Shown here: positions 1 to 64,000 of the stretch, in pieces | Layout: each line of letters starts with the position of its first letter | How positions within the stretch are numbered: position 1 is the stretch's first letter | NCBI GenBank assembly: GCA_963728565.1 | Contig: CAVSLC010000005.1 | Span: forward strand, 192,001 to 256,000 | Origin: an uncultured delta proteobacterium | GTDB lineage: Bacteria > Desulfobacterota > Binatia > UBA9968 | Length of the DNA: 64,000 nt | Direction of reading: 5' to 3' | Translations under genes and position numbers: made by a program | The notes under the pieces: generated by a model | The model's database searches: none | Seen by the model: only the letters and a program-made list of their open reading frames with translations | Told to the model about the DNA's origin: nothing

Positions 1-882
1 CGAGAGCAAGATACTCTTTGATCTCATCATCGGTGGGAATGCCGGTGCCGGTGAACGCTGCTTTTGAGGCCCGGTAACTTTCGTTGGCGATTTTAAAATC
101 GGAATTCCAGATGCTGGCGAGAAGCTCGCTGGCTTCCTTTTCTCGCTCCAAAAAATACTCTATTCGCCTGAGCGCGGGCGCGCAGAAAGCGCTTTAAAAA
201 GTCCGGCCTCTCCTGGAGCATCTTCAGGTTCACGGCCGCGCCATTCTGGATGCTGGCAAATTTATCGGTGGACGTTTCGAGAATCTTCATGTTGAATTTG
301 TCGCGGGCAATTTGCGCATAAGGCGGGCTGATGGCCGCCACCTGGATCGCATTGGTCGTCAAAGCCTGCAGCTGCATCGATTCTTCGCCAACCTGAATCG
401 AAGTAAGCTCCTTGTCGGCATTAAGGCCGTGCAGCGCGATCAAGCGTTTGGCAGTCGTGTGCTGGCTGCCGCCGAAGGTGACGATGCCCAACGTCTTACC
501 CTTGAGATCTTTGACCGTGCTGTACTCCGGGCGGGCGACGAGAAAGAACAGCGGTCGGCGCAAGGTTACCGAAATAACCCGTAAAGGCGCGCCTCGCTGA
601 ATCGAACGGATCGCGCTGCCGATGGAACCGAGAACATCAACGTCTCCGGAAATGCCGGCGCTGATGGCGAGATTGGCCGACATTCGAATCAATTCGCCGT
701 TTAGATTCTGCTGTTGGAAATACTTTCGATCTCGCGCGATGAAGAGATCGATGGAGGTCATCCCGCCGCTGGAATAACTAATTCGAATCCGCTCAGGCGC
801 GCCTTGTGCTAGGACGGCAGGTTGAAACGAGGAAAACTGACAACAGCAGAACTGAAATAACCATGAAAGCTCGAATCTTCAT
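1..882 (-). CDS. NitT/TauT-family ABC transporter substrate-binding protein (runs off window; two apparent homopolymer frameshifts)
   Basis: Signal peptide MKIRAFMVISVLLLSVF from ATG 882. A shift near 835 leads into PAVLAQGAPERIRISYSSGGMTSID...LKGKTLGIVTFGG (ORF 93..761). A second shift near 153 leads into LEREKEASELLASIW...TGIPTDDEIKEYL, open to base 1. Confidence 0.8.
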
Positions 883-1004
883 AACTGCATCCGCCCTTCG
901 CAAAATAACATCTCCTGAGCTGTCAAAGCACCGGCTTAAACCGTTATCATCCAGGTATGCGTATTCATTAACCTGGTGTTTAGCCGGTGTCCGCAGCTTT
1001 TTAG

Positions 1005-2432
1005 TTAGCGGATTTTATCTTCGAGGAAGCCATTCCACTTCTTGCCTATCTCACTTTTCAACTCTCGGCTGGCGCCGCTCACCTTGGGAAATGTCTCGCG
1101 CCATTCATAGGGGCGGGTCGCATCGATGATGGCGCGCGAGCTGAAACCCTTCTCTTCGGCGGGAATTCGCGGGTCCAATGGTCCGCTCCAGCAGCGCCGC
1201 AAAATATCGATCGACTGAGCCGGATCCGAGCGCGAGCTGATCGCCCAGATGACTTCTTCCGAATTGGTGATATCGATGTCGTCGTCAACGACAATGACGT
1301 AGCGGCCGAGATACGCGCCGGAGCGGCACTGGCTGGCGATCATCGCAGCTTGTTTCGCGTGGCCGGGATACCGCTGGCGGATCGACAACACGGTCATGAA
1401 GCGGCCGCCCGACGGGTGCGCCCATACCGCTTGCACGTCCGGAACTCCGGCTTCGTCCAGCGCATTCCAGATGAGCGCCGAGCGCATCAGCGAAAAGTGC
1501 AGATTGTCGCCGCTGGAAGGCTTCAACAATGGGAAGCCGCAAAGAATCGGATCATTGCGGTGGTAGACCGCTTTGACACGGATCACCGGCACCGCCGGTT
1601 GATTGCTCGCGTAGTAACCGGTCCATTCGCCGAATGGGCCTTCCGGCATGAAATCGTTCGGCAGCACTTCGCCTTCGATTGCGATTTCGGCGTCCGCCGG
1701 CAGCGGCAGTCCGGTCAAAGGTCCTTCGACGATGTCGAGCGCTTTGCCGGTAATGCCTCCGGCGTAAGCGTATTCGTTGATCCGGTTCGGCACGTCGGTT
1801 GAGGCAACCAAAAAGTTGATCGGATGATGACCGAAGGAAACCGCAATCGGCAAGGGCTTGCCCGCTTGGTGGTATTTGTCGCGATGGACGCGCCCATGTT
1901 TTCCCGGCGACATGTGCAGACCCAGATGATCGCGTCCGTGGATCATAATCCGGTAGGTGCCGACATTGACCCAGTTCTCTTCAGGATCCCGTGTAACGAC
2001 AAGATCGTCCGTGCCGACGTAACGCCCGCCGTCAAGCTCATGCCAGCGCGGCACCGGAAACTTGAGAAGATCGATGTCGCCGGCTTTTTGAACATTTTCA
2101 AACAGCGGCGCATGCTTAAGTTTGCGCGGCTCAATCGGTTCGATCGATTTGACCTGGCGGCGCCATTGCTGAACGAAATCGAACTCGCTGATGCCCGGAT
2201 CCATGCCCATGGTAAGAGCGAGACGTTGAAGCGACGAGAGCAGGTTGACGGCGACGCGGTAGCCGTCGGGATATCCTTCGATCCTATTAAATACAATGGC
2301 CGGACGAATCTTGGATCGCTCGTTGATTATTTCCGTCAAAGTCGACAGCTCAAGATCCCAGTGGGCATCGTTCACGGTCATCAGTTGGTCCAGCTTGTCG
2401 ACTTCGTCAAGCCATGTTCTTAAATCTGCCAT
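1005..2432 (-). CDS. UbiD-family (prFMN-dependent) decarboxylase
   Basis: Motifs NVGTYR, EGPFGEWTGYY, VIVVDDDIDI, WAISSRSDP, IIDATRP. Confidence 0.93.
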   Translation of the reverse strand: MADLRTWLDEVDKLDQLMTVNDAHWDLELSTLTEIINERSKIRPAIVFNRIEGYPDGYRVAVNLLSSLQRLALTMGMDPGISEFDFVQQWRRQVKSIEPIEPRKLKHAPLFENVQKAGDIDLLKFPVPRWHELDGGRYVGTDDLVVTRDPEENWVNVGTYRIMIHGRDHLGLHMSPGKHGRVHRDKYHQAGKPLPIAVSFGHHPINFLVASTDVPNRINEYAYAGGITGKALDIVEGPLTGLPLPADAEIAIEGEVLPNDFMPEGPFGEWTGYYASNQPAVPVIRVKAVYHRNDPILCGFPLLKPSSGDNLHFSLMRSALIWNALDEAGVPDVQAVWAHPSGGRFMTVLSIRQRYPGHAKQAAMIASQCRSGAYLGRYVIVVDDDIDITNSEEVIWAISSRSDPAQSIDILRRCWSGPLDPRIPAEEKGFSSRAIIDATRPYEWRETFPKVSGASRELKSEIGKKWNGFLEDKIR

Positions 2433-2456
2433 GGGTATTCTTCTTCCACTTTAAAA

Positions 2457-2530
2457 GTTCAAATGGTTCAAGCCGCTCAACCGCTTCGCTCCGTTCAAAC
2501 TGTTTGGAACGTCTGGAGCAATTTGAACGG
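2457..2530. repeat. Intergenic 9-bp-period GTTCAANNN / TTGAAC imperfect inverted repeat (REP-like)
   Basis: gttcaaatg gttcaagcc gctcaaccg cttcgctcc gttcaaact ... ttggaacgt ctggagcaa tttgaacgg. Confidence 0.7.
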
Positions 2531-2533
2531 CTG

Positions 2534-3628
2534 TCATCTTTCTATCGCCGGGACCTGCGGCGGTGCCAATGTGTGCAAGGAATCTTCCGGTTCTTCACGG
2601 TACAAATGAAAGGCGCGGACAATCGGCGTGTCGTTAACAGAAAACAGAATCGCCTCTTCCGACTTCGAACGGTTCGCATGCTCATGCCATGCCCAGTTGG
2701 GCACCGCAAAGGAATCGTGCTTCGTCCAGTCCATCGCCTTTTCATTGACAATCGTCGTGCCATTGCCGCCGACTACGAAATAAACCGCGCTGGAAGTATG
2801 ACGATGTTTTTTTGTGCGCTCGCCAGGTCGCAGTAATTGAATCCAGCAACTGAGCGTCGCCAGGGTCGGACCGCCGGTCATCGGATTGACATATTCCAAT
2901 GCCACGCCATCGTAGAGACTTCCAGGGCTATCCGCCAATACGCGCAGCTGCGGCTCGATGTCTTTCCAGCGGTAGCGCAACGGGATGTTTCGTTGCTTGG
3001 TATTTTCCCAGGACGGCCTTACCCACCCCGTGCGATGCTGCAGATGATCGCTCGATTTTTCGCGAACGGCTTGTACTTTGTTGCCCGGGTAGGGTTCGTA
3101 AAAGGGTTGATTGAGGCCAAGCAGAAAGGGCACGTCGAGCACGTCGACCCATATGGCGCTTTCCCCGGTGGGATTCTGGTGATCATGCCAAGTCCACTGC
3201 GGCGTCAGAATCAAATCGTTTGGCTCCATGGGACACTTCTCGCCATCGACGACAGTAAAGACCTTGCCATCGCCTTTGACGACGAAGCGGATCGCCGCCA
3301 ACGTATGGCGGTGTGCCCATGCGATCTCGCCGGGCTTGATCATCTGAATACCCATGAGCAAGGTATGCGTCGTGCCGCCTGTTGGTAGAGCGGGGTTGTT
3401 GAATAACAGACTGCGCCGGGCCGTGAAGCTCTCCTCCAAGACGTCGCAGGCCTCGAGTAATTTCTCATGCACCGTTTTCCACGGCCAGATGAAGGCCTCG
3501 CCGCGCGGCTTGGGCCCGCCGATGCACGCGGTCAAAAGCCCTTCGTAAAGCCACTGACCGCTGATGTGCTGGCGCCTGAGTTCCTCGTCGAATTGCTGAA
3601 GGGTTTTGTTGGTTTCGGCTTTTGCCAT
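2534..3628 (-). CDS. Gentisate 1,2-dioxygenase-like bicupin ring-cleaving dioxygenase
   Basis: RRSLLFNNP, AHRH...TPQWTWHDH, and second cupin HRHTSSAVY...VPNWAWHEH. Confidence 0.88.
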   Translation of the reverse strand: MAKAETNKTLQQFDEELRRQHISGQWLYEGLLTACIGGPKPRGEAFIWPWKTVHEKLLEACDVLEESFTARRSLLFNNPALPTGGTTHTLLMGIQMIKPGEIAWAHRHTLAAIRFVVKGDGKVFTVVDGEKCPMEPNDLILTPQWTWHDHQNPTGESAIWVDVLDVPFLLGLNQPFYEPYPGNKVQAVREKSSDHLQHRTGWVRPSWENTKQRNIPLRYRWKDIEPQLRVLADSPGSLYDGVALEYVNPMTGGPTLATLSCWIQLLRPGERTKKHRHTSSAVYFVVGGNGTTIVNEKAMDWTKHDSFAVPNWAWHEHANRSKSEEAILFSVNDTPIVRAFHLYREEPEDSLHTLAPPQVPAIER

Positions 3629-3649
3629 AGCTCACTCCCGAAAAATTAT

Positions 3650-3771
3650 CGCTTCGCTCCCGTTCAAGTCGTTCAAGCTGTTCAATACGTTCAAACTGTT
3701 TTTCGGAAAGTCTTTTGGGTTAACTCATAGCCGATTTGAACGGTTTGATCGCTTTGAACGATTTGAACCCG
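3650..3771. repeat. Second copy of the 9-bp-period GTTCAA/TTGAAC inverted repeat family
   Basis: cgcttcgctccc gttcaagtc gttcaagct gttcaatac gttcaaact ... tttgaacgg tttgatcgc tttgaacga tttgaaccc. Confidence 0.75.
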
Positions 3772-3776
3772 TTCCG

Positions 3777-4478
3777 TCATCGGCGCGCCGCCGACCTCTT
3801 GAGCCCTTCATAGTAGAAGCCGTCGAAGTAGACCGTCCAGGCCATCATCGATTCTTCAGCCGCGCGCAGCGCCGCCTGCTTCTGGTCATCCCGTGTCAAG
3901 TATTTTTCCAACAGTTTCAACGAGCCGTCGCCGTGAATCTGATCCACCGAATCGTGCATCCACCAAAACTCCGTGTCCGCTTTGGACAGGTTTAGCTGGC
4001 GGGTCCAGTAATCGGCCTGATGATGGGAAAAGTTGCCGCAGTTCGGATTGTTAGTTCGCTCGAGCACGGACTTGGCCGCAAGGCCCTCGTACCAGGAACG
4101 ATTTTTGGTCATCGCTTCCCACGCATTCATCGCCACTACCGTGGTCGGCAAGGGCTTGGCGAATTCAATATCGTGCCGCGTCAGCCCCACGGCCATTCCC
4201 ATGCGCACGAGAATTTCGAAATGCGAGTGGCCCTCCTGGGCCTCCTCCTCATAAAGGTTTTCTGTGACGATGAATTTACGCACCTCGATAATCGGACAGT
4301 TGCCAACGACATGCGCCCAGCACTGCCGGCTATGCCGCGTGAAATTTGACCATTGCTCGATCAATACTTGAGCCGCCTCACGGGTTAGATGATCTTTGGA
4401 AAATGACACCCACTTCAAGCGATCATTATAGTCGCCGACGATCTTGTCGACAGCCGCGGCAAATTCGGATTGGCTCAT
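3777..4478 (-). CDS. Heme-oxygenase-like diiron enzyme (TenA/PqqC/CADD-like)
   Basis: NLYEEE...HSH, SVLE and HDSVDQIH (H-x3-D-x2-H) metal-ligand pattern; likely start MSQSEF after a ggggga RBS. Confidence 0.8.
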   Translation of the reverse strand: MSQSEFAAAVDKIVGDYNDRLKWVSFSKDHLTREAAQVLIEQWSNFTRHSRQCWAHVVGNCPIIEVRKFIVTENLYEEEAQEGHSHFEILVRMGMAVGLTRHDIEFAKPLPTTVVAMNAWEAMTKNRSWYEGLAAKSVLERTNNPNCGNFSHHQADYWTRQLNLSKADTEFWWMHDSVDQIHGDGSLKLLEKYLTRDDQKQAALRAAEESMMAWTVYFDGFYYEGLKRSAARR

Positions 4479-4500
4479 GAACATCCCCCGGAACAAAAAA

Positions 4501-4568
4501 GCTGGAGTTGGAGGATTGGAGTATCGCGACTCCCAAACCCTTTACTCCACCACTCCATTACTCCATCA
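4501..4568. repeat. Intergenic ~8-bp-period TGGAG / CTCCA imperfect inverted repeat
   Basis: gctggagttggaggattggagtat ... tactccaccactccattactccatca. Confidence 0.65.
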
Positions 4569-4574
4569 CCGTGG

Positions 4575-5642
4575 TTACAATCCTCTGAGACTGACACCCA
4601 AGCCCTCGCCTTTAGGCACCTCTATGGCGCCTTTTTGGACCGCGAGGCCAAAGAATGGGTCTCCGGAAACAACCTCAAATTCTCCGAGCTCGCACAGCGG
4701 CGAGATCCCCGGCGTGCTCGCGGCTAGATGCACCGCCGCCGCATCGCCCACCATGCTACCGGCGGTATTGGAGAGCGCGCAGCTTATGCCGGCCTGTTCG
4801 CACAACTCGGCAATTTTCCTTACTTCCTGGATGCCGCCGATCTTTTGGATACCGGTGTTGATCGAATCCACCATGCGCTCTTTGATCAAGTAGGCGGCAT
4901 CGGCTAGTGTGCGCACCGACTGATCCGCCTCGATTTTTACCGGCGCATGCTTTTTAACTTCCCACAGCGCGCCGAGTTGATCGCGCGGCACGGGTTGCTC
5001 AAAGATTTCCACGCCATGATCGGCCAAGCCCTTGGCAAGACGGATCGCAGTCTTGGCGTCGTATGCTTCGTTGGCATCGACCTTGATGAATACATCATCG
5101 CCGACGGCCTGGCGCACTTTGGCGACCCGGGAGAGGTCCAGGCTTATCTTGCCGCTCATCTTGAGCTTTAGCGCGAGTCCTTCATCGGCCAGTTGTTTGG
5201 CTTCACTGGCCATCATCTCGGGCTGGCCGACGCTGATCATTTTGATCACTCTGATTTCATTTCGATAACGCCCGCCGAACAGCAGATTCAAGGGAATTTG
5301 GACGCTGCGCGCCAGCGCATCGTACAAAGCGCATTCTAATGCGGCTTTGGCTCTGGGGTTGCCGGTCAGCGTGTGATCCACGTCCGCCCGTATGCGAGCC
5401 AAATCTTCTAATTCACGCCCATTGATTTTCGGCTTGAGGACCGCGTCGATGACGTGGCGCGCGGTCTCCGGTGTCTCACCGGTGCGCGGGAAAAGATCCG
5501 AATAGCCATAGCCCTGGGCGCCTCCATCGGTAACGACTTTGACGAGCAGCCCGCGAGCGACGGTGAAATGGTTGGTCGCCGTAATCAACGGCTTGCTGTA
5601 CGGCATCTCGAGCACGGTGGTTTCAATGGTTTCGATCTTCAT
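4575..5642 (-). CDS. Enolase-superfamily enzyme (muconate cycloisomerase / dipeptide epimerase subgroup)
   Basis: KLK motif; metal ligands in VDANE, FEQP and EADQS; N-terminal capping domain. Confidence 0.85.
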   Translation of the reverse strand: MKIETIETTVLEMPYSKPLITATNHFTVARGLLVKVVTDGGAQGYGYSDLFPRTGETPETARHVIDAVLKPKINGRELEDLARIRADVDHTLTGNPRAKAALECALYDALARSVQIPLNLLFGGRYRNEIRVIKMISVGQPEMMASEAKQLADEGLALKLKMSGKISLDLSRVAKVRQAVGDDVFIKVDANEAYDAKTAIRLAKGLADHGVEIFEQPVPRDQLGALWEVKKHAPVKIEADQSVRTLADAAYLIKERMVDSINTGIQKIGGIQEVRKIAELCEQAGISCALSNTAGSMVGDAAAVHLAASTPGISPLCELGEFEVVSGDPFFGLAVQKGAIEVPKGEGLGVSLRGL

Positions 5643-5831
5643 CGACTAGTTGCCCCCGATTTCGCGCAGCTTAGAACAAAAGTCTCGTCTGACCGATATC
5701 ACAACCGCGTCAAGATCCGCCACTGATCGGACATATTCGCGGCTGAGAAGCTTATGTCGCGCGTAGGAACTCGCGTTAGCAATGGTGCCAATTGCGGCGA
5801 CGACGCTTGGCACGCAGCTCGTCGTGCCGAT

Positions 5832-6440
5832 CTAATGAGAGAAGGTAAATCGATCGCGGCAGTCAAGTTTTACCAGCCCGCAGAAAAAATCTCGCACCTC
5901 AGGAATGTTCATGAAGTGGTTGTATTCATAGTCCGGACCGTAACTCGACCAGATTTCCTCTCCGGGTTCGATATCTCTCACGGCAATATAGATAAAATAC
6001 GGATATTCGCAGATTTGTTTGATCGTAGCGTTTTGCAGATGCGTTGCTATTCCGTTGATCTCGCTTGGGGCGAAATTGATGCGGCTGACATGACCGCCAT
6101 GCTCTTTAGAGTCGATGTACTTGTAAGGGTGGGTTTTCTCCCAGGCGCATTCAGGGATCGATGCGATATAGTGATTGCCATGGGACTCATCGTCATCAGA
6201 AACCAGGCGGCCACCCAATTCACCGATAATTTCGTCCTTGTTGATTTTCACCGCCGCATATAACCCGTTGCCGGCACCGGGAATAGTCGATTTCTTTATT
6301 ACCGTCTTTTTTTCGTACTGTTGATTTATCTTGAGAAGTGCCGCCTCTTGGGCGAATCTTTGGGTGTAAATCAGCGCCGATATGCCTGAGATGAACACTA
6401 CAGTGAGCGGCACTATCAAGAGGTATTTTCGCCTTTTCAT
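5832..6440 (-). CDS. SET-domain protein with N-terminal transmembrane anchor
   Basis: KSTIPGAGNGLYA, SRINF...NA, IAVRDIEPGEEIWSSYG; N-terminus MKRRK followed by a hydrophobic helix. Confidence 0.8.
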   Translation of the reverse strand: MKRRKYLLIVPLTVVFISGISALIYTQRFAQEAALLKINQQYEKKTVIKKSTIPGAGNGLYAAVKINKDEIIGELGGRLVSDDDESHGNHYIASIPECAWEKTHPYKYIDSKEHGGHVSRINFAPSEINGIATHLQNATIKQICEYPYFIYIAVRDIEPGEEIWSSYGPDYEYNHFMNIPEVRDFFCGLVKLDCRDRFTFSH

Positions 6441-6502
6441 AAGGTCCCAGCCTAAACTTTGGAATTTGTCCCCGGCCCATGAGCGGCATCAAGCCAGGCG
6501 CA

Positions 6503-6727
6503 TCAGAATACATAACCTCTTTTCTCCGCCTTTCCCACCCGACCGAGGCCCGTTGCAGCTTGAGCAGCTCCTGGGGCGTTTTCTATGCGAATTTTCGCGT
6601 CAAGATTGTTGAGAGGCTCGTCAACAAGCAGCACTCGCGGCTGGATCACCACTGTGCGCGCCGGAGCGACTCTGCTCTTAGATAAGACTGGCCCAATCGC
6701 ACCTGGCACATCGGGATAGCTACGCAC
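6503..6727 (-). pseudogene. Fragment of ABC transporter ATPase
   Basis: RVAPARTVVIQPRVLLVDEPLNNLDAKIR resembles Walker B/D-loop; no Walker A, degenerate. Confidence 0.6.
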
Positions 6728-7003
6728 GAATCATGAAAAGACTTCGTCTATTGGATCGAATCTTGCCGAGAGACATTGTAGAAAATCCCCTCAGCTCCTT
6801 TGCTGGTCCAAGTGGGCCAACTTACAACTTCACGGACAATTCACGGACAGCCGATCAATACTGTTTGCTACTGCAGTTATTTACCGCGACCACTTGAGCA
6901 GCAACCAAGCGTTCTCGTGGAAAAACCTCAACGATCACGTCGCCTCGCTATGTCCAGCTTGGGAATTTCTGTTACTCATCGTGAAGGTTTGCCTGATAGA
7001 ATG

Positions 7004-9394
7004 TTAGGGACGTCTAATTCCGAGTTTGTCCATCCGCGACCGCAACGTGCTGGGATTTATTCCGAGGATCTCGGCCGCGCCCTTCTTGCCATGGATCACC
7101 CAACCCGTCTCGTTCAAAGCCCGGACGATGTGATGGCGCTCGATGTTTTCAAGCGTGTCAATCGACTGTTGGACGGTACTATGAGACTGAAGCACGGAAT
7201 CATCGATATCCACGATCGAACCACTGGCGAGAACCACCGCCCGCTCGACGACGTTTTGCAGTTCCCGGACATTTCCCGGCCAGTTGTAGTTCGTCAGGCT
7301 CTCCATCGACTTTTGTGAAACACTGCGAACTTCTTTGCCGAGCTTCTTGGCATATTTTCCCAGAAAAAAGTGGACCAGGAGCAGCACGTCTCCCTTGCGC
7401 TCCCTTAGCGGCGGAGCCTCAAGAGGCAATACATTGAGCCGATAAAAAAGATCAGATCGGAACGTGCCGTTGGCCACAACCTCCTTGAGCTCACGATTGG
7501 TGGCAGCGATCACTCGCACATCGACCTTGATTGTTTCGCTGCTACCCACTCGTTCAAATTCCCCTTCCTGCAGCACGCGAAGCAATTTCACTTGGGTATC
7601 GAAGGGTAATTCCGTGACCTCATCAAGAAAGATGGTTCCGCCATTGGCCAGTTCGAATCTGCCGATGCGGCGCTGTGTTGCTCCCGTGAATGCGCCTTTC
7701 TCATGGCCAAAGAGCTCGCTCTCGACCAAGCCGGACGGTATGGATCCGCAGTTGACTTTGACCAGCGGCCGATCTTTGCGCAGGCTTCGATTATGAACCG
7801 CTCGGGCGAGGAGTTCTTTGCCGGTGCCCGTCTCACCTTGAATCAATACGGTTGCTTCGGTGGGCGCTACCTGTTCGATAGTGCGCAGCAACTGACGCAT
7901 GGGCGCGCTCTGTCCGATGATCTCTTCAAAGTTATGTTCGGTTTTGATTTCCTCCTGGAGGTAAACGGTTTCGGAGTGAAATCGCGCTTTCAGCGCGTCG
8001 ATCTCTTCATAGGATTTCATATTGTCGACGGCGATAGCGATTTGGTTGGCAACCTCCATGAGAAACTGAGCGTCCCCTGCGCTGTAACGGTTCTTTGTCA
8101 GACTTCCTACAGTGATAGCGCCGATACTCTTGCCGCGAACAATAAGCGGCAGAGCACAGACGGAGCGAAACCCGTGCCCATACGCGCGTTCCTCCGAGGA
8201 AGTCCGCCGCCGGGCTTCAAGGTCACTGCGCAGAATGGGTTTTTGACTTACGAATGCCATCCCGGCGGGGCTATCGTGCAACTCAAGCACCCGACCGATG
8301 GGGGTGTAATCGTCGCGCCGGTATGGACCGGCGTAAGTGACCAGTCGCAGGACAGCGGCCGCCGGGTCGTAGAGTGAAAGTGAGAGTCGATCGAACGGAA
8401 TCGCCCGGCCGAGGACCTCTGCGATGGCGCAGAAAAGCTCGTCTCGCGTTAATTTAGTGACAATAGCATTGTTGATGCCTAGTAGCGTGCGGAGATGCTC
8501 TTCGCTCTTTTTCAACGCCTCGTCGGCACGTTTTCGCTCCAGCTCGACTGCAGCCCGGGTGGCGAATACTTGCAGGATCGATAGCGCCTGTTCGCTGAAA
8601 ACTCTGGGTTGGGTGTCGATCACGACCAGATGCCCTAAGATACTTCCGGCTGAATTCATGAGTGGAACGCCCGCATAACTCTGCGCCCCCAGTGTGATGA
8701 GTCCTGGATCCGCCGGAAAGAGAACTTGTAATCGCTCCGGGTAGGAACAGATATTTCCTTGGATGACGCGTTCGCAAGGCGTGCCCGCGAGTGGAAAATC
8801 CATGTTTTCACCAAAGCCTTGCCCTGCCCAAAAGGCCAACATACGAACTCGTTTGTCGGTCTCATCTGCACATTCGGCGACAAAACAGTAGCGGACCTGA
8901 AGCGCTTGAGACACGTGTTTGACCAACGAACGAAAGAATTCATCCCCCGTGCTGCCGGCCGTTCCCTCGGTGATGTGCCGGAGAGTTTCTTCTATAGGCC
9001 GGCGCTCGCTGATGTCGCGAATTATGAAAGTGGCTTTTCCGATGCCGACATTGTCCTTATAAAAACCACTGCAAACTTCGCCAAGAAAAACCGAGCCATC
9101 TTTGCGCTTGAAGTTGAGCTCGCCTTTGAAGCGGCCTTTTTGCTCCTGCTCTGTTAGCAGCACCGACAACCGGCTATCAGTGGGATCCACCAGCGCGGTC
9201 AGGCCGATTTGGCGAATCGCCTCCTTGGGCCAGCCGAACAGCCGGCATGCCGCGGGATTGGCGGCTTCGATGATTCCCTCGGCGCCAGAAAGTAAAACCG
9301 CATCGTTGCTGTTCTCAAACAGCAGCCGGAACGGATCTTCGCTGTCGCGCAATTCGGCATCGCCCCTGGTCGGCTCAATCGTACCAACGATCAT
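7004..9394 (-). CDS. Sigma54-dependent enhancer-binding protein, PAS-GAF-GAF-AAA-HTH (FhlA-like)
   Basis: [32 protein letters not shown]-terminal Fis-type HTH; N-terminal PAS ([10 protein letters not shown]...KRKDGS) plus two GAF domains. Confidence 0.95.
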
Positions 9395-9454
9395 AGTGGA
9401 TCATCCCTAACTGTAGTCTTTTGCATGACTCTTGTTCTGCGTATTACGACGGGC

Positions 9455-9487
9455 CGCGACATTTCGCAAGCATTGCGAAATGTCGCG
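9455..9487. promoter_or_regulatory. Perfect 15-bp inverted repeat, candidate UAS for the adjacent sigma54 activator
   Basis: cgcgacatttcgcaa-gca-ttgcgaaatgtcgcg, about 70-100 bp upstream of the -24 element. Confidence 0.75.
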
Positions 9488-9534
9488 ATAGGTCGGCTCG
9501 CCGTAAGATCCGTTTCTAGAACGCTTCTCAACAG

Positions 9535-9547
9535 AATCAACCGCTTA
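9535..9547 (+). promoter_or_regulatory. IHF-binding site
   Basis: AATCAAccgcTTA matches WATCAANNNNTTR and lies between the UAS and -24/-12. Confidence 0.65.
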
Positions 9548-9553
9548 CATTGA

Positions 9554-9569
9554 TGGCATCACCTGTGCT
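9554..9569 (+). promoter_or_regulatory. Sigma54 -24/-12 promoter
   Basis: TGGCAtcacctgTGCt: GG 9555-9556, GC 9567-9568 (GG-N10-GC), upstream of STAS-ECF. Confidence 0.8.
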
Positions 9570-9604
9570 CTAGGATCGCAATAGTTTTAGGAGTCACAAG
9601 CTCT

Positions 9605-9874
9605 ATGCTGCGAATCACTCAAAGCTCTCCGGATGAGGAAACGATCAGTTTACGTTTGGACGGCACCCTTACGGCGACGGCGTGCGGCGAGCTAGAAGCA
9701 CTCTGCTCCGAATATCGGGAGAGTGGCGGGAAGATAATCCACTTGGACATGACCGGCGTGCTTTTCATGAACGAAGAAGTTGCAAAAAGATTGATGGAAT
9801 TACGCAGCAGTCGGCTGAGCATCATTAATTGCTCCCCGTTTGTCGAAATGCTCTTAAAAACCGTAGCAACATAG
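9605..9874 (+). CDS. STAS-domain protein
   Basis: ISLRLDGTL...IHLDMTGVLFMN...INCSPFV pattern; aggag RBS. Confidence 0.75.
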   Translation: MLRITQSSPDEETISLRLDGTLTATACGELEALCSEYRESGGKIIHLDMTGVLFMNEEVAKRLMELRSSRLSIINCSPFVEMLLKTVAT

Positions 9875-9885
9875 GAGATCAACTC

Positions 9886-10647
9886 ATGCAAGGTTCATTT
9901 GTCGGAACCGAGATCGATAGAAGAAACTCTATGGCTTCTTGCGGTTCTATGATGGCGTTGGGTGACACCCGCGCCGCGAGAAAGACAGGGTCGGCGACCG
10001 GTAGGCTCGAATCGTCGAGCAGATCCAACGCATCCAGACGGAAACAGACCTCCGATAAAGACGATCCGTCGCTGATCGAGCGGCTCAAAGCCGGTGATCA
10101 CGAGGCGCTTGAGACCATCGTCGATCTCTATTCACCAAAGCTCTACAACGTAGCGCAACGAATTCTCGGCGACAGCGCGGATACCGAGGAAGTCATCCAA
10201 GACGTCTTCTGGACCGTCTTTCGCAAGGCCAAGACTTTCCAGGGGAACTCCCGGTTTTCAACCTGGCTTTATCGCTTGACCGTAAACCAGGCTTTGGGAA
10301 GAATCCGGCGCCGCAAAAATCATAAAAGAGAGATCGAGTACGAAGAATACCTGCCCAAGTTTACCGAGGATGGTCACCATCGGATCCGTCCCGTGGTCGA
10401 CTGGTCCGATACTCTCGATCGGAGTTATCTCGAACGAGAAATACAGCGGGTCGTTGAAGCTGCTTTGGAGGGATTGAAACCCCTCGACCGTAGCGTCGTC
10501 GTTCTCAGCGATTTGGAAGGCATGTCGGACAAAGAGATCGCGACTATCTCGCATCTGACTGTGTCTGCGGTGAAGACCCGGCTTCATCGCGCCCGGCTTT
10601 TTTTGCGCGGCCGATTAGCCACATATCTCGGCCACTCGGCCGAATAA
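9886..10647 (+). CDS. ECF sigma-70 factor
   Basis: Region 2 EEVIQDVF...SRFSTWLYRLTVN; region 4 EGMSDKEIA...SAVKTRLHRAR; aggag RBS before ATG 9886. Confidence 0.93.
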   Translation: MQGSFVGTEIDRRNSMASCGSMMALGDTRAARKTGSATGRLESSSRSNASRRKQTSDKDDPSLIERLKAGDHEALETIVDLYSPKLYNVAQRILGDSADTEEVIQDVFWTVFRKAKTFQGNSRFSTWLYRLTVNQALGRIRRRKNHKREIEYEEYLPKFTEDGHHRIRPVVDWSDTLDRSYLEREIQRVVEAALEGLKPLDRSVVVLSDLEGMSDKEIATISHLTVSAVKTRLHRARLFLRGRLATYLGHSAE

Positions 10648-10674
10648 TGGAGACTGCTGAAATTTGAAACCTTT

Positions 10675-10703
10675 GCAACCTTTATCGACAAACGAGCATC
10701 TAA
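10675..10703 (+). promoter_or_regulatory. Putative ECF promoter copy 1
   Basis: GCAACC-N16-CATCTAA upstream of 10732. Confidence 0.75.
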
Positions 10704-10731
10704 AACCCAAGCCTGAGATTACATCGGAGGC

Positions 10732-10974
10732 ATGATCATGGAAAAAACCCGAACCCCGTACATACAGTTTCCGCCGAAAAAGAGTCCCATTCAGACTACT
10801 TTTATGGACCTGATCCAGGAACTCAGCCAACTCACCAACGACGACGGCATGGTCGTCGCGGCGGTTAAAAGAGTCTTCAATTCTCATACTGTACGGTTCG
10901 CTCACTCGCTGACGCCCGTGCGCCTGGTCGCCGGAGGGAGAACCTTGAAATCACGCATCCGTGCGCGCCGGTGA
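10732..10974 (+). CDS. Small hypothetical protein between sigma and anti-sigma
   Basis: ggagg RBS; 80-aa ORF directly after the motif promoter. Confidence 0.65.
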   Translation: MIMEKTRTPYIQFPPKKSPIQTTFMDLIQELSQLTNDDGMVVAAVKRVFNSHTVRFAHSLTPVRLVAGGRTLKSRIRARR

Positions 10975-11048
10975 GCTGCCGATTGCCGGCCGGTCACAAT
11001 CGATTGGAGGATTTGCAAATTATTGCCGCTGTCGAGATAAATAGGAGG

Positions 11049-11369
11049 ATGAAACGCCATCGCTCCTCTCCGAGCAGAAAACGTGTCGGCTCGTCAAACA
11101 ACAACAAGACGGGCGAAAGCCGATTTCGGCCGCTGACCTGCGAAAAAGAAACCGCCCTGATCGCCGACTATCTCGCGTCGAATCTCGGCCCCGCAGACCT
11201 CGCGTCGTTCGAAAATCATCTCGAAGAGTGCCCCGATTGCAAGGCGTTTTTGCGGACCTACAAGAAGACTATCGAAATCACCCGCAGCTTCCTCGAGCTT
11301 GAATCTGCCAAAGCGCGCCAGCGCAAACCGGCGCGGCGCGCCGCGAACAGCCGGCAGCGCCGGAACTAA
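11049..11369 (+). CDS. Zinc-binding anti-sigma factor (zf-HC2/ZAS), soluble
   Basis: LTC...IADYL...FENHLEECPDC (HxxxCxxC); ATG 11049 after aggagg. Confidence 0.85.
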   Translation: MKRHRSSPSRKRVGSSNNNKTGESRFRPLTCEKETALIADYLASNLGPADLASFENHLEECPDCKAFLRTYKKTIEITRSFLELESAKARQRKPARRAANSRQRRN

Positions 11370-11378
11370 ATAATCTGT

Positions 11379-11407
11379 GCATCCTTTTTCCATCGACCCT
11401 CATCCAA
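11379..11407 (+). promoter_or_regulatory. Putative ECF promoter copy 2
   Basis: GCATCC-N16-CATCCAA. Confidence 0.7.
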
Positions 11408-11713
11408 ATGTGCACAGGATTCTACTGAACCCGGATTGCGCAGTTGAAGGAGAAGTCATGAGCGAGGAGCAAACCTTCCGCAGCGCAGACAATGCGTTTC
11501 TACCTTTGAGAGGCGACAACTGTCGGTGCCGTGCGTAACGACGTCACGCAAATAGAGGCGGCGAGCCAAGCATCAAAAAGGACTTTGAAACGGAACACTC
11601 CGGTGTCTTCGCTTCTCCAGGCTTGCCCCTCGCTCAATTTTTAACTGCGGAATCCGGGCTGACCCTTCCGGTTCGCTAACATCGACCATTCACCGTTTTC
11701 AAGGAGCTCGTGC

Positions 11714-12826
11714 ATGAAAGCTATAGCCGTTACGCCGAGAAAAAGAACCGTCGAAATTATCAATCAAGCCGAACCGCAGATTTTTTCCCCCACGGATGTC
11801 AAGCTGCGCATGCTGGAGGCCGGAGTCTGTGGCACGGACAGAGAAATCTGCGCCTTCGAATACGGGACCCCGCCTGCCGGTTCCGAGCAGCTGGTGATCG
11901 GCCACGAATCTATCGGCGAGGTGATAGAAACAGGTCCGAAAGTCACCCGCGTCAAAGCAGGAGACCTCGTCGTCCCAATGGTCCGCCGGCCGTGCCCGCA
12001 CGACCATTGCGCGGCCTGCCGCGCCGATCGTCAGGATTTTTGCTTCACCGGAGAATTTCAAGAACGGGGTATTAAAGAAAGGCACGGGTTCATGGCGCAG
12101 TTCGTTGTTGACGACGAAAAGTACATGAATCCCGTTCCGAGGGAAATGCGTGACGTTGCCGTTTTGGTAGAGCCGCTGACGATTGCTGAAAAGGGGCTGA
12201 CTCAAGTATGGCAAATGCAACAGCGCCTGCCTTGGGGCTGCCCGGTCACAACGGCAAAAGCAGCGGCTCATTGCCACCGGGCTGTTGTCCTGGGCGCGGG
12301 ACCGGTGGGATTGCTTGGGGCTATGGCCTTGATCAACTACGATTTTGAAACGTATGTTTATTCGCGAGAGCCCGCTCCGAATCCGAAGTCTCAACTACTC
12401 GAATCGATCGGCGCGCACTATATTTCGTCTGACAACATCGCTCCCGAAATGTTTCCCGAACAGATCGGCAACGTAGATTTAATCTACGAAGCGACGGGAG
12501 CTTCGAGCCTGGCCTTCGAAACGATGAAGTACCTCGGCACCAACGGCATCTTTATTTTTACAGGGGTGCCCGGCAGAAAACGCCCCATTCAAGTCGATAC
12601 CGACCTCATCATGCGCAATCTGGTTCTGAAAAACCAGGTCGTCTTCGGCACGGTCAATGCCGGGCGCGACTCCTTCGAAAACTCGATCCGCGATCTCGGC
12701 ACTTTCACCAAGCGTTGGCCCGAGGCGGTGCAGTCGCTGATCACCGGGCGCTTCCCAATGGAGGCTTACGGCGATCTTCTTCTCGGCCGCTCCGGAGGGA
12801 TCAAGAATGTCATCCGACTCAATTGA
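11714..12826 (+). CDS. Zn-dependent glucose 1-dehydrogenase (MDR family, archaeal-type)
   Basis: GVCGTDREI, GHE, VRRPC...CAACR...DFC, GAGPVG, VFGTVNA. Confidence 0.88.
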   Translation: MKAIAVTPRKRTVEIINQAEPQIFSPTDVKLRMLEAGVCGTDREICAFEYGTPPAGSEQLVIGHESIGEVIETGPKVTRVKAGDLVVPMVRRPCPHDHCAACRADRQDFCFTGEFQERGIKERHGFMAQFVVDDEKYMNPVPREMRDVAVLVEPLTIAEKGLTQVWQMQQRLPWGCPVTTAKAAAHCHRAVVLGAGPVGLLGAMALINYDFETYVYSREPAPNPKSQLLESIGAHYISSDNIAPEMFPEQIGNVDLIYEATGASSLAFETMKYLGTNGIFIFTGVPGRKRPIQVDTDLIMRNLVLKNQVVFGTVNAGRDSFENSIRDLGTFTKRWPEAVQSLITGRFPMEAYGDLLLGRSGGIKNVIRLN

Positions 12827-12947
12827 TCCGACGGATGGTTGTTAGAAGCATGTAGCGGGAACTTCGAAGAGCAGAGTGAGTTCGATATGCACCGTTTCGG
12901 ATGATCCCGACCTGGAACGCTGTGACCTTGAAGTCTACTGAGAGCAC

Positions 12948-13733
12948 ATGACGGACGCCTTGAAACGCCATTGGCCCGAATATCTGATGGAGGCTGCTTG
13001 CCTCGGCCTGTTTATGATCTCGGCCTTCACCTTCGGCGCGATTTTGGAATATCCTGGGTCGGCCGTTCATCAGGCTATTCCCTCCTCACTGCTGCGGCGA
13101 TTCTTGATGGGCATCGCGATGGGATTGACTGCTATCCTCATCATATATTCACCGTGGGGCAAACAATCCGGCGCCCATATCAACCCGTCGACTACCCTGA
13201 CGTTTTTTCGACTCGGCAAGGTCGCCAAATGGGATGCGATCTTCTACATCGTCGCGCAGTTCGGAGGCGGCATAACCGGGGCTCTTCTGGCTTCGGCCGT
13301 TCTGGCTGCATGGGTCTCCCATCCCTCGGTGAATTACGTTGTGACAATGCCGGGGAGCGCCGGCATCGCCGCCGCATTCGTCGCCGAAGTAGCGATTACT
13401 TTCATCCTGATGAGCGTAATTCTCCGTGTTTCAAACAATACCCGACTGCATAAACTCACCGGCTTGTGCGCGGGAGCGTTGGTCGCCGCCTACATAACCC
13501 TCGAAGCGCCGATCTCGGGAATGAGCATGAACCCCGCGCGTACCTTCGCTTCCGCAGTGCCGGCGCAGTATTGGACGTCGCTATGGCTTTACTTCACTGC
13601 TCCTTTGATCGGTATGCTGGCCGCCGCCGAGGTCCACCTACGAAGCCGGAGTCCCCGTGTCGGTTGCGCCAAACTGCACCACGAAAATCCGAAGCGCTGT
13701 ATATTTTGCGGCAAACCCGCCTCTAAAGCATAG
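12948..13733 (+). CDS. MIP/aquaporin with NPS/NPA motifs and Cys/His C-tail
   Basis: SGAHINPS, SMNPAR, six hydrophobic segments, tail CAKLHH...RCIFC. Confidence 0.92.
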   Translation: MTDALKRHWPEYLMEAACLGLFMISAFTFGAILEYPGSAVHQAIPSSLLRRFLMGIAMGLTAILIIYSPWGKQSGAHINPSTTLTFFRLGKVAKWDAIFYIVAQFGGGITGALLASAVLAAWVSHPSVNYVVTMPGSAGIAAAFVAEVAITFILMSVILRVSNNTRLHKLTGLCAGALVAAYITLEAPISGMSMNPARTFASAVPAQYWTSLWLYFTAPLIGMLAAAEVHLRSRSPRVGCAKLHHENPKRCIFCGKPASKA

Positions 13734-13866
13734 CGCTTGATAGCGCCGCGGCGCGGCATCGTTTTCGTTCACGCCGGGCATTCAAGATTAGCCGGGACGA
13801 ACGCTCGCCTGCCCGGAAAGACGGCGTGAAAGTTCAGTTGTGATTTAACCGCAGCGCCGCTCGGAT

Positions 13867-13895
13867 GCACCTTTTCTCGCGCGAAGCGCATCTAA
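13867..13895 (+). promoter_or_regulatory. Putative ECF promoter copy 3
   Basis: GCACCT-N16-CATCTAA upstream of 13935. Confidence 0.75.
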
Positions 13896-13934
13896 GCAGC
13901 ACGTAAAAAGATCCAGATAACCGGAGGGAAATCG

Positions 13935-14432
13935 ATGAAGCTCATTACGGCTGCCCTCGTAACAGTGACGCTACTGGCACTCTCTTCGGCCGGAGCGGAG
14001 CAGACCATTGAGAAAAAAGGGCTGACTCTGGACGGCGCGAAAAAAGTGATTGCGGCCGCGGTCGCCGCGGCTAAGAGCAAGAACGCGCCGGGCGGCGCCA
14101 TCGCCGTGGTCGACGAAGGAGGCAACCTCATCGCCGTCGAGCGGCTCGACAATACTTTTGCCGCCGGCGCCAACATCTCGATCGGCAAGGCGCGAACTGC
14201 AGTCCTGTTCAAGCGGCCGACGAAGTTCTTCGAAGATGTGATCAACAAAGGGCGCACCGCGATGACTAGTCTTAGTGATTTCACGCCGCTGCAGGGCGGC
14301 ATTCCGATCAGCGTCGATGGACAAATCATCGGCGCGGTAGGTGTTAGCGGCGCGGCCAGCGCCCAGCAAGACGAGGAACTCGCCATCGCTGGAGCCGACG
14401 CTTTGGCGACGAGCTCGGCGAAAATGCAATAG
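13935..14432 (+). CDS. Secreted GlcG/HbpS-family heme-binding protein
   Basis: IAVVDEGG, GKARTA, GGIPI...IGAVGVSG; signal peptide. Confidence 0.88.
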   Translation: MKLITAALVTVTLLALSSAGAEQTIEKKGLTLDGAKKVIAAAVAAAKSKNAPGGAIAVVDEGGNLIAVERLDNTFAAGANISIGKARTAVLFKRPTKFFEDVINKGRTAMTSLSDFTPLQGGIPISVDGQIIGAVGVSGAASAQQDEELAIAGADALATSSAKMQ

Positions 14433-14453
14433 ACCGCCAATTCAGGAGACGTC

Positions 14454-15314
14454 ATGAAATTCTTCAAGATTCTTATTGCACTGTCGTTTTTTTTCCTGCC
14501 GGCAACCGGAGCTCAGGCTCAACTGCAAGAGAAAAAAGTTCTAACTCTAGAGGCAGCCGAGAAAGTCGCCGCCGCCGCCGAGGCGGAAGCAAAAAAGAGA
14601 AATGCCACCGTCGTCATTGTCGTGGTGGACGACGGCGGGTATCCGATCGTCCTCAAGCGGCTCAATGACACTCAAGTCGCAAGTGTCGATGTAGGCATCG
14701 GCAAAGCGCGCACCGCGGCCATCTTCCGCCGGCCCAGTAAGGACTTTGAAGATCAGATCACGCAGGGTCGCACAGCGTCGCTCGTTCTTCCCGGGGCCAC
14801 CCCGCTGCAAGGAGGCCTTCCCCTCGTGTTTGATGGCAAGGTCGTTGGCGCGATTGGCGTCAGCGGCAACACGCCGCAGGAGGACGAAGACATAGCCAAC
14901 GCTGGCGCCGCCAGCTTCGAAGCGTCTAATAGAGCCGCCGCCGTATCGATAACCCACCTGCCGGCGAAGCAAGTAAGCCAGGCATTTGTTAAAGGAATGC
15001 CGCTGGTCAGGGGAAAGAATTACAAAGTTGACGCCAGCCACCGCAATGAACCGGGAATCGTGGAAGTTCACACGCGCGATACGGATATTATCTACATGCT
15101 CCAAGGCTCGGCGACTTTGGTAACCGGCGGAACTCTCGTTGATCCGAAAAATATCGAACCTGAAGAGATTCGCGGCCGGGAATCTAAAGAGGGAGAAACT
15201 CGTATGATTACCAAGGGCGACATCGTCGTCATCCCAAACGGCACACCGCACTGGTTCAAGGAAGTCAAAGACCCGATCGATTATTACGTCGTCAAGGTCA
15301 GAGCAGCTGACTAA
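14454..15314 (+). CDS. Secreted GlcG/HbpS-cupin fusion protein
   Basis: GlcG motifs followed by cupin EVH...GDIVVIPNGTPHWF. Confidence 0.85.
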   Translation: MKFFKILIALSFFFLPATGAQAQLQEKKVLTLEAAEKVAAAAEAEAKKRNATVVIVVVDDGGYPIVLKRLNDTQVASVDVGIGKARTAAIFRRPSKDFEDQITQGRTASLVLPGATPLQGGLPLVFDGKVVGAIGVSGNTPQEDEDIANAGAASFEASNRAAAVSITHLPAKQVSQAFVKGMPLVRGKNYKVDASHRNEPGIVEVHTRDTDIIYMLQGSATLVTGGTLVDPKNIEPEEIRGRESKEGETRMITKGDIVVIPNGTPHWFKEVKDPIDYYVVKVRAAD

Positions 15315-15328
15315 TTGAGGATACAAAC

Positions 15329-16988
15329 ATGACAAGGATCTTTCTGATAACCAGTATCGCCGCCCTTTTAGCTCTGCCCACCAAATTTGCCGCCGGAGCG
15401 GCGCCGGACGAATCGCTCGTCGGACGGAAGCCGGAAGCGACGATCGACCTTGCCACTCGACAAGGCGTGGAAACGGTGAAAGCCCAATGGCGCTACAGCG
15501 ACACAGAGATTGTCGAAGTCGATTTCAGATCCGCGGGACCTGACGGACAACCGAGCGGGACGCCAAATAAAGCCTACGACTTCACGCCGCATGCGGGCGG
15601 GGCCGACTTCGACGACTCCAACTGGGAAGTCATAGATTCCACGACTTTGGATCAACGCCGATCCGCTGGCAGACTCGGCTTCAACTGGTACAGGATCAAG
15701 ATCACCGTCCCGCAGCGAATCGGCAGTTTCGATCCAGCCGGCTCGACACTGGTCTTCGCCACGTCCGTCGACGACTATGCCGAAGTCTGGGTGGATGGAG
15801 AGTTGCCGCGCGCTGCCGGTCAGAGCGGCGGGTCAGTCGTCAAAGGCTGGAACGCAGAGAACCGGTTGATCGTCGGCCGTGACGTGAAGGCCGGCCAAAA
15901 GATCCAGCTCGCGATCTTCGGCATCAACGGTCCAATCTCCAATTCACCGACCAACTATATCTATGTGCGCTATGCGAAGCTCGAATTTCACAAAATTCCG
16001 GGCGGGCCTGTTGCGGTGATGCCACAAGAGGTCAACGTGGAAATAACGCCGGCTCGATCCGGCAATCGACGCTATCGTTCCACCCAACCCCAAAATTTTT
16101 AAGCTCGCCGAAGGCTTTCAATTCACCGAAGGACCCGTTTGGTTGCAAAACGGCGATTTTCTCTTCAGCGATCCGAACGCTAATAAAATCTACAAGTATG
16201 CGGCCGACGGAACGCTCTCGGTGTTCAAAGAGAACAGCGGTTACTCCGGCAAAGACATCACTGAATATTTCCAACCGGGCTCCAATGGGCTGACGCTCGA
16301 CCCGGATGGGAGACTGACGATCAATGAGCATGGTAACAGGCGGATCGTGCGGGTGGAAAAAGATGGAAAGCTAACGGTCCTCGCCGATCGCTTCGAAGGC
16401 AAGCGACTCAACAGTCCCAATGATCTCGTCTATCGCTCGGACGGAACGCTCTTCTTTAGCGATCCGCCTTTCGGCTTGCCGAAATTTTACGACGACGCGG
16501 CCAAGGAACTTCCCTACAGCGGCGTGTTCGCCCTCTATAAAGGCCAACTCAAGCTGGTGACAAGCGATCTGAAAGGGCCCAATGGAATCGCCTTTTCACC
16601 GGATGAAAAGTATCTCTATGTCGGCAACTGGGATCCGGAAAAAAAGATCGTAATGCGTTACGAAGTCAATCCCGACGCAACGCTGTCCAATGGAAAAGTC
16701 TTCTTCGACATGACCAGCTCGCCGGGACAAGACGCGATCGACGGCATCAAGGTCGATCAGCAAGGGAACCTCTACGTCTCCGGGCCCGGCGGGTTGTGGA
16801 TTCTTTCGCCGGCGGGCAAACACCTCGGGACAATTAAGGCACCGAAGCATCCGCACAACCTTGCGTGGGGTGGGGAAGACGGAAAAACCCTGTACTTGAC
16901 GGCACAGAGCACGCTTTACCGGATGCCGCTCAATATTCCCGGCATCCGTCCGGCGGATGTAATGAACAAACTCGCCGCGCAGCGTTAG
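15329..16988 (+). CDS. Secreted SMP-30/gluconolactonase with N-terminal beta-sandwich domain (frameshift near 16045)
   Basis: ORFs 15329..16102 and 16143..16988 join via RLDPAIDAIVP...FQFTEGPVW; GSNGL, NSPND, PNGIAFSPD, DGIKVD. Confidence 0.85.
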
Positions 16989-17141
16989 GTGAAAGAAATA
17001 GAAACGCCCAAAGAAACGGGAAGAATGGCAATCGCGACCTTAAATTCACTGGGCTCAGAGCAGAATATGCACCGGATCAAATGCGACTCGTTGCGAGTCC
17101 GAAGACGGCAGAAAATACAATTAGGAGAAAAGGGACAATTT

Positions 17142-17715
17142 ATGAGAGAGAGCACACCCTTAAACATCCCCGTCATATTGGGAACCACGCGCAAGGGCCG
17201 CATGAGTGAGCACGCCGCCCGCTTCATGGCGGGGCAGATCGAAAAGCGCAACGGGGTCAGAACCGAACTGATCGATATTTCCAAGCTTCCAATGCCCATC
17301 GATGATGCCGGGGAGGACATCAAAGATCCGGCGTTTTCAGAAAAGATGACGATGGCTGATGCGCTGGTGATCGTGACTCCGGAATACAATCACAGCTTTC
17401 CCGGACTTGCTCAAGCATGTTCTGGACAGCTGCCTGAAAGAATACATCCACAAGGCTGCCGGGATCGTCGGCGTGTCGGCCGGTCCTTTTGGCGGCGTAC
17501 GGGCAATCCAAGACTTTCTGCCGGTGATTCGTGAGCTGGGCCTGGTGAATATTTTCTGGGACGTCAATTTCGGCAACGTAAGCAAGGTCTTCGACGAATC
17601 CGGCAAGCTGCTCGACGAAGCCTTTGTTGCGCGCGCCGACAAGTTTTTGAACGAATTGGTTTGGATGGCGAAAACCTTGCGCTACGGGCGCGACAATATT
17701 GCTCTGGATAGCTGA
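17142..17715 (+). CDS. NADPH-dependent FMN reductase (frameshift near 17405)
   Basis: ILGTTRKGRMS...VTPEYNHSFPG + LKHVLD...SAGPFGGVRA. Confidence 0.85.
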
Positions 17716-17727
17716 CGGGAGGACGAC

Positions 17728-17916
17728 ATGGCGAAACAAAAGAGTGTGATGATTTGTTCGAATTGTGGCAGCGAGATGAATCATCACGCGGATAAGTTAA
17801 TCGATCCGGTGAAGCCGGAAGATCTGCGGCAGGTAAATTCCCAGCTCGGCGGCGTCATCGAAGAAATACACTGCTGTCCCGGATGCGGCGCCGCGGCTTC
17901 GCTTAGGGCAGAATGA
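17728..17916 (+). CDS. Small zinc-ribbon protein
   Basis: CSNCG...MNHHA...HCCPGCG; ggagg RBS. Confidence 0.7.
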   Translation: MAKQKSVMICSNCGSEMNHHADKLIDPVKPEDLRQVNSQLGGVIEEIHCCPGCGAAASLRAE

Positions 17917-17932
17917 GGGAGGGTGAGATTCC

Positions 17933-18616
17933 ATGAGCTTCGATACGACGAGCTTTGAAATCGGTAAAAACCGAATTGAGGCGCTCAGCGATGGCATATT
18001 TGCCATCGTCATGACCCTTCTTATCCTCGAGTTTCACGTCCCAAATCTGCCGTCCAACGCGCCCAATGTCGAGGTTGCGCCGGCGCTGGTTGCTTTGTTG
18101 CCCAAGTTCGCAAGCTACATCGTCACCTTTGTCAGCCTGGGATTCTTCTGGGTCGGTCATCATATCATGTACCATGCCATCCGGCGCGCCGACCGGACGC
18201 TTCTCTGGCTCAACATCTTCTTTTTCATGTTCGTTTCCATGCTCCCGTTCTCGACCAGCGTGCTGAATGCCTTTTCAGAAGCTTTCATCGCGCCGCTCTT
18301 CTTCGGAACCAACCTCGCGATTATCGGTTGGATGTTGTTCTTTCAATGGCGCTATGCAAGCTCGCAACCGGAGATGCTGGCTGCTTTTGTCAGTGCCGAA
18401 TACCGCAATTCGGTACGATCCCGCATGTTGATAGTCCCGGTGGCGACAACGCTGACCGTGTTCATCTGTTTTTGGAGCGTGGGGATTAGCCTGGCGATCT
18501 ATCTCTTGCTTCTTCCTCTGTACATGCTTCCCGGAAAATTAACGGGGCGGCTAAAACTGCTCAAGATTTCAGGCCCGCTTCGTAGAGCGGATTGTTCCTG
18601 CTCAGGAGGAAACTAG
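17933..18616 (+). CDS. TMEM175-family (DUF1211) potassium channel
   Basis: RIEALSDGIFAIVMTLL, FWVGHH, WLN...LPFST. Confidence 0.9.
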   Translation: MSFDTTSFEIGKNRIEALSDGIFAIVMTLLILEFHVPNLPSNAPNVEVAPALVALLPKFASYIVTFVSLGFFWVGHHIMYHAIRRADRTLLWLNIFFFMFVSMLPFSTSVLNAFSEAFIAPLFFGTNLAIIGWMLFFQWRYASSQPEMLAAFVSAEYRNSVRSRMLIVPVATTLTVFICFWSVGISLAIYLLLLPLYMLPGKLTGRLKLLKISGPLRRADCSCSGGN

Positions 18617-18665
18617 TTCCGGCGCTTTCGGGTGAGAGTTCAAAATCATTCTACGGAGGATAGCG

Positions 18666-19691
18666 ATGCGGAATCTTCGATTTTTCCTTGGAGTTTTAAC
18701 GATTGTTCTTTCGATCGCAGCATCCTCCGGGCATCTCTACAGTGAACAAGACAGTCTCCATATCATCGATGTCGTGCGCCTTGATTCTCGTTTCGACAAG
18801 CTCGTGCCGTCGAATCTGAAGATCGAGAAGATCGCCGGCGGCCACAAATGGGTGGAAGGACCGGTGTGGAACCGCCAAGAAGGCTACCTGCTCTTCTCGG
18901 ACATACCAAACAATTCGATCTATAGATGGCAGGAAGACAGAGGCGAAAGTCTGTTTCTAAAACCCAGCGGTTATACCGGCAAAGCTCCATTCGGAGGAGC
19001 CGAGCCGGGCTCGAACGGGCTGGCGTTCGATCCCGCGGGACGGTTGGCACTGGCGCAACACGGTAACCGCCGCATCGCCCGCCTCGAGAGAAGCGGCCGC
19101 ATGACCACGCTGGTGGATCGTTACGAGGGAAAGCGTATCAACAGCCCGAATGATCTGGTCTTCAAGTCAAACGGTGACCTTTATTTTACCGATCCGCCAT
19201 TTGGCTTACCGAAATCCTTCGACGATCCGCACAAAGAACTGCCGTTCCAGGGCGTCTACAGATTCTCCAAAGATGGCAAACTGACGCTCCTGACCAAAAA
19301 CATCAAAGCGCCGAACGGCATCGCGTTCTCGCCGGACGAGAAAAAGCTCTATGTCAGCAATGCCGACGCCAGTAATGCCATCTGGATGGTCTATGACGTG
19401 AAACCGGATGGCACCATCGCGAATGGAAAAACTTTGTTCAATGCTACGGCATGGACGAACAATAAACCTGGCGTGCCGGACGGCATCAAGATCGACAAAG
19501 ACGGCAACCTGTTTGCCGCCGGGCCAGGGGGTATTCATGTCATCGCGCCTGACGGCACTCATCTCGGCAGCATAGAGACAGGCGTACCGACGGGCAATCT
19601 GGCGTGGGGCGAGGATGGATCAACTCTTTTCATCACCTCGAACAAAACCGTTTATCGCTTGAAGCTCGGGACCAAAGGCGTTGGATTCTAG
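18666..19691 (+). CDS. Secreted SMP-30/gluconolactonase
   Basis: EGPVW, GSNGL, NSPND, PNGIAFSPD, PDGIKID; signal peptide. Confidence 0.92.
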   Translation: MRNLRFFLGVLTIVLSIAASSGHLYSEQDSLHIIDVVRLDSRFDKLVPSNLKIEKIAGGHKWVEGPVWNRQEGYLLFSDIPNNSIYRWQEDRGESLFLKPSGYTGKAPFGGAEPGSNGLAFDPAGRLALAQHGNRRIARLERSGRMTTLVDRYEGKRINSPNDLVFKSNGDLYFTDPPFGLPKSFDDPHKELPFQGVYRFSKDGKLTLLTKNIKAPNGIAFSPDEKKLYVSNADASNAIWMVYDVKPDGTIANGKTLFNATAWTNNKPGVPDGIKIDKDGNLFAAGPGGIHVIAPDGTHLGSIETGVPTGNLAWGEDGSTLFITSNKTVYRLKLGTKGVGF

Positions 19692-19731
19692 CCGGCATCC
19701 TTGGCGCCGCCAGATCTCGTGCAATCCAGAC

Positions 19732-19760
19732 GCATCCTTTGCCACAGTGCCGGCATCTAA
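19732..19760 (+). promoter_or_regulatory. Putative ECF promoter copy 4
   Basis: GCATCC-N16-CATCTAA upstream of 19829. Confidence 0.78.
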
Positions 19761-19828
19761 TCCTGTACGCACCATTTCGAATGATTCAGCGCGAGTATGC
19801 AAAACAAAAACTCACAAGGAGGAAAATC

Positions 19829-20567
19829 ATGGTTACGAAGTTAATAGGTATATCTGCGGGCTTGATGTTGAGTGTGGCCGGGGTTTCAGCGGCAGACGAC
19901 GGCATGGCAACAAAATTTACCGTACGGATCGAGAACATCACCAAGCCCGACGCATTTACGGCGTCGAACGGCGAAAAGTGGTCGCTTGCATTCTCGCCCG
20001 GCATGGCAGTGGTGCATACTGAGAAGGCGCCAATTTTTAGCGCCGGGAAAAAGGACCGCAGCCAAGGGCTCGAAGCGCAGTCCGAGGACGGCGACCCAAG
20101 TATGCTCGCCAAGTCGCTTCAGAGTGTCAAAGGAATAAAATCGATCGTGGTTTTTACCACGCCGATTGGCGCGGCCGGCCCAGGCCCGATCACTCCAGGG
20201 GCAGCTTACGAATTCACGTTTTCCGCAATCGCGGGCGATCGACTATCGCTGACGACGATGATGGGCCAGTCCAATGACTGGTTCTACGCTCCGGCGGAAT
20301 CCGGCATCGATCTGTTCGAGAACGGCAGGGGCATCAGCGGAGATATCACGTCGCAAATGGTTCTCTGGGATGCCGGCACGGAAGTCGATCAGGAACCCGG
20401 CATCGGCTCCGACCAAGGACCGCGGCAGAAAGCGCCCAACACCGGCGCCGCCGAGAATGGCGTCGTGCGCAATGCGAAGGATGTGAAATACGGCAGAGCT
20501 TATGCGAAGATGTCTCAGCGTCATGCGCGTCACCATCACGCCGGCGAAAGCGCCAGGCTCTAATTAA
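19829..20567 (+). CDS. Secreted spondin_N-domain protein (likely frameshift near 20510)
   Basis: FSPG...AQSEDGD...MMGQSNDWFYA...LWDAGTEVDQEPG; C-terminal VMRVTITP lies in a shifted frame; ATG after aggagg. Confidence 0.82.
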
Positions 20568-20696
20568 GACGATCGATTATCATGCGAAATGTTTAATTCC
20601 GTCGGCGCGCCTCGGCGCGCCGGCGGATAAAAGCTTCATACGGTTTGCAAGTCGTGCTACGAACCACGGCACCACAGCGCCGATGGGACTCACGCT

Positions 20697-20777
20697 GTTT
20701 AACGCCAAGGCTGAGAAGCGACGGTCCGCGAGCTTTGCGAGCGGGGCCGTACGTCTTTCTCAAGCCGCTGGTTAGGG
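20697..20777 (-). mobile_element. Integron attC site 3
   Basis: Minus strand CCCTAAC...imperfect hairpin...GTTAAAC, just after the antitoxin stop. Confidence 0.8.
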
Positions 20778-20790
20778 GCTGCAAGTCGGT

Positions 20791-20991
20791 TCACGTCAGC
20801 TCTTCGAGAAACTCGACGTCTTTTTTCAGCAATTGATTCACCATCTCGCCAACATCCTTGCCTTTCCTACGGGCAATGCGCTCTAGTTTACTCTGCAGTT
20901 TAGGTTCTAGATAAATCGGTAGCCGCAGTTCGGCGCCTTTCCGATAAAACTTCCCTCGGACGGCTTTCGAAAAATCATATTCTCGTCTCAT
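20791..20991 (-). CDS. BrnA/CopG-like antitoxin
   Basis: MRREYDFSKAVRGKFY; RHH-like C-terminus; downstream of BrnT. Confidence 0.8.
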   Translation of the reverse strand: MRREYDFSKAVRGKFYRKGAELRLPIYLEPKLQSKLERIARRKGKDVGEMVNQLLKKDVEFLEELT

Positions 20992-20994
20992 AGT

Positions 20995-21294
20995 TTATTT
21001 CCTCTGATATTGCTTCGTTTCGTTCTTTGTTGCTTTTCGCGCTGATATCAGGCGTACTCGCGCACTGTTTTCCGCTTCTTCACGATACGTATGGGAAATA
21101 ACCAACAACGCACCAGTCTGATCCAACCCCAAAGTTATCCACCTTTCCTCCTCTTCACTATGTTGCTCATCGAATAATGACAAAGCGTTTGGATCTAAGA
21201 ACACTGTGGCTCCGCGTTCAAATGTAACACGATGTTTTCTTGCATTTTGCCGGGCCTTAGAAGGGTCCCATTCAAAGTGGAATTGAAACGCCAC
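20995..21294 (-). CDS. brnT: BrnT-family toxin
   Basis: FEWDPSKARQNARKHRVTF...EERWITLG...RLISARKAT. Confidence 0.9.
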   Translation of the reverse strand: MAFQFHFEWDPSKARQNARKHRVTFERGATVFLDPNALSLFDEQHSEEEERWITLGLDQTGALLVISHTYREEAENSARVRLISARKATKNETKQYQRK

Positions 21295-21351
21295 GCGGGA
21301 ATTATCTCATAAAACGCGAGAGAAAAGCACGTTGGCAGCAGTCGCGATCAA

Positions 21352-21409
21352 TCCTAACGTGGCGCTCAGGCGGCGCTCTTAACGATCGGTCTGAAGCGCT
21401 TAGTTATGT
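21352..21409 (-). mobile_element. Integron attC site 2
   Basis: Minus strand ACATAAC...cttcagaccgatcgttaagagcgccgcctgagcg...GTTAGGA; the DUF2442 stop lies in the inverse core site. Confidence 0.85.
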
Positions 21410-21721
21410 GGTGGATTCCGTCAGGCTGTGCTTCGCGGAGCCCCATTTCGTTGCTAAAGCCGTGAGCGCAGGTCCTGATTCGGGCCAGTTATGTAGAATC
21501 GCTGGGTCAAAATCTGCACCATTTGGCCAAACAAGCGTGTGAATCTCTGGATCAATACGAACCTGATCAAAAAGTGTGGGCTCTTGCAGAGGACCGTATA
21601 GTTCCCCCTTCAGGACAGGACGGAAATCAATAATTTGAGACGTGCCATCGTCAAACTGCACCCGCAGGGTGAACGGCGCTACTTTCTGGAACGAGGAAAC
21701 CCGATAAATCTCATGACCCAT
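21404..21721 (-). CDS. DUF2442 protein (partner of DUF4160 in a TA-like pair)
   Basis: LRVQFDDG...LFDQVRID...TLVWPNGADFDP. Confidence 0.88.
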   Translation of the reverse strand: MGHEIYRVSSFQKVAPFTLRVQFDDGTSQIIDFRPVLKGELYGPLQEPTLFDQVRIDPEIHTLVWPNGADFDPAILHNWPESGPALTALATKWGSAKHSLTESTT

Positions 21722-21734
21722 ATGGTAGACCCTC

Positions 21735-22004
21735 TCACTTTAACGGTTCAATCTTAATGGGCGGACGACCCTGTTGCAACGTCTGCCAGTTCGACAATAA
21801 CTCTTCCTGATGAAGCTCTGCCCAGGCCAGAACGAGACGCTCCTGCCGTCTCGGAAGGGAACCAGCCAAACGCTCGATCTTGCCGATATCATAGATTCCC
21901 ACATGGTCCTGATAATACGCGTGGAAGTGAGGCATATGATGCTGTCCTCCTGCCTCGACGAACATGCGAATGATAATGCCGAAGAATCTAGAAACCTCTG
22001 GCAT
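21735..22004 (-). CDS. DUF4160 protein (HicA-like TA component)
   Basis: MPEVSRFFGIIIRMF...HMPHFHA...WAELHQEELLSNW. Confidence 0.9.
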   Translation of the reverse strand: MPEVSRFFGIIIRMFVEAGGQHHMPHFHAYYQDHVGIYDIGKIERLAGSLPRRQERLVLAWAELHQEELLSNWQTLQQGRPPIKIEPLK

Positions 22005-22025
22005 TACTTATCCAGTTCATAGACC

Positions 22026-22084
22026 ACATAACGTGAGCGCTCAGCCGGCGCTTTTAGCGACCGGTCTGAAGCGACGGGTTAGGA
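22026..22084 (-). mobile_element. Integron attC site 1
   Basis: Minus strand TCCTAAC...cttcagaccggtcgctaaaagcgccggctgagcg...GTTATGT; similar to attC 2. Confidence 0.85.
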
Positions 22085-22105
22085 GGCTTTCAGAGCCAAC
22101 ATGAA

Positions 22106-22530
22106 TTACGATCCCGGAACTCGCGATGAGTGGTGATCAACGATTAACCATTTTCCGTTACGATTTCGGTAAACAAATGTGAAACGGGCAGGGTTCGCAA
22201 AAGTATAGTAGCCGGTGTTTATGGCCACATCACCATATACCCGAATATGCTGTTCGCCGAGAGTAACTCTCGCTTTTCGGTTTTTGCCGGCATCCTTCGA
22301 AATACTCAGCAACTGCAGCCGGATTTGCAGCGATAGTTTTCGCCGACGTTCCCCAAAACACTGCTTCGGGGTCATACAGCGAGGTGATACGCGCAGGATC
22401 ACGGCGATCATACGCCCAACCCACGCGGAAGTCGCCTCGGCCACTGTTGCGCAGTGTCAGTGCGATCCGCAGTTATAGTCCCACATGCCGCAACCAAAGC
22501 GACAAGAAAAAGCGTAATCAGATTTCGCAT
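22106..22530 (-). pseudogene. SnoaL/NTF2-like (DUF4440-type) lipoprotein cassette, frameshifted
   Basis: Lipobox LVAAC; pieces RITSLYDPEAVFWGT...EYF and RVYGDVAINTGYYTF...ARFTFVY...WLIVDHHSS are in different frames. Confidence 0.7.
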
Positions 22531-22543
22531 ACTGTTAATAATC

Positions 22544-22680
22544 CTCTAACCATTGAGTATACTGACCAGTATATTACCGACTCCGAAAATCATAGCGCAG
22601 CAAAATTGAGCTTTTCAATCACGCCGTTATCAACTGTTTTCTAGTAACGGTCATTCAATATACCAGGTCAGTATATTACG
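22544..22680 (-). mobile_element. Candidate attI and Pc promoter
   Basis: Core GTTAGAG at 22550-22544; TTGAAA-N18-TATGAT (22618-22589); two related TAATATACTG boxes. Confidence 0.55.
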
Positions 22681-22714
22681 AATATACCTGCATAGACCGC
22701 CCTTGCTCACAATG

Positions 22715-23038
22715 CGTCTGCAGGACTCCGAACTCCCTTCCACCTCGATTTAACACGTGCGTGTAAACCATAGGGTAGCACATCATTGTGGCCCAAAAGT
22801 TCCTGGAAGTCCGAATGTCGTATCCATTCTCTAGCAAGTGCGTAGCAAATGAATGGCGCAAACTGTGCGGACCGGCGGGCTTGAACACGCCGGCTTTAAG
22901 CCGAGCTTCTTTAAACGCCCGTTGCAAAACGGTCTCATGGAGATGATGCCGGCGGTTTTCTCCTGTCGATCTGTCAAGTAATGACTTGTGGCGGGGAACA
23001 CCCGCTGCCATCCCCATTCTTGGCCGGCGTTCGGAATT
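22715..23038 (-). pseudogene. intI: Integron integrase C-terminal remnant
   Basis: IntI-specific [10 protein letters not shown]...[12 protein letters not shown]; [34 protein letters not shown]; 5'-truncated with several frameshifts. Confidence 0.88.
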
Positions 23039-23179
23039 TGTGGTCGAGGGCCATTCGGTAAAGATACTCCGCCTGATCCTTTTGCATCACCGTTAAAGCG
23101 GTTGAACTCCAGCAGCCAAGCTGTTTCTCACCGCGAGAGAGTATCCCGCTCTAAACACGATTCAGGGTTTGCGAAGTCT

Positions 23180-23208
23180 GCATCGTTTCACTCCTTGGCG
23201 ACATCTAA
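23180..23208 (+). promoter_or_regulatory. Putative ECF promoter copy 5
   Basis: GCATCG-N16-CATCTAA upstream of 23261. Confidence 0.75.
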
Positions 23209-23260
23209 CCCACAGAATTTCCCCAGTCATAGTCACAAACAAAATTAACGGAGGATTATC

Positions 23261-23767
23261 ATGAGTAAACGTAATCTTATTATCGGGGTCGCTGGCGTCG
23301 CACTGGCAATCGCTTGGTACGCGTTCCGGCCCGAGTTGCTCTTCATCAACAAAACCGTCAACGAGGAGCTGCCGGTTGCTCAGGCAGGCTCAGTATCGAT
23401 GGCCAAAGAAACAGAGACCATGGTTTTGGCGAAGGGCGATTTTCGCGGGCTGGCGCACGAGACCAAAGGCGAAGCGACGGTTCATCGATTGGCGGACGGC
23501 AAGCGCATACTGCGGCTGAGCGATTTTGAGACTTCCAACGGTCCGGATGTCCATGTCTATCTGGTTGCCGCCGAAGTGGCCAAGGACAATGCGACTGTCA
23601 AGCAAGCCGGCTTCATCGATTTGGGTTCACTCAAAGGCAACAAGGGCGATCAGAACTATGATGTGCCGGCGGATGCCGATCTCAACAAGTACAAGTCGGT
23701 GAGCATCTGGTGCGCGCGTTTCGGGGTTAACTTTGGCGCCGCTACTCTTGGTTCACAGAGCAGCTAG
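23261..23767 (+). CDS. DM13-domain protein, membrane anchored
   Basis: HETKG...NGPDVHVYL...LGSLKGNKGDQNY...VSIWCARF. Confidence 0.92.
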   Translation: MSKRNLIIGVAGVALAIAWYAFRPELLFINKTVNEELPVAQAGSVSMAKETETMVLAKGDFRGLAHETKGEATVHRLADGKRILRLSDFETSNGPDVHVYLVAAEVAKDNATVKQAGFIDLGSLKGNKGDQNYDVPADADLNKYKSVSIWCARFGVNFGAATLGSQSS

Positions 23768-23842
23768 AGGACCGCTATTCCTTGTCGGCTGCTTTCCCTG
23801 CGGGGGAAGCAGCCGGTTTGAGAAAGTACGAAAGGATTCGAG

Positions 23843-25156
23843 ATGGCCAGGGGCAGAAAACAGATTGTGATCCTCGGCGGCGGCTTCGGCGGTCTCTACA
23901 CCGCCCGAGAACTGGAAAAAAAGCTCGGCGCGGATCCGGATGTCGAGATAACGCTGGTGAACCGCGACAATTTCTTTCTCTTTACTCCGATGTTGCATGA
24001 AGTAGCCGCCAGCGACCTCGACCCTGCCGACATCCTGAATCCGATCCGCAAGCTTTTGAAGCAATCTCGTTTCTTCGTCGGCAATGTCGAGGCGATCGAC
24101 CTCGACTCCAAGAAAGTCAAAGTCTCTCATGGAGAGGGCCAACATCCGCATGAGCTGGCGTACGATCAACTGGTGATCGCGCTGGGCTCGGTCAGCAATT
24201 TCTTCACTCTCCCTGGAGTTGAAGAGCGCGCGCTGCCCATGAAGTCACTCAATGATGCAGTGACCTTGCGCAGCCGGCTTATCGAGCAGTTGGACGAAGC
24301 CGATTTTGAATGTTGTCCGGCGATGCGAGCTTCGTTGATGACCATCGTTGTAGCCGGCGGCGGTTTTGCCGGCGTTGAGACGGTTGCGGCAGTAAATGAT
24401 TTTTTACGCGAAGCCTTGAAGTATTACCCGAACCTCAGCGAAGAAATGATTCGCGTCGTGCTGGTTGAACACGGGCCTGCGGTCTTGCCGGAGCTCGACG
24501 GCAGCTTGGGTGCATATGCGGCGGAGAAGCTTTCCCGGCGCGGAGTTGAGATACGGCTTCAAACCGCCGTGACTTCCATGTCGGAGCGCGCTGTAACCCT
24601 GAGCGACGGCACGTCTATCCACACCCGGACTCTCGTCTGGACGGCGGGCACTGCGCCGAATCCTTTGCTGGCGGCGCTTGCCTGCTCAAAGGAGAAGGGC
24701 AAGTTGATCGTCGACGAGAATCTTGAAATTCCCGGCCGGCCGGGCGTCTGGGCGCTGGGCGACTGCGCCGCGATTCGCGATCGCCAGTCCGGCAGGCTTT
24801 ATCCGCCGACAGCGCAGCACGCCTTGCGCCAGGGAAAAGTTGTCGCACACAATGTCATCGCCGCGATTCGTGGGACGGCAAAACAACCCTTCGTTTTCTC
24901 CACCATCGGCCAACTCGCTGCCATCGGCAGGCGAACCGGTGTCGCCAACATCTTGGGTGTCAACTTCTCCGGCTTCATCGCCTGGTGGATGTGGCGAACC
25001 ATTTACCTGAGCAAGCTGCCGCGCCTTGAGAAGAAAGTGCGAGTGGCGCTGGGCTGGTCACTCGATCTGTTTTTTTCGAAGGATCTCGTACAGCTCAAAA
25101 CCAACGACGCGACGGTTTGCCGCGGCGCTGCGGTTAAACAACAATCCGCTGCCTGA
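23843..25156 (+). CDS. Type II NADH dehydrogenase-like flavoprotein
   Basis: GGGFGG, FTPMLHEVA, GGGFAGVE, WALGDCA, PTAQHA. Confidence 0.9.
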   Translation: MARGRKQIVILGGGFGGLYTARELEKKLGADPDVEITLVNRDNFFLFTPMLHEVAASDLDPADILNPIRKLLKQSRFFVGNVEAIDLDSKKVKVSHGEGQHPHELAYDQLVIALGSVSNFFTLPGVEERALPMKSLNDAVTLRSRLIEQLDEADFECCPAMRASLMTIVVAGGGFAGVETVAAVNDFLREALKYYPNLSEEMIRVVLVEHGPAVLPELDGSLGAYAAEKLSRRGVEIRLQTAVTSMSERAVTLSDGTSIHTRTLVWTAGTAPNPLLAALACSKEKGKLIVDENLEIPGRPGVWALGDCAAIRDRQSGRLYPPTAQHALRQGKVVAHNVIAAIRGTAKQPFVFSTIGQLAAIGRRTGVANILGVNFSGFIAWWMWRTIYLSKLPRLEKKVRVALGWSLDLFFSKDLVQLKTNDATVCRGAAVKQQSAA

Positions 25157-25171
25157 GAAAGGAATAAGAAT

Positions 25172-26743
25172 ATGCCCAGCCAAGACCATTACGATGTTGT
25201 CATTATCGGCACCGGCGCAGGCGGCGGCACGCTGGCGCATAAACTCGCGCCCAGCGGCAAGCGCATTCTGCTCCTGGAACGGGGCGGGTATGTGCCGCGC
25301 GAGAAAGACAACTGGAATCCGCGCGCCGTCAACCTCGAAGGAAAATATCAGACCAAAGAGATGTGGCATGACAAAGACGGCCACGAACTTCATCCGCACA
25401 CCAACTATTACGTCGGCGGCAACACCAAATTCTACGGCGCGGCGCTGTTCCGCCTGCGCAAAGAAGATTTTGGTGAAATCCGCCATCACGGCGGCCTCTC
25501 TCCGGCATGGCCCATTGTTTACGATGACATGGAGCCCTACTACACCGAGGCGGAACAGCTTTATCACGTACACGGCAACCGCGGCGAAGATCCGGCCGAG
25601 CCGCCTGCGAGTGCGCCTTATCCGCATCCGGCGGTCAGCCATGAATCGCGCATTCAACAATTATCCGATGATTTCGCGCAGCTCGGCCTGCGCCCGTTTC
25701 ACACGCCACTTGGCGTGATGCTCGACGAAAAGGATTCGCATGCGAGCCGCTGCATTCGCTGCAATAGCTGTGACGGATTTCCTTGCCTGGTTGGTGCCAA
25801 ATCCGACGCGCAGATTTGCGCCGTCGATCCGGCGCTCCAACATGCCAACGTGACTCTCAGAACCGACGCTTACGTCGAACGGCTCCAAACCAGCCCGTCG
25901 GGCCGCGAGATCAGCAAGGTAATGATCAAGAGCAACGGCGTTCGCGAGGAAATTTCGGCAGATATCGTGGTCTCGTCTTGCGGCGCGATCAACTCGGCGG
26001 CTTTGCTGCTCCGTTCCGCCAATGAGCGGCATCCGAACGGGCTAGCCAATGGTTCCGACGTCGTCGGCCGCCATTACATGGGGCACGTCAACTCGGTCCT
26101 GATGGCTCTATCGAAATGTCCCAACCCGACGATTTTTCAAAAATCGCTTTCGGTGAATGATTTCTATTTCGGCACGGCCGGCTGGAATTACCCGATGGGC
26201 CATATTTCGTTTGTCGGCAAGCTCGATGGCGAGACTCTGAAGGGGGGCGCGCCGGCGCTCACGCCCGGCTGGACTCTTGACATGATGGCGCGCCATTCGC
26301 TCGACTTTTGGCTCACGTCGGAGGATCTGCCCGATCCGGACAATCGGGTCACCGTCGATTCCTCCGGCGGTATTGTTCTCAGTTATAAACCTAACAACGA
26401 AGAAGGTCACAAGCGGCTCATCGTCAAGCTGAAGGAACTCATGCAACAGCAGACCGCGTGCAAGATCCATGGCCGCGAATGCCATCAGGGACTGTTCGGC
26501 CGCAACCTCTACGTCGGTCAGCGCATTCCCCTGGCAGGTGTGGCGCATCAGGTAGGAACGGTTCGCTTCGGCAACGATCCAAGAACCAGCGCGCTGGACG
26601 CCAATTGCAAAGCGCACGATGTCGATAATCTTTATGTCGTCGACGGCAGCTTTTTCTGCTCGAGCGGCGCGGTGAATCCGGCTCTCACCATCATGGCCAA
26701 TGCCCTGAGAGTGGGGGAGCATCTGATTGAAAGGATGAAGTAG
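25172..26743 (+). CDS. GMC-family oxidoreductase
   Basis: GTGAGG, VGGNTKFYG, C-x2-C-x2-C, HQVGT, NPALT. Confidence 0.92.
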   Translation: MPSQDHYDVVIIGTGAGGGTLAHKLAPSGKRILLLERGGYVPREKDNWNPRAVNLEGKYQTKEMWHDKDGHELHPHTNYYVGGNTKFYGAALFRLRKEDFGEIRHHGGLSPAWPIVYDDMEPYYTEAEQLYHVHGNRGEDPAEPPASAPYPHPAVSHESRIQQLSDDFAQLGLRPFHTPLGVMLDEKDSHASRCIRCNSCDGFPCLVGAKSDAQICAVDPALQHANVTLRTDAYVERLQTSPSGREISKVMIKSNGVREEISADIVVSSCGAINSAALLLRSANERHPNGLANGSDVVGRHYMGHVNSVLMALSKCPNPTIFQKSLSVNDFYFGTAGWNYPMGHISFVGKLDGETLKGGAPALTPGWTLDMMARHSLDFWLTSEDLPDPDNRVTVDSSGGIVLSYKPNNEEGHKRLIVKLKELMQQQTACKIHGRECHQGLFGRNLYVGQRIPLAGVAHQVGTVRFGNDPRTSALDANCKAHDVDNLYVVDGSFFCSSGAVNPALTIMANALRVGEHLIERMK

Positions 26744-26754
26744 GACACAGCAAA

Positions 26755-27795
26755 ATGGAAAAACTGCTGCGGCGAAAGAAAACATGCGATCGAGCGCTCG
26801 TGTTCATGGCCTTCTTGGTGCTCGGGCTTTACGGATCTTTGGCGCCGGCATCGGCGCAGCTCGTCAAGTCGGTCGACGCGGCGGGAATCACCGTCTCCGA
26901 CATTGACCGGTCGGTAGAATTTTTTTCCAAAGTGCTCTCGTTTGAAAAAGTCTCGGACGTCGAAGTCGCAGGCAGCGAGTACGAGCGGCTTCAGGGAGTT
27001 TTCGGCGCACGGATGAGGATTGCGCGCATGAGGCTCGGCGAAGAATTCATCGATCTCACCGAATATCTCACACCCAGAGGCCGGCCGATCCCGGTGGACT
27101 CGCGCAGCAACGATCAATGGTTCCAGCACATCGCAATCGTCGTAAGCGACATGGACAAAGCCTATCAACAGTTGCGCGCGCATAAAGTGCGGCATACCTC
27201 TACCGGTCCGCAGCGGATTCCCGACTGGAACAAGGCCGCGGCCGGAATCAAGGCTTTTTACTTCAAGGATCCCGACGGTCACAATCTCGAGTTGATTTAC
27301 TTTCCATCCGGCAAAGGCAATCCAAAATGGCAGCAAGCAAACGGGCGTCTTTTTATGGGTATCGACCATACCGCAATTGCAGTCTCGGATACGGCCCGGA
27401 GCTTAGATTTTTACCGCGATGTTCTGGGTCTGAAGCTTGCCGGTGAAAGCGAAAACTACGGCACCGAGCAGGAGCATCTAAACCACGTCTTCGGATCACG
27501 GGTGCGTATCAGCGGACTCAAAGCGCCGTCCGGTTTCGGCATCGAGTTCCTCGACTACTTGACGCCGCGCGATGGCCGGCCGATGCCGCCCGACACGCGC
27601 GCCAATGACCTCTGGCATTGGCAGACAGCAATAAGGGTGGGCCGCGCCGACGCGGCCGCCGACAAGTTAAAAAGCGCGCGGGTGCGCTTTGTCTCCCCCG
27701 GCGTGACGACACTCCCGGACCGAGCCCTGGGCATCGCCAAAGGATTTATCGTGCGTGATCCTGATGGCCACGGGCTTCAGTTGATCGAGAGATAA
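26755..27795 (+). CDS. Secreted tandem VOC/glyoxalase-domain protein
   Basis: Repeated VOC motifs (QHIAIVV, DPDGHNLEL, DHTAIAV, DPDGHGLQL); signal peptide. Confidence 0.85.
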   Translation: MEKLLRRKKTCDRALVFMAFLVLGLYGSLAPASAQLVKSVDAAGITVSDIDRSVEFFSKVLSFEKVSDVEVAGSEYERLQGVFGARMRIARMRLGEEFIDLTEYLTPRGRPIPVDSRSNDQWFQHIAIVVSDMDKAYQQLRAHKVRHTSTGPQRIPDWNKAAAGIKAFYFKDPDGHNLELIYFPSGKGNPKWQQANGRLFMGIDHTAIAVSDTARSLDFYRDVLGLKLAGESENYGTEQEHLNHVFGSRVRISGLKAPSGFGIEFLDYLTPRDGRPMPPDTRANDLWHWQTAIRVGRADAAADKLKSARVRFVSPGVTTLPDRALGIAKGFIVRDPDGHGLQLIER

Positions 27796-27810
27796 TCCGG
27801 CAGAGAGTTT

Positions 27811-29809
27811 ATGATGAACGATCTGGTCAAGATGAAAGACGACGAATGGCTCGAAACCGACGGGCTTGGCGGCTTCGCCTCCGGCACTGTGGCCGGCATC
27901 AGAACGCGGCGCTACCACGCGCTTCTCCTCACCGCAACCAACCCGCCCTCGGGCCGAGTCGTTCTCATCAACGGCTTCGATGCCTCGGTGGAAACGGCAG
28001 GCGGATGTTTTTCACTCTCCTCCCAGTTATATAACCCGGACGTGGTGCACCCGGACGGCGCCGCAAGAATAGAGCAATTCAAAGCCGATCCCTGGCCGCG
28101 GTGGATCTACCGGTTGGAAGACGGGAGCAAGATTCAGTTTGAGATTTTCGCCTGCAACGGCGCTTCCGTGACGGTGCTCGTGTGGCGTCTGCTTGCGGCA
28201 ACGAAGAAAGCCATTCTTTCATTGCGGCTTTTTTTCTCCGGACGGGACTATCATTCCATGCATCGCGAGAACGGCGCTTTTCACTTTGAGCCTCAGCTAC
28301 AGGGAAAACGCCTCATCTGGCATCCCTACTCGGGCCTGCCGGGAATCATCGCTCTTGCCAACGGCGAATATCACCACCAGCCCGCCTGGTACCGTAATTT
28401 TCTCTACGAACAGGAACGTGCACGCGGGCTCGATTTTATCGAGGATCTCGCCGCGCCTGGATTGTTCCGTTACGATCTCGCGCGCGCACAGGCGGTCTGC
28501 ATCCTTGCTGCCGAGGGATTTGAAAATGAGTTGCTGGTGCCGGACGATTCCGCGGAAGAACTGGCGGCGGATCTGCGTGGGTCAGAGCTTCGCCGCCGGC
28601 AAAAATTTTCTTTACCTCTGGAACGCTCCGCGGACGCTTACCTGGTCAAGCGCGGCGGCGGCAAAACAATTGTCGCGGGCTACCCTTGGTTCACCGATTG
28701 GGGCCGCGATACGTTCATAGCGCTTCGTGGCTTGTGCCTTGCCAACCAGCGATTCGATGAGGCCCGCGATATTCTTTTTGAATGGGCCGGCGTGGTCTCC
28801 GAAGGGATGCTGCCAAATCGATTCCCCGATCGGAGCGATCAACCTGAGTACAACTCAGTCGACGCCTCTCTCTGGTACATCATCGCAGTCCACGATTTTC
28901 TCGACGCGATGAAGACGCGCGGCGCCAACGTCTCCGATTCGGATAGAAACGCGCTGCGCCAAGCGGTCGAAGCTATCCTTGCCGGCTACTCGCAGGGCAC
29001 GCGCTTTGGAATTCACATGGATCAGGATGGTCTTCTCGCCGCCGGTGTCCCCGGTGTGCAGCTTACCTGGATGGACTCGAAGATCGGCGACTGGGTAGTC
29101 ACGCCACGAATTGGAAAACCCGTCGAGATCCAGGCGCTGTGGTTAAACGCCCTGTGGATCGGCAGCCAATTCTCGGAGAGCTGGAAGGAATTCTTTATCC
29201 GGGGTCAAAAAAGTTTCTCTACCCGCTTCTGGAACGAACGGGGCGGTTATCTCTACGACGTCATCGACGTCGATCATCAACCCGGCAAAGTCGATGCGCT
29301 GTTCCGGCCGAACCAGATTTTCGCCATCGGCGGGCTGCCGATTTCGCTCATCACAGGAGAACGCGCCGAAACAATTCTTGAGGCCGTGATTCAACGGCTA
29401 TGGACTCCGCTCGGTCTTCGATCTCTCGCCCCCGGAGAGCCCGGCTACGCGTCGCGGTACGAAGGCGGCGTGCGAGATGCGCGACAGCGTTTACCATCAA
29501 GGCACGGTATGGCCCTGGCTCCTCGGTCCGTTTGTCGAGGCCTGGGTGCGCGTTCATGGCGAGAGCGACGACGCTAAGCGCGAAGCTCGAACGCGCTTCC
29601 TGGTGCCGATAATGGAGCACCTAAACAGCGCGGGCCTCGATCATGTCTCCGAAATCACCGACGCCGATGCGCCGCACATACCGCGCGGGTGCCCATTTCA
29701 AGCTTGGTCTGTGGCGGAGCTGATTCGCCTGGACCGGCTGGTTCTGAGACTCGCTGAAAAACAAGAAATCTCCGCATCCTCTCGGGCTCGAGCGGCATCT
29801 AACAGGTAG
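27811..29809 (+). CDS. Amylo-alpha-1,6-glucosidase (glycogen debranching; frameshift near 29477)
   Basis: [34 protein letters not shown] + [10 protein letters not shown]...GCPFQAWS. Confidence 0.9.
29774..29802 (+). promoter_or_regulatory. Putative ECF promoter copy 6
   Basis: GCATCC-N16-CATCTAA in the 3' end of the debranching gene, upstream of 29913. Confidence 0.75.
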
Positions 29810-29912
29810 GCATCGCTGCGGCAGGACGATCCGGTACTTCGATTCTTCATACAGAAGCGAGACGATCAACCGGTTTTCATCTACCGGTAATTACCGCGTT
29901 AGGAGAAGCATC

Positions 29913-32564
29913 GTGACCAAAGAAGAGCTTAGACTAGAGGAAGATCGAGAGCGCAAGGCGAACTGGAAGCGCTGGGGCCCTTATCTGTCGGAGCGTCAGT
30001 GGGGCACCGTGCGCGAGGATTACAGTCCGTACGGAACGGCATGGGATTCGTTCTCTCACGATCAGGCGCGTAGCCGCGCCTACCGCTGGGGCGAAGACGG
30101 CCTGGCAGGGATTTCAGATAAGCACCAGTTCATTTGCTTCGCCTTGGCTCTCTGGAACGGTCGCGACCCGATCCTCAAAGAACGCCTGTTCGGCCTGACC
30201 GGTAGCGAGGGCAACCATGGCGAGGATGTGAAAGAGTACTATTTTTACCTGGACTCGACACCGACGCACTCTTACATGAAATACCTGTACAAGTACCCGC
30301 AGAGCGAATTTCCCTATGCGCAGCTGGTGGAGGAAAATCGCCGGCGGGGGAAACGCGATCTCGAATTCGAGCTCATTCATACGGGAATTTTTGACCAGGA
30401 CCGGTACTTCGATATTTTCGTCGAATACGCAAAGGGGTCGCCGGACGACGTTCTAATTCGAATCGAAGCAATCAATCGCGGACCCGAAGCCGCCGAACTT
30501 CATCTGCTGCCGACGGTGTGGTTTCGCAATACCTGGTCTTGGAGCGCCGAGCCGCAGCGGCCCCGGCTAATGCGGGGTGAGCCGGCCGAAGGCGTCATTC
30601 CCATAGAGCTGCATCACTCCTATTACAATAAACGATGGTTTTACTGCGAAGGGAATCCGGAGACGCTCTTCACCGAGAACGAGACCAACCATCGCCGTCT
30701 GTTCGGCGCGGATAACGCTTCATCCTACTCCAAGGATGGCATCAACGATTACATCGTGAGTGGCGCAAAAGACGCGGTGAATGCGGCCGGCGTGGGAACG
30801 AAAGCGGCCGGCCACTATCGGCTCGATATCGGGCCGGGAAAAAGCGCCGTCGTCAAGCTCCGATTGACGGACAATGAAATGGTCTCCTCCGCGAGTCGGC
30901 CTTTCGACGCGCGCTTCGATCTCACTGTCGCGGAGCGAAGAAAAGAAGCCGATGAGTTCTATGCCAGCGTCTCCCCGCCGAGTCTTTCGGCGGATTCACG
31001 AAGGGTGATGCGTCAGGCTCTCGCCGGCATGCTCTGGTCGAAGCAGTTTTATCATTACGTGGTCAAGCAATGGTTGGACGGCGACCCCGGCAACCCTCCG
31101 CCGCCGTCAGAGCGGGTCAACGGCCGCAATCATGAATGGCCCCATCTGTACAATGCCGACGTGATTTCGATGCCCGACAAGTGGGAATACCCGTGGTATG
31201 CAGCCTGGGACCTGGCGTTTCATTGCATTCCTCTTGCATTGGTGGATGCAGACTTCGCCAAGGAGCAACTCTGTTTGATGCTGCGCGAGTGGTACATGCA
31301 CCCCAACGGGCAGATTCCCGCGTACGAGTGGGCCTTTGGCGACGTTAATCCGCCGGTTCACGCCTGGGCGGCATGGCGGGTCTACAAGGTCGAGAAGAAG
31401 CGCCGAGGCAAAGGCGACCGCGAGTTTCTCCAGCGCGTTTTTCACAAATTGCTGCTGAACTTTACCTGGTGGGTGAACCGCAAGGACGCAAACGGTATGA
31501 ACATCTTCCAGGGAGGATTTTTAGGCTTGGATAACATCGGCGTATTCGATCGCAGCGCGCCGCTGCCCACCGGCGGCTACATCGAACAGTCCGACGGCAC
31601 GAGTTGGATGGCGATGTACACTTTGAATCTTCTGGCCATTGCGCTCGAGCTATCCAAGGAAGACCGTGCCTACGAAGACGTGGCAAGCAAATTCTGGGAG
31701 CACTTCATTCACATTGCGCATGCGATGAGCCATCGCGGTCAGAACGGCACGGGACTATGGAACGACGAAGACGGCTTTTTCTATGACGTGCTCAGGCTGC
31801 CGGATGGCAGTCACTTTCCGATGAAGATTCGTTCCATGGTCGGGCTGATTCCGTTGTTCGCCGTGGAAACTTTGGAGCCGGAGCTGTTACAACGGTTGCC
31901 GGGCTTCAAGCGACGCCTGGAGTGGTTTATCGACAATCGGCCGGACCTCACCGGCAATGTCGCCTGCATGAGGACGCCGGGCATGGGTGAGCGACGCCTG
32001 CTTTCGATCGCATCCGAGGATCAGCTCCGTCAGATACTGAAGTATATGCTGGACGAACGCGAGTTCCTTTCGCCCTACGGAATCCGAGCGCTCTCCCAAT
32101 ATCATCGCGACCATCCTTACAATTTATCGGTGAACGGGACAAACCACCGGGTAGAATACGAGCCGGCGGAATCGAGCACCGGACTATTCGGCGGGAATTC
32201 TAACTGGCGCGGACCGATCTGGTTTCCGGTAAATTTTCTTTTAATCGAGTCGCTGCAGAAGTTTCACTATTATCTTGGAGACGATTTTAGGGTCGAATGC
32301 CCTACCGGCTCCGGCAAAATGATGACGCTCTGGGAAGTTGCCGGCGATATTTCGCAGCGACTCATGCGAATCTTGTTGCAGGATGCGGATCAGAAGAGAC
32401 CGGTTTTTGGCGGCACGGAAAAATTCCAGAACGATCCGCACTGGCGCGATCTGATCCCATTCCACGAATACTTCCACGGCGACAACGGCGCTGGAATCGG
32501 TGCGAGCCACCAAACTGGTTGGACCGGCCTGATAGCGAAATTAATCCAACAATACTCCGCGTAA
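29913..32564 (+). CDS. GH63/MGH1-like glucosidase
   Basis: [54 protein letters not shown]. Confidence 0.92.
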
Positions 32565-32594
32565 GCTCAACTCTTACGCGGAGAAATCATTGAT

Positions 32595-33110
32595 ATGCTC
32601 TCCGGATATCATCCGAACAGCGCACCTCTGGGAGAGATGAGCGCTTCTATCGCGCATGAAGTCAATCAACCGTTCACTGCCGCCGTCACTGGTGCTAGCG
32701 CCTGTTTGTGTTGGCTTGATGCGCAGAAGCCGGAGGAAGCTCGACGGTCCGCCTCGCGGGTGATTGCAGAAGTTCATCGGGCCGGCGAAATCATTGGCCG
32801 TCTATGCTCGTTGACCAAGAAAGCGCCGCCGCAAAAGGACTGGCTCGACTTTAACCGAGACGATACATGAAGTCATTGCGTTTGCGCGCAGCGAGATCCA
32901 ACCAAACGGTGCAGGGTTAGAGACCGAACTCTCGGACTTGTACCGGTCATTCGGGCGGACCGCATTGAATGCAGCAAGTGATTCCGAATCTGATGATGAA
33001 TGCCATCGAGGCGATGAGCGGACTTAGCGCGGCTCCACGAGAGTTGTTGGTTCGATCCGGCACTGATGAATCGACGGACGTAGTGATCTCAGTGCAGGAC
33101 TCGGGTTCAT
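32595..33110 (+). pseudogene. Sensor histidine kinase remnant
   Basis: LGEMSASIAHEVNQP; QQVIPNLMMNAIEAM; SVQDSG; fragmented across frames and truncated. Confidence 0.75.
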
Positions 33111-33418
33111 GGGTGCGAAACTCGTGGGGGCAAGCCGAGATCAGATGCTCGCCATGGGCTAGGAGTCTAAGACGAACTCTCCTACGGAGCGGGACAGCCG
33201 AGTAGAACCCTCAACAGGATCAGCCCAGCAAGTTAGATCATACTAGCAAATCGGGTGCTCTTTGGAGACGCACAGCACCCGTTTAGAAGATCGCTAAGCA
33301 AGCATCGACTAATGGGATTATCACTGCTCATCAGACGACATCGAAAAAGTTCACAGCGTTTTAACAGCACTCTTGAATCCCTCCAGCAAACCCGCTAAGT
33401 AATTGTTTTCACGCGTAT

Positions 33419-33491
<73 letters not shown>

Positions 33492-34352
33492 CCTCTAACA
33501 CTCACCACCGTTATATAACTCCTAATCATTCTTGCAGCGGACGAAATGTTTTTTCCAAATTCGTTTTTTTAAGTCCCGCCAGCGGCAAGTGACGGTGCTC
33601 ATGATCGTCCTAAGAAGAGTGCTCCATCAATTGTTGGATCCGAGGCACGGCCGAGTTGGACTGTCGTTAGCCTCGCGCTAAATAGGCACGTACATATCGC
33701 CGGAGCGCAGCAGAATACCGGCAGCTATGCTCGCGAGAGAAATAGCAGTAGATAATTTGCCAGATGTTGCGAAGCCAGGAGGAGTAATTGTAGTTGGAGG
33801 CGTAAGGGCGCCACGAACCCTGACCTCTCAGACAAGGAAATGCTATCATGCGAGTTGCAAAAACATGTTGACAGTATTGACGGTTGTAGCGTTAGGCCTT
33901 CGTCATTTATCTATCGCACTACCTTCGTAACTCTAATCCTTTAGCAGTGAAAGCACAGTGCTGCAGCAGCGATCTGATAATCGATGCTATAATCAACAGC
34001 AATGACCCGCTTGTTGGATGACTATTCAGACACGTAAAACGGATGATATTTCATTCAGAAAACAAAACTTTAAAACTAAATATTTTACGATCGATCGGGT
34101 AAAAATAAATTCGACCATAGCCGTTCCATAGGTAATTACCACACGTGTTAGATTACGGCTGACCGATTATGGCATAACCATTGCTCCCGTCTTGCGAAAT
34201 CGATCAGGTAGTCAGTGCCTGCGCCGTTAAGCATCGGAGCCAATCTCACCTGTTTTAGACAGCGACGATCCTTTGAGACGTTTACGGACGACAGTGGGAT
34301 GCTGCGGATGCATCGGGTGCTTGGTGTCATCACTTAGACCCTGCCAACTATT

Positions 34353-35996
34353 ATGTTAAGGAGATCATTCGTGGGAAAATTAATCGTAACCTGCCTGGGC
34401 TCTCGTTTCGGACACTTCTGCGTTCTTATAACGCTTGCGGTTGCCGTTCAATGGGTGAGCGAGACGGTTTATGCCGCCGAGTCGACCTGCGCCTCCGGTC
34501 GGGAATCTTGCAATTCTCGGATTAATGAAGATGCGCTCTCCTCCGGTTCCGGACCTGGATTGCTGCGCGTGCATCCGTCGAATCCGCTCTATTTCACGAA
34601 CGGTTCCGATAAAGCGATTTATCTCGGCGGGCATCAAATATTCGTCGATTTGCAAGATAATACGTTTGGCAAGTACACGACTTACAGCGAGCAAACCCAA
34701 CTAGATTGGTCGTGGTATCTTCAGTTTGCCAAAGCGCGAAGTCTGAACTATCTGCGAAATTGGACGTTGATGAGCACGGGCTGTGGAGTGCCCTCAGCAT
34801 GCGCGGTTGCTTACCCGATGCCGTATAAGCGGGTTTCGGGATTTGGCAGTGCGAACGATGGAGGGGACAAGTTCGATCTGAATCAGTTCGATGAGGAATT
34901 TTTTAATCGGCTACGCTCACGGGTCATAGATGCGGGCAGCCACGGCATGTACGTGAGCATCATGCTGTACGATGTTTACGCATTCTCGAATTTTTCTGCG
35001 CCTCTCGATCCGATGTGGGGGGGCAATGTCTTCAATGCTGCAAACAATATCAATGGCATCACGGCCGATATCAATGGCGATAGCTGGGGGGTGGAGTTCT
35101 TTACTGCCCCATCGTCTGAAATCCGCGCGTTACAAAAAAGTTATGTCATGAAAGTTATCGATGCCGTCAATGATCTGGATAATGTCATTTTCGAGATTGG
35201 GAACGAAGTGGGTGCACTGCAATGGCAGTACGAGATGATCAACTTCGTCAAGAGTTATGAGGCCTCAAAGGCCAAGCAACACCTAATTCTGATGAGCCCT
35301 GGCGGTTTGAGTGGTTTAGACGTTTATACGAGTGCCACGCAGCGTGAAGTCATCGGGAGCTCTGCGGATATCTTCGCTGCCTCAATCGTTTGGGCCGATT
35401 ATTTGGAGAATCCCCCGGCCAACAGTAACGGCAAGCCCGGTATTTTGGACAGAGATCACGTCCGGCCGACGCATACTCTGGCGCCCATGCTTGTCTGGAA
35501 AGCATTTGCCCGAGGGTATCACTACAGCCTGTATGACCAACCTTTCGAGGTCCATTCGTTGGAGAACGCTGCATGGGAGCTAGCGCGCATTAATATCGGC
35601 GCAGTCGTCACCTATGCCAACACCGTATTTTCTGATCTCTCTAAGATGCTCCCCAATGGCGATCTTAGCTCAACGCAGTATGCACTTGCCAATCCAGGGT
35701 CAGAATATTTGATAGTTCAGCCTGCAAACGGGGCTTTTACCGTAGAGATGGAGGCCGGGGCCTATAACTACGAATGGTTCGACCCGAACACGGCTGCAAC
35801 GGTGGACAGTGGCGTGGTCAGCTTAATAGCTGGCACCCACACTTTTACGCCACCGTTTAGCGGAAGCGCCGTGTTGTATCTGAAATCGCCATCGCGAACC
35901 GGTGCCGCTTCACTGAGCGGAGACGATTTCTCGATCCCGGAGATTGATGTACCAGAGGCATCTGCGACGTCGGCCAATGAAACCGCGGCGTCGTAA
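34353..35996 (+). CDS. Secreted glycoside-hydrolase-like protein (TIM barrel plus C-terminal beta domain)
   Basis: LRVHPSNPLYF, KFDLNQFDEEFF, NVIFEIGNE, ALANPGSEY...EWFDP; N-terminal hydrophobic segment. Confidence 0.7.
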   Translation: MLRRSFVGKLIVTCLGSRFGHFCVLITLAVAVQWVSETVYAAESTCASGRESCNSRINEDALSSGSGPGLLRVHPSNPLYFTNGSDKAIYLGGHQIFVDLQDNTFGKYTTYSEQTQLDWSWYLQFAKARSLNYLRNWTLMSTGCGVPSACAVAYPMPYKRVSGFGSANDGGDKFDLNQFDEEFFNRLRSRVIDAGSHGMYVSIMLYDVYAFSNFSAPLDPMWGGNVFNAANNINGITADINGDSWGVEFFTAPSSEIRALQKSYVMKVIDAVNDLDNVIFEIGNEVGALQWQYEMINFVKSYEASKAKQHLILMSPGGLSGLDVYTSATQREVIGSSADIFAASIVWADYLENPPANSNGKPGILDRDHVRPTHTLAPMLVWKAFARGYHYSLYDQPFEVHSLENAAWELARINIGAVVTYANTVFSDLSKMLPNGDLSSTQYALANPGSEYLIVQPANGAFTVEMEAGAYNYEWFDPNTAATVDSGVVSLIAGTHTFTPPFSGSAVLYLKSPSRTGAASLSGDDFSIPEIDVPEASATSANETAAS

Positions 35997-36733
35997 AGAT
36001 CCGGAAAAACGAAAATCAGATCGTATCAGGTAAACACCCAGTTATAGAATTGCCGCTTCATATAGAACCCTGGCTGTGATGATCAATTGCGTCAGCATTT
36101 CTGTTGTAGGTCCGTATGCGACGAGCTAATCAGCGCAAGTGCTTATCATGTTGGTTGCCATGCTTCTTCTGATCCCGTAACGTTGCCGCTGGCTAACTTG
36201 ACAATAACCTTACGATTTTCCTGTTGCATCTCTCTGATGATGCTAGTTGACAATCTTTAGCTAGCTAGGCTCTTCAATTGAACTCTATTCAGGCCAAGGT
36301 CATATCATTTCGGCCTTAGTCTCCCCACGGCTGTCGATGTCAGCAGCCGCTCTTGTGCGCTGGCAAGGATTGTCACATCTCTTCGTGGCTTGCCTGAATT
36401 GTTAGTGCTCGCCGGGCATTTTGGAAGTTAGCGTTGAAATCCAGCTCCGGCTGCCATACGAGCTTGGGAGATAGCCAAGCAACCCACGCTTCTCGTAGTT
36501 CAGAGTGGTACATCTTGGCGGTGTGGTTTGACATCAAATTGATAAGAGTGGTTGAAAGTGGTTGAAGGGGCCCGACGGTGGGAAGTGTTGACTGCGTTCC
36601 GGGCTCAAGATTATTTCCACGGCTTCTGATCCAAACGCCGACGTAAAAAGGTTTCTGCATTGGCGGTCCAGTCCCCGTTTGGTTAAAATGCTCAGGCATT
36701 TGTCATGAGTAGTGCTCTAGAAAGGGGCTGCGG

Positions 36734-36880
36734 ATGGACCGACTCGAAAAGCTTTTTGACTATACGTTGCGGTATGCACTTGAACCCGGGTTGAACTGGG
36801 TTATAGCTCATCCCATCATCTCAGTGGTTGTCGTTTTCATCCTTGTTTACTGGTCAGTGAGGGGTTATCGGATGCTATAG
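36734..36880 (+). CDS. Small single-TM protein (48 aa), below the ORF-track length cutoff
   Basis: aagggg RBS; MDRLEKLFDYTLRYALEPGLNWVIAHPIISVVVVFILVYWSVRGYRML. Confidence 0.5.
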   Translation: MDRLEKLFDYTLRYALEPGLNWVIAHPIISVVVVFILVYWSVRGYRML

Positions 36881-36998
36881 ATTGCGTCCAGTGCGCTTGA
36901 GTTTTCACCGACTGATGATTTTGCTATAGCTTTCTTAATACTATGGGGTCAATTGAGACCAGAGAAAGAGACGGTGAGCCGGCAAAGGAGTGCGAATC

Positions 36999-37865
36999 AT
37001 GCCGCTAGTCTCGGCAATGGCTGCCAGTCATGCGCCAAATATTCTGTTAGAGCCCGGTGCCGAATGGGAAGACTTCATGGATTTGCACTACAGCATGGCG
37101 CCACAAGGGACAGCGTCAAGACCGACGCTAGAGCAACAGAAAAGACTCAGACGTGACGCCGAAGCTGCGTTCGCTGCTTTACGTACGGATCTCGAAGAAG
37201 CCAAGCCGGACGTTCTCATCGTCGTCGCTAATGATCAGTTCGTAAACTTTTTTTGGAACAACATTCCAACTTTCTTCGTGACGCTGGCCGACGAGGTGCA
37301 CGGCCGTTTTACCCGGCATAAGTTTCGCTATCGCAATCACAAGGAGCTTGGACAGGCCCTCGTCGCTGCGGGCATGGAGAAGGGAATCGATTTCTCGTTC
37401 GGCGAACATGTCGAGTTGCAGCATACGCAAAACGTGCCGCTTTATTTCCTTTTGCCAGAACCCACGATTCCAATTTTACCAGTCTATGTGAACACCTGGG
37501 TTGCTCCGGCGCCGACGCCGAAGCGTTGCTATCAGGTTGGTGAGCTGATCCGAGAAGTCGCTGTCAACTCATCGGAGCGCGTCGCGATTCTTGCTACGGG
37601 AGGCTTATCCCACTTCCCGGGCTCGCCGAGAATTGGTGAGATCGACACGCAGTTCGATCATAAGCTGTTGGAAATCATGCGCCAGGGAAAGGGACCGAGC
37701 TTGGCCGACTACTCGGTCGACGAATTGTTGAAAGCGGGAGACAGTGAATTTCTCAACTGGATGGTTGTCGTTGGCGCTGTCGGAAACGCGAAAGCCACTT
37801 ACACTTCTTACATGCCCGACTTTGTGGCCACCGGCTGGGGATTTGTGAGTTGGCGGCTTTCCTAA
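36999..37865 (+). CDS. Class III extradiol dioxygenase, LigB-like beta subunit
   Basis: SHAP, NDQFVNFF, ATGGLSHFPG, EFLNW. Confidence 0.87.
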   Translation: MPLVSAMAASHAPNILLEPGAEWEDFMDLHYSMAPQGTASRPTLEQQKRLRRDAEAAFAALRTDLEEAKPDVLIVVANDQFVNFFWNNIPTFFVTLADEVHGRFTRHKFRYRNHKELGQALVAAGMEKGIDFSFGEHVELQHTQNVPLYFLLPEPTIPILPVYVNTWVAPAPTPKRCYQVGELIREVAVNSSERVAILATGGLSHFPGSPRIGEIDTQFDHKLLEIMRQGKGPSLADYSVDELLKAGDSEFLNWMVVVGAVGNAKATYTSYMPDFVATGWGFVSWRLS

Positions 37866-37899
37866 GCCTTGGTTTGTAAACGGCTGCGCTGGAGGTGCT

Positions 37900-38145
37900 G
37901 TGAGCTGTTATCATTTGAGCCGTCTGCTTTTTGATCTCAAAATGAACGAATCGTTCTATCAGCGCGCCTTGGCTGATTTCGAAGGAGTCATCGGCGAGTA
38001 TGAACTAACCGATGAGGAAAAGGAGGCGCTCCGAGCCGGTGATCCGCGCAAGTTACGGCAGTTAGGCGTCCATGGGATGCTGTGCCTGTATATCAAGCGG
38101 CTCAACCCTGAGTTCCGCGATAATATCTACTGGGCGCAGAAGTAG
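37900..38145 (+). CDS. LigA-like alpha subunit
   Basis: YELTDEEKEALRAGD...LGVHG; directly follows ligB-like gene. Confidence 0.75.
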   Translation: MSCYHLSRLLFDLKMNESFYQRALADFEGVIGEYELTDEEKEALRAGDPRKLRQLGVHGMLCLYIKRLNPEFRDNIYWAQK

Positions 38146-38315
38146 AACAGGCCATCAGGTTTGTCATCCGAGTATTCTCGATTTGCAGCGACTTTCTTCC
38201 AATCTTCCTCGTCATCTCTCATCATCACCTAGCTTTCTGACGATTGTGTTCCCGTTTTGACCCGTTGGAACCGGTCTGGTAGTATCCGGGCACACGTCAA
38301 ACGAGGGGGAACAAA

Positions 38316-39107
38316 ATGGATCTTGGATTGAAGGGGAAAGTTGCGCTTGTTGCAGGCGCTAGCCAGGGAATGGGTAAAGCGACAGCCTTCGGGTTCGCTC
38401 GTGAGGGAGCGAACGTGAGTATCTGCGCGAGAGGTGAAGCAGCGCTGAACCAAGCCGCTGACATGATCCGCAAAGAAACTGGAGGCAAAGTGTTAGCGAT
38501 GACGGCCGACATGAGCAAAGCGGAAGACATCCAGAGATTTGTAGAAAAGAGCGCGGAGCACTTTGGGCGGATCGATATCATAGTGAATAATGCGGGCGGT
38601 CCTCCTCCCGGCGACTTCTTAAATTTTACCGACGAAGATTGGAACAACGCTTTCAACTTGAGTTTTATGAGCACGATGCGGATGACTCGTGAGGCGGTGC
38701 CTCATATGCGCAAGGTCGGAGCGGGCCGTGTCATCAATATCACTTCCTATTCTGTCAAAGAACCAATCGCCGGTTTGGTTCTCTCCAATGCGATCCGCAG
38801 CGGCGTCATCGGCATGGCAAAAACCCTCTCCCGGGAGTTGGGCAAGGATAATATTCTGATCAATAATATTTGCCCCGGCCGCATCGACACCGAACGCGCA
38901 CAGAAACTAAATAAGGCCCGCGCCGATCGTCTTAAACGGCCGGTTGAGGAAATCAATAAAGAAATGGCGGCGGAGGTGCCTCTGGGCCGCTATGGAACGG
39001 CTGATGAAACCGCCGATTTGATTGTTTTCTTGGGATCGGATCGAGCTAGCTATATTACCGGCACCACCATTCAGATCGATGGAGGTTTAGTAAGGGGGAT
39101 TCAATAA
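38316..39107 (+). CDS. SDR-family oxidoreductase
   Basis: GASQGMG, NNAGG, NICPG, IDGG. Confidence 0.92.
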   Translation: MDLGLKGKVALVAGASQGMGKATAFGFAREGANVSICARGEAALNQAADMIRKETGGKVLAMTADMSKAEDIQRFVEKSAEHFGRIDIIVNNAGGPPPGDFLNFTDEDWNNAFNLSFMSTMRMTREAVPHMRKVGAGRVINITSYSVKEPIAGLVLSNAIRSGVIGMAKTLSRELGKDNILINNICPGRIDTERAQKLNKARADRLKRPVEEINKEMAAEVPLGRYGTADETADLIVFLGSDRASYITGTTIQIDGGLVRGIQ

Positions 39108-39431
39108 ATGGTTCACTTCGTGATTCAATGGGATCTTCCGGATCAAAAGGCCAATCTGACTATATACGCCAACAAAGCCAAGAACGACTGGTTGCCGGCT
39201 ACGCTGTCACATCAAGGTGTGATCGAAATCCGCAATTACCGCAACCCGCTTGAGATAACCCCGCATGTCGCGATCACGATCGATTTCGAGAATATGGAGT
39301 GCTGGCGCGACTACATTGATTCACAGGATTACATTCGCATCATGCGCGAGCTCCGGATTCTGGGCTGTAATAACTTCACCGCCAATGTCTGGGCGCCCTC
39401 GAAGTATTTCGCTGAATCGATGAAGCCATAA
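39108..39431 (+). CDS. Hypothetical protein (possible dimeric alpha-beta barrel)
   Basis: Abuts the SDR stop codon; 107 aa. Confidence 0.55.
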   Translation: MVHFVIQWDLPDQKANLTIYANKAKNDWLPATLSHQGVIEIRNYRNPLEITPHVAITIDFENMECWRDYIDSQDYIRIMRELRILGCNNFTANVWAPSKYFAESMKP

Positions 39432-39647
39432 ACCACTGGGATGGCGCAATCGCTGTACCTCGTGCGAACGGCGCTTCCCGACATCGCGTTTATGTCGATG
39501 GGCGAGCCGGATCAGAGGTATACGGTGACCAGGTCCGGGCTCGCTGAAAATCAGAGGATTGCCCGGTATGAAGAAGGCTTCTTACCCATCATCAAACGAA
39601 ACCTCAGCTTGGGTGTGCAAAGAATCGTTCTAACTTTGCCGTGCTCT

Positions 39648-40304
39648 TCAACGTTTCACAGTCACACCGATTTGACTGCAATACTTCGCCACTGGACATT
39701 GACTGCATAGCGGTGAAATCGGCCGGCATAACTGCTGGCCAAAACTCACCAGAAGATCGTTGTACTCGATCCAATACTGTTTGGGCAGTTTTTGGCGTAG
39801 AGCTACCTCGGTCTTTTCCGGCGTAGCCGTCTTCACGTAGCCCCAGCGATTTGAAATTCGGTGCACGTGGGTATCGACACAGATGCCGGGTTTGTTGTAC
39901 CCCAGGGTGACTACCAGGTTGGCGGTCTTGCGGCCGACGCCTTTGAATTTGATCAATTCGTCGATCTCATCGGGAACTCTTCCGCGATAGTTTTCATTCA
40001 AGTTCCTGCAGATCTCCAAGATAGTTTTTGCTTTGGTGCGGTAAAACCCTACCGGGAAGATCACTTGCTCGATCCTCTTGGCGCTCAGTCGCACCATGGT
40101 CTCAGGCGAGTCTGCCAATGCAAAAAGCCGCCGTGAAGCCTGTGCGGTGGTGCTGTCCTGTGTGCGCAAGCTCAGAATGCAGGAGATGAGAACCTTGAAA
40201 GGACTATCCGATGCCTCGGCGATGAGCGTGACCACCGGCGTTTGCCATTTTGGCGCTTGCCGACGCAGAATCCGCAGGGCGGCGTGAATCTCACGATCTT
40301 TCAC
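39648..40304 (-). CDS. nth: Endonuclease III
   Basis: HhH KFKGVGRKTAN, VDTHVHR, C-x6-C-x2-C-x5-C. Confidence 0.93.
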   Translation of the reverse strand: MKDREIHAALRILRRQAPKWQTPVVTLIAEASDSPFKVLISCILSLRTQDSTTAQASRRLFALADSPETMVRLSAKRIEQVIFPVGFYRTKAKTILEICRNLNENYRGRVPDEIDELIKFKGVGRKTANLVVTLGYNKPGICVDTHVHRISNRWGYVKTATPEKTEVALRQKLPKQYWIEYNDLLVSFGQQLCRPISPLCSQCPVAKYCSQIGVTVKR

Positions 40305-40385
40305 TGAGTGGTTTTTGTTTTGCCGATTGGCTAAATTGAACCAGGTTCATATCACAAATCGCTGTCGGGTCAACATTTCTCAACC

Positions 40386-40958
40386 ATGGTTGTTCACAAG
40401 ATATCTCAAGCTCTCAAAATTCGTTCGCCGAAAACCATTTCAGGAAATCACTACAAACCAGCGGCGGTTTTGATCCCCATACAGGAACGGGAAGACGACG
40501 ATTATCTGGTCTTAACCAAGCGCGCCGAGCGGATGAGCCATCACAGCGGCCAAGTGGCATTTCCTGGCGGGCGGGTGGATCCCGACGATCGGAGCGAAGC
40601 GGAAGCGGCATTGCGCGAGAGCTATGAAGAGATCGGCATCCATCCCGATGAAGTGCGAATTCTGGGACAATTGGATCAAGCAGAGGCAGGCTATGGATTT
40701 CTTGTTACCCCGTTTGTCGGCGTGATACCTGCTTCTTGTGACTTCGTACTGAATCCGGCGGAGACCGCGGCGGTGTGCTCGGTGCCGATCTCAGCTTTAC
40801 TATCGCCGCCCAACTTTACCATTGACCAGTATCTTTCGCCTCGGGGCAATCCGAGCTATCACTTTCATGTGAACGGTTGGGATGTTTGGGGCGTCACCGC
40901 CAGAATCATCGTGCAGTTCCTGGAGCTTGTTTATGACTTCGAAGTTAAGAAACCCTGA
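40386..40958 (+). CDS. Nudix CoA pyrophosphatase
   Basis: HSGQVAFPGG...AALRESYEEIG, WGVTA. Confidence 0.9.
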   Translation: MVVHKISQALKIRSPKTISGNHYKPAAVLIPIQEREDDDYLVLTKRAERMSHHSGQVAFPGGRVDPDDRSEAEAALRESYEEIGIHPDEVRILGQLDQAEAGYGFLVTPFVGVIPASCDFVLNPAETAAVCSVPISALLSPPNFTIDQYLSPRGNPSYHFHVNGWDVWGVTARIIVQFLELVYDFEVKKP

Positions 40959-41112
40959 TCCCGTCTCCGACGGCGGTGTTTGGACCTATCCGCCAACATT
41001 TCCGGTAATCTCAGGGTCATGGCTTAGGGCGCTCTGTCGTCGGTATTTATCGTCACCGCTTTCACCCGCGTGTAATCAAGGATGATGATCAGCGAGGATT
41101 GTCGCTCGCCTG

Positions 41113-42102
41113 CTATTTGAGCTCCTTCTGTGCTTCACGGAGAAAAGAGAAATCGACCAGGGAAGGCGCACTTACGGTTACGGTATCTTTTTTCCCGGTA
41201 TCCTGCATCATCGCTAAAATCTGGCGCATTTTTTCGGCGCTGATCTCGCCGTCCGGGGTCAAAATATCCAGTCCATTGGCATACGATTTGGCCGCGATGT
41301 TCTTCGGAATTTCGAAATGGGCCGCGAGGAATTCAATAGCCGACGCTTTGTTGCGGCGAAAGTCATAGAGCGATTGTAGGCTCGCGCGCACGATGCGCCT
41401 CAATTGATCCGGGCTCGATTTAATCCTTTGCGCGCTGGTGACGATGCCGTTCGAAGAGCTGGCGTCAGGCACGGAGTCGCCAAGAAAGGTAAGCATGGTC
41501 AGCCCTTTCTCGGCGCCGATTACGTTGAACGGTGGCGCCAGTACCGCGGCGTCCAGGACGCCGCCCAAGATACTCTGCAGAGCCGTGGGCGAGAATTGAC
41601 CTGAGACGTAGGCAACATCGCGATCCGGATCGATCCCCTGGCGGCGCAGAAAGCGTTTGAGAATGATTTGCGGGGTGTCACCCGGAAAGCTGATGCCGAT
41701 TTTCTTTCCGGTAAGCTGACGGACATCCTTGATTTGCGGCCGCGCCGCCAGCCAAAACGGTGTCTTATGATCGAGGGCAAAAATAAGTTTGAGTGGGAAA
41801 CCCTGGGCGGCGGCGCGCAGCGCAGCGCCGCCGTGCACGATGTAATCGACATCACCCGTACCCAATGCGGCAATCGCCAGATCCGTGCGCAGGGTCATAA
41901 ATTCCAACTCAAATCCCTCGTCGGCAAAAATCCCGTGATGGACACCGAAGTAAAGCGGTGCGTACATCATCGCGATCACCGGTTGAGCCATGCGAATCTT
42001 CGTCGCCGCGGCGCACGGCCATGCCGCCATCAACAAACCGATGACGAAGGCTTTTGGAACATTTCGTTTGAAAGTGTCTCGAATGCCGCTGCAAGATTTC
42101 AT
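41113..42102 (-). CDS. NitT/TauT-family substrate-binding protein
   Basis: LTGKKIGISFPG, LAPPF, LVDFSFL; overlaps the MMPL stop. Confidence 0.85.
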   Translation of the reverse strand: MKSCSGIRDTFKRNVPKAFVIGLLMAAWPCAAATKIRMAQPVIAMMYAPLYFGVHHGIFADEGFELEFMTLRTDLAIAALGTGDVDYIVHGGAALRAAAQGFPLKLIFALDHKTPFWLAARPQIKDVRQLTGKKIGISFPGDTPQIILKRFLRRQGIDPDRDVAYVSGQFSPTALQSILGGVLDAAVLAPPFNVIGAEKGLTMLTFLGDSVPDASSSNGIVTSAQRIKSSPDQLRRIVRASLQSLYDFRRNKASAIEFLAAHFEIPKNIAAKSYANGLDILTPDGEISAEKMRQILAMMQDTGKKDTVTVSAPSLVDFSFLREAQKELK

Positions 42103-44420
42103 GGTTGTTCATCTCTCGCGATGAATTTGGGCTTTAATAGCGCGATCAGCGCCGGCAACAGCAGCAAGCCACCCAGCATGTTCATTGTCAGTATGATCAG
42201 GAGCTGAGTGCCCATCTCAGATTGGAAGCGCAATGGCGAGAAAGCCCAGAAGGCGATGCTTGCCGAGATCAGGAACGCGGTGTACAGAACCGCTTTGCCG
42301 GCGGTCGCCACTCCATCGACGAGCGCCTGCTTTAAATCGCTTCGATTCTGACGCCGGTACTCTTCGATCATCCGCGAAACGATATAAATGCCATAGTCCT
42401 CGCCGAAGCCGACGCCCAGACTGATTACCGGCAGTGTATTGACGTTAAGTCCGACATTCCAGTACGCCATCAGCGCCATGCCGAAGGTATTTGACATCAG
42501 AACGACGCCAACAAACAATATGCCGGCGGTGAGGGAACGAAAGCCGACGGCGCAAAAAATCAATTGCGCAAGCAGCATCAATCCCAAGGTGAGCTTGTCC
42601 GAGCGGGCAATGACTTCATTGGCCGCGGCAAGCACGCCGGCATAGCCGCTGGCGAGCTTGAACTGAGCGGCTTCCATCGGGTTCCGGTCGATAAACTCCG
42701 TCGCCCGATCAATGACTTCACGCAACGTGTCGCCCTTATGATCGTAGAGAAAAAAGGTCACGCGGCCGTGCTGGAAATTGTAATTGACCCATCGATCAAA
42801 ATCGCCGGGCTCGCTGCCATGCTCGGCGACCATCAAGATTCCGCCGACTTCGTCGCCGGTGCGGGGCAAAAGGCTCCAACGCGGATCATTGTAGTGTAAA
42901 ACCGTATTGATCTGACGAGTGAGATCAACCAACGAGTCGCTGGAGCCGACATGGGGTGAGCGCAACATGTGACGCTGAAAAGCTTCGATCTTTTCCAGCA
43001 CTGGCGGCGCCTTCATCGTGCTCTCGGTTTGTCCCTCGACGATGACGTAAAGATGATCAGTTCCCTGGAATTTGTCGTTGATCTGTTTGACGCTCTGGTT
43101 GTAGTCAGAGTCGGGCCAGAGCAGCGGCGAGCCCGGTCGCGAGTCGCCGACTGTGAGAAATTGGTACCAATAGAGGCTCCAACCGATCACCAGGGCAAAT
43201 CCGGCGATGACCACGACGCGGCCCATCGGACCAACGCAGAAACCAGCTATACGGCGGAGCGGCGCTTCGAGCCAATGACCCTCACCGCCTTTTGGTGCCT
43301 GTCGCGGGGTGGGAAAGTAGCAGCAGAGGATCGGGTCGAGGATCACCACGGTTACCAGATTGCTGAGGACCCAGAAGCTTCCCGCGACCGCCAGCTTGGT
43401 GAGTATCGGCATTGGCGCGACCAGGAGAACGGTCAAGCCGATGGCATCCGTCAAGATTGAAACACTACCGGGCATGATCAAGCCGGCCGCCGACTCGACG
43501 GCGGCTTTCTCTTTATCGCCGCAGCGTTCGAGCTCTTCGAAAAAGCGTTCGCGAAATTGGATGGAATGACTGATTGTCCGAGCGGCGATCAAAAACGGTA
43601 CGACCAGAATCAGCGGCTCGAAGTTATATCCCATAAGAGCGCTAAAGCCGGTTCCCCAAATGAAAGTTATGCCGGCAGACAGCAGCGGAATCATGACCCC
43701 GTTTAGATTCCGGTAATAGAGAATCAGAATCGCCAAGATGCTTAAACATGTGAACGCGACGATCAGCGTGATGGAGCTAAGATGATGATAAATCCAGCCG
43801 TAGAGAATCGGTTCGCCGGCGGCGAAAACACGGGTATTGGCATCTTCCGCTTGCTTGATTGCTTGTTGAATGCGGTCGAACAACCCGGCATAGTCGAGCC
43901 GTTCTTCGTGAAATGCCGCAGTGATGAGCGCCGCCTTGCCGTCCTCGGAAACGAGCCGCCCGACAATCGTCGGATTGGCGTAAACGATATCGCGCAGCCG
44001 CTCCATTTCGTCGCTATTTTGCGGGACGTTCGGCCACATCACGGGTTGTACTTCGATGCCCCACGCGGTGGCGCGCACGTCTTTAACCTTCTGTCGAGCG
44101 ATGGAAAATATCTGGTAATTGTTCGCGCCCGGAGTTTGCTCGATCATCTCGGTGAGTTTTTTAATTTTCTCCAAAGCCGGAATGTTGAAGATATCTCCCT
44201 CGGAGACCTCTAGGGACAGGAGCACGACGTTGGCGCCGCCGAAGGTCTTCCAAAATCGGTCATGGACACGAATGTAGGGATGATCGACCGGCAAAAGATC
44301 CGAAAAGGCGGTGTACATTTCGATTTTGACTGAAAGGTAGGCAAACCACATGGTGGCGGCGACGATGACGCCTAAAATGATTGCGCGCTTATTTACAATG
44401 AAGATGGCGAGGCGTCTCAT
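42099..44420 (-). CDS. MMPL/RND-family membrane protein
   Basis: Two repeats of TM + large periplasmic domain + multiple TMs; GFGEDYGIY. Confidence 0.9.
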   Translation of the reverse strand: MRRLAIFIVNKRAIILGVIVAATMWFAYLSVKIEMYTAFSDLLPVDHPYIRVHDRFWKTFGGANVVLLSLEVSEGDIFNIPALEKIKKLTEMIEQTPGANNYQIFSIARQKVKDVRATAWGIEVQPVMWPNVPQNSDEMERLRDIVYANPTIVGRLVSEDGKAALITAAFHEERLDYAGLFDRIQQAIKQAEDANTRVFAAGEPILYGWIYHHLSSITLIVAFTCLSILAILILYYRNLNGVMIPLLSAGITFIWGTGFSALMGYNFEPLILVVPFLIAARTISHSIQFRERFFEELERCGDKEKAAVESAAGLIMPGSVSILTDAIGLTVLLVAPMPILTKLAVAGSFWVLSNLVTVVILDPILCCYFPTPRQAPKGGEGHWLEAPLRRIAGFCVGPMGRVVVIAGFALVIGWSLYWYQFLTVGDSRPGSPLLWPDSDYNQSVKQINDKFQGTDHLYVIVEGQTESTMKAPPVLEKIEAFQRHMLRSPHVGSSDSLVDLTRQINTVLHYNDPRWSLLPRTGDEVGGILMVAEHGSEPGDFDRWVNYNFQHGRVTFFLYDHKGDTLREVIDRATEFIDRNPMEAAQFKLASGYAGVLAAANEVIARSDKLTLGLMLLAQLIFCAVGFRSLTAGILFVGVVLMSNTFGMALMAYWNVGLNVNTLPVISLGVGFGEDYGIYIVSRMIEEYRRQNRSDLKQALVDGVATAGKAVLYTAFLISASIAFWAFSPLRFQSEMGTQLLIILTMNMLGGLLLLPALIALLKPKFIARDEQP

Positions 44421-45448
44421 CGGGCGCTTTGTCGGTTTTCCGGCGTTCGGGTGATGATCTTGAGCCGTTGCCAGCTCTTGCCGCCGTCTTCGGTTCTCAG
44501 CACGAGCCCACGATTGCCAACCACCAGACCGAAGCCGTCTTTGCCGAAGGCAATGGCGTTCAAGCTAAGACGTGGGATCTGCAGTTCGGCCTGGCGCCAG
44601 TTTGCGTTGTCAACATCCGATTGGAGCAGCGTGCCTCTTTCGCCAACCGCCCAGATGCGCCCGTTGAATTCGTCTGCGGCGAAGAGATGGTGAGTCGCTT
44701 TTACGCCATGGGATTCTTCACGCTGCCGAACGATGTCCCAGCGGGATCCGGCCTTGGTATTGAGCACGAGTCCGTCGAGGCCGAAGGCGTACCCGTTGCC
44801 TGGTGCCGTGAATAGCAGCGCGAATAAATTCTGGCTCGCGCCGCTGTCAAACGAAACTTCGACCGGGCTTTTTTGCTTCACCCAGCTCTTACCGCCGTCC
44901 GAACTCTGAAAAATCACGCCAAATTCACCGGCGAGCCATCCCCGCGAAGCGCTGGCGAAGGTGACTGCGTTGAAAGTGAAATCGCCGGGAACTACATTCT
45001 TGCTCCATGAGCGACCACCATCGCTGGTTCGGATAGTCATGCCCCGGCTGCCGGCCAGCCAACCGTGGCTCTCATCCAGCCAATGCGAAGCAAACAAATG
45101 TTCTGCAATGTTCAGCGGCTGAGGCCGCCAACTCTTGCCGCCGTCGCGGGTCCGCAAAACCGTGCCGGAACTGCCGGTGATCCATCCATTTAACGCGCTG
45201 ACGAAACGCACAGTAAATAGAGCTTGGCGCGTCGGGCTTGCTTGGATCTCCCAAGTTTCACCACGATTCGCCGAGTGCAGGATTGTCCCGTAATAGCCGA
45301 CAATCCACGAGAGATTGTCTGAGACGTGAACTCCGTAGAAATTCTCTTGGAGCGCGGGTTCTTTCGAGAGAGTGGCCGCCTGAACAGGAAGAATTGCCGG
45401 AGCTAATCCCAGGATCATCCATATGAGAAAAGCAAAGATGAAACGCAT
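44417..45448 (-). CDS. YCF48-like BNR-repeat beta-propeller
   Basis: Repeated S/T-x-DGGKSW motifs; signal peptide. Confidence 0.88.
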   Translation of the reverse strand: MRFIFAFLIWMILGLAPAILPVQAATLSKEPALQENFYGVHVSDNLSWIVGYYGTILHSANRGETWEIQASPTRQALFTVRFVSALNGWITGSSGTVLRTRDGGKSWRPQPLNIAEHLFASHWLDESHGWLAGSRGMTIRTSDGGRSWSKNVVPGDFTFNAVTFASASRGWLAGEFGVIFQSSDGGKSWVKQKSPVEVSFDSGASQNLFALLFTAPGNGYAFGLDGLVLNTKAGSRWDIVRQREESHGVKATHHLFAADEFNGRIWAVGERGTLLQSDVDNANWRQAELQIPRLSLNAIAFGKDGFGLVVGNRGLVLRTEDGGKSWQRLKIITRTPENRQSAR

Positions 45449-45507
45449 GGAGCGGATTTAGATTCGGAAGTTGGAAAAAAATTGGGATCCATCAACTCAG
45501 CTCGACA

Positions 45508-46758
45508 TTATTCAATCGATCCTCCGCGCATGATGCTCTGCAAGGTTCCGAGGCTAAACATACTGGCCGGATAACCCTGATTATAAGCGCGGGTGGCGGT
45601 AACGATCGTGGTTCGACCGTTCTGAACATTGTGGATGACCACATCGCCCACCGACCAAACTTCACGCCCATCGGCAAGCTTTATTGGGGTGAAGAAACCA
45701 AACTGCTCTTTCCAATAAGCCCCTTTGCCATCCCACATCAACGTCCAATGAGTATCAAAGGTAACCTTATTGAGATGGAGAAGTTTTCTCGGGTAACAAT
45801 AGTTCGAATCCTTGGGAGTGATCTCCAGCACGTGGGTATCCACAACCTCCCACTTCTCATCCAATGGCAAGTAATCGCCGGGTTTGCGCGCAAACGGGAG
45901 ATGCTCCTGGCTGATGTTCGCCAAGATCTTCTTGTCGCCCAGGTACTTGTAATTGAAATCGGTGATTTTGCCGTTGAAGCTATTAATGTCGTCAAGGTTG
46001 AATTCGCTCGGCGCCAAGGTCTGGCATCTCTGGGTTGTGGTGGCGCGCCGGATCCGGCGAATGCTCGGGAGATAAATGTACAAATCATCGGCTCGGCCGG
46101 GATCTTTATAGCGAATCTCCAGCGTCGTCGTACCCGAGGCGTCGCGCGGATAGCTGTCGACCCGAAGCTGCATGAAGTCTATATGTTCGTAGCCCGGAAT
46201 TACGGGCTTGGGGTTCAAGCTGTAGCGGGTGCTGGGAAAAAGAAAGTAGGAAACCAGATCGGCGCGGCGCTCAGAGCCGTCTTTCTCGATGGCCGCGCGT
46301 AGAATTTTGCCGCCCTTAACGGCTCCGCCGGTTTTGTAATCGTCGCCCAACCAGCGATAGAAAAAATTCCAAGCTAGCTTTTGCCCGATCTGGGGATCGC
46401 TCGGATCAAACTTAGGAAACGGCTGGCCGGCCACATAGTTGAGCAGCTCTCCGTTGGGTCCGAGACCCACCTTGCCCGAATATTTTTCCGTCGCTTCCAC
46501 ATATTCCTTGAGTGGCCGATAGGTCTTAGGCGGCTTGATCTGGATTGTGTAACCACCCTTGATTCGGTTTAGTAAATTTTCGCCCACCATGCTCTCGATG
46601 CGCTGCCAATTTTGTGGACCGATGGTGTCCCCCGGCCTTAAATCAGCTTCGGCGGCGGCAGTGATCGCAGGAAAACATAAAAGCATAACGATGTACAAAA
46701 AAATCGACGCAGCGGGATTACAAGCGACCGAGCCTTGACTCTGGGCTATAACCTTCAT
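45508..46758 (-). CDS. DUF1329-like periplasmic protein
   Basis: YVAGQPFP, YLPSIRRIRR, DDINSFNG; operon context. Confidence 0.8.
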   Translation of the reverse strand: MKVIAQSQGSVACNPAASIFLYIVMLLCFPAITAAAEADLRPGDTIGPQNWQRIESMVGENLLNRIKGGYTIQIKPPKTYRPLKEYVEATEKYSGKVGLGPNGELLNYVAGQPFPKFDPSDPQIGQKLAWNFFYRWLGDDYKTGGAVKGGKILRAAIEKDGSERRADLVSYFLFPSTRYSLNPKPVIPGYEHIDFMQLRVDSYPRDASGTTTLEIRYKDPGRADDLYIYLPSIRRIRRATTTQRCQTLAPSEFNLDDINSFNGKITDFNYKYLGDKKILANISQEHLPFARKPGDYLPLDEKWEVVDTHVLEITPKDSNYCYPRKLLHLNKVTFDTHWTLMWDGKGAYWKEQFGFFTPIKLADGREVWSVGDVVIHNVQNGRTTIVTATRAYNQGYPASMFSLGTLQSIMRGGSIE

Positions 46759-46779
46759 TCTAAATCTCCCAATGGTAAG

Positions 46780-48456
46780 CTAAAATTGGTAGCGCATCTT
46801 CAGAAAGACCGAATCTTTTTCGGAGAAAAGTCCCAAACCACCAAATTTATTGTGGCCGCCGTAGATGGCGCTGGTCAGGGTAAGTTGAATCTTCTCGTTC
46901 CAGGGTGGCTGATAAGTAATCGCCGGGTTGGCCGAATAGTATCCGGCCGGATCATAGCCGAGAAAAACATCCGGGAGAATCGTATCGCCTAGATATCCCG
47001 TGCCGATTCTAAAGGTAAATAAGGTCGAAACCCGCTCGATTTTTGTTGCATGGCCGAAAGCGCGAATGCCGTCCTCATGGTTCAAAATTATGCTTTGGAA
47101 AACTTGCAAACTCATACGAAAGGGGCGCCAGGGATCGTCTTGAAGAAACGGAATAAATGTCGACCGGTCAAAGCCCAGAGCATACCGGATGGTATGCTTC
47201 TCGACGACATTGTCCGAATGCTCACAGCTGGGACCGGCTCTCAAACCCGTCGGTGCGCCCGTCGTACAATTTCGCCCGGGGAATTCGCCGATGTTGTAAG
47301 GTTTGTCCGGATAAAAAGCGAGTTCCCCCCTCATCGCAGATTTAATAGGAATACCCAACGGCTCCCCAACTGGATAGTTAAAATGAGCGGCGAAAATATT
47401 GGTCTGATCGTTGACCAGATCAGCCCGCACCAGGGTTCCTCCTGGGGGGCAGGCGGGTGGCCCGCAAGAAATCGGCGCACCTTTCAATTTGAAAACCAAA
47501 TCATTGGCTTGAGGATTGTAACCGCGTATGTAACCGATACCGGCATTTAGCTCACCAAAGCTGTGCGTAATCCGGCCACCGATTTTCCACGCATCGCCGG
47601 CATCGGGATAATCTCTCTTAAAGGCAGGCACCACGACGGGTGCTGGTCCAACCGGGTTGGCAAAAAGACGAGCAACCGGCATGCGGGATTCGGGGTGCGC
47701 GGACCATCGTCCGTATCTTAGATCGCCGTCGGCTTTGCCGTCGCTGATATCGTTGGTCGGTGCAAACTCATCGACTCGGTCCTTCTTATTCTCGAAACCG
47801 GGATTGCCAAAAAGTTCTAGAATTGTGTTGCTGACCGGGCGTACCGTATACAGCATTCGGATTCCCCACTGGGGCACTCGGGTTTCTTCCAAACTAAAAA
47901 GATTGACAGCAGCGGGTGGGGAAAACGTTAGGTTTTGGGGATTGATGACGTCCAAAAGCCTCTGTCCGTCCGTTTCTCCCCATGAGATGAACTGCCGGCC
48001 GACTCTTAGATGCAATCCATCGGCGGGTAGAATGTCTGCCACTGCCTCCCACGGCACGCCTTTGTACTCAGAATAGAAATCCGCAGGCAATGCTCGGCCG
48101 GTTCCCGCTGGTTGCACAGTAGCCTCCCGGCTTTTGGTTTCGGCGCTGTAACGGGGCTCGGCAACGAATCTCCAGGAAAGGAAAAGTTTGAAACTTTCCG
48201 TGAATTCAAAATTAAACTCCGGTTGAATGGTAAACCGGTTCATGATGAAGCGATTCGACGTATCGAAAAAACGGCTCCCACGGCTTATGGAGAACCCGGT
48301 TGTATTCTCGACGAACCCGCCGAACGAGACCTTTTCTTCGAAAAACTTTTCCCAGTCATTGCTAAGTACGGACTGACCGGCTGCGGATCCGCCGAAAACA
48401 ACGCTCATAAGAATCGCCATAGCCAGCGAGAAGAGTCTTCGTTGCGTCAATTCCAT
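46780..48456 (-). CDS. DUF1302-like outer-membrane beta-barrel
   Basis: GRQFISWGETDG.RLLDVINP; C-terminal RYQF; signal peptide. Confidence 0.8.
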   Translation of the reverse strand: MELTQRRLFSLAMAILMSVVFGGSAAGQSVLSNDWEKFFEEKVSFGGFVENTTGFSISRGSRFFDTSNRFIMNRFTIQPEFNFEFTESFKLFLSWRFVAEPRYSAETKSREATVQPAGTGRALPADFYSEYKGVPWEAVADILPADGLHLRVGRQFISWGETDGQRLLDVINPQNLTFSPPAAVNLFSLEETRVPQWGIRMLYTVRPVSNTILELFGNPGFENKKDRVDEFAPTNDISDGKADGDLRYGRWSAHPESRMPVARLFANPVGPAPVVVPAFKRDYPDAGDAWKIGGRITHSFGELNAGIGYIRGYNPQANDLVFKLKGAPISCGPPACPPGGTLVRADLVNDQTNIFAAHFNYPVGEPLGIPIKSAMRGELAFYPDKPYNIGEFPGRNCTTGAPTGLRAGPSCEHSDNVVEKHTIRYALGFDRSTFIPFLQDDPWRPFRMSLQVFQSIILNHEDGIRAFGHATKIERVSTLFTFRIGTGYLGDTILPDVFLGYDPAGYYSANPAITYQPPWNEKIQLTLTSAIYGGHNKFGGLGLFSEKDSVFLKMRYQF

Positions 48457-48555
48457 GATGCGCCTCCGCCTAACTCGGTGATTATGTTTTCACTAATGGT
48501 TCGTGATAATTTCAGAGGTACGATGGGATTATTCATTTATAGTTCGAAAGTTAAT

Positions 48556-50055
48556 ATGTCAAGCAAATCGGTCGCGCTGCTATCGTCAGCCATTCTTCTA
48601 GCCGCGCCGTATCTCGCGCCCAGCTTATTTCCGCTTGCTTGGATCGCCTTCGTGCCGCTTTTTTGGGTTATCGGTAAAGCGGAAACATGGCGCCGGGCGG
48701 TTCTGTATGGCTGGCTGATGGGCACTGTCGCTCACCTGCTCGGATTTCACTGGCTTGTCTACACCATCAATGTGTTCGGCGGTTTTCCCTATCCGATTAG
48801 CAGCCTTGTCTTCCTGCTCTACGCGATTCTACAGGGATTGCAGATGGCAATCTTTGCCTTTCTTGTGCGCCGGCTTGGATTCGGACCCTTACAGGTATTG
48901 CCGGCAGTATTCTGGGTTGCACTCGAATTCTGGTTTCCGCTGCTGTTTCCCTGGTACTTCGCCAACAGCCAGGTTTCGTTTTCGCTGTTCATTCAAACGG
49001 CCGATCTGGTCGGTCCTTATGGGGCAAGCTTTTTATTGATGTGGTTCAGTGCCGCGGCTTATCGGATCATTTACCCCGGCGATGAGGCTCGCCGCTCGCA
49101 CCTACCGGCGCTCGTGTGCTGCGTCGCCATGGTTATATTGTCGCTGATCTATGGCTACCAGCGTTTAGGTGCCGTGGAGGAAGAAATCGCTGCGGCGCGC
49201 AAGTTGCCGGTGGCGGCAGTGCAGGGGAATATCGACATCGACCTGAAGTGGAATCCATCTTTGGTAAAGCAAAATCTTCAGAAGCACAAAGACTTAACCG
49301 GCGAGTTGGACGGCGTGTCTTTAGTGATCTGGCCGGAATCCGCGGTTGAGGTTTGGTTACCCGACCAGTTGCAGTATTTGCCCGACGATTTGATGCCGCC
49401 GCTGCCGGAGCAATCACACTTTATCTTCGGTGCAAAAAGCTTCCGCGGCAAACCCGGTACTGCGAACTTTATGGCGTTCAACACGGCCTTTTTCACCGAT
49501 GCGCCTGGTCGGGTCTTGGGAATATATCACAAGCAGGTCCTGCTCGCGTTTGGCGAGTATCTGCCGTTTGCCAAAGTGCTGAGATTGCTTCCGGCAATGC
49601 CGTTCGCCGACGGTTTTACCGCGGGGAGCGGTCCTGTTGCGTTTGACATGCCGGGCGGCATTCGCATTGGCTCGCTGATCTGCTACGAAGATTTGATGCC
49701 AAACCTGTCCCGCAATTTCGTCAAAGGAACTGGCGCCAACCTGCTGGTGAATCTTACCAACGACGCTTGGTACGGCAAATCGGTTGGACCCTGGCAACAC
49801 GCGCGCCTGGCGCAATCCCGTGCCATCGAAACCCGCCGCAGTTTACTCCGTATCACCAACACCGGAGTGACCTCACTGGTTAACGCTAAAGGAGAACTGG
49901 TTGAATCTTTGCCGATGTTTGTGCCGGACGTACTAAAAGCCGAGGTGGCTATCTTGGACGGACAGACCTACTATGTTCGCTATGGCGACTGGTTCGCGTG
50001 GGCTATGACAATCATCACGTTAGCGATTCTTCTTTTCCATCTGAAGAGAAGATAA
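48556..50055 (+). CDS. lnt: Apolipoprotein N-acyltransferase
   Basis: QGNI, WPES, YHKQVLLAFGEY, ICYE, TNDAWY. Confidence 0.93.
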   Translation: MSSKSVALLSSAILLAAPYLAPSLFPLAWIAFVPLFWVIGKAETWRRAVLYGWLMGTVAHLLGFHWLVYTINVFGGFPYPISSLVFLLYAILQGLQMAIFAFLVRRLGFGPLQVLPAVFWVALEFWFPLLFPWYFANSQVSFSLFIQTADLVGPYGASFLLMWFSAAAYRIIYPGDEARRSHLPALVCCVAMVILSLIYGYQRLGAVEEEIAAARKLPVAAVQGNIDIDLKWNPSLVKQNLQKHKDLTGELDGVSLVIWPESAVEVWLPDQLQYLPDDLMPPLPEQSHFIFGAKSFRGKPGTANFMAFNTAFFTDAPGRVLGIYHKQVLLAFGEYLPFAKVLRLLPAMPFADGFTAGSGPVAFDMPGGIRIGSLICYEDLMPNLSRNFVKGTGANLLVNLTNDAWYGKSVGPWQHARLAQSRAIETRRSLLRITNTGVTSLVNAKGELVESLPMFVPDVLKAEVAILDGQTYYVRYGDWFAWAMTIITLAILLFHLKRR

Positions 50056-50196
50056 CCGATAAGCCCGGCTGACTGTTTGGTCCTGGCGCCAAGTAAAAAA
50101 CACGCCCTAGAGGGAAAAATCGCTAGACCGAAAAATCGATGGCGCAATAATGTTGTTTCTGAACGCGCCTCCTTTCTATTTTTTTCCGTTCAAAAA

Positions 50197-51516
50197 TTAG
50201 TCGTCGATCGGCAACGGTAGGCCGGGAATTTTCAGCTCCTGGTCCATGCAGGAGATTTTACCGATGTTGGATCCGGCCGGGCTGACTTCGCCGCCCGTAT
50301 TAGGGGAATTGTCCCGCCGATTACCGTCAGACTGAGATGTGCAGAAGACTTTTCCGGTAAGGAATGGACTCGTTGGAAATTCAAGAATGTGGTTGTTGCC
50401 TACCGACTGCTCGCCCGCGTTTCTCAAACCAACTCCGAATGGCGCCGGCTGAGGTAGATTAACGGGATTGCGAAAAACTTCGATGACCCTTCGATCTTTG
50501 GTGACCACGGCCACCGCATTTCGTTCATTCGCAGCCACCCAGACATTTCCCTCCCGGTCGAGCGCGATGCCATCGCCGCCCTCGAGAATCGGATGAGCGA
50601 CCAAGACGTTACTGAGGCACAGAGTATTAGCGGTAAAGGTGGTATCGCACCCGGTCGGACTTTTGAGGTTTCCATCCCGATCGAATTCGATCTTCCAAAG
50701 CGCTCCCCGAGCGGTATCGATATTGAAAAGATCGCCCTTCTTATTGAAGGCTAAACCGTTCGCCACCAGCGGCTGGGAACCAAGGACGCAAGGAGGACCC
50801 GGCGGCGTCGGACAGCCAACGTTGTTAAGAGCGGCATTGCGGCTGGTAGGCGTGACCGTTATCGTCCCTAACGGCAACGCACGGACGTCACGACCGACCC
50901 CACCGACACCATTAACGAGGTTCACCTCATTGGCCATCGGCTGAATCCTAAATACCTCCTGGCAGTTAACCGGCGGTGCGGCAGTGCAGTTTGCGCCGGA
51001 GCCGGTTATTTTCCAAACTCTTCCCTGACCGGTCGTGCCGTCGCTGGCCCAGAGATTCCCTTTATTGTCGAAGGCAAGTCCGTTGGCTCCGGGCGCGCCG
51101 GAGGCAAAAACCGTCGCCGTCGGCGGCGGCGTGCTCGCGTTTGGTTTGAAGGTATAAATGGTTCCCGCGGCTCCGTCGGCAACGAACAGGTCGCCGCTTT
51201 CATTGAAAGCGATACCGGAGAAGCCGCAGTTTCCGGTAGCCGGGTTAACCGACCCCACCTCAGTCAGGATAGGGTTGTTTAGATTGATCTGCCAAATGGG
51301 GCAAGGAGACATGCCGGAGCCGCCTGTATATAAATTGCGGTGGTTGTCGCCGGTCAGCCCCTCAATCGGGCGTGGAGTGGTGATCAGCGTGGTGAAAGTG
51401 GCATTGTTTGGAAACTGTCGGCTGTCGTCATCGTCTTGCCGAGCCGCGAACAAACCTGGGCCGATGACGGCGATAACGAAAATAATGACCATAGAGGTGA
51501 ACCATCGTTTTTTCAT
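50197..51516 (-). CDS. Secreted beta-propeller (SMP-30/NHL-like)
   Basis: Repeats GIAFN, NGLAFD, NGLAFN, DGIALD; signal peptide. Confidence 0.72.
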   Translation of the reverse strand: MKKRWFTSMVIIFVIAVIGPGLFAARQDDDDSRQFPNNATFTTLITTPRPIEGLTGDNHRNLYTGGSGMSPCPIWQINLNNPILTEVGSVNPATGNCGFSGIAFNESGDLFVADGAAGTIYTFKPNASTPPPTATVFASGAPGANGLAFDNKGNLWASDGTTGQGRVWKITGSGANCTAAPPVNCQEVFRIQPMANEVNLVNGVGGVGRDVRALPLGTITVTPTSRNAALNNVGCPTPPGPPCVLGSQPLVANGLAFNKKGDLFNIDTARGALWKIEFDRDGNLKSPTGCDTTFTANTLCLSNVLVAHPILEGGDGIALDREGNVWVAANERNAVAVVTKDRRVIEVFRNPVNLPQPAPFGVGLRNAGEQSVGNNHILEFPTSPFLTGKVFCTSQSDGNRRDNSPNTGGEVSPAGSNIGKISCMDQELKIPGLPLPIDD

Positions 51517-51788
51517 AAGACTCCTCCTTGCTGTTTGAATACGCCAATCATTTGTCCCGGCCGTTAAACGAGGTGAGCTATCCCGAAACTGCTGAAACGT
51601 GTCAAGCCTTTTTTAGCGAGGGGCAAATATAGAAAGGACGGTTGGTTTACTGCGATAAAGTCTCACTGGCGGCGAGTATCAGTTCAACTTTACGCTTCGC
51701 CGTTACATCAACGGATTGATGCAAGCCGATGAGGCAGGGTAAATGCTAGTTTGTTGACCAGAGAACTCGTCCCGGCAAACTTCCAACC

Positions 51789-52457
51789 CTACTTCGGCAC
51801 AAACACAAGAAAATATTGATACGGCAAGAAGGTGTGCTCTTTCGTAAGGCGGAAGCCGTTACTTTCCATCTGTCTGATCAGATCCTCGCGAGCAATCTTC
51901 ATCTGCATCGGCGGACCGACGGGAAGTTCTTTCTTATGGAAGTCGATCATGATGATTTCGCCGCCGGGTTTTAGCATCTTTTTGATCAGCGAAAGATACT
52001 TCGACTGATTCTCGATGTGGTGCCATGAATCCGAAAAGAAGAAACGATCTATCGAAGCATCGGCCAGGAGCGGGTCATCCGCATCCGCGAGAATAGCTGT
52101 AACGTTCATAGCTTTGAGCTCCCGGATGCGCCGATTGAGGTGCCGAATCATGTCGGGGCTAATGTCAACCGCATAGATCCTTCCTTTATCGCCCACGTGA
52201 TGCGCCAGGCGAAAGGTAAAATAACCGGAGCCTGCGCCGATATCGGCGATCACCTCGCCTGGCTTGATGGCCAGAGCCGTCAAAACCTCGTGCGGCTTTT
52301 GGTAGGCGTCGCGTTTAGGATCTTCGAGCATGCCGATGTAGGCTTTTGAGTCGCGGTGAAGTTGGTGCATCTGCTGATGATCGCGCTTGACTGCATCCTG
52401 AGCCGGTGCTGACAACGGCAACGCCAGCAATGCCAGAAGACTTATTAAAGCCTTCAT
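51789..52457 (-). CDS. Class I SAM-dependent methyltransferase with signal peptide
   Basis: IADIGAGSGYF, AVDI; N-terminus MKALISLLALLALPLSAPA. Confidence 0.88.
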   Translation of the reverse strand: MKALISLLALLALPLSAPAQDAVKRDHQQMHQLHRDSKAYIGMLEDPKRDAYQKPHEVLTALAIKPGEVIADIGAGSGYFTFRLAHHVGDKGRIYAVDISPDMIRHLNRRIRELKAMNVTAILADADDPLLADASIDRFFFSDSWHHIENQSKYLSLIKKMLKPGGEIIMIDFHKKELPVGPPMQMKIAREDLIRQMESNGFRLTKEHTFLPYQYFLVFVPK

Positions 52458-52764
52458 TTTCTCCTCACTGTTTAACTATTCGATTGGAACTAATAAGCGG
52501 CGACTACTTATTACAATCAAGGTTAGCAGTTTGCTGAGAAACTCTGAATCAGTCTGGTCAAAAGATTTAAAGGTAGGGCGACTTACACATCTGAAAGCGG
52601 AAATTTGAAACCGGAAATCATTGAACGTTCATAACTCGGTTTCCAAAAAGCATATGAGTTTTTTCGGGGCGCTGCTAGATAGTGCAGTTGAGGAATCCGA
52701 TTCTCATGACGTCCAAGGCTACATCAGTTGCGAGCTTGGCCGCTTCCCTGTAATGGTAATCGCT

Positions 52765-54154
52765 ATGGCGCAACAAGAGTTGAAGCGACAAATAGGTTTG
52801 TTTAGCGCGGTGATGTTGATTGCCGGCGATATGATCGGCACCGGCATCTTCATCTCAACGGGCGTCATCGCCGAGACATTGCCATCGCCCGGCGGCGTGC
52901 TGCTGGTGTGGTTGCTCGGCGGGCTGCTAGCTCTCACCGGGGCGCTTACTTTCGCGGAGCTTTCAGCGAGTTTGCCGTTTGCCGGCGGCGACTACATCTA
53001 TATCCGCGAGGCCTACGGCAAATTGATGGGGTTTCTCTCCGGGTGGTCCTCGTTCCTGGTGACGTTCTCAGGTGCAATCGCATTTCTCGCGGTGAGCTTA
53101 AACGGGTTTATGGCTTTTTTCTTTCCGGTGCTGCGTTCCGAAACGATTATATTCTCCGTGGCAATGCCTTGGTTGCCGATCACTGCCACAGCGGGGACGG
53201 TATTTGCGATTGTCGTCGTACTGATCTTGTCGGGACTGCATTGTCTCGGGGTGCGGCAAGGGACGATGGTCCAAAATATTCTGACGATTCTAAAAATCGC
53301 GCGCTCTTGGCAATTATTATTTTCGGCATTCTTTTTGGCAAAGGCGACACCTCCCATTTTGTTCCGCTTTTTGATTGGCAAAAAGTTAGCTTCAGCGTAT
53401 TCGCTGCTGCTTTTATACCGGTAATCTTCGCCTATTCGGGCTGGAACGCGATTACTTATATCGCAGGCGAAGTGAAAGATCCGGAGCGAAACTTGCCGCG
53501 CGCTTTGCTATTCGGTGTGCTGATTGTCACAGCGCTCTACTTGGCAATCAACGTCGTGTACATCTACGCCGTGCCCGTTACTGAGATGAAAGGCGCGCTA
53601 CGCGTATCGGAAGTGGCGACCACGGCATTGTTCGGTTACCAGACCTCGGCTCTAATCACCGCGATTATCACGATATCCATTCTCGGGGCGCTCAACGTCG
53701 TGACGATGATCGGCCCGCGAATTTACTATGCGATGGCGCAGGACGGAGTTCTCTTTAAGAGACTTAGCCGCATTCATCCTCGGTTTGGCACTCCGCCAGC
53801 GCGATCATCCTCCAGGCAACTTGGGCTTGTTTGTTAATATTGACCAATACCTGGGGAACCTTGTTTACCTATGTGAGCGTAGTCATCACCTTGTTCTCGG
53901 CGTTTACCGTGGGCTCTGTGATCGTGCTTCGCTATAAGAGACCGGAGCTCAAGCGTCCTTACAAGGTCTGGGGCTACCCGCTCGTGCCGCTTCTGTTTGT
54001 CCTGATACATCTATGGATTGTCTGGGGTTCGGTGAAAGAGAAACCATTCGAATCACTGGTGGGGGTGGTTATCGTCGCTATCGGCATCCCGATATATTAT
54101 ATTTGGACGACCCTGGGTCCGGAGCAAAAGCCGAGTTTCGCTTCAAGATCGTAA
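52765..54154 (+). CDS. APC-family amino acid permease (frameshifts near 53300 and 53800)
   Basis: MIGTGIF, GGDYIY, FAYSGWN...EVKDPERNLP, RPYKVWGYP across three frames. Confidence 0.87.
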
Positions 54155-54202
54155 AGAGAACCTCCCCGCCGCTAGTTCTGCAACAACGACAACTATCCGC
54201 CA

Positions 54203-54811
54203 ATGGCAATCCGTATCACCAGAGTTTACACCAGGACCGGCGATGGAGGAGAAACCAGCCTCGTCGGTGGCAAACGCGTGCCTAAGGATTCGCCGCGTAT
54301 CGATGCTTACGGCACGATCGACGAATTGAATTCGATTATCGGGTTAGCGCGGGTGTTCAATGAGGAAAACCTCGAGGCCGGCGAGGCGCACCGTTTTTGG
54401 ACGAGGTGCTGTGCAAAATCCAAGATGAGCTGTTCGATCTCGGCAGCGAGTTAGCCACCGCGCCTGAATTTTTTCAGGAAGGCATGTTTCGCATTTCCCA
54501 AACTGAGATAAAAAACATCGAAAAGCTCATCGACAAGTGCCAGGAGAATCTTCAGCCGCTCGAGTCTTTCATTCTTCCCGGCGGCGGGCGTATTGGCGCT
54601 TATCTGCATCAATGCCGTACCGTATGTCGGCGAGCGGAACGAGAGATTCTGCGGCTTGTCACGCGAGGAGACGATCAGCGAATGGCCCCTGAAATACATC
54701 AATCGCCTGAGCGATCTGTTCTTTGTCCTGTCACGCTGGATCAGCAAGGAGACGGGAGAAAGAGAATACCTGTGGCAGAGGGGACTCCGGAGCAAAGCAA
54801 AGGGCGAATGA
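54203..54811 (+). CDS. PduO-type ATP:cob(I)alamin adenosyltransferase (two frameshifts)
   Basis: [44 protein letters not shown]. Confidence 0.88.
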
Positions 54812-55084
54812 TTTAAGATTTTGGACTCCGATTCGGTTCGAAAGGATGCGAAGAGCAAGCCTTCCGGACCGCAGCAATGATCTAGGCGCGAGGCGCCTTC
54901 AGTCAGTCGCAAGTTCCAATATATCCGTCGAGGGTCTACGAGACTTGCAGGATCACATCGCTAAAAGTTACGAGGAAATCGACCGTGGCCATGGGACAAA
55001 ATTGAGGGAGAATTGAATTCCGAGGAGTCATGTCTAGTTGAAAAATCAAAAGCGGCACTAAGCGGAAATGGACGGGGGAATCTG

Positions 55085-55855
55085 ATGGGTCTTTTGGATG
55101 GTAAGAAAGCGGCAATCTTCGGAGTGGCGAATGACCGGAGTATTGCATGGGCGATTTCGGAAGCGCTCCATGCCGAAGGTGCGGAGCTGGCGTTCACTTT
55201 CGCCGGCGAGATCTTGGAAAAACGGGTGCGACCGTTGGCCGAGGGCATCGGGTCGAGGATCATCTTGCCCTGTGACGTGACCAAAGACGAAGAAATCGAG
55301 AAGGTTTTTACGAGACTCAAACAAGAATGGGGCGGGCTGGATGTCATGATCCACGCCATCGCCTTCGCCAAAAAGGAAGACTTGGCCAACCCGTATGTTC
55401 AAACCAGCCGGCACGGGTTTCACTTAGCTATGGACGTAAGTGCCTATTCCATGGTCGCGCTGGCGCGCCATGCGGCGTCGCTAATGGAGGGAAGGGGTGG
55501 GTCGATGCTGACCTTGACCTACATGGGTTCTGAGAAGGTCATTCCCAACTATAATGTAATGGGAGTGGCGAAGGCGGCGCTCGAGGCCAGTGTTAGATAT
55601 CTAGCTCATGATCTCGGGCCCAAAGGGATTCGGGTCAATGCGATTTCCGCCGGACCGATTAGAACCCTTGCGGCTTCAGGCATTGCTGATTTTAAAGAAA
55701 TGCTTCATCACGTCAGTGAGCGAGCGCCTTTGAAGAGGAACATCGATGCCGCAGAAGTCGGCAAAACAGCGCTGTTTCTCTGCAGCGAGTGGGGGAGCGC
55801 TATTACCGGTGAAGTGCTGCATGTGGATGCCGGCTACAGTATCATGGGGGCGTAG
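55085..55855 (+). CDS. fabI: Enoyl-ACP reductase
   Basis: [33 protein letters not shown]. Confidence 0.95.
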
Positions 55856-55936
55856 AGTAAGAGGGGTGAATGGAGTGTTGGGGATAGTGGAGTGCTGCTC
55901 GAGTCACCGAAACCCGTCAATCCAGTACTCCAACAC
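55856..55936. repeat. Degenerate copy of the TGGAGT/ACTCCA intergenic inverted repeat
   Basis: aatggagtgttgggatagtggagtgct ... atccagtactccaacac. Confidence 0.5.
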
Positions 55937-55949
55937 GAGGGAGGTTTCC

Positions 55950-56390
55950 ATGGCGATAAAAGAAGTCACGCCGCATCAGGCTCACGATATTCTCACGAAT
56001 GAGCGAGCGCTGTTTACATCGACGTGCGTAGCGAAGCGCGAGTTTGCCAACGGTCATCCGCAGGGAGCGGTGAATATCCCGGTGGCTTTTCCCGATCCGG
56101 CGCGCGGCATGATGGTGAACAGCGACTTCGTCAGAGTCGTGGAAGCGAATTTTCCACGTGATAAAAAGATCATCGTCGGTTGCCAAGCAGGACCGCGCTC
56201 CACATCGGCGGCTAATATGCTGCAACAGGCCGGCTTTCAAGATGTTTCAAACTTGCTGGGCGGCTTCGGCGGCATGCGCGATCCGACCGGAAAAATCAGC
56301 GCACCGGGCTGGGCGAGCTCCGGGCTTCCGGTCAGCAACGATAACGGCGAGGGGGTGAGTTATCAGTCGCTTTCGGCAAAGGTTCGCTGA
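55950..56390 (+). CDS. Rhodanese-domain protein (compensating indels near 56000-56035)
   Basis: GHPQGAVNIP, VGCQAGPRS; VYIDVRSE is readable in an alternate frame. Confidence 0.85.
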   Translation: MAIKEVTPHQAHDILTNERALFTSTCVAKREFANGHPQGAVNIPVAFPDPARGMMVNSDFVRVVEANFPRDKKIIVGCQAGPRSTSAANMLQQAGFQDVSNLLGGFGGMRDPTGKISAPGWASSGLPVSNDNGEGVSYQSLSAKVR

Positions 56391-56511
56391 TAAGCTGGTT
56401 CAAGGAAGACTTTCACTGCGCTCGAACTGACAAGTACGCGCTTGCTGCGGGCGATGGACAAATAGAAAATTGCGGAAGCTGAAGCACGAGGTGGATTCTT
56501 CTCCCGTGGCG

Positions 56512-57187
56512 ATGAACCCGTCACTTTATTTCAAACAGATCGAAATCGGTCCGATGCACAATTACGTTTATCTCATCGGCTCGATGGAAAGCCGCAAGGC
56601 AGCGGTGGTTGATGCGGCCTGGGACATCGATGAAATTCTCCGGATTGCGGCGCAGGACGAGATGGAAATTACGCATGCTCTTGTGACCCATACCCATCCC
56701 GATCACGTTGGTGGCGGATTTGCCGGCATGGAGATAGCAGGCGCGACGGAGTTGCTCGAGAAGTGTAAAGCCAAGGTCGTCGTGCACAAGGCGGAAGCGG
56801 AGTTCATCAAGGGGCTGTCTTCCTCCGACATGATCAAGACCGACAACGGCGACAAAGTGGATGTGGGCGGCCTGGAAATCAAGCTGCATGCACACGCCCG
56901 GGCATACGCCGGGCTCACAGTGCTTTCTGGTGGATGACCGAGTCGTTTCAGGAGACACGCTTTTCATCGACGCATGCGGGCGCGTGGATTTTCCCGGCGG
57001 CAATCCCGAGCAGATGTATTACAGCTTGACTCAAAAGTTGATGGCGCTGCCCGATGACATGATTCTGTTCCCTGGCCACAATTACGCGCCACTTAAGCAC
57101 GCCACCATGGGCGAGCAGAAGAAAACCAATCCCTACCTAAAATTTTCCTCGTTGAAACAGTTTCTGGCAGCGATGGGACATGCTTGA
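56512..57187 (+). CDS. MBL-fold hydrolase (glyoxalase II/persulfide-dioxygenase-like; frameshift near 56887)
   Basis: THTHPDHVGG + HTPGHTPG, SGDTLF, FPGHNY. Confidence 0.88.
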
Positions 57188-57632
57188 ACACCGGCCGTTA
57201 GCCGGATCGTGATCTGAGTCAGTAAAACCGCCTGTTTCGAACGTACAGGACTGTAAATCCTGGGCAGTATCTTGATTTGTACCCGCGGGCGGCACTGGAA
57301 CAGCCACCCATTAAGTTCAATTGATCTCCAAGCTCCATCCGCCGCTACGGGGACCGGTTTGATCAGGCTGCGGGGTTGCTGGTAAGAACTCCGGCATTAA
57401 CGTAGCCTCGACGATCTTCTTCGTGGTAATCCGGGCGGATAAAACGTCGGAAAAATATCACTGTCCGTTTTATCTTCCATCCGTAGATCGGTTGGGCTAG
57501 GCCACTACTGGTGGAGTGATGAGAACGAGAACAAGGCTCGACGAGTATCTGATCAAGTCTGGTCATACCTCACAAGTCCAATGCCTCGGGCTGTAAGTGG
57601 CGCCATTGAATATCGCGCGAGCGGCCTACGAA

Positions 57633-57881
57633 TCAACGGTGCTTTGGCGATTGAAGATTATCCAATGTGAACGGATGCGGCACACCACAACGAGGACATG
57701 CATCGGCAGACTTGTTGATTCGCGCTGCGCACCGAACGCACAGCTTTTTGCGCCGTCGAATCAGAAGAAGCAAGGCGATAATGATAGCCGCTGCTGCGAG
57801 ATATTCGATCATACGATGCCCAGTGATCCACATGAGAATCTGTTGAAGCTCACGTAGCAGCACAAATGGCGTGAAATACAT
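57633..57881 (-). CDS. Small membrane protein with zinc ribbon
   Basis: TM LAAAAIIIALLLLI, RRRKK, CVRC...CPRC; true start may be MIEYL. Confidence 0.55.
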   Translation of the reverse strand: MYFTPFVLLRELQQILMWITGHRMIEYLAAAAIIIALLLLIRRRKKLCVRCAARINKSADACPRCGVPHPFTLDNLQSPKHR

Positions 57882-58191
57882 TTCACATCCGACCTTGACT
57901 ACAGCACGGCAATGATGAAGCAGGCAGCAAACAATTAAACCGCCAAAATACCGATCATCAGTAAAAAGACAAGTGATATGTCTTCGCCATAGTTCGACCA
58001 GAATTTGCCGGACTTGATCATATGACTCTCCGATGATCTCGCTCCAATGCAGTTGATTTCACAGATCTTCCGTTTCGAGGGGACAGCCAAGCGGCGGTGG
58101 TAGTTGGGCGGCCAACCAAGATCAGCGTCGCTAAAACAGGGCCAACTACTTTGCGATAGCCGCGCGATATTGAGCAACTGCCGCGCTCGTT

Positions 58192-58569
58192 TTAGGCTGG
58201 GATTTCGTTTGGATCTAACAATTCTCGGATTTTGCGCTGCAGATCCAAACCTGTGAACGGTTTGACGATGTAGGCGGTGCAGCCCGAGTCCAAACACGAC
58301 TTGAGATCCTCAGAACGAAACAGCGCGGTCACCGCCAGTATTGGGATCCCCTTCGTCTCGCGAGAGGCGCGAAGCGTTCTGGCCGCTTCCCACCCGTCCA
58401 TCACTGGCATCATCATATCCATTAGGATCAAGTCAGGCTTCTCTGCGGTAGCCTTCTCTATGCCCTCCTTACCGTGACTTGCGAGAAGCGGAGTATAGCC
58501 GGTTAGCTGTACTCTGAGAGCTATTAGGTCGCGCATATCCGGGTTGTCTTCTACGATTAAGATTTTCAT
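58192..58569 (-). CDS. Single-domain response regulator (DivK/CheY-like)
   Basis: ILIVED, ILMD, VTA, KP. Confidence 0.92.
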   Translation of the reverse strand: MKILIVEDNPDMRDLIALRVQLTGYTPLLASHGKEGIEKATAEKPDLILMDMMMPVMDGWEAARTLRASRETKGIPILAVTALFRSEDLKSCLDSGCTAYIVKPFTGLDLQRKIRELLDPNEIPA

Positions 58570-58980
58570 TCGCTCACCTTTATCTAAATCATCATCAACC
58601 TACTGAAATGGAGAGAACGACGCCGGGAACAAAGAAAATCTGTGGACGTCGTAACAAGTTGCGCTTCTTCGTTTCCCGGCTAATAGGCCGGAAAGCAAGC
58701 GGTGGGCCCTCACTGTTGATCAGACAGCTTACAACTCTGCAGACATTCGGAGCATGTACGGGAGTTCTGTCCCGGCATGCTCGACGGCAACTTTGCCTGT
58801 TTACCCCGAAGTCATCTCAAGCATCGGGTTTACTTGTCACCGCTTTTGGCCAAGAGACGGAACGCAATTGGACAAACATAAACAACCGCACCCGGCATGC
58901 TCCCTGCTTTGATGGATGTATCCTGAGGATAGATGTGCTCAGTCTTCGAGAATTTTCGAGGGGTTCATAGGAGTAATCGC

Positions 58981-59199
58981 ATGTCCAGAATCGACAAGGA
59001 GCCTTTTGCCCCACGAAGGCACCGGGATATCGTCAATCACATCGAGGTAGCGAGCGTTAGCTCTTTATATCAGCGCTTACTGAGGTCAGCTCTGCGGGTT
59101 AATAAGTTGGCTGACGCATCGCTCGAAGATCTTTGCATGGTGGTTCTGTTATTCTTTTTACTATTTACCACGCTGCTTCTGCCGTGGGTGCTCTTGTGA
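58981..59199 (+). CDS. Small hypothetical protein with C-terminal TM
   Basis: aggag RBS; hydrophobic C-terminus. Confidence 0.45.
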   Translation: MSRIDKEPFAPRRHRDIVNHIEVASVSSLYQRLLRSALRVNKLADASLEDLCMVVLLFFLLFTTLLLPWVLL

Positions 59200-59291
59200 G
59201 TTTGGTGCCTCGCTCAAAATCAGCCACTGCATAATTGTTAACTCATCGTCATCTAAACAGCCAACGCTGCCAGCGTTAAACCAAACGGCTA

Positions 59292-59525
59292 TTGGAAGTG
59301 CCGCCAGTGAACTGGTTAGAAATTCCTGCTCATAGAGTCCTTGAGGTGGAGTCTAAGGAACTTGAAGAGGAGTTCGATATGTATGATAACGACGGGAAGC
59401 TTTGCGGTGGTAGCAGCGTATATCTCTTGTTCCGTAGGAAAGACGGCAAGAGATTTAAGTTCGCTCGATTCGGTGACCTCTACGGCGCCATCAAACGAAA
59501 TCGCGCTTACCTGGAAGAGGTTTAG
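59292..59525 (+). CDS. Hypothetical protein
   Basis: 77-aa ORF with protein-like composition. Confidence 0.45.
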   Translation: MEVPPVNWLEIPAHRVLEVESKELEEEFDMYDNDGKLCGGSSVYLLFRRKDGKRFKFARFGDLYGAIKRNRAYLEEV

Positions 59526-59589
59526 AGGTCAGTGTAGGGGCATGATTACCGTTCGTGATATCCGTTCCTTAGCTATGAATTCTCCCGCA

Positions 59590-60025
59590 TCAGGCTGCAA
59601 GACGTTTAATCGTCCCTCAAAACCGCAGAACTTTGAGTGCTGTAGATACCCATCAGGCGTACACTCCGCGAACACGATCTGCGCGAACTAGCCGCGGGTT
59701 GAGCCATACGCAATTTTTCACTTTCTTCCACGTGGAGCGCGTGCTGGGTGCGCCGTCTCTCGGGCAAGTTAGCAAAGGACAAACAGTGGTCTCCTGCGTT
59801 CAGCTTGCTCTCATCACGAACGGTAGATGATACAACGATTGCGCACCTTGCTTGCAGTTAGGAGCTTGCCGCCTCCGATCATTGGATCTATCAGGTTGTC
59901 AGGTCTGTAGCGCCCAATGACGAACGCATGGGCCTTGTTGACCTCGTACTTGAACATACGCCGATACGCCTCCGGATCTCGTAACAGGAGTCGCGCCGCT
60001 TTCCGATGACGCCACCACTTCCGGA
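59590..60025 (-). pseudogene. Decayed ATP-dependent DNA ligase (LigD ligase/OB domain)
   Basis: GVIGKRRDSCYE...FKYEVNKAHAFVIG and CPFANLPERRR...NCVWLNP...TPDGYLQHSKF, broken by shifts. Confidence 0.7.
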
Positions 60026-60300
60026 TTCTTTAACTCACTAGGAAAATCAGCTCGGTCGGCGTCGGATCAAGTGCATCGGACGAGCCGACCAGAGGAGTGT
60101 GACTCTGTAACTCTGCAGCTATTTGGCTAAGCAGTTTACATCTGGTTCCGAGCGATACCAGAATGAGGCGACGTCCTCAATAAATGATTACATGAACGTA
60201 TAGAACAAAATCGCTTGTGCTGGGCGCTGATGCTGGAGGTGATTGGATGAGTTGCGTCGATTGCTGTAGCGCATTGATCTCACCGGCGAGCAAGGGTTGA

Positions 60301-61369
60301 CTACTTCCCGGCATACTTGTTCGTCCACAACACACCTTCTTTTGCCGACGGCGCCTTGGCGCGGTCTTTCACGATGCCCGCGCCGGTCGAGAAATCGATG
60401 ACTTTTTGCCAACCTTCCTGATTCATGTTGCCCCAGGTTGGCATCGCGGGAGCAATCATCGAGTACGCCAGGTCGAAGACGTTGTCTTCAAGCTTCGATT
60501 TATCCGAAAAACGATGCGCGCGCAGCGCGGCTTTGAAGGCGCTCGGATTGCTGTGATAAAGCGCACCGGCGCGCGAGATTGCGCGCGCAGCAGCGGTCGC
60601 CAGAGCGGGATTCTGCTCGGCCCAATCCGGACGCGCCATCAAAACTTCGTAAGGATAATTTGTTAGTTCCGTCACTTCGCCAAGGCCGAGCGGCAGGAGG
60701 ACGTATCCTTTGCCGGCTGCCTCGGTGATTTCCGCTGACGGCGGCGATTGCGCTAGGGCATCGATCACGTTGTTCATGAGCGCCGGCGGCAATTCGGTGC
60801 CACCCAGATAGACGAACTTGAGCTTGCTCGGGTCGCCTTTCACTTTCGGCACGAGAAATTTAAATATTTGCTCAGACACTGCGCCCGGGACTTGTCGCCC
60901 CTATGGTGCCAAGCTCGGTTAGGACTTGAATCCGATCGTTCAACGGGCTTTTGCGCGTCACTTTGAATTTGTCGGTGATCGCTTTGCGAATGGCGATGCT
61001 CAAGGTCAGATTGCGGTTATGCGCCTGAATCGCGATCAAGGGCGCGCCTTCGATCTGCGCCAATACCAGCCCTTCGGAGCTCGAAGCGCAAAGGTGTCCC
61101 GAGCGGCCGACTACGGCGTTCTGACATGGCGCGCCGCCGCCGGCGGGCGTGATCTTGGCGCGAATGCCTTCCTGTTCGAAATACTTCAATTGCTCGGCGA
61201 CCCACACGGCGGAGAAAGCCATGTTCGACACGGCGGTGAGAATGGTCACGTCCCCAAGCTCTTTTTGTTGCGCATGGATTCGCGCCGAGGACAATATCAG
61301 AGCAAGCAGCGCGCTGACCGAAAACAGCAAACCAAGAATATACTTGCGCACAGCGCCAAATCTCATCAT
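60301..61369 (-). CDS. NitT/TauT substrate-binding protein (frameshift near 60880)
   Basis: Two ORFs that together are collinear with the upstream paralog. Confidence 0.85.
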
Positions 61370-61400
61370 CGTCCTGTCTCCTTTTCCTCCATTCCCATTG

Positions 61401-62453
61401 CTACGGCTTGCCGACGTATTTGTTGGTCCAGAGCACGCCCTCTTTACTCGAAGGCGCTTGCGATAGATCCTTGACGATACCGGCGCCGGTGGCGAAGTTG
61501 ATCACCTTTTGCCATCCCTCGGCGTTCATGGTTCCCCAGGGGGGCATGGCGCCGGCGACCATGTTGTATGAGAGATTGAAGACGTCGTCAGATAATTTAA
61601 CGGAGAGCCGGTGGCTGCGCAGCGCCGCTTTCGCCTCTTCGGGTTTGCTGCGGAAGAGCGCGCCGCCGCGCGATATCGCGCGCGACACCGCCATGGCGAT
61701 TTTCGGATTCGCCTCGGCGTAATCCGGGCGCACCATCAGAACTTCGTAAGGGTAATCGGTCAATTCCGGTATCTCGCCCTTGCCCAACGGAATCAGGACG
61801 TAGCCCTTGCCGCTTGCCTCGGTGATTTCGGCCGAAGGAGGGGAAAGCGCGTAGGCGTCAATCACGTCGTTCATCAGCGAAGCGGGGAGCTCGGCGGCTC
61901 CGATGTAAACGAACTTAAGCACGGTCGCGGTGGCGCCGGCTCTTTTCACAAGAAATTTTATGACCTGTTCGGAGGCCGCTCCCGGGCCCGTCGCGCCGAT
62001 GGTGCCCAATTGCGTGAGAGCCTTGAGCCTTGCGCCGATAGGGCTTTCGCGGGTCAGGCCGAGCTTGTCGACGATCGCCTTACGCAGGGTTACGCCCAAA
62101 GTCATAGTGCGGTTGTGCGCTTGGATCGCGATCGCCGTCGCGCCTTCGACTCGTGCCAGGACGAGTCCCTCTGACGTGGACGCGCAGAAGTTGGTGGAGC
62201 GGCCGACCACCGCGTTCAAACAGACCGAGCCGCTCGGCGCAGGTGTGATTTTTACGCGCACACCTTCTTGCTCGAAGTATTTAAGCTGCTCGGCCACCCA
62301 GATCGCCGCGAAGGCAAAATTGGGTACGGCGGTTAGCATGCTGACCTCCGGCAGCTCTTTTTGTTGCGCCCATGCCGGCGTAATGATTCCAACACTCGCC
62401 ACAATCATCGCTGTCGCAGCCAGCCTGGAGAGGAATCGCCTGAGCCTCTTCAT
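61401..62453 (-). CDS. NitT/TauT substrate-binding protein
   Basis: Signal peptide; VAEQLKYFEQEG, IGATGPG, WTNKY. Confidence 0.88.
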   Translation of the reverse strand: MKRLRRFLSRLAATAMIVASVGIITPAWAQQKELPEVSMLTAVPNFAFAAIWVAEQLKYFEQEGVRVKITPAPSGSVCLNAVVGRSTNFCASTSEGLVLARVEGATAIAIQAHNRTMTLGVTLRKAIVDKLGLTRESPIGARLKALTQLGTIGATGPGAASEQVIKFLVKRAGATATVLKFVYIGAAELPASLMNDVIDAYALSPPSAEITEASGKGYVLIPLGKGEIPELTDYPYEVLMVRPDYAEANPKIAMAVSRAISRGGALFRSKPEEAKAALRSHRLSVKLSDDVFNLSYNMVAGAMPPWGTMNAEGWQKVINFATGAGIVKDLSQAPSSKEGVLWTNKYVGKP

Positions 62454-62470
62454 CAGCAATCTCCTTTCGG

Positions 62471-63322
62471 TTAGCCCTGGATTTGAACATGCTCTTTTTG
62501 CGTTTGCCAACGTAATGCTTTGCGCTCCACCGCCTCGGCAATTTTGTCCATGATAATGACCATGATCATCAGGACGATAATACCGACGAACACGTCGGCG
62601 GTTCTGAAAATGCCGGCCGACATGCGGATGAAGAAACCGACGCCTTCGGTAGCGGCGACGAATTCACCGACAATGGCGCCGATCACCGCGAAGGGTATGC
62701 TTGTGCGAATACCGGTAAAAACATAGGGAGAGATCGCCGGGAAGATAACTTTGAACGTCAACTTCCAACCGCGCACTCCCATCAGGCCAGCCAAGTCGAC
62801 GTACTCTTGGTCCATCTGCCGCATGCCGGTATAGGTGTTAAAAAAATTGAAAAAGAACGTGAGAAGAAAAACCACGCCGACTTTCGACCACAGGCCGATG
62901 CCCAGCCAGACGATGAAGAGCGGAGCCAGGGCGGTGCGTGGGATGCCGTTGAGCGCGATAATAATCGGTTCGAAAACCTCGGCGAGCAATCGGCTCCGGC
63001 CGAAACCGTAGCCGAGGGCGATACCAGTGATAGCGCCGATCGGAAAGCCGATCGCGACTTCTAAAAAAGTCACCCAGGTGTGCTGGACTAAATCACCCGA
63101 GTAGAAACCGGTGAACAGAGACGTAAAAATACGGCTCGGGCTGCTGATTAAAAATGGTTCGATCCATCTGCCGGACGCGAATTCCCACGCGAGGAAAAAG
63201 CCGACGACAATGCCGCTGCGGATTAGCGTTACGGTAACAGCGCGCGAAAATATCGACTTTGGCGTTGCGGTTGGTTTTGGCTGGGTTGTCTCGGAGCGTT
63301 GTTGGCCGACTTGGTCCGTCAT
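62471..63322 (-). CDS. NitT/TauT ABC permease
   Basis: IPRTALAPL, IGAIVGEF. Confidence 0.92.
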   Translation of the reverse strand: MTDQVGQQRSETTQPKPTATPKSIFSRAVTVTLIRSGIVVGFFLAWEFASGRWIEPFLISSPSRIFTSLFTGFYSGDLVQHTWVTFLEVAIGFPIGAITGIALGYGFGRSRLLAEVFEPIIIALNGIPRTALAPLFIVWLGIGLWSKVGVVFLLTFFFNFFNTYTGMRQMDQEYVDLAGLMGVRGWKLTFKVIFPAISPYVFTGIRTSIPFAVIGAIVGEFVAATEGVGFFIRMSAGIFRTADVFVGIIVLMIMVIIMDKIAEAVERKALRWQTQKEHVQIQG

Positions 63323-64000
63323 GTATCTTGCTCGCTGGGGCGGCCGATATTGAGCTCGTGACGAAAGATGTTCCACAGACGCCCATAGGCATCGTCAAAA
63401 CCGTCCTGTCGATGAATCTCAAAAATATTGCGCGGCCTGGCCATGTTGATTTTGATAACATCCTTGATCTTGCCGGGACGATGCGTCATCACGACCACGC
63501 GGTCGGCTAGAGCGACGGCTTCAACCAGGTCATGTGTGACAAAGACAATGGTCTGGCGTTTCTGTTCCCAAATTTTTAACAACTCATCCTGCAGCACCAT
63601 ACGAGTCTGCGCGTCCAATGGACCGAACGGCTCGTCCATCAAGATCACCGCCGGTTCATAAGCAAGCGCGCGTATAATCGAAGCCCGTTTGCCCATGCCG
63701 CCGGATAGCTGCGCGGGGTAGTATTTTTCAAAACCGGAAAGGCCCGCGAGCTTGATAAAATAGCTCACCTGCCGCTCTCTATCAGCCCGCGAGTACTTCT
63801 TGGGACTCAATCCGAAACCGACGTTCTCCTCGACTGTGAGCCAGGGGAAAAGCTTGCTCTCCTGGGGGACGTAGCCGACTCTGGTGTTGAGACCGCGTAC
63901 TTCCTCGCCTTGGAAGAGAATACGGCCCCCGGAGACCGGTGAAAATCCGGCGATCAGCTTGAGCAATGTGGACTTGCCGCAGCCGCTGGGGCCGACGATG
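63319..64000 (-). CDS. NitT/TauT ABC ATPase (5' end outside window)
   Basis: IVGPSGCGKST, LSGGM, MDEPFGPLD, VTHD. Confidence 0.95.
   Translation of the reverse strand, partial: IVGPSGCGKSTLLKLIAGFSPVSGGRILFQGEEVRGLNTRVGYVPQESKLFPWLTVEENVGFGLSPKKYSRADRERQVSYFIKLAGLSGFEKYYPAQLSGGMGKRASIIRALAYEPAVILMDEPFGPLDAQTRMVLQDELLKIWEQKRQTIVFVTHDLVEAVALADRVVVMTHRPGKIKDVIKINMARPRNIFEIHRQDGFDDAYGRLWNIFRHELNIGRPSEQDT

Follow-up and report, generated by a model that had tools for sequence, protein, structure and literature searches.

Six gene units behind an ECF sigma gene share a bipartite upstream motif

Downstream of an ECF sigma gene in an uncultured Binatia bacterium (UBA9968), the same two short boxes stand ahead of one gene unit after another, raising the question of whether they are promoters and which sigma factor would read them. 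The locus lies in a window of 64,000 nt (contig CAVSLC010000005.1, positions 192,001-256,000, assembly GCA_963728565.1). Our best reading, which is drawn from sequence, is that the boxes are the signature of a stress regulon, conserved among uncultured soil Binatia and not described before, that answers to a single alternative sigma factor. The regulon is a clean instance of an already known form of gene control, and the kind itself is not new.

A sequence-only reading had listed six box pairs on the + strand with 16-nt spacing, and our window scan reproduced their positions and sequences exactly: GCAHCB-N16-CATCYAA has six matches in the 64 kb, all on the + strand (10675, 11379, 13867, 19732, 23180 and 29774). 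The sites (P1-P6, with weight-matrix scores) and their surroundings are as follows.

9886..10647, + strand: ECF sigma factor (Sigma70_r2 2.9e-16, r4_2 2.6e-14)
10675..10703, + strand: P1, GCAACC-N16-CATCTAA (30.5 bits), before the hyp80 and anti-sigma genes
10732..10974, + strand: hyp80, a conserved 80-aa protein (18-member alignment A2)
10971..11369, + strand: soluble zinc-binding anti-sigma factor, ZAS type (zf-HC2 6.7e-8)
11379..11407, + strand: P2, GCATCC-N16-CATCCAA (28.0 bits), before the glucose dehydrogenase and aquaporin genes
11430..11663: MITE-like repeat element of 234 nt, downstream of P2 and ahead of the dehydrogenase gene
11714-12826, + strand: unit 2, Zn-dependent glucose dehydrogenase-type enzyme (Pfam Glu_dehyd_C 1.7e-46)
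12948-13733, + strand: unit 2 (11714..13733), MIP aquaporin/glycerol channel (Pfam MIP 1.4e-32)
13867..13895, + strand: P3, GCACCT-N16-CATCTAA (26.6 bits)
13935..19691, + strand: unit 3 (Pfam; synteny kept in related loci)
19732..19760, + strand: P4, GCATCC-N16-CATCTAA (26.5 bits)
19829..20563, + strand: unit 4, secreted Spondin_N-like protein (Pfam Spond_N 9.4e-6)
20580..23017, - strand: inserted block outside the regulon (ORFs; Pfam BrnT_toxin 6.2e-26, DUF4160, DUF2442, Phage_integrase fragment)
23180..23208, + strand: P5, GCATCG-N16-CATCTAA (27.7 bits)
23261..29577, + strand: unit 5, DM13, NDH-2, GMC oxidoreductase, two-domain VOC/glyoxalase and archaeal-type glycogen debranching enzyme (Pfam)
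29774..29802, + strand: P6, GCATCC-N16-CATCTAA (27.5 bits)
29913..32564, + strand: unit 6, GH63/mannosylglycerate-hydrolase-like glycosidase (Pfam MGH1-like_GH 7.1e-24, Glyco_hydro_63 9.8e-6)

Pfam agrees with the names that had been given to the downstream genes. Unit 3 opens with two GlcG/HbpS-like proteins, the second a cupin fusion, and a secreted uncharacterised protein, followed by two SMP30/gluconolactonase-like proteins, an FMN reductase and a TMEM175-type K+ channel; the debranching enzyme of unit 5 matches TIGR01561 at 8e-104. A terminator-like hairpin (13745-13757) lies behind MIP, and the unit 4 start codon (19829) has GGAGG in front. Start codons follow the second box at distances of 28, 306, 39, 68, 52 and 110 nt for P1 to P6, the 306 nt of P2 being inflated by the insertion of the 234-nt element. 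This element has six other near-full-length copies elsewhere in the assembly (83-98% identity) and is missing from contigs of three RNA runs, which are metatranscriptome contigs of related strains and uninformative on starts, strand or level.

The gap between units 4 and 5, at 20.6-23.0 kb, consists of inserted toxin-antitoxin genes and an integrase fragment: a BrnT toxin with an adjoining small ORF (no Pfam match), a DUF4160/DUF2442 pair and a tyrosine-recombinase fragment. RNA contigs of relatives depart from the window sequence after 20508. The sequence-only reading had passed over this block, together with the STAS-fold gene, the sigma-54 promoter and the motif-free state of the sigma gene described below.

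The motif is specific to the locus and a few distal sites

In 100 dinucleotide-preserving shuffles of the window, the search pattern gave a mean of 0.01 matches and a maximum of one. Because this pattern was derived from the six window sites themselves, independent checks were also made. First, a scan of the whole assembly (4,529,011 bases, both strands; completeness 80.55%) returned 11 matches with the 16-nt spacer, of which the window accounts for six, and 3, 1, 3, 0, 5 and 0 matches at spacers of 13, 14, 15, 17, 18 and 19 nt. Second, we trained a weight matrix on 69 non-redundant sites from the loci of other genomes, leaving the window out. Its top seven matches in the 4.53-Mb assembly were the six window sites (26.5-30.5 bits) and one site on another contig, C11:97065(-), at 26.5 bits; the next of the 70 matches at or above 12 bits scored 22.4, 21.2 and 21.0. 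Lastly, spaced word pairs were enumerated blindly in the + strand intergenic DNA from 9395 to 29912 (2,325 nt), and the top pairs were all part of this motif (TGCA-19-CATC, GCAT-18-CATC and CATC-17-CATC, four each; GCATC-17-CATCT, three).

The T tract reported behind the first box is also present: of 75 non-redundant sites, 55 have T at the next position and 50 at the one after it, and the seventh base after the second box is A in 41 of the 75; the sites in this logo were selected by box positions, leaving only the flanking positions independent. The consensus is approximately GCAWCY-TTT-N13-CATCTAA. The regulon had been called complete and local, a description that holds only in part: the C11 site, which stands ahead of a gene for a small secreted protein and is retained by two genomes of the same genus, is as strong as those in the window, a second conserved distal site lies before msrP on contig C25, and part of the genome is missing from the assembly.

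The boxes are conserved at orthologous positions

We compared 28 related loci from Candidatus Binatia MAGs (382,643 nt). With spacer 16 and at most two mismatches, 76 sites lie on the strand of the ECF gene and 3 on the opposite one; at spacers of 14, 15, 17 and 18 nt the corresponding counts are 0/0, 6/1, 9/1 and 2/4. We then started from orthologous genes instead of the motif and scored the best site within 250 nt upstream. Sites with at most three mismatches precede hyp80 in 14 of 16 cases, the dehydrogenase (GDH) in 16/22, MIP in 14/19 and the first GlcG gene (GlcG1) in 8/10, all eight of the last with at most two mismatches, against 0/16, 0/22, 0/19 and 1/10 on the reverse strand of these regions. 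Genes internal to operons mostly have 4-6 mismatches at their best upstream site. When 12 orthologous GlcG1 (P3) upstream regions were aligned, conservation was limited to the two boxes.

The DM13 ortholog is preceded by a site in 5/6 further loci; sites also stand before spondin-like orthologs in L039 and L045, and before the GH63 ortholog in L039 (one mismatch). In G024 the gene order is shuffled, with MIP beside the ECF gene and GDH beside the debranching enzyme, and the units still retain a site. The MIP start codon follows the box by 6-7 nt in 12 of 19 loci, as in a leaderless mRNA. On the promoter reading, transcription would probably start some 7 nt beyond the second box.

The adjacent ECF sigma factor is the best candidate reader

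The sigma gene product scores 102 bits against TIGR02937 (cut-off 42.9). All NCBIfam equivalog models fall below their cut-offs, the best being PRK11922 (152 vs 204 bits), and the closest solved structures by sequence are SigW (1e-21), the sigma-H entry 6in7 (2.7e-21) and RpoE (3.6e-18). Since the N-terminal ~55 residues are poorly conserved, the protein may start at ATG 9886 or at ATG 9931. Regions 2.4 and 4.2 are nearly invariant among 23 orthologs (alignment A4). Of 40 relatives, 12 have an ortholog, at 49-92% identity.

The motif co-occurs with this sigma factor. Its strict T-tract pattern is present in 13 of the 13 genomes with an ECF ortholog (40 sites) and in 4 of the 28 without one (8 sites). 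All such comparisons overstate independence as the genomes are kin, and the ortholog and motif counts include the unpublished G018 (ortholog present, 4 sites) and G012 (ortholog absent, 2 sites). A reversed-pattern control gave two sites across all 41 genomes. In four of five ECF-less relatives tested, no dehydrogenase ortholog was found. The earlier proposal that the boxes are ECF promoters and the neighbouring ECF their reader is thus borne out in silico as far as strand, position, co-occurrence and the invariant DNA-reading regions of the sigma factor go; the act of reading is what we infer from them. Among candidate readers, the adjacent ECF is by far the best.

Alternatively, the boxes could be ECF-type promoters that some other sigma factor, with its gene elsewhere in the genome, reads in place of the adjacent one or alongside it. 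A first scan of the assembly gave 13 sigma-like candidates, four at E 1e-20 or better, and the style of the boxes (-35 AAC, -10 TCTAA) appears similar to that of RpoE/AlgU-type promoters. Four genomes (G002, G007, G012 and G021) carry 1-3 strict sites each despite having no detectable ECF or STAS ortholog; in G002 (96% complete) a site lies directly before the dehydrogenase ortholog, beside an anti-sigma gene on a 2.6-kb contig, so that either its sigma gene is unassembled or the motif is readable by another sigma factor. These four exceptions, however, are draft MAGs in 210-640 contigs, and every ortholog-bearing genome has the motif, with sites concentrated on the strand of the ortholog and within a few kb downstream. 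Moreover, the remaining ECFs of the assembly are at most 34% identical to this one, and no strong site lies close to the paralog locus of G005 (63% identity; L022, L023, L060). We therefore regard another reader as unlikely.

A predicted sigma-54 promoter precedes the sigma operon

If the adjacent ECF reads the boxes, its own control lies elsewhere: no copy of the motif was found upstream of the ECF gene. This gene is the second of a pair, preceded by these features.

7004..9394, - strand: divergent sigma-54 enhancer-binding protein with PAS, two GAF, AAA+ Sigma54_activat and HTH_8 domains (Pfam Sigma54_activat 3.2e-74)
9455..9487: inverted repeat CGCGACATTTCGCAA-GCA-TTGCGAAATGTCGCG, candidate upstream activator site for the enhancer-binding protein
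9554..9569, + strand: sigma-54-type -24/-12 element TGGCATCACCTGTGCT, 51 nt before the STAS start
9605..9874, + strand: 89-aa STAS-fold protein (SpoIIAA/RsbV-like), gene 1 of the sigma operon (AlphaFold2 pLDDT 87.6)

All 26 loci that include upstream sequence have a GG-N10-GC element, 28-56 nt ahead of the STAS start codon (0.02 expected per 400 nt in this genome). Similar inverted repeats, with a TTCGCRA / TYGCGAA half-site, lie ~65-100 nt upstream of the -24/-12 element in related loci, the half-site pattern matching in 24/25, and the activator ortholog is divergent and upstream of the STAS-ECF pair in mapped related loci. rpoN is present in 24/24 relatives, but a search of the present assembly, at 80.55% completeness, did not detect it. 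The arrangement, new here, suggests that the ECF gene, downstream of the STAS-fold gene, may be governed by a sigma-54 promoter kept across the loci, together with the inverted repeat upstream and the divergently encoded PAS-GAF activator.

An HTH-bearing activator encoded next door also raises the thought that the boxes are the binding site of such a regulator, or of a repressor, and not promoters, as a conserved upstream motif alone cannot separate promoter from operator. The motif, however, lacks dyad symmetry, is strictly directional and rigidly spaced, and lies 6 to ~110 nt ahead of start codons; at only 6 nt before the MIP ATG in 12 loci it leaves no room for a separate promoter. No sigma-70-like promoter was found before the units (eight in 9300-29200 against 9.9 expected), nor does a sigma-70-like or sigma-54-like promoter accompany any of the six sites, and the likely site of the activator is a different, palindromic sequence, present only before the STAS gene. 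An operator is thus quite improbable. A reading of the boxes as mobile or duplicated DNA, or as a product of chance, without regulatory meaning is scarcely credible: the assembly does hold small mobile repeats, such as the 234-nt element, but the shuffles, the strand bias, the orthologous footprint across genomes whose ECF orthologs share 49-92% identity and the restriction of sharing to two short boxes, with wholly different flanks and spacers, contradict it.

A proposed three-tier circuit with an anti-sigma factor among its targets

Taken as a whole, we consider it likely that the six box pairs are RpoE/SigW-like ECF-type promoters, read by the ECF at 9886-10647 within a three-tier circuit. 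In the first tier, the divergent PAS-GAF enhancer-binding protein would activate the sigma-54 promoter of the STAS-fold and ECF genes, the latter not being driven by the ECF itself. In the second, the ECF would fire P1-P6 and, outside the locus, a minimum of one or two further promoters. P1 would drive hyp80 and the soluble zinc-binding anti-sigma factor, a second new feature, which implies negative feedback and, we postulate, a self-limiting pulse.

The anti-sigma factor has no hydrophobic segment (maximum 19-residue hydropathy 0.85), and C57, H83, C87 and C90 are invariant in 21 sequences, giving the ligand pattern C-x25-H-x3-C-x2-C. Most relatives encode a pair of ZAS paralogs, of which one follows the sigma gene and the other an ECF promoter. 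Hyp80 has no match in Pfam or NCBIfam; its Atlas look-alikes are hypothetical proteins, with Binatota the most frequent source, and AlphaFold2 models two helices (pLDDT 70.6).

The third tier would comprise glucose release and oxidation (debranching enzyme, GH63 glycosidase, glucose dehydrogenase, lactonases), one channel for water and one for K+, and mostly exported redox and repair functions (GlcG-like proteins, DM13, NDH-2, GMC, FMN reductase and VOC, with MsrP distally). Judging from these gene families, the circuit is most plausibly a stress programme of a soil bacterium, for which osmotic or drying-rewetting stress, oxidative stress, or both would be our guess.

Relation to known systems

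Among the closest known systems are the RpoE/AlgU/SigW-type ECF factors. The likeness comprises a two-domain sigma factor (sigma2, sigma4), a zf-HC2 anti-sigma gene in the locus, an A(A/T)C-containing first box with T's behind it, a spacer fixed at 16 nt and TCTAA at the end of the second box; the promoter appears to resemble their consensus, GGAACTT-N16-TCAAA/TCTGA. Unlike in that family, the sigma gene here has no motif before it and so no positive autoregulation, the anti-sigma factor is soluble and not membrane-spanning, and its gene in this genus has its own ECF promoter apart from the sigma gene. SigR-RsrA offers a second likeness, pairing an ECF sigma factor with a short cytoplasmic ZAS protein of the same invariant ligand pattern and with redox and repair targets (FMN reductase, NDH-2 and VOC locally, MsrP distally and a thioredoxin-like protein in relatives), although the two ZAS paralogs of most relatives and the predicted sigma-54 control of a sigma gene that is not autoregulated set the present system apart.

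In circuit design the system resembles HrpR/HrpS - sigma-54 - HrpL of Pseudomonas syringae, in which HrpR and HrpS activate hrpL and HrpL controls type III secretion genes; to our knowledge, HrpL has no cognate anti-sigma factor. PMC5263251 describes hrpL transcription as sigma-54-dependent. In both systems a sigma-54-transcribed ECF gene, as predicted here, would act on operons through one bipartite box. Unlike HrpL, the present targets are metabolic, channel and redox genes, and the circuit includes one or two ZAS anti-sigma factors, a STAS protein and a single divergent PAS-GAF activator.

The 89-aa protein has, in its predicted model, the fold of the partner-switching antagonists SpoIIAA/RsbV (Foldseek top matches SpoIIAA, TM1442 and RsbV, TM 0.74-0.79, E 1.6e-5; TM1442 also at E 0.0037 by profile against PDB sequences), although it stays under the Pfam STAS cut-off (E 0.011, 16 vs 22.6 bits). 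Unlike in those systems, neither a kinase-type anti-sigma factor nor a PP2C phosphatase is encoded in the locus (Pfam, related loci). At the position of what is presumably the usual phosphorylated serine of SpoIIAA/RsbV, the protein carries N-E-E or N-D-E (alignment A1).

A box pair with fixed spacing precedes six units

The sequence-only reading had claimed six ECF-type promoters of the form GCAHCB-N16-CATCYAA (first box a putative -35, second a putative -10), and all six were found on the + strand with 16 nt between the boxes. The gene names it gave to the units behind these sites (P1-P6) are borne out by Pfam.

Sigma gene, sites and the units that follow them (Pfam annotation)
9886-10647, + strand: ECF sigma factor, before the cluster
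10675, + strand, P1: 80-aa protein without family (hyp80) and zf-HC2 anti-sigma factor
11379, + strand, P2: glucose-dehydrogenase-type enzyme (GDH) and MIP channel
13867, + strand, P3: two GlcG/HbpS-like proteins, a secreted unknown, two SMP30/gluconolactonase-like proteins, FMN reductase and TMEM175-type channel
19732, + strand, P4: secreted Spondin_N-like protein
23180, + strand, P5: DM13, NDH-2, GMC oxidoreductase, VOC and archaeal-type debranching enzyme
29774, + strand, P6: GH63/MGH-like glycosidase

The pattern has a mean of 0.01 matches in the shuffled window. As it was written from the sites themselves, it was tested in three ways that are independent of the six. The window corresponds to C5:192001-256000 of an assembly of 4.53 Mb (28 contigs, 80.55% complete), and in the genome-wide scan that the sequence-only reading had proposed, 6 of the 11 matches with a 16-nt spacer fall inside it; spacers of 13, 14, 15, 17, 18 and 19 nt give 3, 1, 3, 0, 5 and 0 matches in the same assembly. 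A weight matrix built on 69 non-redundant sites from other genomes, with the window left out, places the six window sites (26.5-30.5 bits) and one on another contig (C11:97065, 26.5 bits) at the top of the assembly, the scores right below these seven being 22.4, 21.2 and 21.0 bits. Blind enumeration of spaced word pairs in the cluster's intergenic + strand DNA (2,325 nt) returned the box motif as its top pairs, and the same count over all cluster or window DNA is dominated by GC-rich words and is uninformative. In silico, the sites have the form of a group-specific bipartite promoter, rigidly spaced and upstream of target genes.

Features outside the selected boxes were scored on 75 non-redundant sites, where T occupies two positions after the first box (55/75 and 50/75), G precedes the second box (40/75) and A is the seventh base after it (41/75). 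A search for sigma-70-like promoters found none preceding the units, with 8 in all against 9.9 expected. Other matches in the assembly were set aside: C9:14179 lies antisense to an ABC-ATPase coding motif that is conserved and found again in nearly every relative, C8:17238 is antisense within an ORF, and C28:112657 lies inside open frames. A 22.4-bit match that lacks the T tract (C11:223603) sits just before a KaiB-like frame at a contig end and may be a chance match.

The sigma factor and its co-occurrence with the sites

The sigma factor consists of sigma2 and sigma4 domains only (Pfam: Sigma70_r2, 2.9e-16; Sigma70_r4_2, 2.6e-14; Sigma70_ECF, 1.7e-5). It scores 102.1 bits against TIGR02937 (cut-off 42.9), none of the NCBIfam equivalogs reaches its cut-off for it, and its closest solved relatives are SigW, the sigma-H entry 6in7 and RpoE. 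Regions 2.4 and 4.2 hardly vary among 23 orthologs, which is what conserved promoter specificity would lead one to expect.

Of 40 relatives, 12 carry an ortholog of the sigma (49-92% identity). When the pattern is made strict by including the T tract, at least one site is present in all 13 genomes that carry a sigma ortholog (40 sites) as against 4 of the 28 that do not (8 sites); without two unpublished genomes that are part of these counts (G018, with ortholog, 4 sites; G012, without, 2 sites) the figures are 12/12 and 3/27. These relatives are kin, so that neither the co-occurrence counts nor the conservation counts below are independent trials. Strict sites were absent from all 16 genomes of the two other families, and across the 41 genomes the reversed pattern, used as a control, matched at 2 sites. 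Of five sigma-less relatives, four yielded no dehydrogenase ortholog.

The boxes are probably promoters of the adjacent ECF, as the sequence-only reading had suggested. Sites accompany every sigma ortholog, and four genomes (G002, G007, G012 and G021) bear sites while neither this sigma nor the STAS gene was found in them. One of these, G002, is 96% complete; a single 2.6-kb contig of it holds a site together with the dehydrogenase ortholog and an anti-sigma gene. The four exceptions keep alive the alternative that another sigma factor reads the motif, which we nevertheless consider improbable.

The linker between sigma2 and sigma4 (window 10330-10460, residues ~150-185) is long, and its strong conservation (LPKFQxDGHHxVRPVVDWSD) is unusual, since this segment normally varies. 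A reading in which in-frame stops of the relatives show an untranslated ECF N-terminus was rejected, the stop in one of them (G004) being located at the C-terminus; the candidate start codons of the ECF are at 9886 and 9931.

Conservation of the sites in related loci

Related loci were taken from Candidatus Binatia MAGs of soil and groundwater. At no more than two mismatches to GCATCC-N16-CATCTAA, 28 such loci (382,643 nt) hold 76 sites on the sigma strand versus 3 on the opposite one, the corresponding counts for spacers of 14, 15, 17 and 18 nt being 0/0, 6/1, 9/1 and 2/4. Set beside this strand and spacer preference, the proposal that the motif is an operator appears very unlikely to us.

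A footprint anchored on orthologous genes rather than on the motif, taking the best site within 250 nt upstream, found a site with at most three mismatches before hyp80 in 14/16 loci, GDH in 16/22, MIP in 14/19 and GlcG1 in 8/10, all eight positive GlcG1 regions having two mismatches or fewer. The reverse strand of these regions yields 0, 0, 0 and 1, and genes internal to operons mostly show 4-6 mismatches upstream. The window's own GDH region scores 5 mismatches because a repeat inserted there moves P2 out of the 250-nt range. When 12 upstream regions of GlcG1 are aligned, the two boxes alone are conserved; a meaningless repeat, the weakest of the alternatives, can be practically dismissed. 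Sites also precede the DM13 units in five of six further loci, a spondin-like gene in two and GH63 in one. Synteny extends from the activator gene to the lactonase genes, and in one relative (G024) the gene order is shuffled with the units retaining their sites.

For MIP, 12 of 19 loci place the start codon 6-7 nt past the second box. The distance from the end of the box pair to the aquaporin ATG is 6 nt in, for example, L044:12655, L046:5470 and L062:13042 (5 nt in one locus), which implies a leaderless mRNA and fits a start at the conserved seventh-base A. In the window this promoter (12889-12947) has decayed, with the first box GCACCGTTT remaining at 12889 and the second lost.

Control of the sigma gene and its anti-sigma factor

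The motif itself is absent before the sigma gene: the best matches upstream of the STAS gene (24 loci) have 4-6 mismatches and those upstream of the ECF gene (14 loci) 3-6, no better than the reverse-strand control. A promoter of its own kind before an ECF gene is common, not obligatory. A different element lies upstream of the STAS gene.

Putative control elements upstream of the STAS gene (9605-9874)
9455-9487: conserved inverted repeat, ~65-100 nt upstream of the sigma-54-type element; candidate enhancer-binding-protein site
9554-9569, + strand: sigma-54-type element TGGCATCACCTGTGCT, ~50 nt before the STAS gene

In the element TGGCATCACCTGTGCT, 10 nt separate the GG and GC doublets (TGGCAC-N5-TTGC type), and an equivalent is found 28-56 nt before the STAS start in all 26 loci with upstream sequence, with 0.02 expected per 400 nt. 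The divergent gene encodes a PAS-GAF-AAA+ enhancer-binding protein (Sigma54_activat, 3.2e-74). The rpoN gene (PF04552) was not found in the 80.55%-complete assembly and occurs once in each of 24/24 relatives, the unpublished G012 included. From these features the ECF would be expressed from a sigma-54 promoter under the PAS-GAF activator.

An 89-aa STAS-fold gene precedes the sigma gene in every locus. Its product falls short of the Pfam STAS gathering score (16.0 vs 22.6 bits, E 0.011). A profile of it matches STAS proteins among PDB sequences at E 0.004-0.2, and its model (pLDDT 87.6) retrieves SpoIIAA, TM1442 and RsbV in Foldseek at E 1.6e-5 to 2.2e-4. Neither a kinase-type anti-sigma factor nor a phosphatase that could partner it was found among the genes of the locus.

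The zf-HC2 protein (6.7e-8) is encoded 324 nt downstream of the sigma gene and is short and soluble. Its residues C57, H83, C87 and C90 (C-x25-H-x3-C-x2-C) are invariant in 21 sequences and constitute the motif of a zinc-binding anti-sigma factor (ZAS). Lying behind P1, its gene would be induced by the ECF that its product is predicted to inhibit. Most relatives have two ZAS genes, one directly after the sigma gene and one after hyp80 behind an ECF-type promoter, and the genus of the window has only the one that follows hyp80. The hyp80 model (pLDDT 70.6) is too small and uncertain for a fold search.

The ZAS gene directly after the sigma gene is exemplified by L043:10775-11059, and is seen in most other related loci and missing in the window's genus. 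Likewise missing there is a small Cys-rich ORF, Zn-ribbon-like by reading, which lies behind a further ECF-type box pair in L043 (11277-11462) and most other loci. In the window a small ORF with two CxxC pairs, also zinc-ribbon-like, is located at 17729-17917 between the FMN reductase and TMEM175 genes, and two ORFs overlap near 17400-17715, where the frame of the FMN reductase may be broken.

Distal members of the proposed regulon

The sequence-only reading had described a complete local regulon. This interpretation is partly supported: the six local units hold, and the regulon is not wholly local, since two conserved distal members exist. One site precedes a gene for a small secreted protein on contig C11, and is also present in G004 and G005; the other precedes msrP (C25:71477). 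Relatives carry the msrP site ~5 kb upstream of their sigma gene, often before a thioredoxin-like gene.

This thioredoxin/TlpA-like gene stands behind a conserved GCAACC-N16-CATCTAA in L047 (5030-5575) and also in L051, L053, L056, L063 and L067. Several Binatia loci have, at the very codon for the first Cys of the CxxC in this gene, an in-frame TGA (FWTYG-TGA-INC; CINC in L058), which makes its product a candidate selenoprotein. The gene has decayed in the window's assembly, in which msrP alone remains behind the site.

Possible function and relation to known systems

The sigma factor, its anti-sigma factor and the bipartite promoter form a typical ECF module of RpoE/SigW-like type; soluble ZAS anti-sigma factors are an established family, and so are STAS antagonists. 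HrpL provides a precedent for sigma-54 control of an ECF (PMC5263251), and the predicted control here resembles it in that respect. Each element of the wiring (sigma-54 control, ECF-induced anti-sigma, kinase-less STAS) has precedents; the combination is unusual, as is a STAS gene without kinase or phosphatase. The 2021 ECF re-classification (PMC7826278) mentions neither STAS nor sigma54 in its main text, and its supplements could list this group. Judged by titles and abstract openings, no paper was found on sigma factors of Binatia or Binatota, and none among the matches listed gives CATCTAA as the second box of an ECF promoter; the records searched for gene regulation in Binatia yielded nothing in print.

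The regulon would combine glucose release and oxidation, a water channel and a K+ channel, and redox and repair proteins that are mostly exported. It may be a stress programme, osmotic/rewetting and/or oxidative, a reading in which our confidence is low because its basis is family names only. A fuller reading, which we put forward as doubtful, is a lineage-specific Binatia stress circuit of three tiers. The PAS-GAF activator and sigma-54 would make a non-phosphorylatable STAS protein together with the ECF sigma; the STAS protein, perhaps with hyp80, would act on the soluble zinc-binding anti-sigma factors; and, as the sigma would induce its own inhibitor, the regulon would respond to rewetting or oxidative shock with a pulse, mobilising stored glucose or compatible solutes and opening water and K+ channels. 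If true, this would be a kinase-free partner switch, which is not described for ECFs.

Binatia are widespread uncultured bacteria of soil and sediment, and the ~20 predicted target genes point to how they cope with stress. The locus offers a ready-made regulatory unit, with one sigma, its anti-sigma, a sharply defined promoter and almost no off-target matches in the genome. The regulon is well defined and directly testable, and is not surprising in principle. The sigma-promoter pair can be tested in E. coli without culturing and could serve as an orthogonal expression switch, and for ECF signalling the interest lies in the predicted wiring of a sigma-54-controlled ECF, an ECF-induced anti-sigma and a kinase-less STAS gene.

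Transcript contigs and insertions in the cluster

Metatranscriptome contigs from four runs of two studies, which contain 5-15% of the sampled words, were compared with the cluster. Those from related strains (92-99% alike) span most genes of the cluster, although such contigs cannot show starts, strand or level. Contigs that begin at 23240 and 19807 do so away from the predicted starts, and the covered and uncovered parts carry no inference.

The cluster has two interruptions, both of which are secondary.

Interruptions of the cluster
11430-11663: 234-nt repeat element, between P2 and the glucose dehydrogenase gene (in its leader)
20580-23017, - strand: addiction-type block, splitting the spondin unit from the DM13 unit

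The 234-nt element has six further near-full-length copies in the assembly (83-98% identity, on C25, C23, C12, C14 and C13) and is probably a MITE; the RNA contigs of relatives skip it. The block holds a BrnT toxin gene with a small adjacent ORF that has no Pfam match, a DUF4160/DUF2442 pair, a SnoaL-like fragment (read from the translated ORF) and a fragment from the C-terminus of a tyrosine recombinase (integrase), and resembles a degraded integron or an array of mobile cassettes.

Follow-up and report, generated by a model that had tools for sequence, protein, structure and literature searches.

SigR-RsrA of Streptomyces coelicolor and SigH-RshA of Mycobacterium tuberculosis each consist of an ECF sigma factor and a zinc anti-sigma factor, and control thiol-oxidative stress regulons from promoters of the type GGAAT-N18-GTT. 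The locus described here resembles these systems: the gene for an ECF sigma factor is followed by that for a small soluble anti-sigma factor with the motif C-x25-H-x3-C-x2-C, one promoter type is repeated across a multi-operon regulon, and the sigma factor may feed back on the anti-sigma gene (from P0, Table 1). In contrast to SigR and SigH, the promoter here is TGCATCTTTT-N..-CATCTAA, the sigma operon, which has genes for a mini-STAS protein and a 78-aa protein as well, is under a sigma-54 promoter and a PAS/GAF activator, and the targets are glucan-degrading, sugar-oxidizing and exported proteins. Scans with the matrix and the motif found no thioredoxin, thiol-synthesis or other thiol gene with the motif in the source genome (G000; 4.5 Mb, 80% complete). 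We found no paper describing this regulon.

Within the window (the whole 64-kb stretch of DNA analyzed), we observed a set of identifiable genes, including regulator genes, with a shared promoter and with conservation across phyla. Some 20 genes have a promoter type in common, presumably read by an alternative sigma factor encoded alongside them, and the same genes are found again in many soil phyla, in changed order. We put the chances at about even that positions 7004-32564 are one regulon with a two-tier switch that draws on a glucan reserve to make NAD(P)H and quinol, and supplies the envelope with proteins, when a redox or energy disturbance arises in the cytoplasm. Gene families in the window were assigned by Pfam, with NCBIfam used for several; export calls are N-terminal signal-like segments read by eye from the translations. 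The gene list in an earlier note on this DNA (11714-32564, listed genes all on the plus strand) was correct by Pfam, but lacked the regulatory module at 7004-11369 and the 62-aa zinc-ribbon gene. Comparison genomes with parts of the regulon were the relatives G004, G005, G006, G008 and G010; G013 and G017 are from another family of the same order.

Table 1. Features of the locus (positions in the window; a dot marks features without strand).
Feature	Position	Strand	Basis or remark
Sigma-54 enhancer-binding activator	7004..9394	-	PAS, two GAF, AAA+, Fis-type HTH (Pfam)
Palindrome core, putative upstream activator site	9462..9480	.	divergent intergenic region
Sigma-54-type -24/-12 promoter	9554..9569	+	TGGCAT-N5-GTGCT, 9/11 consensus positions
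Mini-STAS protein, 74 aa	9605..9828	+	fold match
ECF sigma factor, regions 2 and 4	9829..10647	+	Pfam
P0, near-match to regulon promoter	10675..10703	+	matrix scores 24.2 / 24.3, seventh best in genome
78-aa ORF, conserved	10738..10974	+	matches in G004, G005, G008, G010
Soluble zinc-binding anti-sigma factor, zf-HC2	10971..11369	+	Pfam
P1 regulon promoter	11379..11407	+	upstream of GDH
Repeat element, 234 nt, inserted between P1 and GDH	11430..11663	.	repeat copies
Glucose 1-dehydrogenase (GDH), archaeal-type zinc MDR, cytoplasmic	11714..12826	+	Pfam Glu_dehyd_C, E 1.7e-46
MIP channel	12948..13733	+	Pfam; NPS/NPA motifs
P2 regulon promoter	13867..13895	+	upstream of GlcG1 and seven following genes
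Exported GlcG/HbpS-like protein	13935..14432	+	Pfam; signal-like N-terminus
Exported GlcG/HbpS-like protein fused to cupin domain	14454..15314	+	Pfam; signal-like N-terminus
First exported lactonase	15329..16988	+	signal peptide, GH2-N-like beta-sandwich, SGL propeller
NAD(P)H-dependent FMN reductase	17145..17712	+	Pfam
Zinc-ribbon protein, 62 aa	17728..17916	+	travels with FMN reductase
TMEM175-family channel	17933..18616	+	Pfam
Second exported SGL lactonase	18666..19691	+	Pfam; PDB 3e5z and 3dr2
P3 regulon promoter	19732..19760	+	upstream of spondin
Exported spondin-domain protein	19826..20563	+	Pfam; NCBIfam NF038123 above cut-off
Cassette island, inserted, outside regulon	20791..23017	-	six ORFs, 2.2 kb (Pfam)
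P4 regulon promoter	23180..23208	+	upstream of DM13-NDH2-GMC-VOC-GDE
DM13-domain protein, membrane-anchored	23261..23767	+	Pfam; N-terminal anchor by eye
Type II NADH dehydrogenase (NDH-2)	23843..25156	+	Pfam Pyr_redox_2 and NDH2_C
GMC flavoprotein dehydrogenase, cytoplasmic	25172..26743	+	Pfam; PDB comparison
Exported two-domain VOC (glyoxalase-fold) protein	26755..27795	+	Pfam
Glycogen debranching enzyme (GDE), archaeal-type	27811..29809	+	Pfam GDE_N and GDE_C
P5 regulon promoter	29774..29802	+	within 3' end of GDE, upstream of GH63
GH63-like (MGH1-like) glycoside hydrolase, 883 aa, cytoplasmic	29913..32564	+	Pfam

The sigma-54 activator gene is divergent from the sigma operon and adjoins the module in G005, G006 and G008 too. 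The palindrome between them, a candidate binding site for this activator, and the sigma-54 promoter are both kept in four relatives (G005, G006, G008 and G010), the promoter as TGGCAC- or TGGCGC-type sites at the equivalent position. The mini-STAS ORF has no Pfam match; its predicted model (pLDDT 85) has its best fold match in SpoIIAA (1thn_B; TMq 0.75, E 8.6e-4), without a phosphorylatable serine at the SpoIIAA-equivalent position, and orthologues are present in G004, G006, G008 and G010. The sigma factor, which NCBIfam places only in the sigma70-ECF superfamily, has an N-terminal stretch of ~95 aa, and its true start codon is uncertain. The 78-aa ORF has neither a Pfam nor an NCBIfam match. 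The anti-sigma factor is RsrA-like, has no membrane segment and probably starts at the ATG at 11049; its cysteine-histidine motif is also found in G004, G005, G006, G008 and G010. At distant loci, an ORF with H-x3-C-x2-C follows 16 of 31 ECF matches, and 15 of those 16 have the upstream cysteine as well.

The single promoter motif proposed in the earlier note is real. GCAYC-N18-ATCYAA has five exact matches in the window (P1 to P5) compared to 0.15 expected, all on the plus strand and upstream of cluster genes, and none of 100 shuffles reached five. In a scan of ~9 million genome positions with a matrix derived solely from distant loci and from genera other than that of G000, six cluster sites were among the seven best matches and P2 had the best score in the genome. 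The only non-cluster site among the seven (C11:97065) is upstream of the gene for a 74-aa exported protein, and after the seventh site the score drops from 24.3 to 19.9. P0 precedes the 78-aa ORF and the anti-sigma gene, and P1 probably also serves the MIP gene. The motif is at orthologous places in all five relatives: for P1 in G004, G005, G008 and G010, for P3 in G006, for P4 in G004, G006 and G010, and for P5 in G006 and G008. In other phyla, lineage-specific repeated ECF-type dyads are found in front of the same genes, which points to co-regulation. We infer that the ECF sigma factor of the module reads this motif.

The earlier note named a lack of co-occurrence elsewhere as grounds for rejecting its gene set; most members do co-occur at 80 loci anchored on GMC orthologues. 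The 40 loci with full flanks (at least 20 kb) carry 13 phylum labels and have 36 distinct gene orders. VOC and GH63 are each present in 36 of these 40, MIP in 33, GDE in 23, the GDH family in 20, NDH-2 in 19, GlcG-cupin in 14, DM13 and lactonase in 13 each, FMN reductase in 11 and spondin in 5. The most constant partner of GMC is VOC (66/80). Because each cluster family is at only one to three places in the 4.5 Mb of G000, the clustering is not due to chance. The great majority of carriers are MAGs from soil or the rhizosphere, and the module seems to move between soil bacteria by horizontal transfer. Contigs from four soil or rhizosphere RNA libraries (three studies), which may include DNA and carry no growth-condition information, match both blocks of the gene set with 90-99% similarity. 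Some genes belong less firmly to the set. The glucan branch can be dispensed with: no GDE was detected in 17 of the 40 full loci, and in G006 the gene is missing between VOC and GH63. G006 also lacks NDH-2 and the second lactonase. The second lactonase (2 of 80 distant loci) is not a conserved member. GlcG-cupin is in 24 of the 80, usually adjoining the long lactonase.

Fe-S clusters are a feature of the FAD-glucose and fructose dehydrogenases. These enzymes are the nearest solved relatives of GMC (E ~1e-38), which aligns end to end with FAD-glucose dehydrogenase of Burkholderia cepacia (PDB 6a2u, E 4.7e-38) and fructose dehydrogenase of Gluconobacter japonicus (PDB 7w2j, E 2.8e-34). At the place of their Fe-S cluster, GMC has a cysteine-rich loop with four invariant cysteines (C194, C197, C200 and C205). 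Unlike those enzymes, it has the spacing C-x2-C-x2-C-x4-C and no signal peptide, and neither a Tat small subunit nor a cytochrome c subunit is among the Pfam-annotated cluster ORFs, which argues that GMC is cytoplasmic. GDH is nearest to a Sulfolobus glucose dehydrogenase (PDB 2cd9, E 1.7e-52), and the MDR gene of distant loci is of the Glu_dehyd_C family as well. This MDR subfamily and the presence of SGL-family lactonases recall the entry into the archaeal non-phosphorylative Entner-Doudoroff pathway. However, both lactonases here are exported, and no gluconate dehydratase, KDG kinase or KDG aldolase is among the annotated cluster or accessory families. With exported lactonases and two cytoplasmic dehydrogenases, a simple path from glucose through lactone to gluconate would work only if the lactone left the cell.

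The GH63-like protein shares with glucosylglycerate/mannosylglycerate hydrolases an MGH1-like domain (Pfam, E 7e-24) and a GH63 C-terminal domain, but differs from them in its length of 883 aa, with an N-terminal half (~420 aa) that has no assigned domain. It has no PDB sequence match at E 1e-3, in every case has glucan or sugar-dehydrogenase genes, and not solute-synthesis genes, as partners, and has a 72% identical paralogue on C10. HbpS of Streptomyces reticuli is an extracellular haem-binding redox sensor. The two exported HbpS-like (GlcG) proteins here could likewise bind haem; unlike HbpS, they have no SenS/SenR-type two-component genes adjoining, and one is fused to a cupin domain. Signal-like N-termini agree with the export of both lactonases and VOC that the earlier note claimed, and are also present in both GlcG proteins and spondin (start corrected from 19604 to 19826). 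The first lactonase has an extra N-terminal beta-sandwich domain of ~240 aa, and VOC has only weak PDB matches.

From these genes, we infer a trigger, substrates and a direction of electron flow. The sigma-54 activator, with its PAS and GAF sensors, would turn on the operon for the mini-STAS protein, the ECF sigma factor, the 78-aa protein and the soluble zinc anti-sigma factor. The sigma factor, when released by the anti-sigma factor, would act at six copies of one promoter, five of them driving the target transcription units and P0 providing feedback. In the cytoplasm, GDE and the GH63-like hydrolase would release sugar from stored alpha-glucan, the NAD(P)-dependent GDH and the Fe-S GMC dehydrogenase would oxidize it, and NDH-2 and FMN reductase would hand electrons to quinones or flavins. 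The MIP channel and DM13 would be placed in the membrane, and the lactonases, GlcG/HbpS-like proteins, VOC and spondin would be exported. The regulon probably converts stored glucan to reducing power under stress, with a cytoplasmic redox or energy disturbance as its presumed trigger. G000 has glgA and glgB, and these genes and the nearest relatives of GDH and GMC are compatible with the release and oxidation of sugar for reductant suggested in the earlier note. Accessory families at other loci include DinB_2 (11 loci), DoxX (10) and MsrB (5), which have oxidative or thiol-stress functions.

The sensory parts at the locus are limited to the soluble RsrA-like anti-sigma factor and the PAS/GAF activator. 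They suggest a signal from within the cytoplasm, redox or metabolic, and not rehydration, although a ZAS motif is no proof of redox sensing and some ZAS proteins sense other signals. The earlier note proposed a rehydration, osmotic-shift or dormancy-exit program in which glucosyl solutes or glycogen are hydrolyzed, the sugar is burnt, and water and K+ are managed through the aquaporin and TMEM175, respectively. The Pfam name of the MGH1-like domain, the core status of MIP and the soil origin of the carriers fit that program. However, the predicted MIP constriction, which we take to be Met-Ile-Met-Arg and which is invariant in 52-53 of 53 orthologues, is of neither the water nor the glycerol type, so that water management does not follow (the nearest solved relatives are NIP2-1 and AqpM). 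TMEM175 is present in G006 and G010 and in only 2 of the 80 distant loci; it is a lineage-specific passenger of the operon, which leaves K+ management outside the conserved set. Among the accessory families that occur in at least five loci there is none for osmolyte transport, mechanosensitive channels or K+ uptake, and the sensor parts are cytoplasmic. Nothing specific favors a rehydration or osmotic trigger, and we consider such a program quite improbable as the purpose of the locus; it would be compatible with a redox regulon, as the redox signal could itself result from rewetting further upstream.

We also regard it as unlikely, if less so, that the core is MIP, GMC and VOC acting on one small neutral compound, either imported and detoxified or made and exported. 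GMC is immediately preceded by MIP in 37 of the 80 loci and immediately followed by VOC in 54, this trio alone is shared with G013 and G017, MIP has an unusual filter whose residues do not vary, and VOC has a signal-like N-terminus. Yet GH63 occurs as often as VOC, the solved structures closest to GMC are of hexose-oxidizing enzymes, MIP adjoins GDH rather than GMC in the family of G000, and the sequences yield no candidate substrate. Examples of such a compound would be a polyol, an aldehyde, a quinone-derived compound or H2O2, and the glucan and lactonase genes would be add-ons recruited to the same sigma factor. That the genes are mere neighbors, with a motif due to chance or repeats, is already disfavored, and we think it extremely improbable. 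Gene content does vary by lineage (G006 has lost NDH-2, GDE and the second lactonase), and there are mobile insertions within the locus. Against this stand the excess of motif copies, a matrix that selects the cluster even without the genus of G000, and families that are found together, in varying order, at loci with 13 phylum labels while each is at one to three places per genome.

The cluster genes are all on the plus strand, as the earlier note stated, but six minus-strand ORFs split the span, so that the gene set forms two blocks instead of an uninterrupted strand. These ORFs are a BrnT/BrnA pair, a DUF4160/DUF2442 pair, a SnoaL-like piece and an integrase fragment, in cassettes separated by a 50-nt direct repeat; G006 has other small ORFs at this spot. 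Single extra bases cause frameshifts in the first lactonase (near 16049), FMN reductase (near 17405) and GDE (extra T at 29478). All three genes are intact in relatives (the lactonase is in one frame in G004, G006 and G010, and the reductase in G006 and G008), and the frameshifts are probably assembly errors. The zinc-ribbon gene is in 10 of the 80 loci and adjoins FMN reductase wherever both are found. The 234-nt repeat has at least six full-length copies in G000, is lacking in G004 and G005, and is skipped by the RNA-library contigs in two of four runs.

We conclude that the genes downstream of the ECF sigma factor very probably form a co-regulated and conserved ECF regulon. Pfam recovered every family named in the earlier note, each in its place and on the plus strand, and the single promoter motif proposed there does run across the cluster; the uninterrupted single strand does not hold, as six minus-strand ORFs (Pfam) form a cassette island between the two halves of the cluster, block 1 and block 2. 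Read along the plus strand (Pfam), the order is glucose dehydrogenase (GDH), MIP channel, GlcG/HbpS-like protein, GlcG/HbpS-like protein with a cupin, SGL lactonase, FMN reductase, TMEM175, second SGL lactonase, spondin, DM13, NDH-2, GMC oxidoreductase, two-domain VOC protein, GDE_N/GDE_C debranching enzyme (GDE) and an 883-aa GH63-like protein. By eye, the translations of both GlcG proteins, both lactonases, spondin and VOC have signal-like N-termini and that of DM13 an N-terminal anchor; no such signal-like segment was seen in the translations of GDH, GMC, NDH-2, FMN reductase, GDE or GH63.

Features of the regulon and its surroundings in the window
Feature	Position	Strand	Remarks
Aromatic-ring flanks	1005-5642; 36990-39107		LigB/LigA dioxygenase, SDR, UbiD decarboxylase, bicupin, enolase-superfamily enzyme
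Sigma-54 activator	7004-9394		PAS-GAF-GAF-AAA+-HTH (Pfam); divergent from sigma operon
Palindrome core	9462-9480		upstream of sigma operon
Sigma-54-type promoter	9554		TGGCAT-N5-GTGCT; before mini-STAS-sigma operon
Mini-STAS protein, 73-74 aa			in front of sigma gene; no Pfam match; model pLDDT 85
ECF sigma factor	9829-10647		Sigma70_r2 and Sigma70_r4_2 (Pfam), regions 2 and 4
P0	10675		between sigma gene and 78-aa/anti-sigma genes
78-aa ORF			between sigma and anti-sigma genes; conserved
Anti-sigma factor	10971-11369		zf-HC2 (Pfam)
P1	11379	+	inferred unit: GDH and MIP
234-nt repeat	11430-11663		between P1 and GDH
Terminator-like hairpin	13745		after the P1 unit
P2	13867	+	inferred unit: first GlcG protein to second lactonase
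First GlcG protein	13935-14432	+	
First (long) lactonase	15329-16988	+	extra base near 16049
FMN reductase		+	extra base near 17405
Zinc-ribbon gene, 62 aa	17728-17916		
P3	19732	+	inferred unit: spondin (gene start 19826)
Cassette island	20791-23017	-	BrnA/BrnT pair, DUF2442/DUF4160 pair, SnoaL-like piece, tyrosine recombinase fragment (Pfam)
50-nt direct repeat	21362-21411; 22037-22086		between island cassettes; 80% alike
P4	23180	+	inferred unit: DM13 to GDE
GMC flavoprotein	25172-26743	+	
GDE		+	extra base at 29478
P5	29774	+	inferred unit: GH63
Histidine-kinase pieces (Pfam)	after 32595		frame-split stretch 32595-33100
tRNA-Phe	33419		close to locus end
Sigma-54-type promoter and exported DUF6298 protein	34170-35996		just past tRNA-Phe
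Amino-acid permease (Pfam)	52621-53834		split; frame-split stretch 52621-54151
NMT1-like (Pfam)	60304-61369		split by a frame change

Alignment of upstream regions in G000, the genome that holds the window at C5:192001-256000, with those of relatives gave a bipartite element, GCAYC-N18-ATCYAA. It matches the 64-kb window five times (P1 to P5), where 0.15 matches are expected, and five copies were reached in 0 of 100 shuffles. The consensus, TGCATCTTTT...CATCTAA, has the layout of a promoter of the ECF type. Four of the sites lie 39-110 nt upstream of a start codon; the fifth, P1, is parted from GDH by a 234-nt repeat. Because the pattern was partly derived from the five sites themselves, three extra checks were run. 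The whole genome (4.53 Mb) has 12 matches, five of them inside the cluster, and the remaining seven agree with the roughly 8.6 that we estimate by chance from the per-position probability. The motif also occurs at orthologous positions in the relatives G004, G005, G006, G008 and G010. Lastly, an independent weight matrix, built from 15 instances taken solely from other genera (G008 and G010) and three distant loci, ranks P2, P3, P4, a site on another contig (C11:97065), P5, P1 and P0 as the top seven sites in G000, with scores from 32.3 to 24.3; the eighth score is 19.9. The C11 site (minus strand, gene region C11:96781-97065), the sole strong match outside the cluster, precedes a gene for a 74-aa exported protein.

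No sigma-54 promoter was found directly upstream of the cluster genes between 11000 and 33000, sigma-70-like promoters numbered 9 against 9.3 expected, and terminator-like sites 30 against 24 expected. The 234-nt repeat has at least six full-length copies in G000 (83-100% identity; contigs C5, C12, C13, C14, C23 and C25) and is absent at the P1-GDH site in G004 and G005; G004 has a partly similar insert upstream of the first GlcG gene (locus L021, around 4033-4081).

The module upstream of the cluster offers a candidate switch. The sigma factor scores 101.9 bits against a cut-off of 42.9 for the NCBIfam sigma70-ECF superfamily. The anti-sigma factor is small, is encoded downstream of the sigma gene, carries C-x25-H-x3-C-x2-C and lacks a hydrophobic segment; by motif, solubility and gene position we class it as a putative ZAS of the RsrA type, this soluble layout being that of RsrA/RshA. 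Each of G004, G005, G006, G008 and G010 has this zinc motif downstream of its sigma gene, and in G006 and G010 it is present in two paralogues apiece. The promoter in front of the mini-STAS-sigma operon and the nearby palindrome core both recur in G005, G006, G008 and G010. With a -24/-12 promoter and an enhancer-binding protein close by, the operon has the layout expected of one that depends on sigma-54. The fold of the mini-STAS model matches SpoIIAA (1thn_B, TMq 0.75, E 8.6e-4), RsbV and RsbS, the top matches having TMq 0.70-0.75. The protein is truncated relative to these (73 versus about 115 aa), and its aligned segment, FMN-E/D/N-E, lacks a phosphorylatable Ser (position judged by eye against the SpoIIAA motif). 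Pfam found no HATPase anti-sigma gene, which would encode the partner kinase, in the module; lacking both the Ser and this partner, the protein does not qualify as a phosphoregulated STAS antagonist.

Parts of the gene order recur in close relatives. DNA matches to block 1 occur in 14 and to block 2 in 12 of 21 relatives' genomes, both counts including G000 and the unpublished G012. The series sigma module-GDH-MIP-GlcG-GlcG/cupin-long lactonase is present in G004, G006 and G008; in G010 the genes from sigma module to long lactonase are spread over three short contigs, and G005 has sigma module-GDH-MIP as far as the contig end. DM13-NDH2-GMC-VOC-GDE-GH63 is found in G008, over two contigs in G010, and in G004 with the DM13-to-GH63 order kept as far as the contig end. 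G006 is without NDH-2, GDE and most of the second lactonase, and G012 has GDH-MIP plus GMC-VOC-GH63 without GDE. In the order's other family (G013, G017) only MIP, GMC and VOC stay together.

Co-occurrence extends far beyond these relatives. When 185,579 species genomes were scanned, an alignment built on five GMC orthologues confirmed at least 591 stretches, of which the best 80 (GMC 69-88% identity; 40 of them at least 20 kb) were searched by tblastn with the window proteins. The depositors' labels of these 80 loci fall into 13 phylum-level groups: 44 Acidobacteriota, 10 Gemmatimonadota and 9 Verrucomicrobiota, followed by Myxococcota, Actinomycetota, Planctomycetota, Methylomirabilota, Ignavibacteriota, Spirochaetota, Bacillota and others. 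All 80 come from metagenome bins, so that any one label could be in error. Several of them, however, sit on contigs 1-4.5 Mb long.

Families found beside GMC in the best 80 of at least 591 loci
Family	Best 80 loci	40 loci of at least 20 kb
VOC	66	36
MIP	57	33
GH63	52	36
GDE	36	23
GDH family	31	20
Long lactonase	25	13
NDH-2	24	19
GlcG-cupin	24	14
DM13	21	13
FMN reductase	16	11
Spondin	11	5
Zinc ribbon	10	6
Stand-alone GlcG	3	1
TMEM175	2	0
Second lactonase	2	0

In a control against the whole G000 genome, with the threshold unchanged, these queries hit only 1-3 places per family, and the 40 longer loci have 36 different gene orders. The coherence that the earlier note saw in the gene set thus extends to other genomes for VOC, MIP, GH63, GDE, GDH, NDH-2, DM13, GlcG-cupin, long lactonase and FMN reductase; TMEM175, the second lactonase and the stand-alone GlcG do not share in it. 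The GDH-like gene of the distant loci, about 35% identical, also encodes a Glu_dehyd_C protein. Recurrent neighbours in the best 80 loci are a VTT/DedA fusion (21 loci), SDR (13), TANGO2 (12), GNAT (11), DinB_2 (11), DoxX (10), a subtilase with CBM48 (8), nucleotidyl transferase (7), YHS (7) and MsrB (5).

Regulators recur as well. Among these 80 loci, ECF matches occur in 28 and sigma-54 activators in 17, an ORF with H-x3-C-x2-C follows 16 of the 31 ECF matches, and two loci labelled Dadabacteria (L084, L093) have the same activator/STAS-like/ECF gene arrangement beside the cluster. Sigma-54 sites numbered 3 in the 80 loci, against about 7.5 expected. The G000 motif has 8 sites in 6 of the 80 loci (about 2.5 expected), and it stands before cluster genes only in the nearest loci, L033-L035. 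Other loci have repeated dyads of their own: GTAAGG-N14-15-CGAC.AA in those labelled Verrucomicrobiota and Pyrinomonadaceae, GGAATAAA-N16-17-GATT/ATTC in Blastocatellia and others, and GTAAC-N..-GCATC.AA elsewhere. Since lineage-specific dyads precede the same genes, the set behaves as an ECF regulon in several independent lineages. The target consensus of the ECF12 (SigR/SigH) group is GGAAT-N18-GTT; dyads of the GGAAT type are confined to loci of other lineages, and the G000 consensus rules this promoter type out for G000.

The distribution of the locus suggests that it was acquired by transfer. In a GMC tree sequences group mostly by phylum label, with Acidobacteriota in several groups, and G000 joins L033-L035 within acidobacterial branches at a support of 99. 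Of 200 other sampled genomes in the GTDB phylum of G000, just 2 have a GMC match at E 1e-100, block 2 is matched in 9 of 12 genomes of the family of G000, and the locus ends close to the tRNA-Phe gene. It is from these observations together that we argue for transfer, and such a patchy spread would make the locus a case of a transferable stress module.

The island lies outside the gene set. G006 has both blocks on one contig, and the same gap is filled there by other small minus-strand ORFs (L018:2047-3286); the differing content points to an insertion hot spot. The island looks like a remnant integron-type cassette array with a truncated tyrosine recombinase, its 50-nt repeat presumably resembling attC. 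Single extra bases split the genes for the first lactonase, FMN reductase and GDE, and these splits probably reflect indel errors of the assembly (28 contigs, 80.6% complete), not decay of the locus. The pieces lie in one frame in G004, G006, G008 and G010, contigs from soil RNA lack the extra base in the lactonase in 4 of 4 runs and that in FMN reductase in 3 of 4, and other genes of the window are split likewise. G005, also a long-contig genome, has split activator and sigma genes (L030).

The enzymes are compatible with sugar oxidation fed from glucan. GDH has ADH_N and Glu_dehyd_C domains (Pfam, E 1.7e-46) and is nearest to glucose dehydrogenases of Sulfolobus (2cd9, E 1.7e-52) and Haloferax (2b5v, E 5e-48), which mark it as a putative MDR glucose 1-dehydrogenase. 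The GMC protein (GMC_oxred_N and GMC_oxred_C, Pfam; GxGxxG at residues 13-18) aligns end to end with catalytic subunits of FAD-glucose/fructose dehydrogenases at E about 1e-38. Four invariant cysteines sit in the loop that carries the Fe-S cluster in those enzymes. Neither a Tat small subunit nor a cytochrome c subunit was found among ORFs at 9600-32600 or among the recurrent families of the best 80 loci; without signal peptide, small subunit and cytochrome partner, the protein lacks the expected make-up of a membrane complex of the FAD-GDH/FDH type. GDE, a candidate glycogen debranching enzyme of the archaeal type, has both domains and scores 348.5 with TIGR01561, below the cut-off of 364, in a frame that is broken here by one base and intact in G008, G010 and L034. 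The GH63-like protein (MGH1-like_GH E 7e-24, Glyco_hydro_63 E 1e-5, Pfam) is assigned to GH63 on its predicted domains; it had no PDB sequence match at E 1e-3, and PDB sequence comparison gave no close solved relative of VOC. No cluster enzyme reached an NCBIfam equivalog cut-off, the spondin domain alone in the cluster scoring above its cut-off. The second lactonase is nearest to gluconolactonases of Deinococcus and Xanthomonas. The first has an extra N-terminal domain of about 240 aa without Pfam match, whose model (pLDDT 81, built on 20 sequences) resembles the GH2 N-terminal sugar-binding beta-sandwich (Foldseek E 2e-5, TMq up to 0.52). glgA and glgB score above curated cut-offs in G000, which makes a glycogen store plausible.

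AqpZ-type water aquaporins have two NPA motifs and a Phe-His-Thr/Cys-Arg constriction. The MIP channel, nearest to plant NIP2-1 and AqpM, has NPS/NPA motifs. Distances to these motifs and the NIP2-1 alignment instead place Met, Ile, Met and Arg at its predicted constriction, residues shared by 52-53 of 53 orthologues, so that it does not look like a water-selective aquaporin of that type. The predicted constriction is neither water-type nor glycerol-type. A C-terminal C-x(8-12)-C-x2-C tail is present in 22 of 53 members of the subfamily.

We infer that the regulon answers a disturbance of cytoplasmic redox or energy state by turning stored glucan into reductant. Its soluble anti-sigma factor, RsrA-like in layout, and its PAS/GAF activator fit this reading, as do the enzymes linked to NAD(P)H and quinones and, in other lineages, the DinB, DoxX and MsrB companions. 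Against it, the motif precedes no thiol gene in G000, the promoter differs from the SigR/SigH type, some lineages dispense with the glucan genes, and lactonases and dehydrogenases lie on opposite sides of the membrane. The earlier proposal, a sugar-oxidation programme for rehydration, osmotic shift or dormancy exit, drew on the K+ and water components, which are weak, and we found no specific support for such a trigger.

A bolder scheme, which we think improbable, is that of a transferable, self-contained emergency energy module. GDH and the Fe-S GMC enzyme would oxidise glucan-derived sugar in the cytoplasm, and electrons would enter the quinone pool via NDH-2 and the GMC enzyme. The neutral lactone would leave through the methionine-lined MIP channel and be hydrolysed outside the membrane by the exported lactonases, aided by GlcG-cupin and VOC. 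Acid freed on the outer side of the membrane would then add to the proton gradient, bypassing glycolysis. Such a module would account for exported lactonases beside non-exported dehydrogenases, for a MIP gene so regularly standing next to that of a sugar dehydrogenase, which is GMC in most phyla and GDH in this family, and for the set moving as a unit between soil phyla. Of the two, we favour the response to redox or energy disturbance.

Full-text literature gave no match for this gene set. In its main text and in passages of its supplement, the ECF re-classification paper (PMC7826278) describes no ECF group with this gene context, and GMC proteins appear in those supplement passages only with ECF125 and ECF207, which are other systems. 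Almost nothing is known of stress physiology in Acidobacteriota, Gemmatimonadota and Verrucomicrobiota, the groups that dominate soils. The locus is a testable unit, with a defined sigma/anti-sigma switch, a defined promoter and about a dozen conserved targets, among them GMC (at 69-88% identity in the best 80 loci, under 13 phylum labels), a distinct MIP subfamily and an uncharacterised exported VOC protein. If the favoured reading is true, slow-growing soil bacteria make reducing power from glycogen on demand, and several widespread "hypothetical" families gain a function.

RNA libraries also contain relatives of the locus. Ten runs carry small shares of block 2, and four of them, from three soil/rhizosphere studies, have 341, 158, 111 and 219 contigs (90-99% likeness) on 11370-31369, covering 28, 27, 25 and 27 of 30 bins in both blocks. 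These contigs may include DNA, and their depth cannot rank genes or mark transcript ends; all that they establish is the occurrence of close relatives of both blocks in soil RNA libraries, and they say nothing on level or condition. Bins 20708-22708 (the island) and 13371-14037 have almost no contig cover, and an uncovered part proves nothing. One contig skips NDH-2, like G006, and contigs in two runs skip the 234-nt insert.

Around the cluster, Rfam found tRNA-Phe alone in the window, and the regulon motif is absent from the aromatic-ring flanks. The DUF6298 gene is preceded, at a distance of 180 nt, by a good sigma-54-type promoter, TGGCAT-N5-TTGCT, which agrees with the consensus at 10 of 11 positions. 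A second GH63-like gene stands outside the cluster (G000:C10:209445-212074, locus L032; 72% protein identity), and beside it 51 nt (C10:212522-212572) are 86% identical to the 3' end of the GMC gene. This could be what is left of a second copy of the block.
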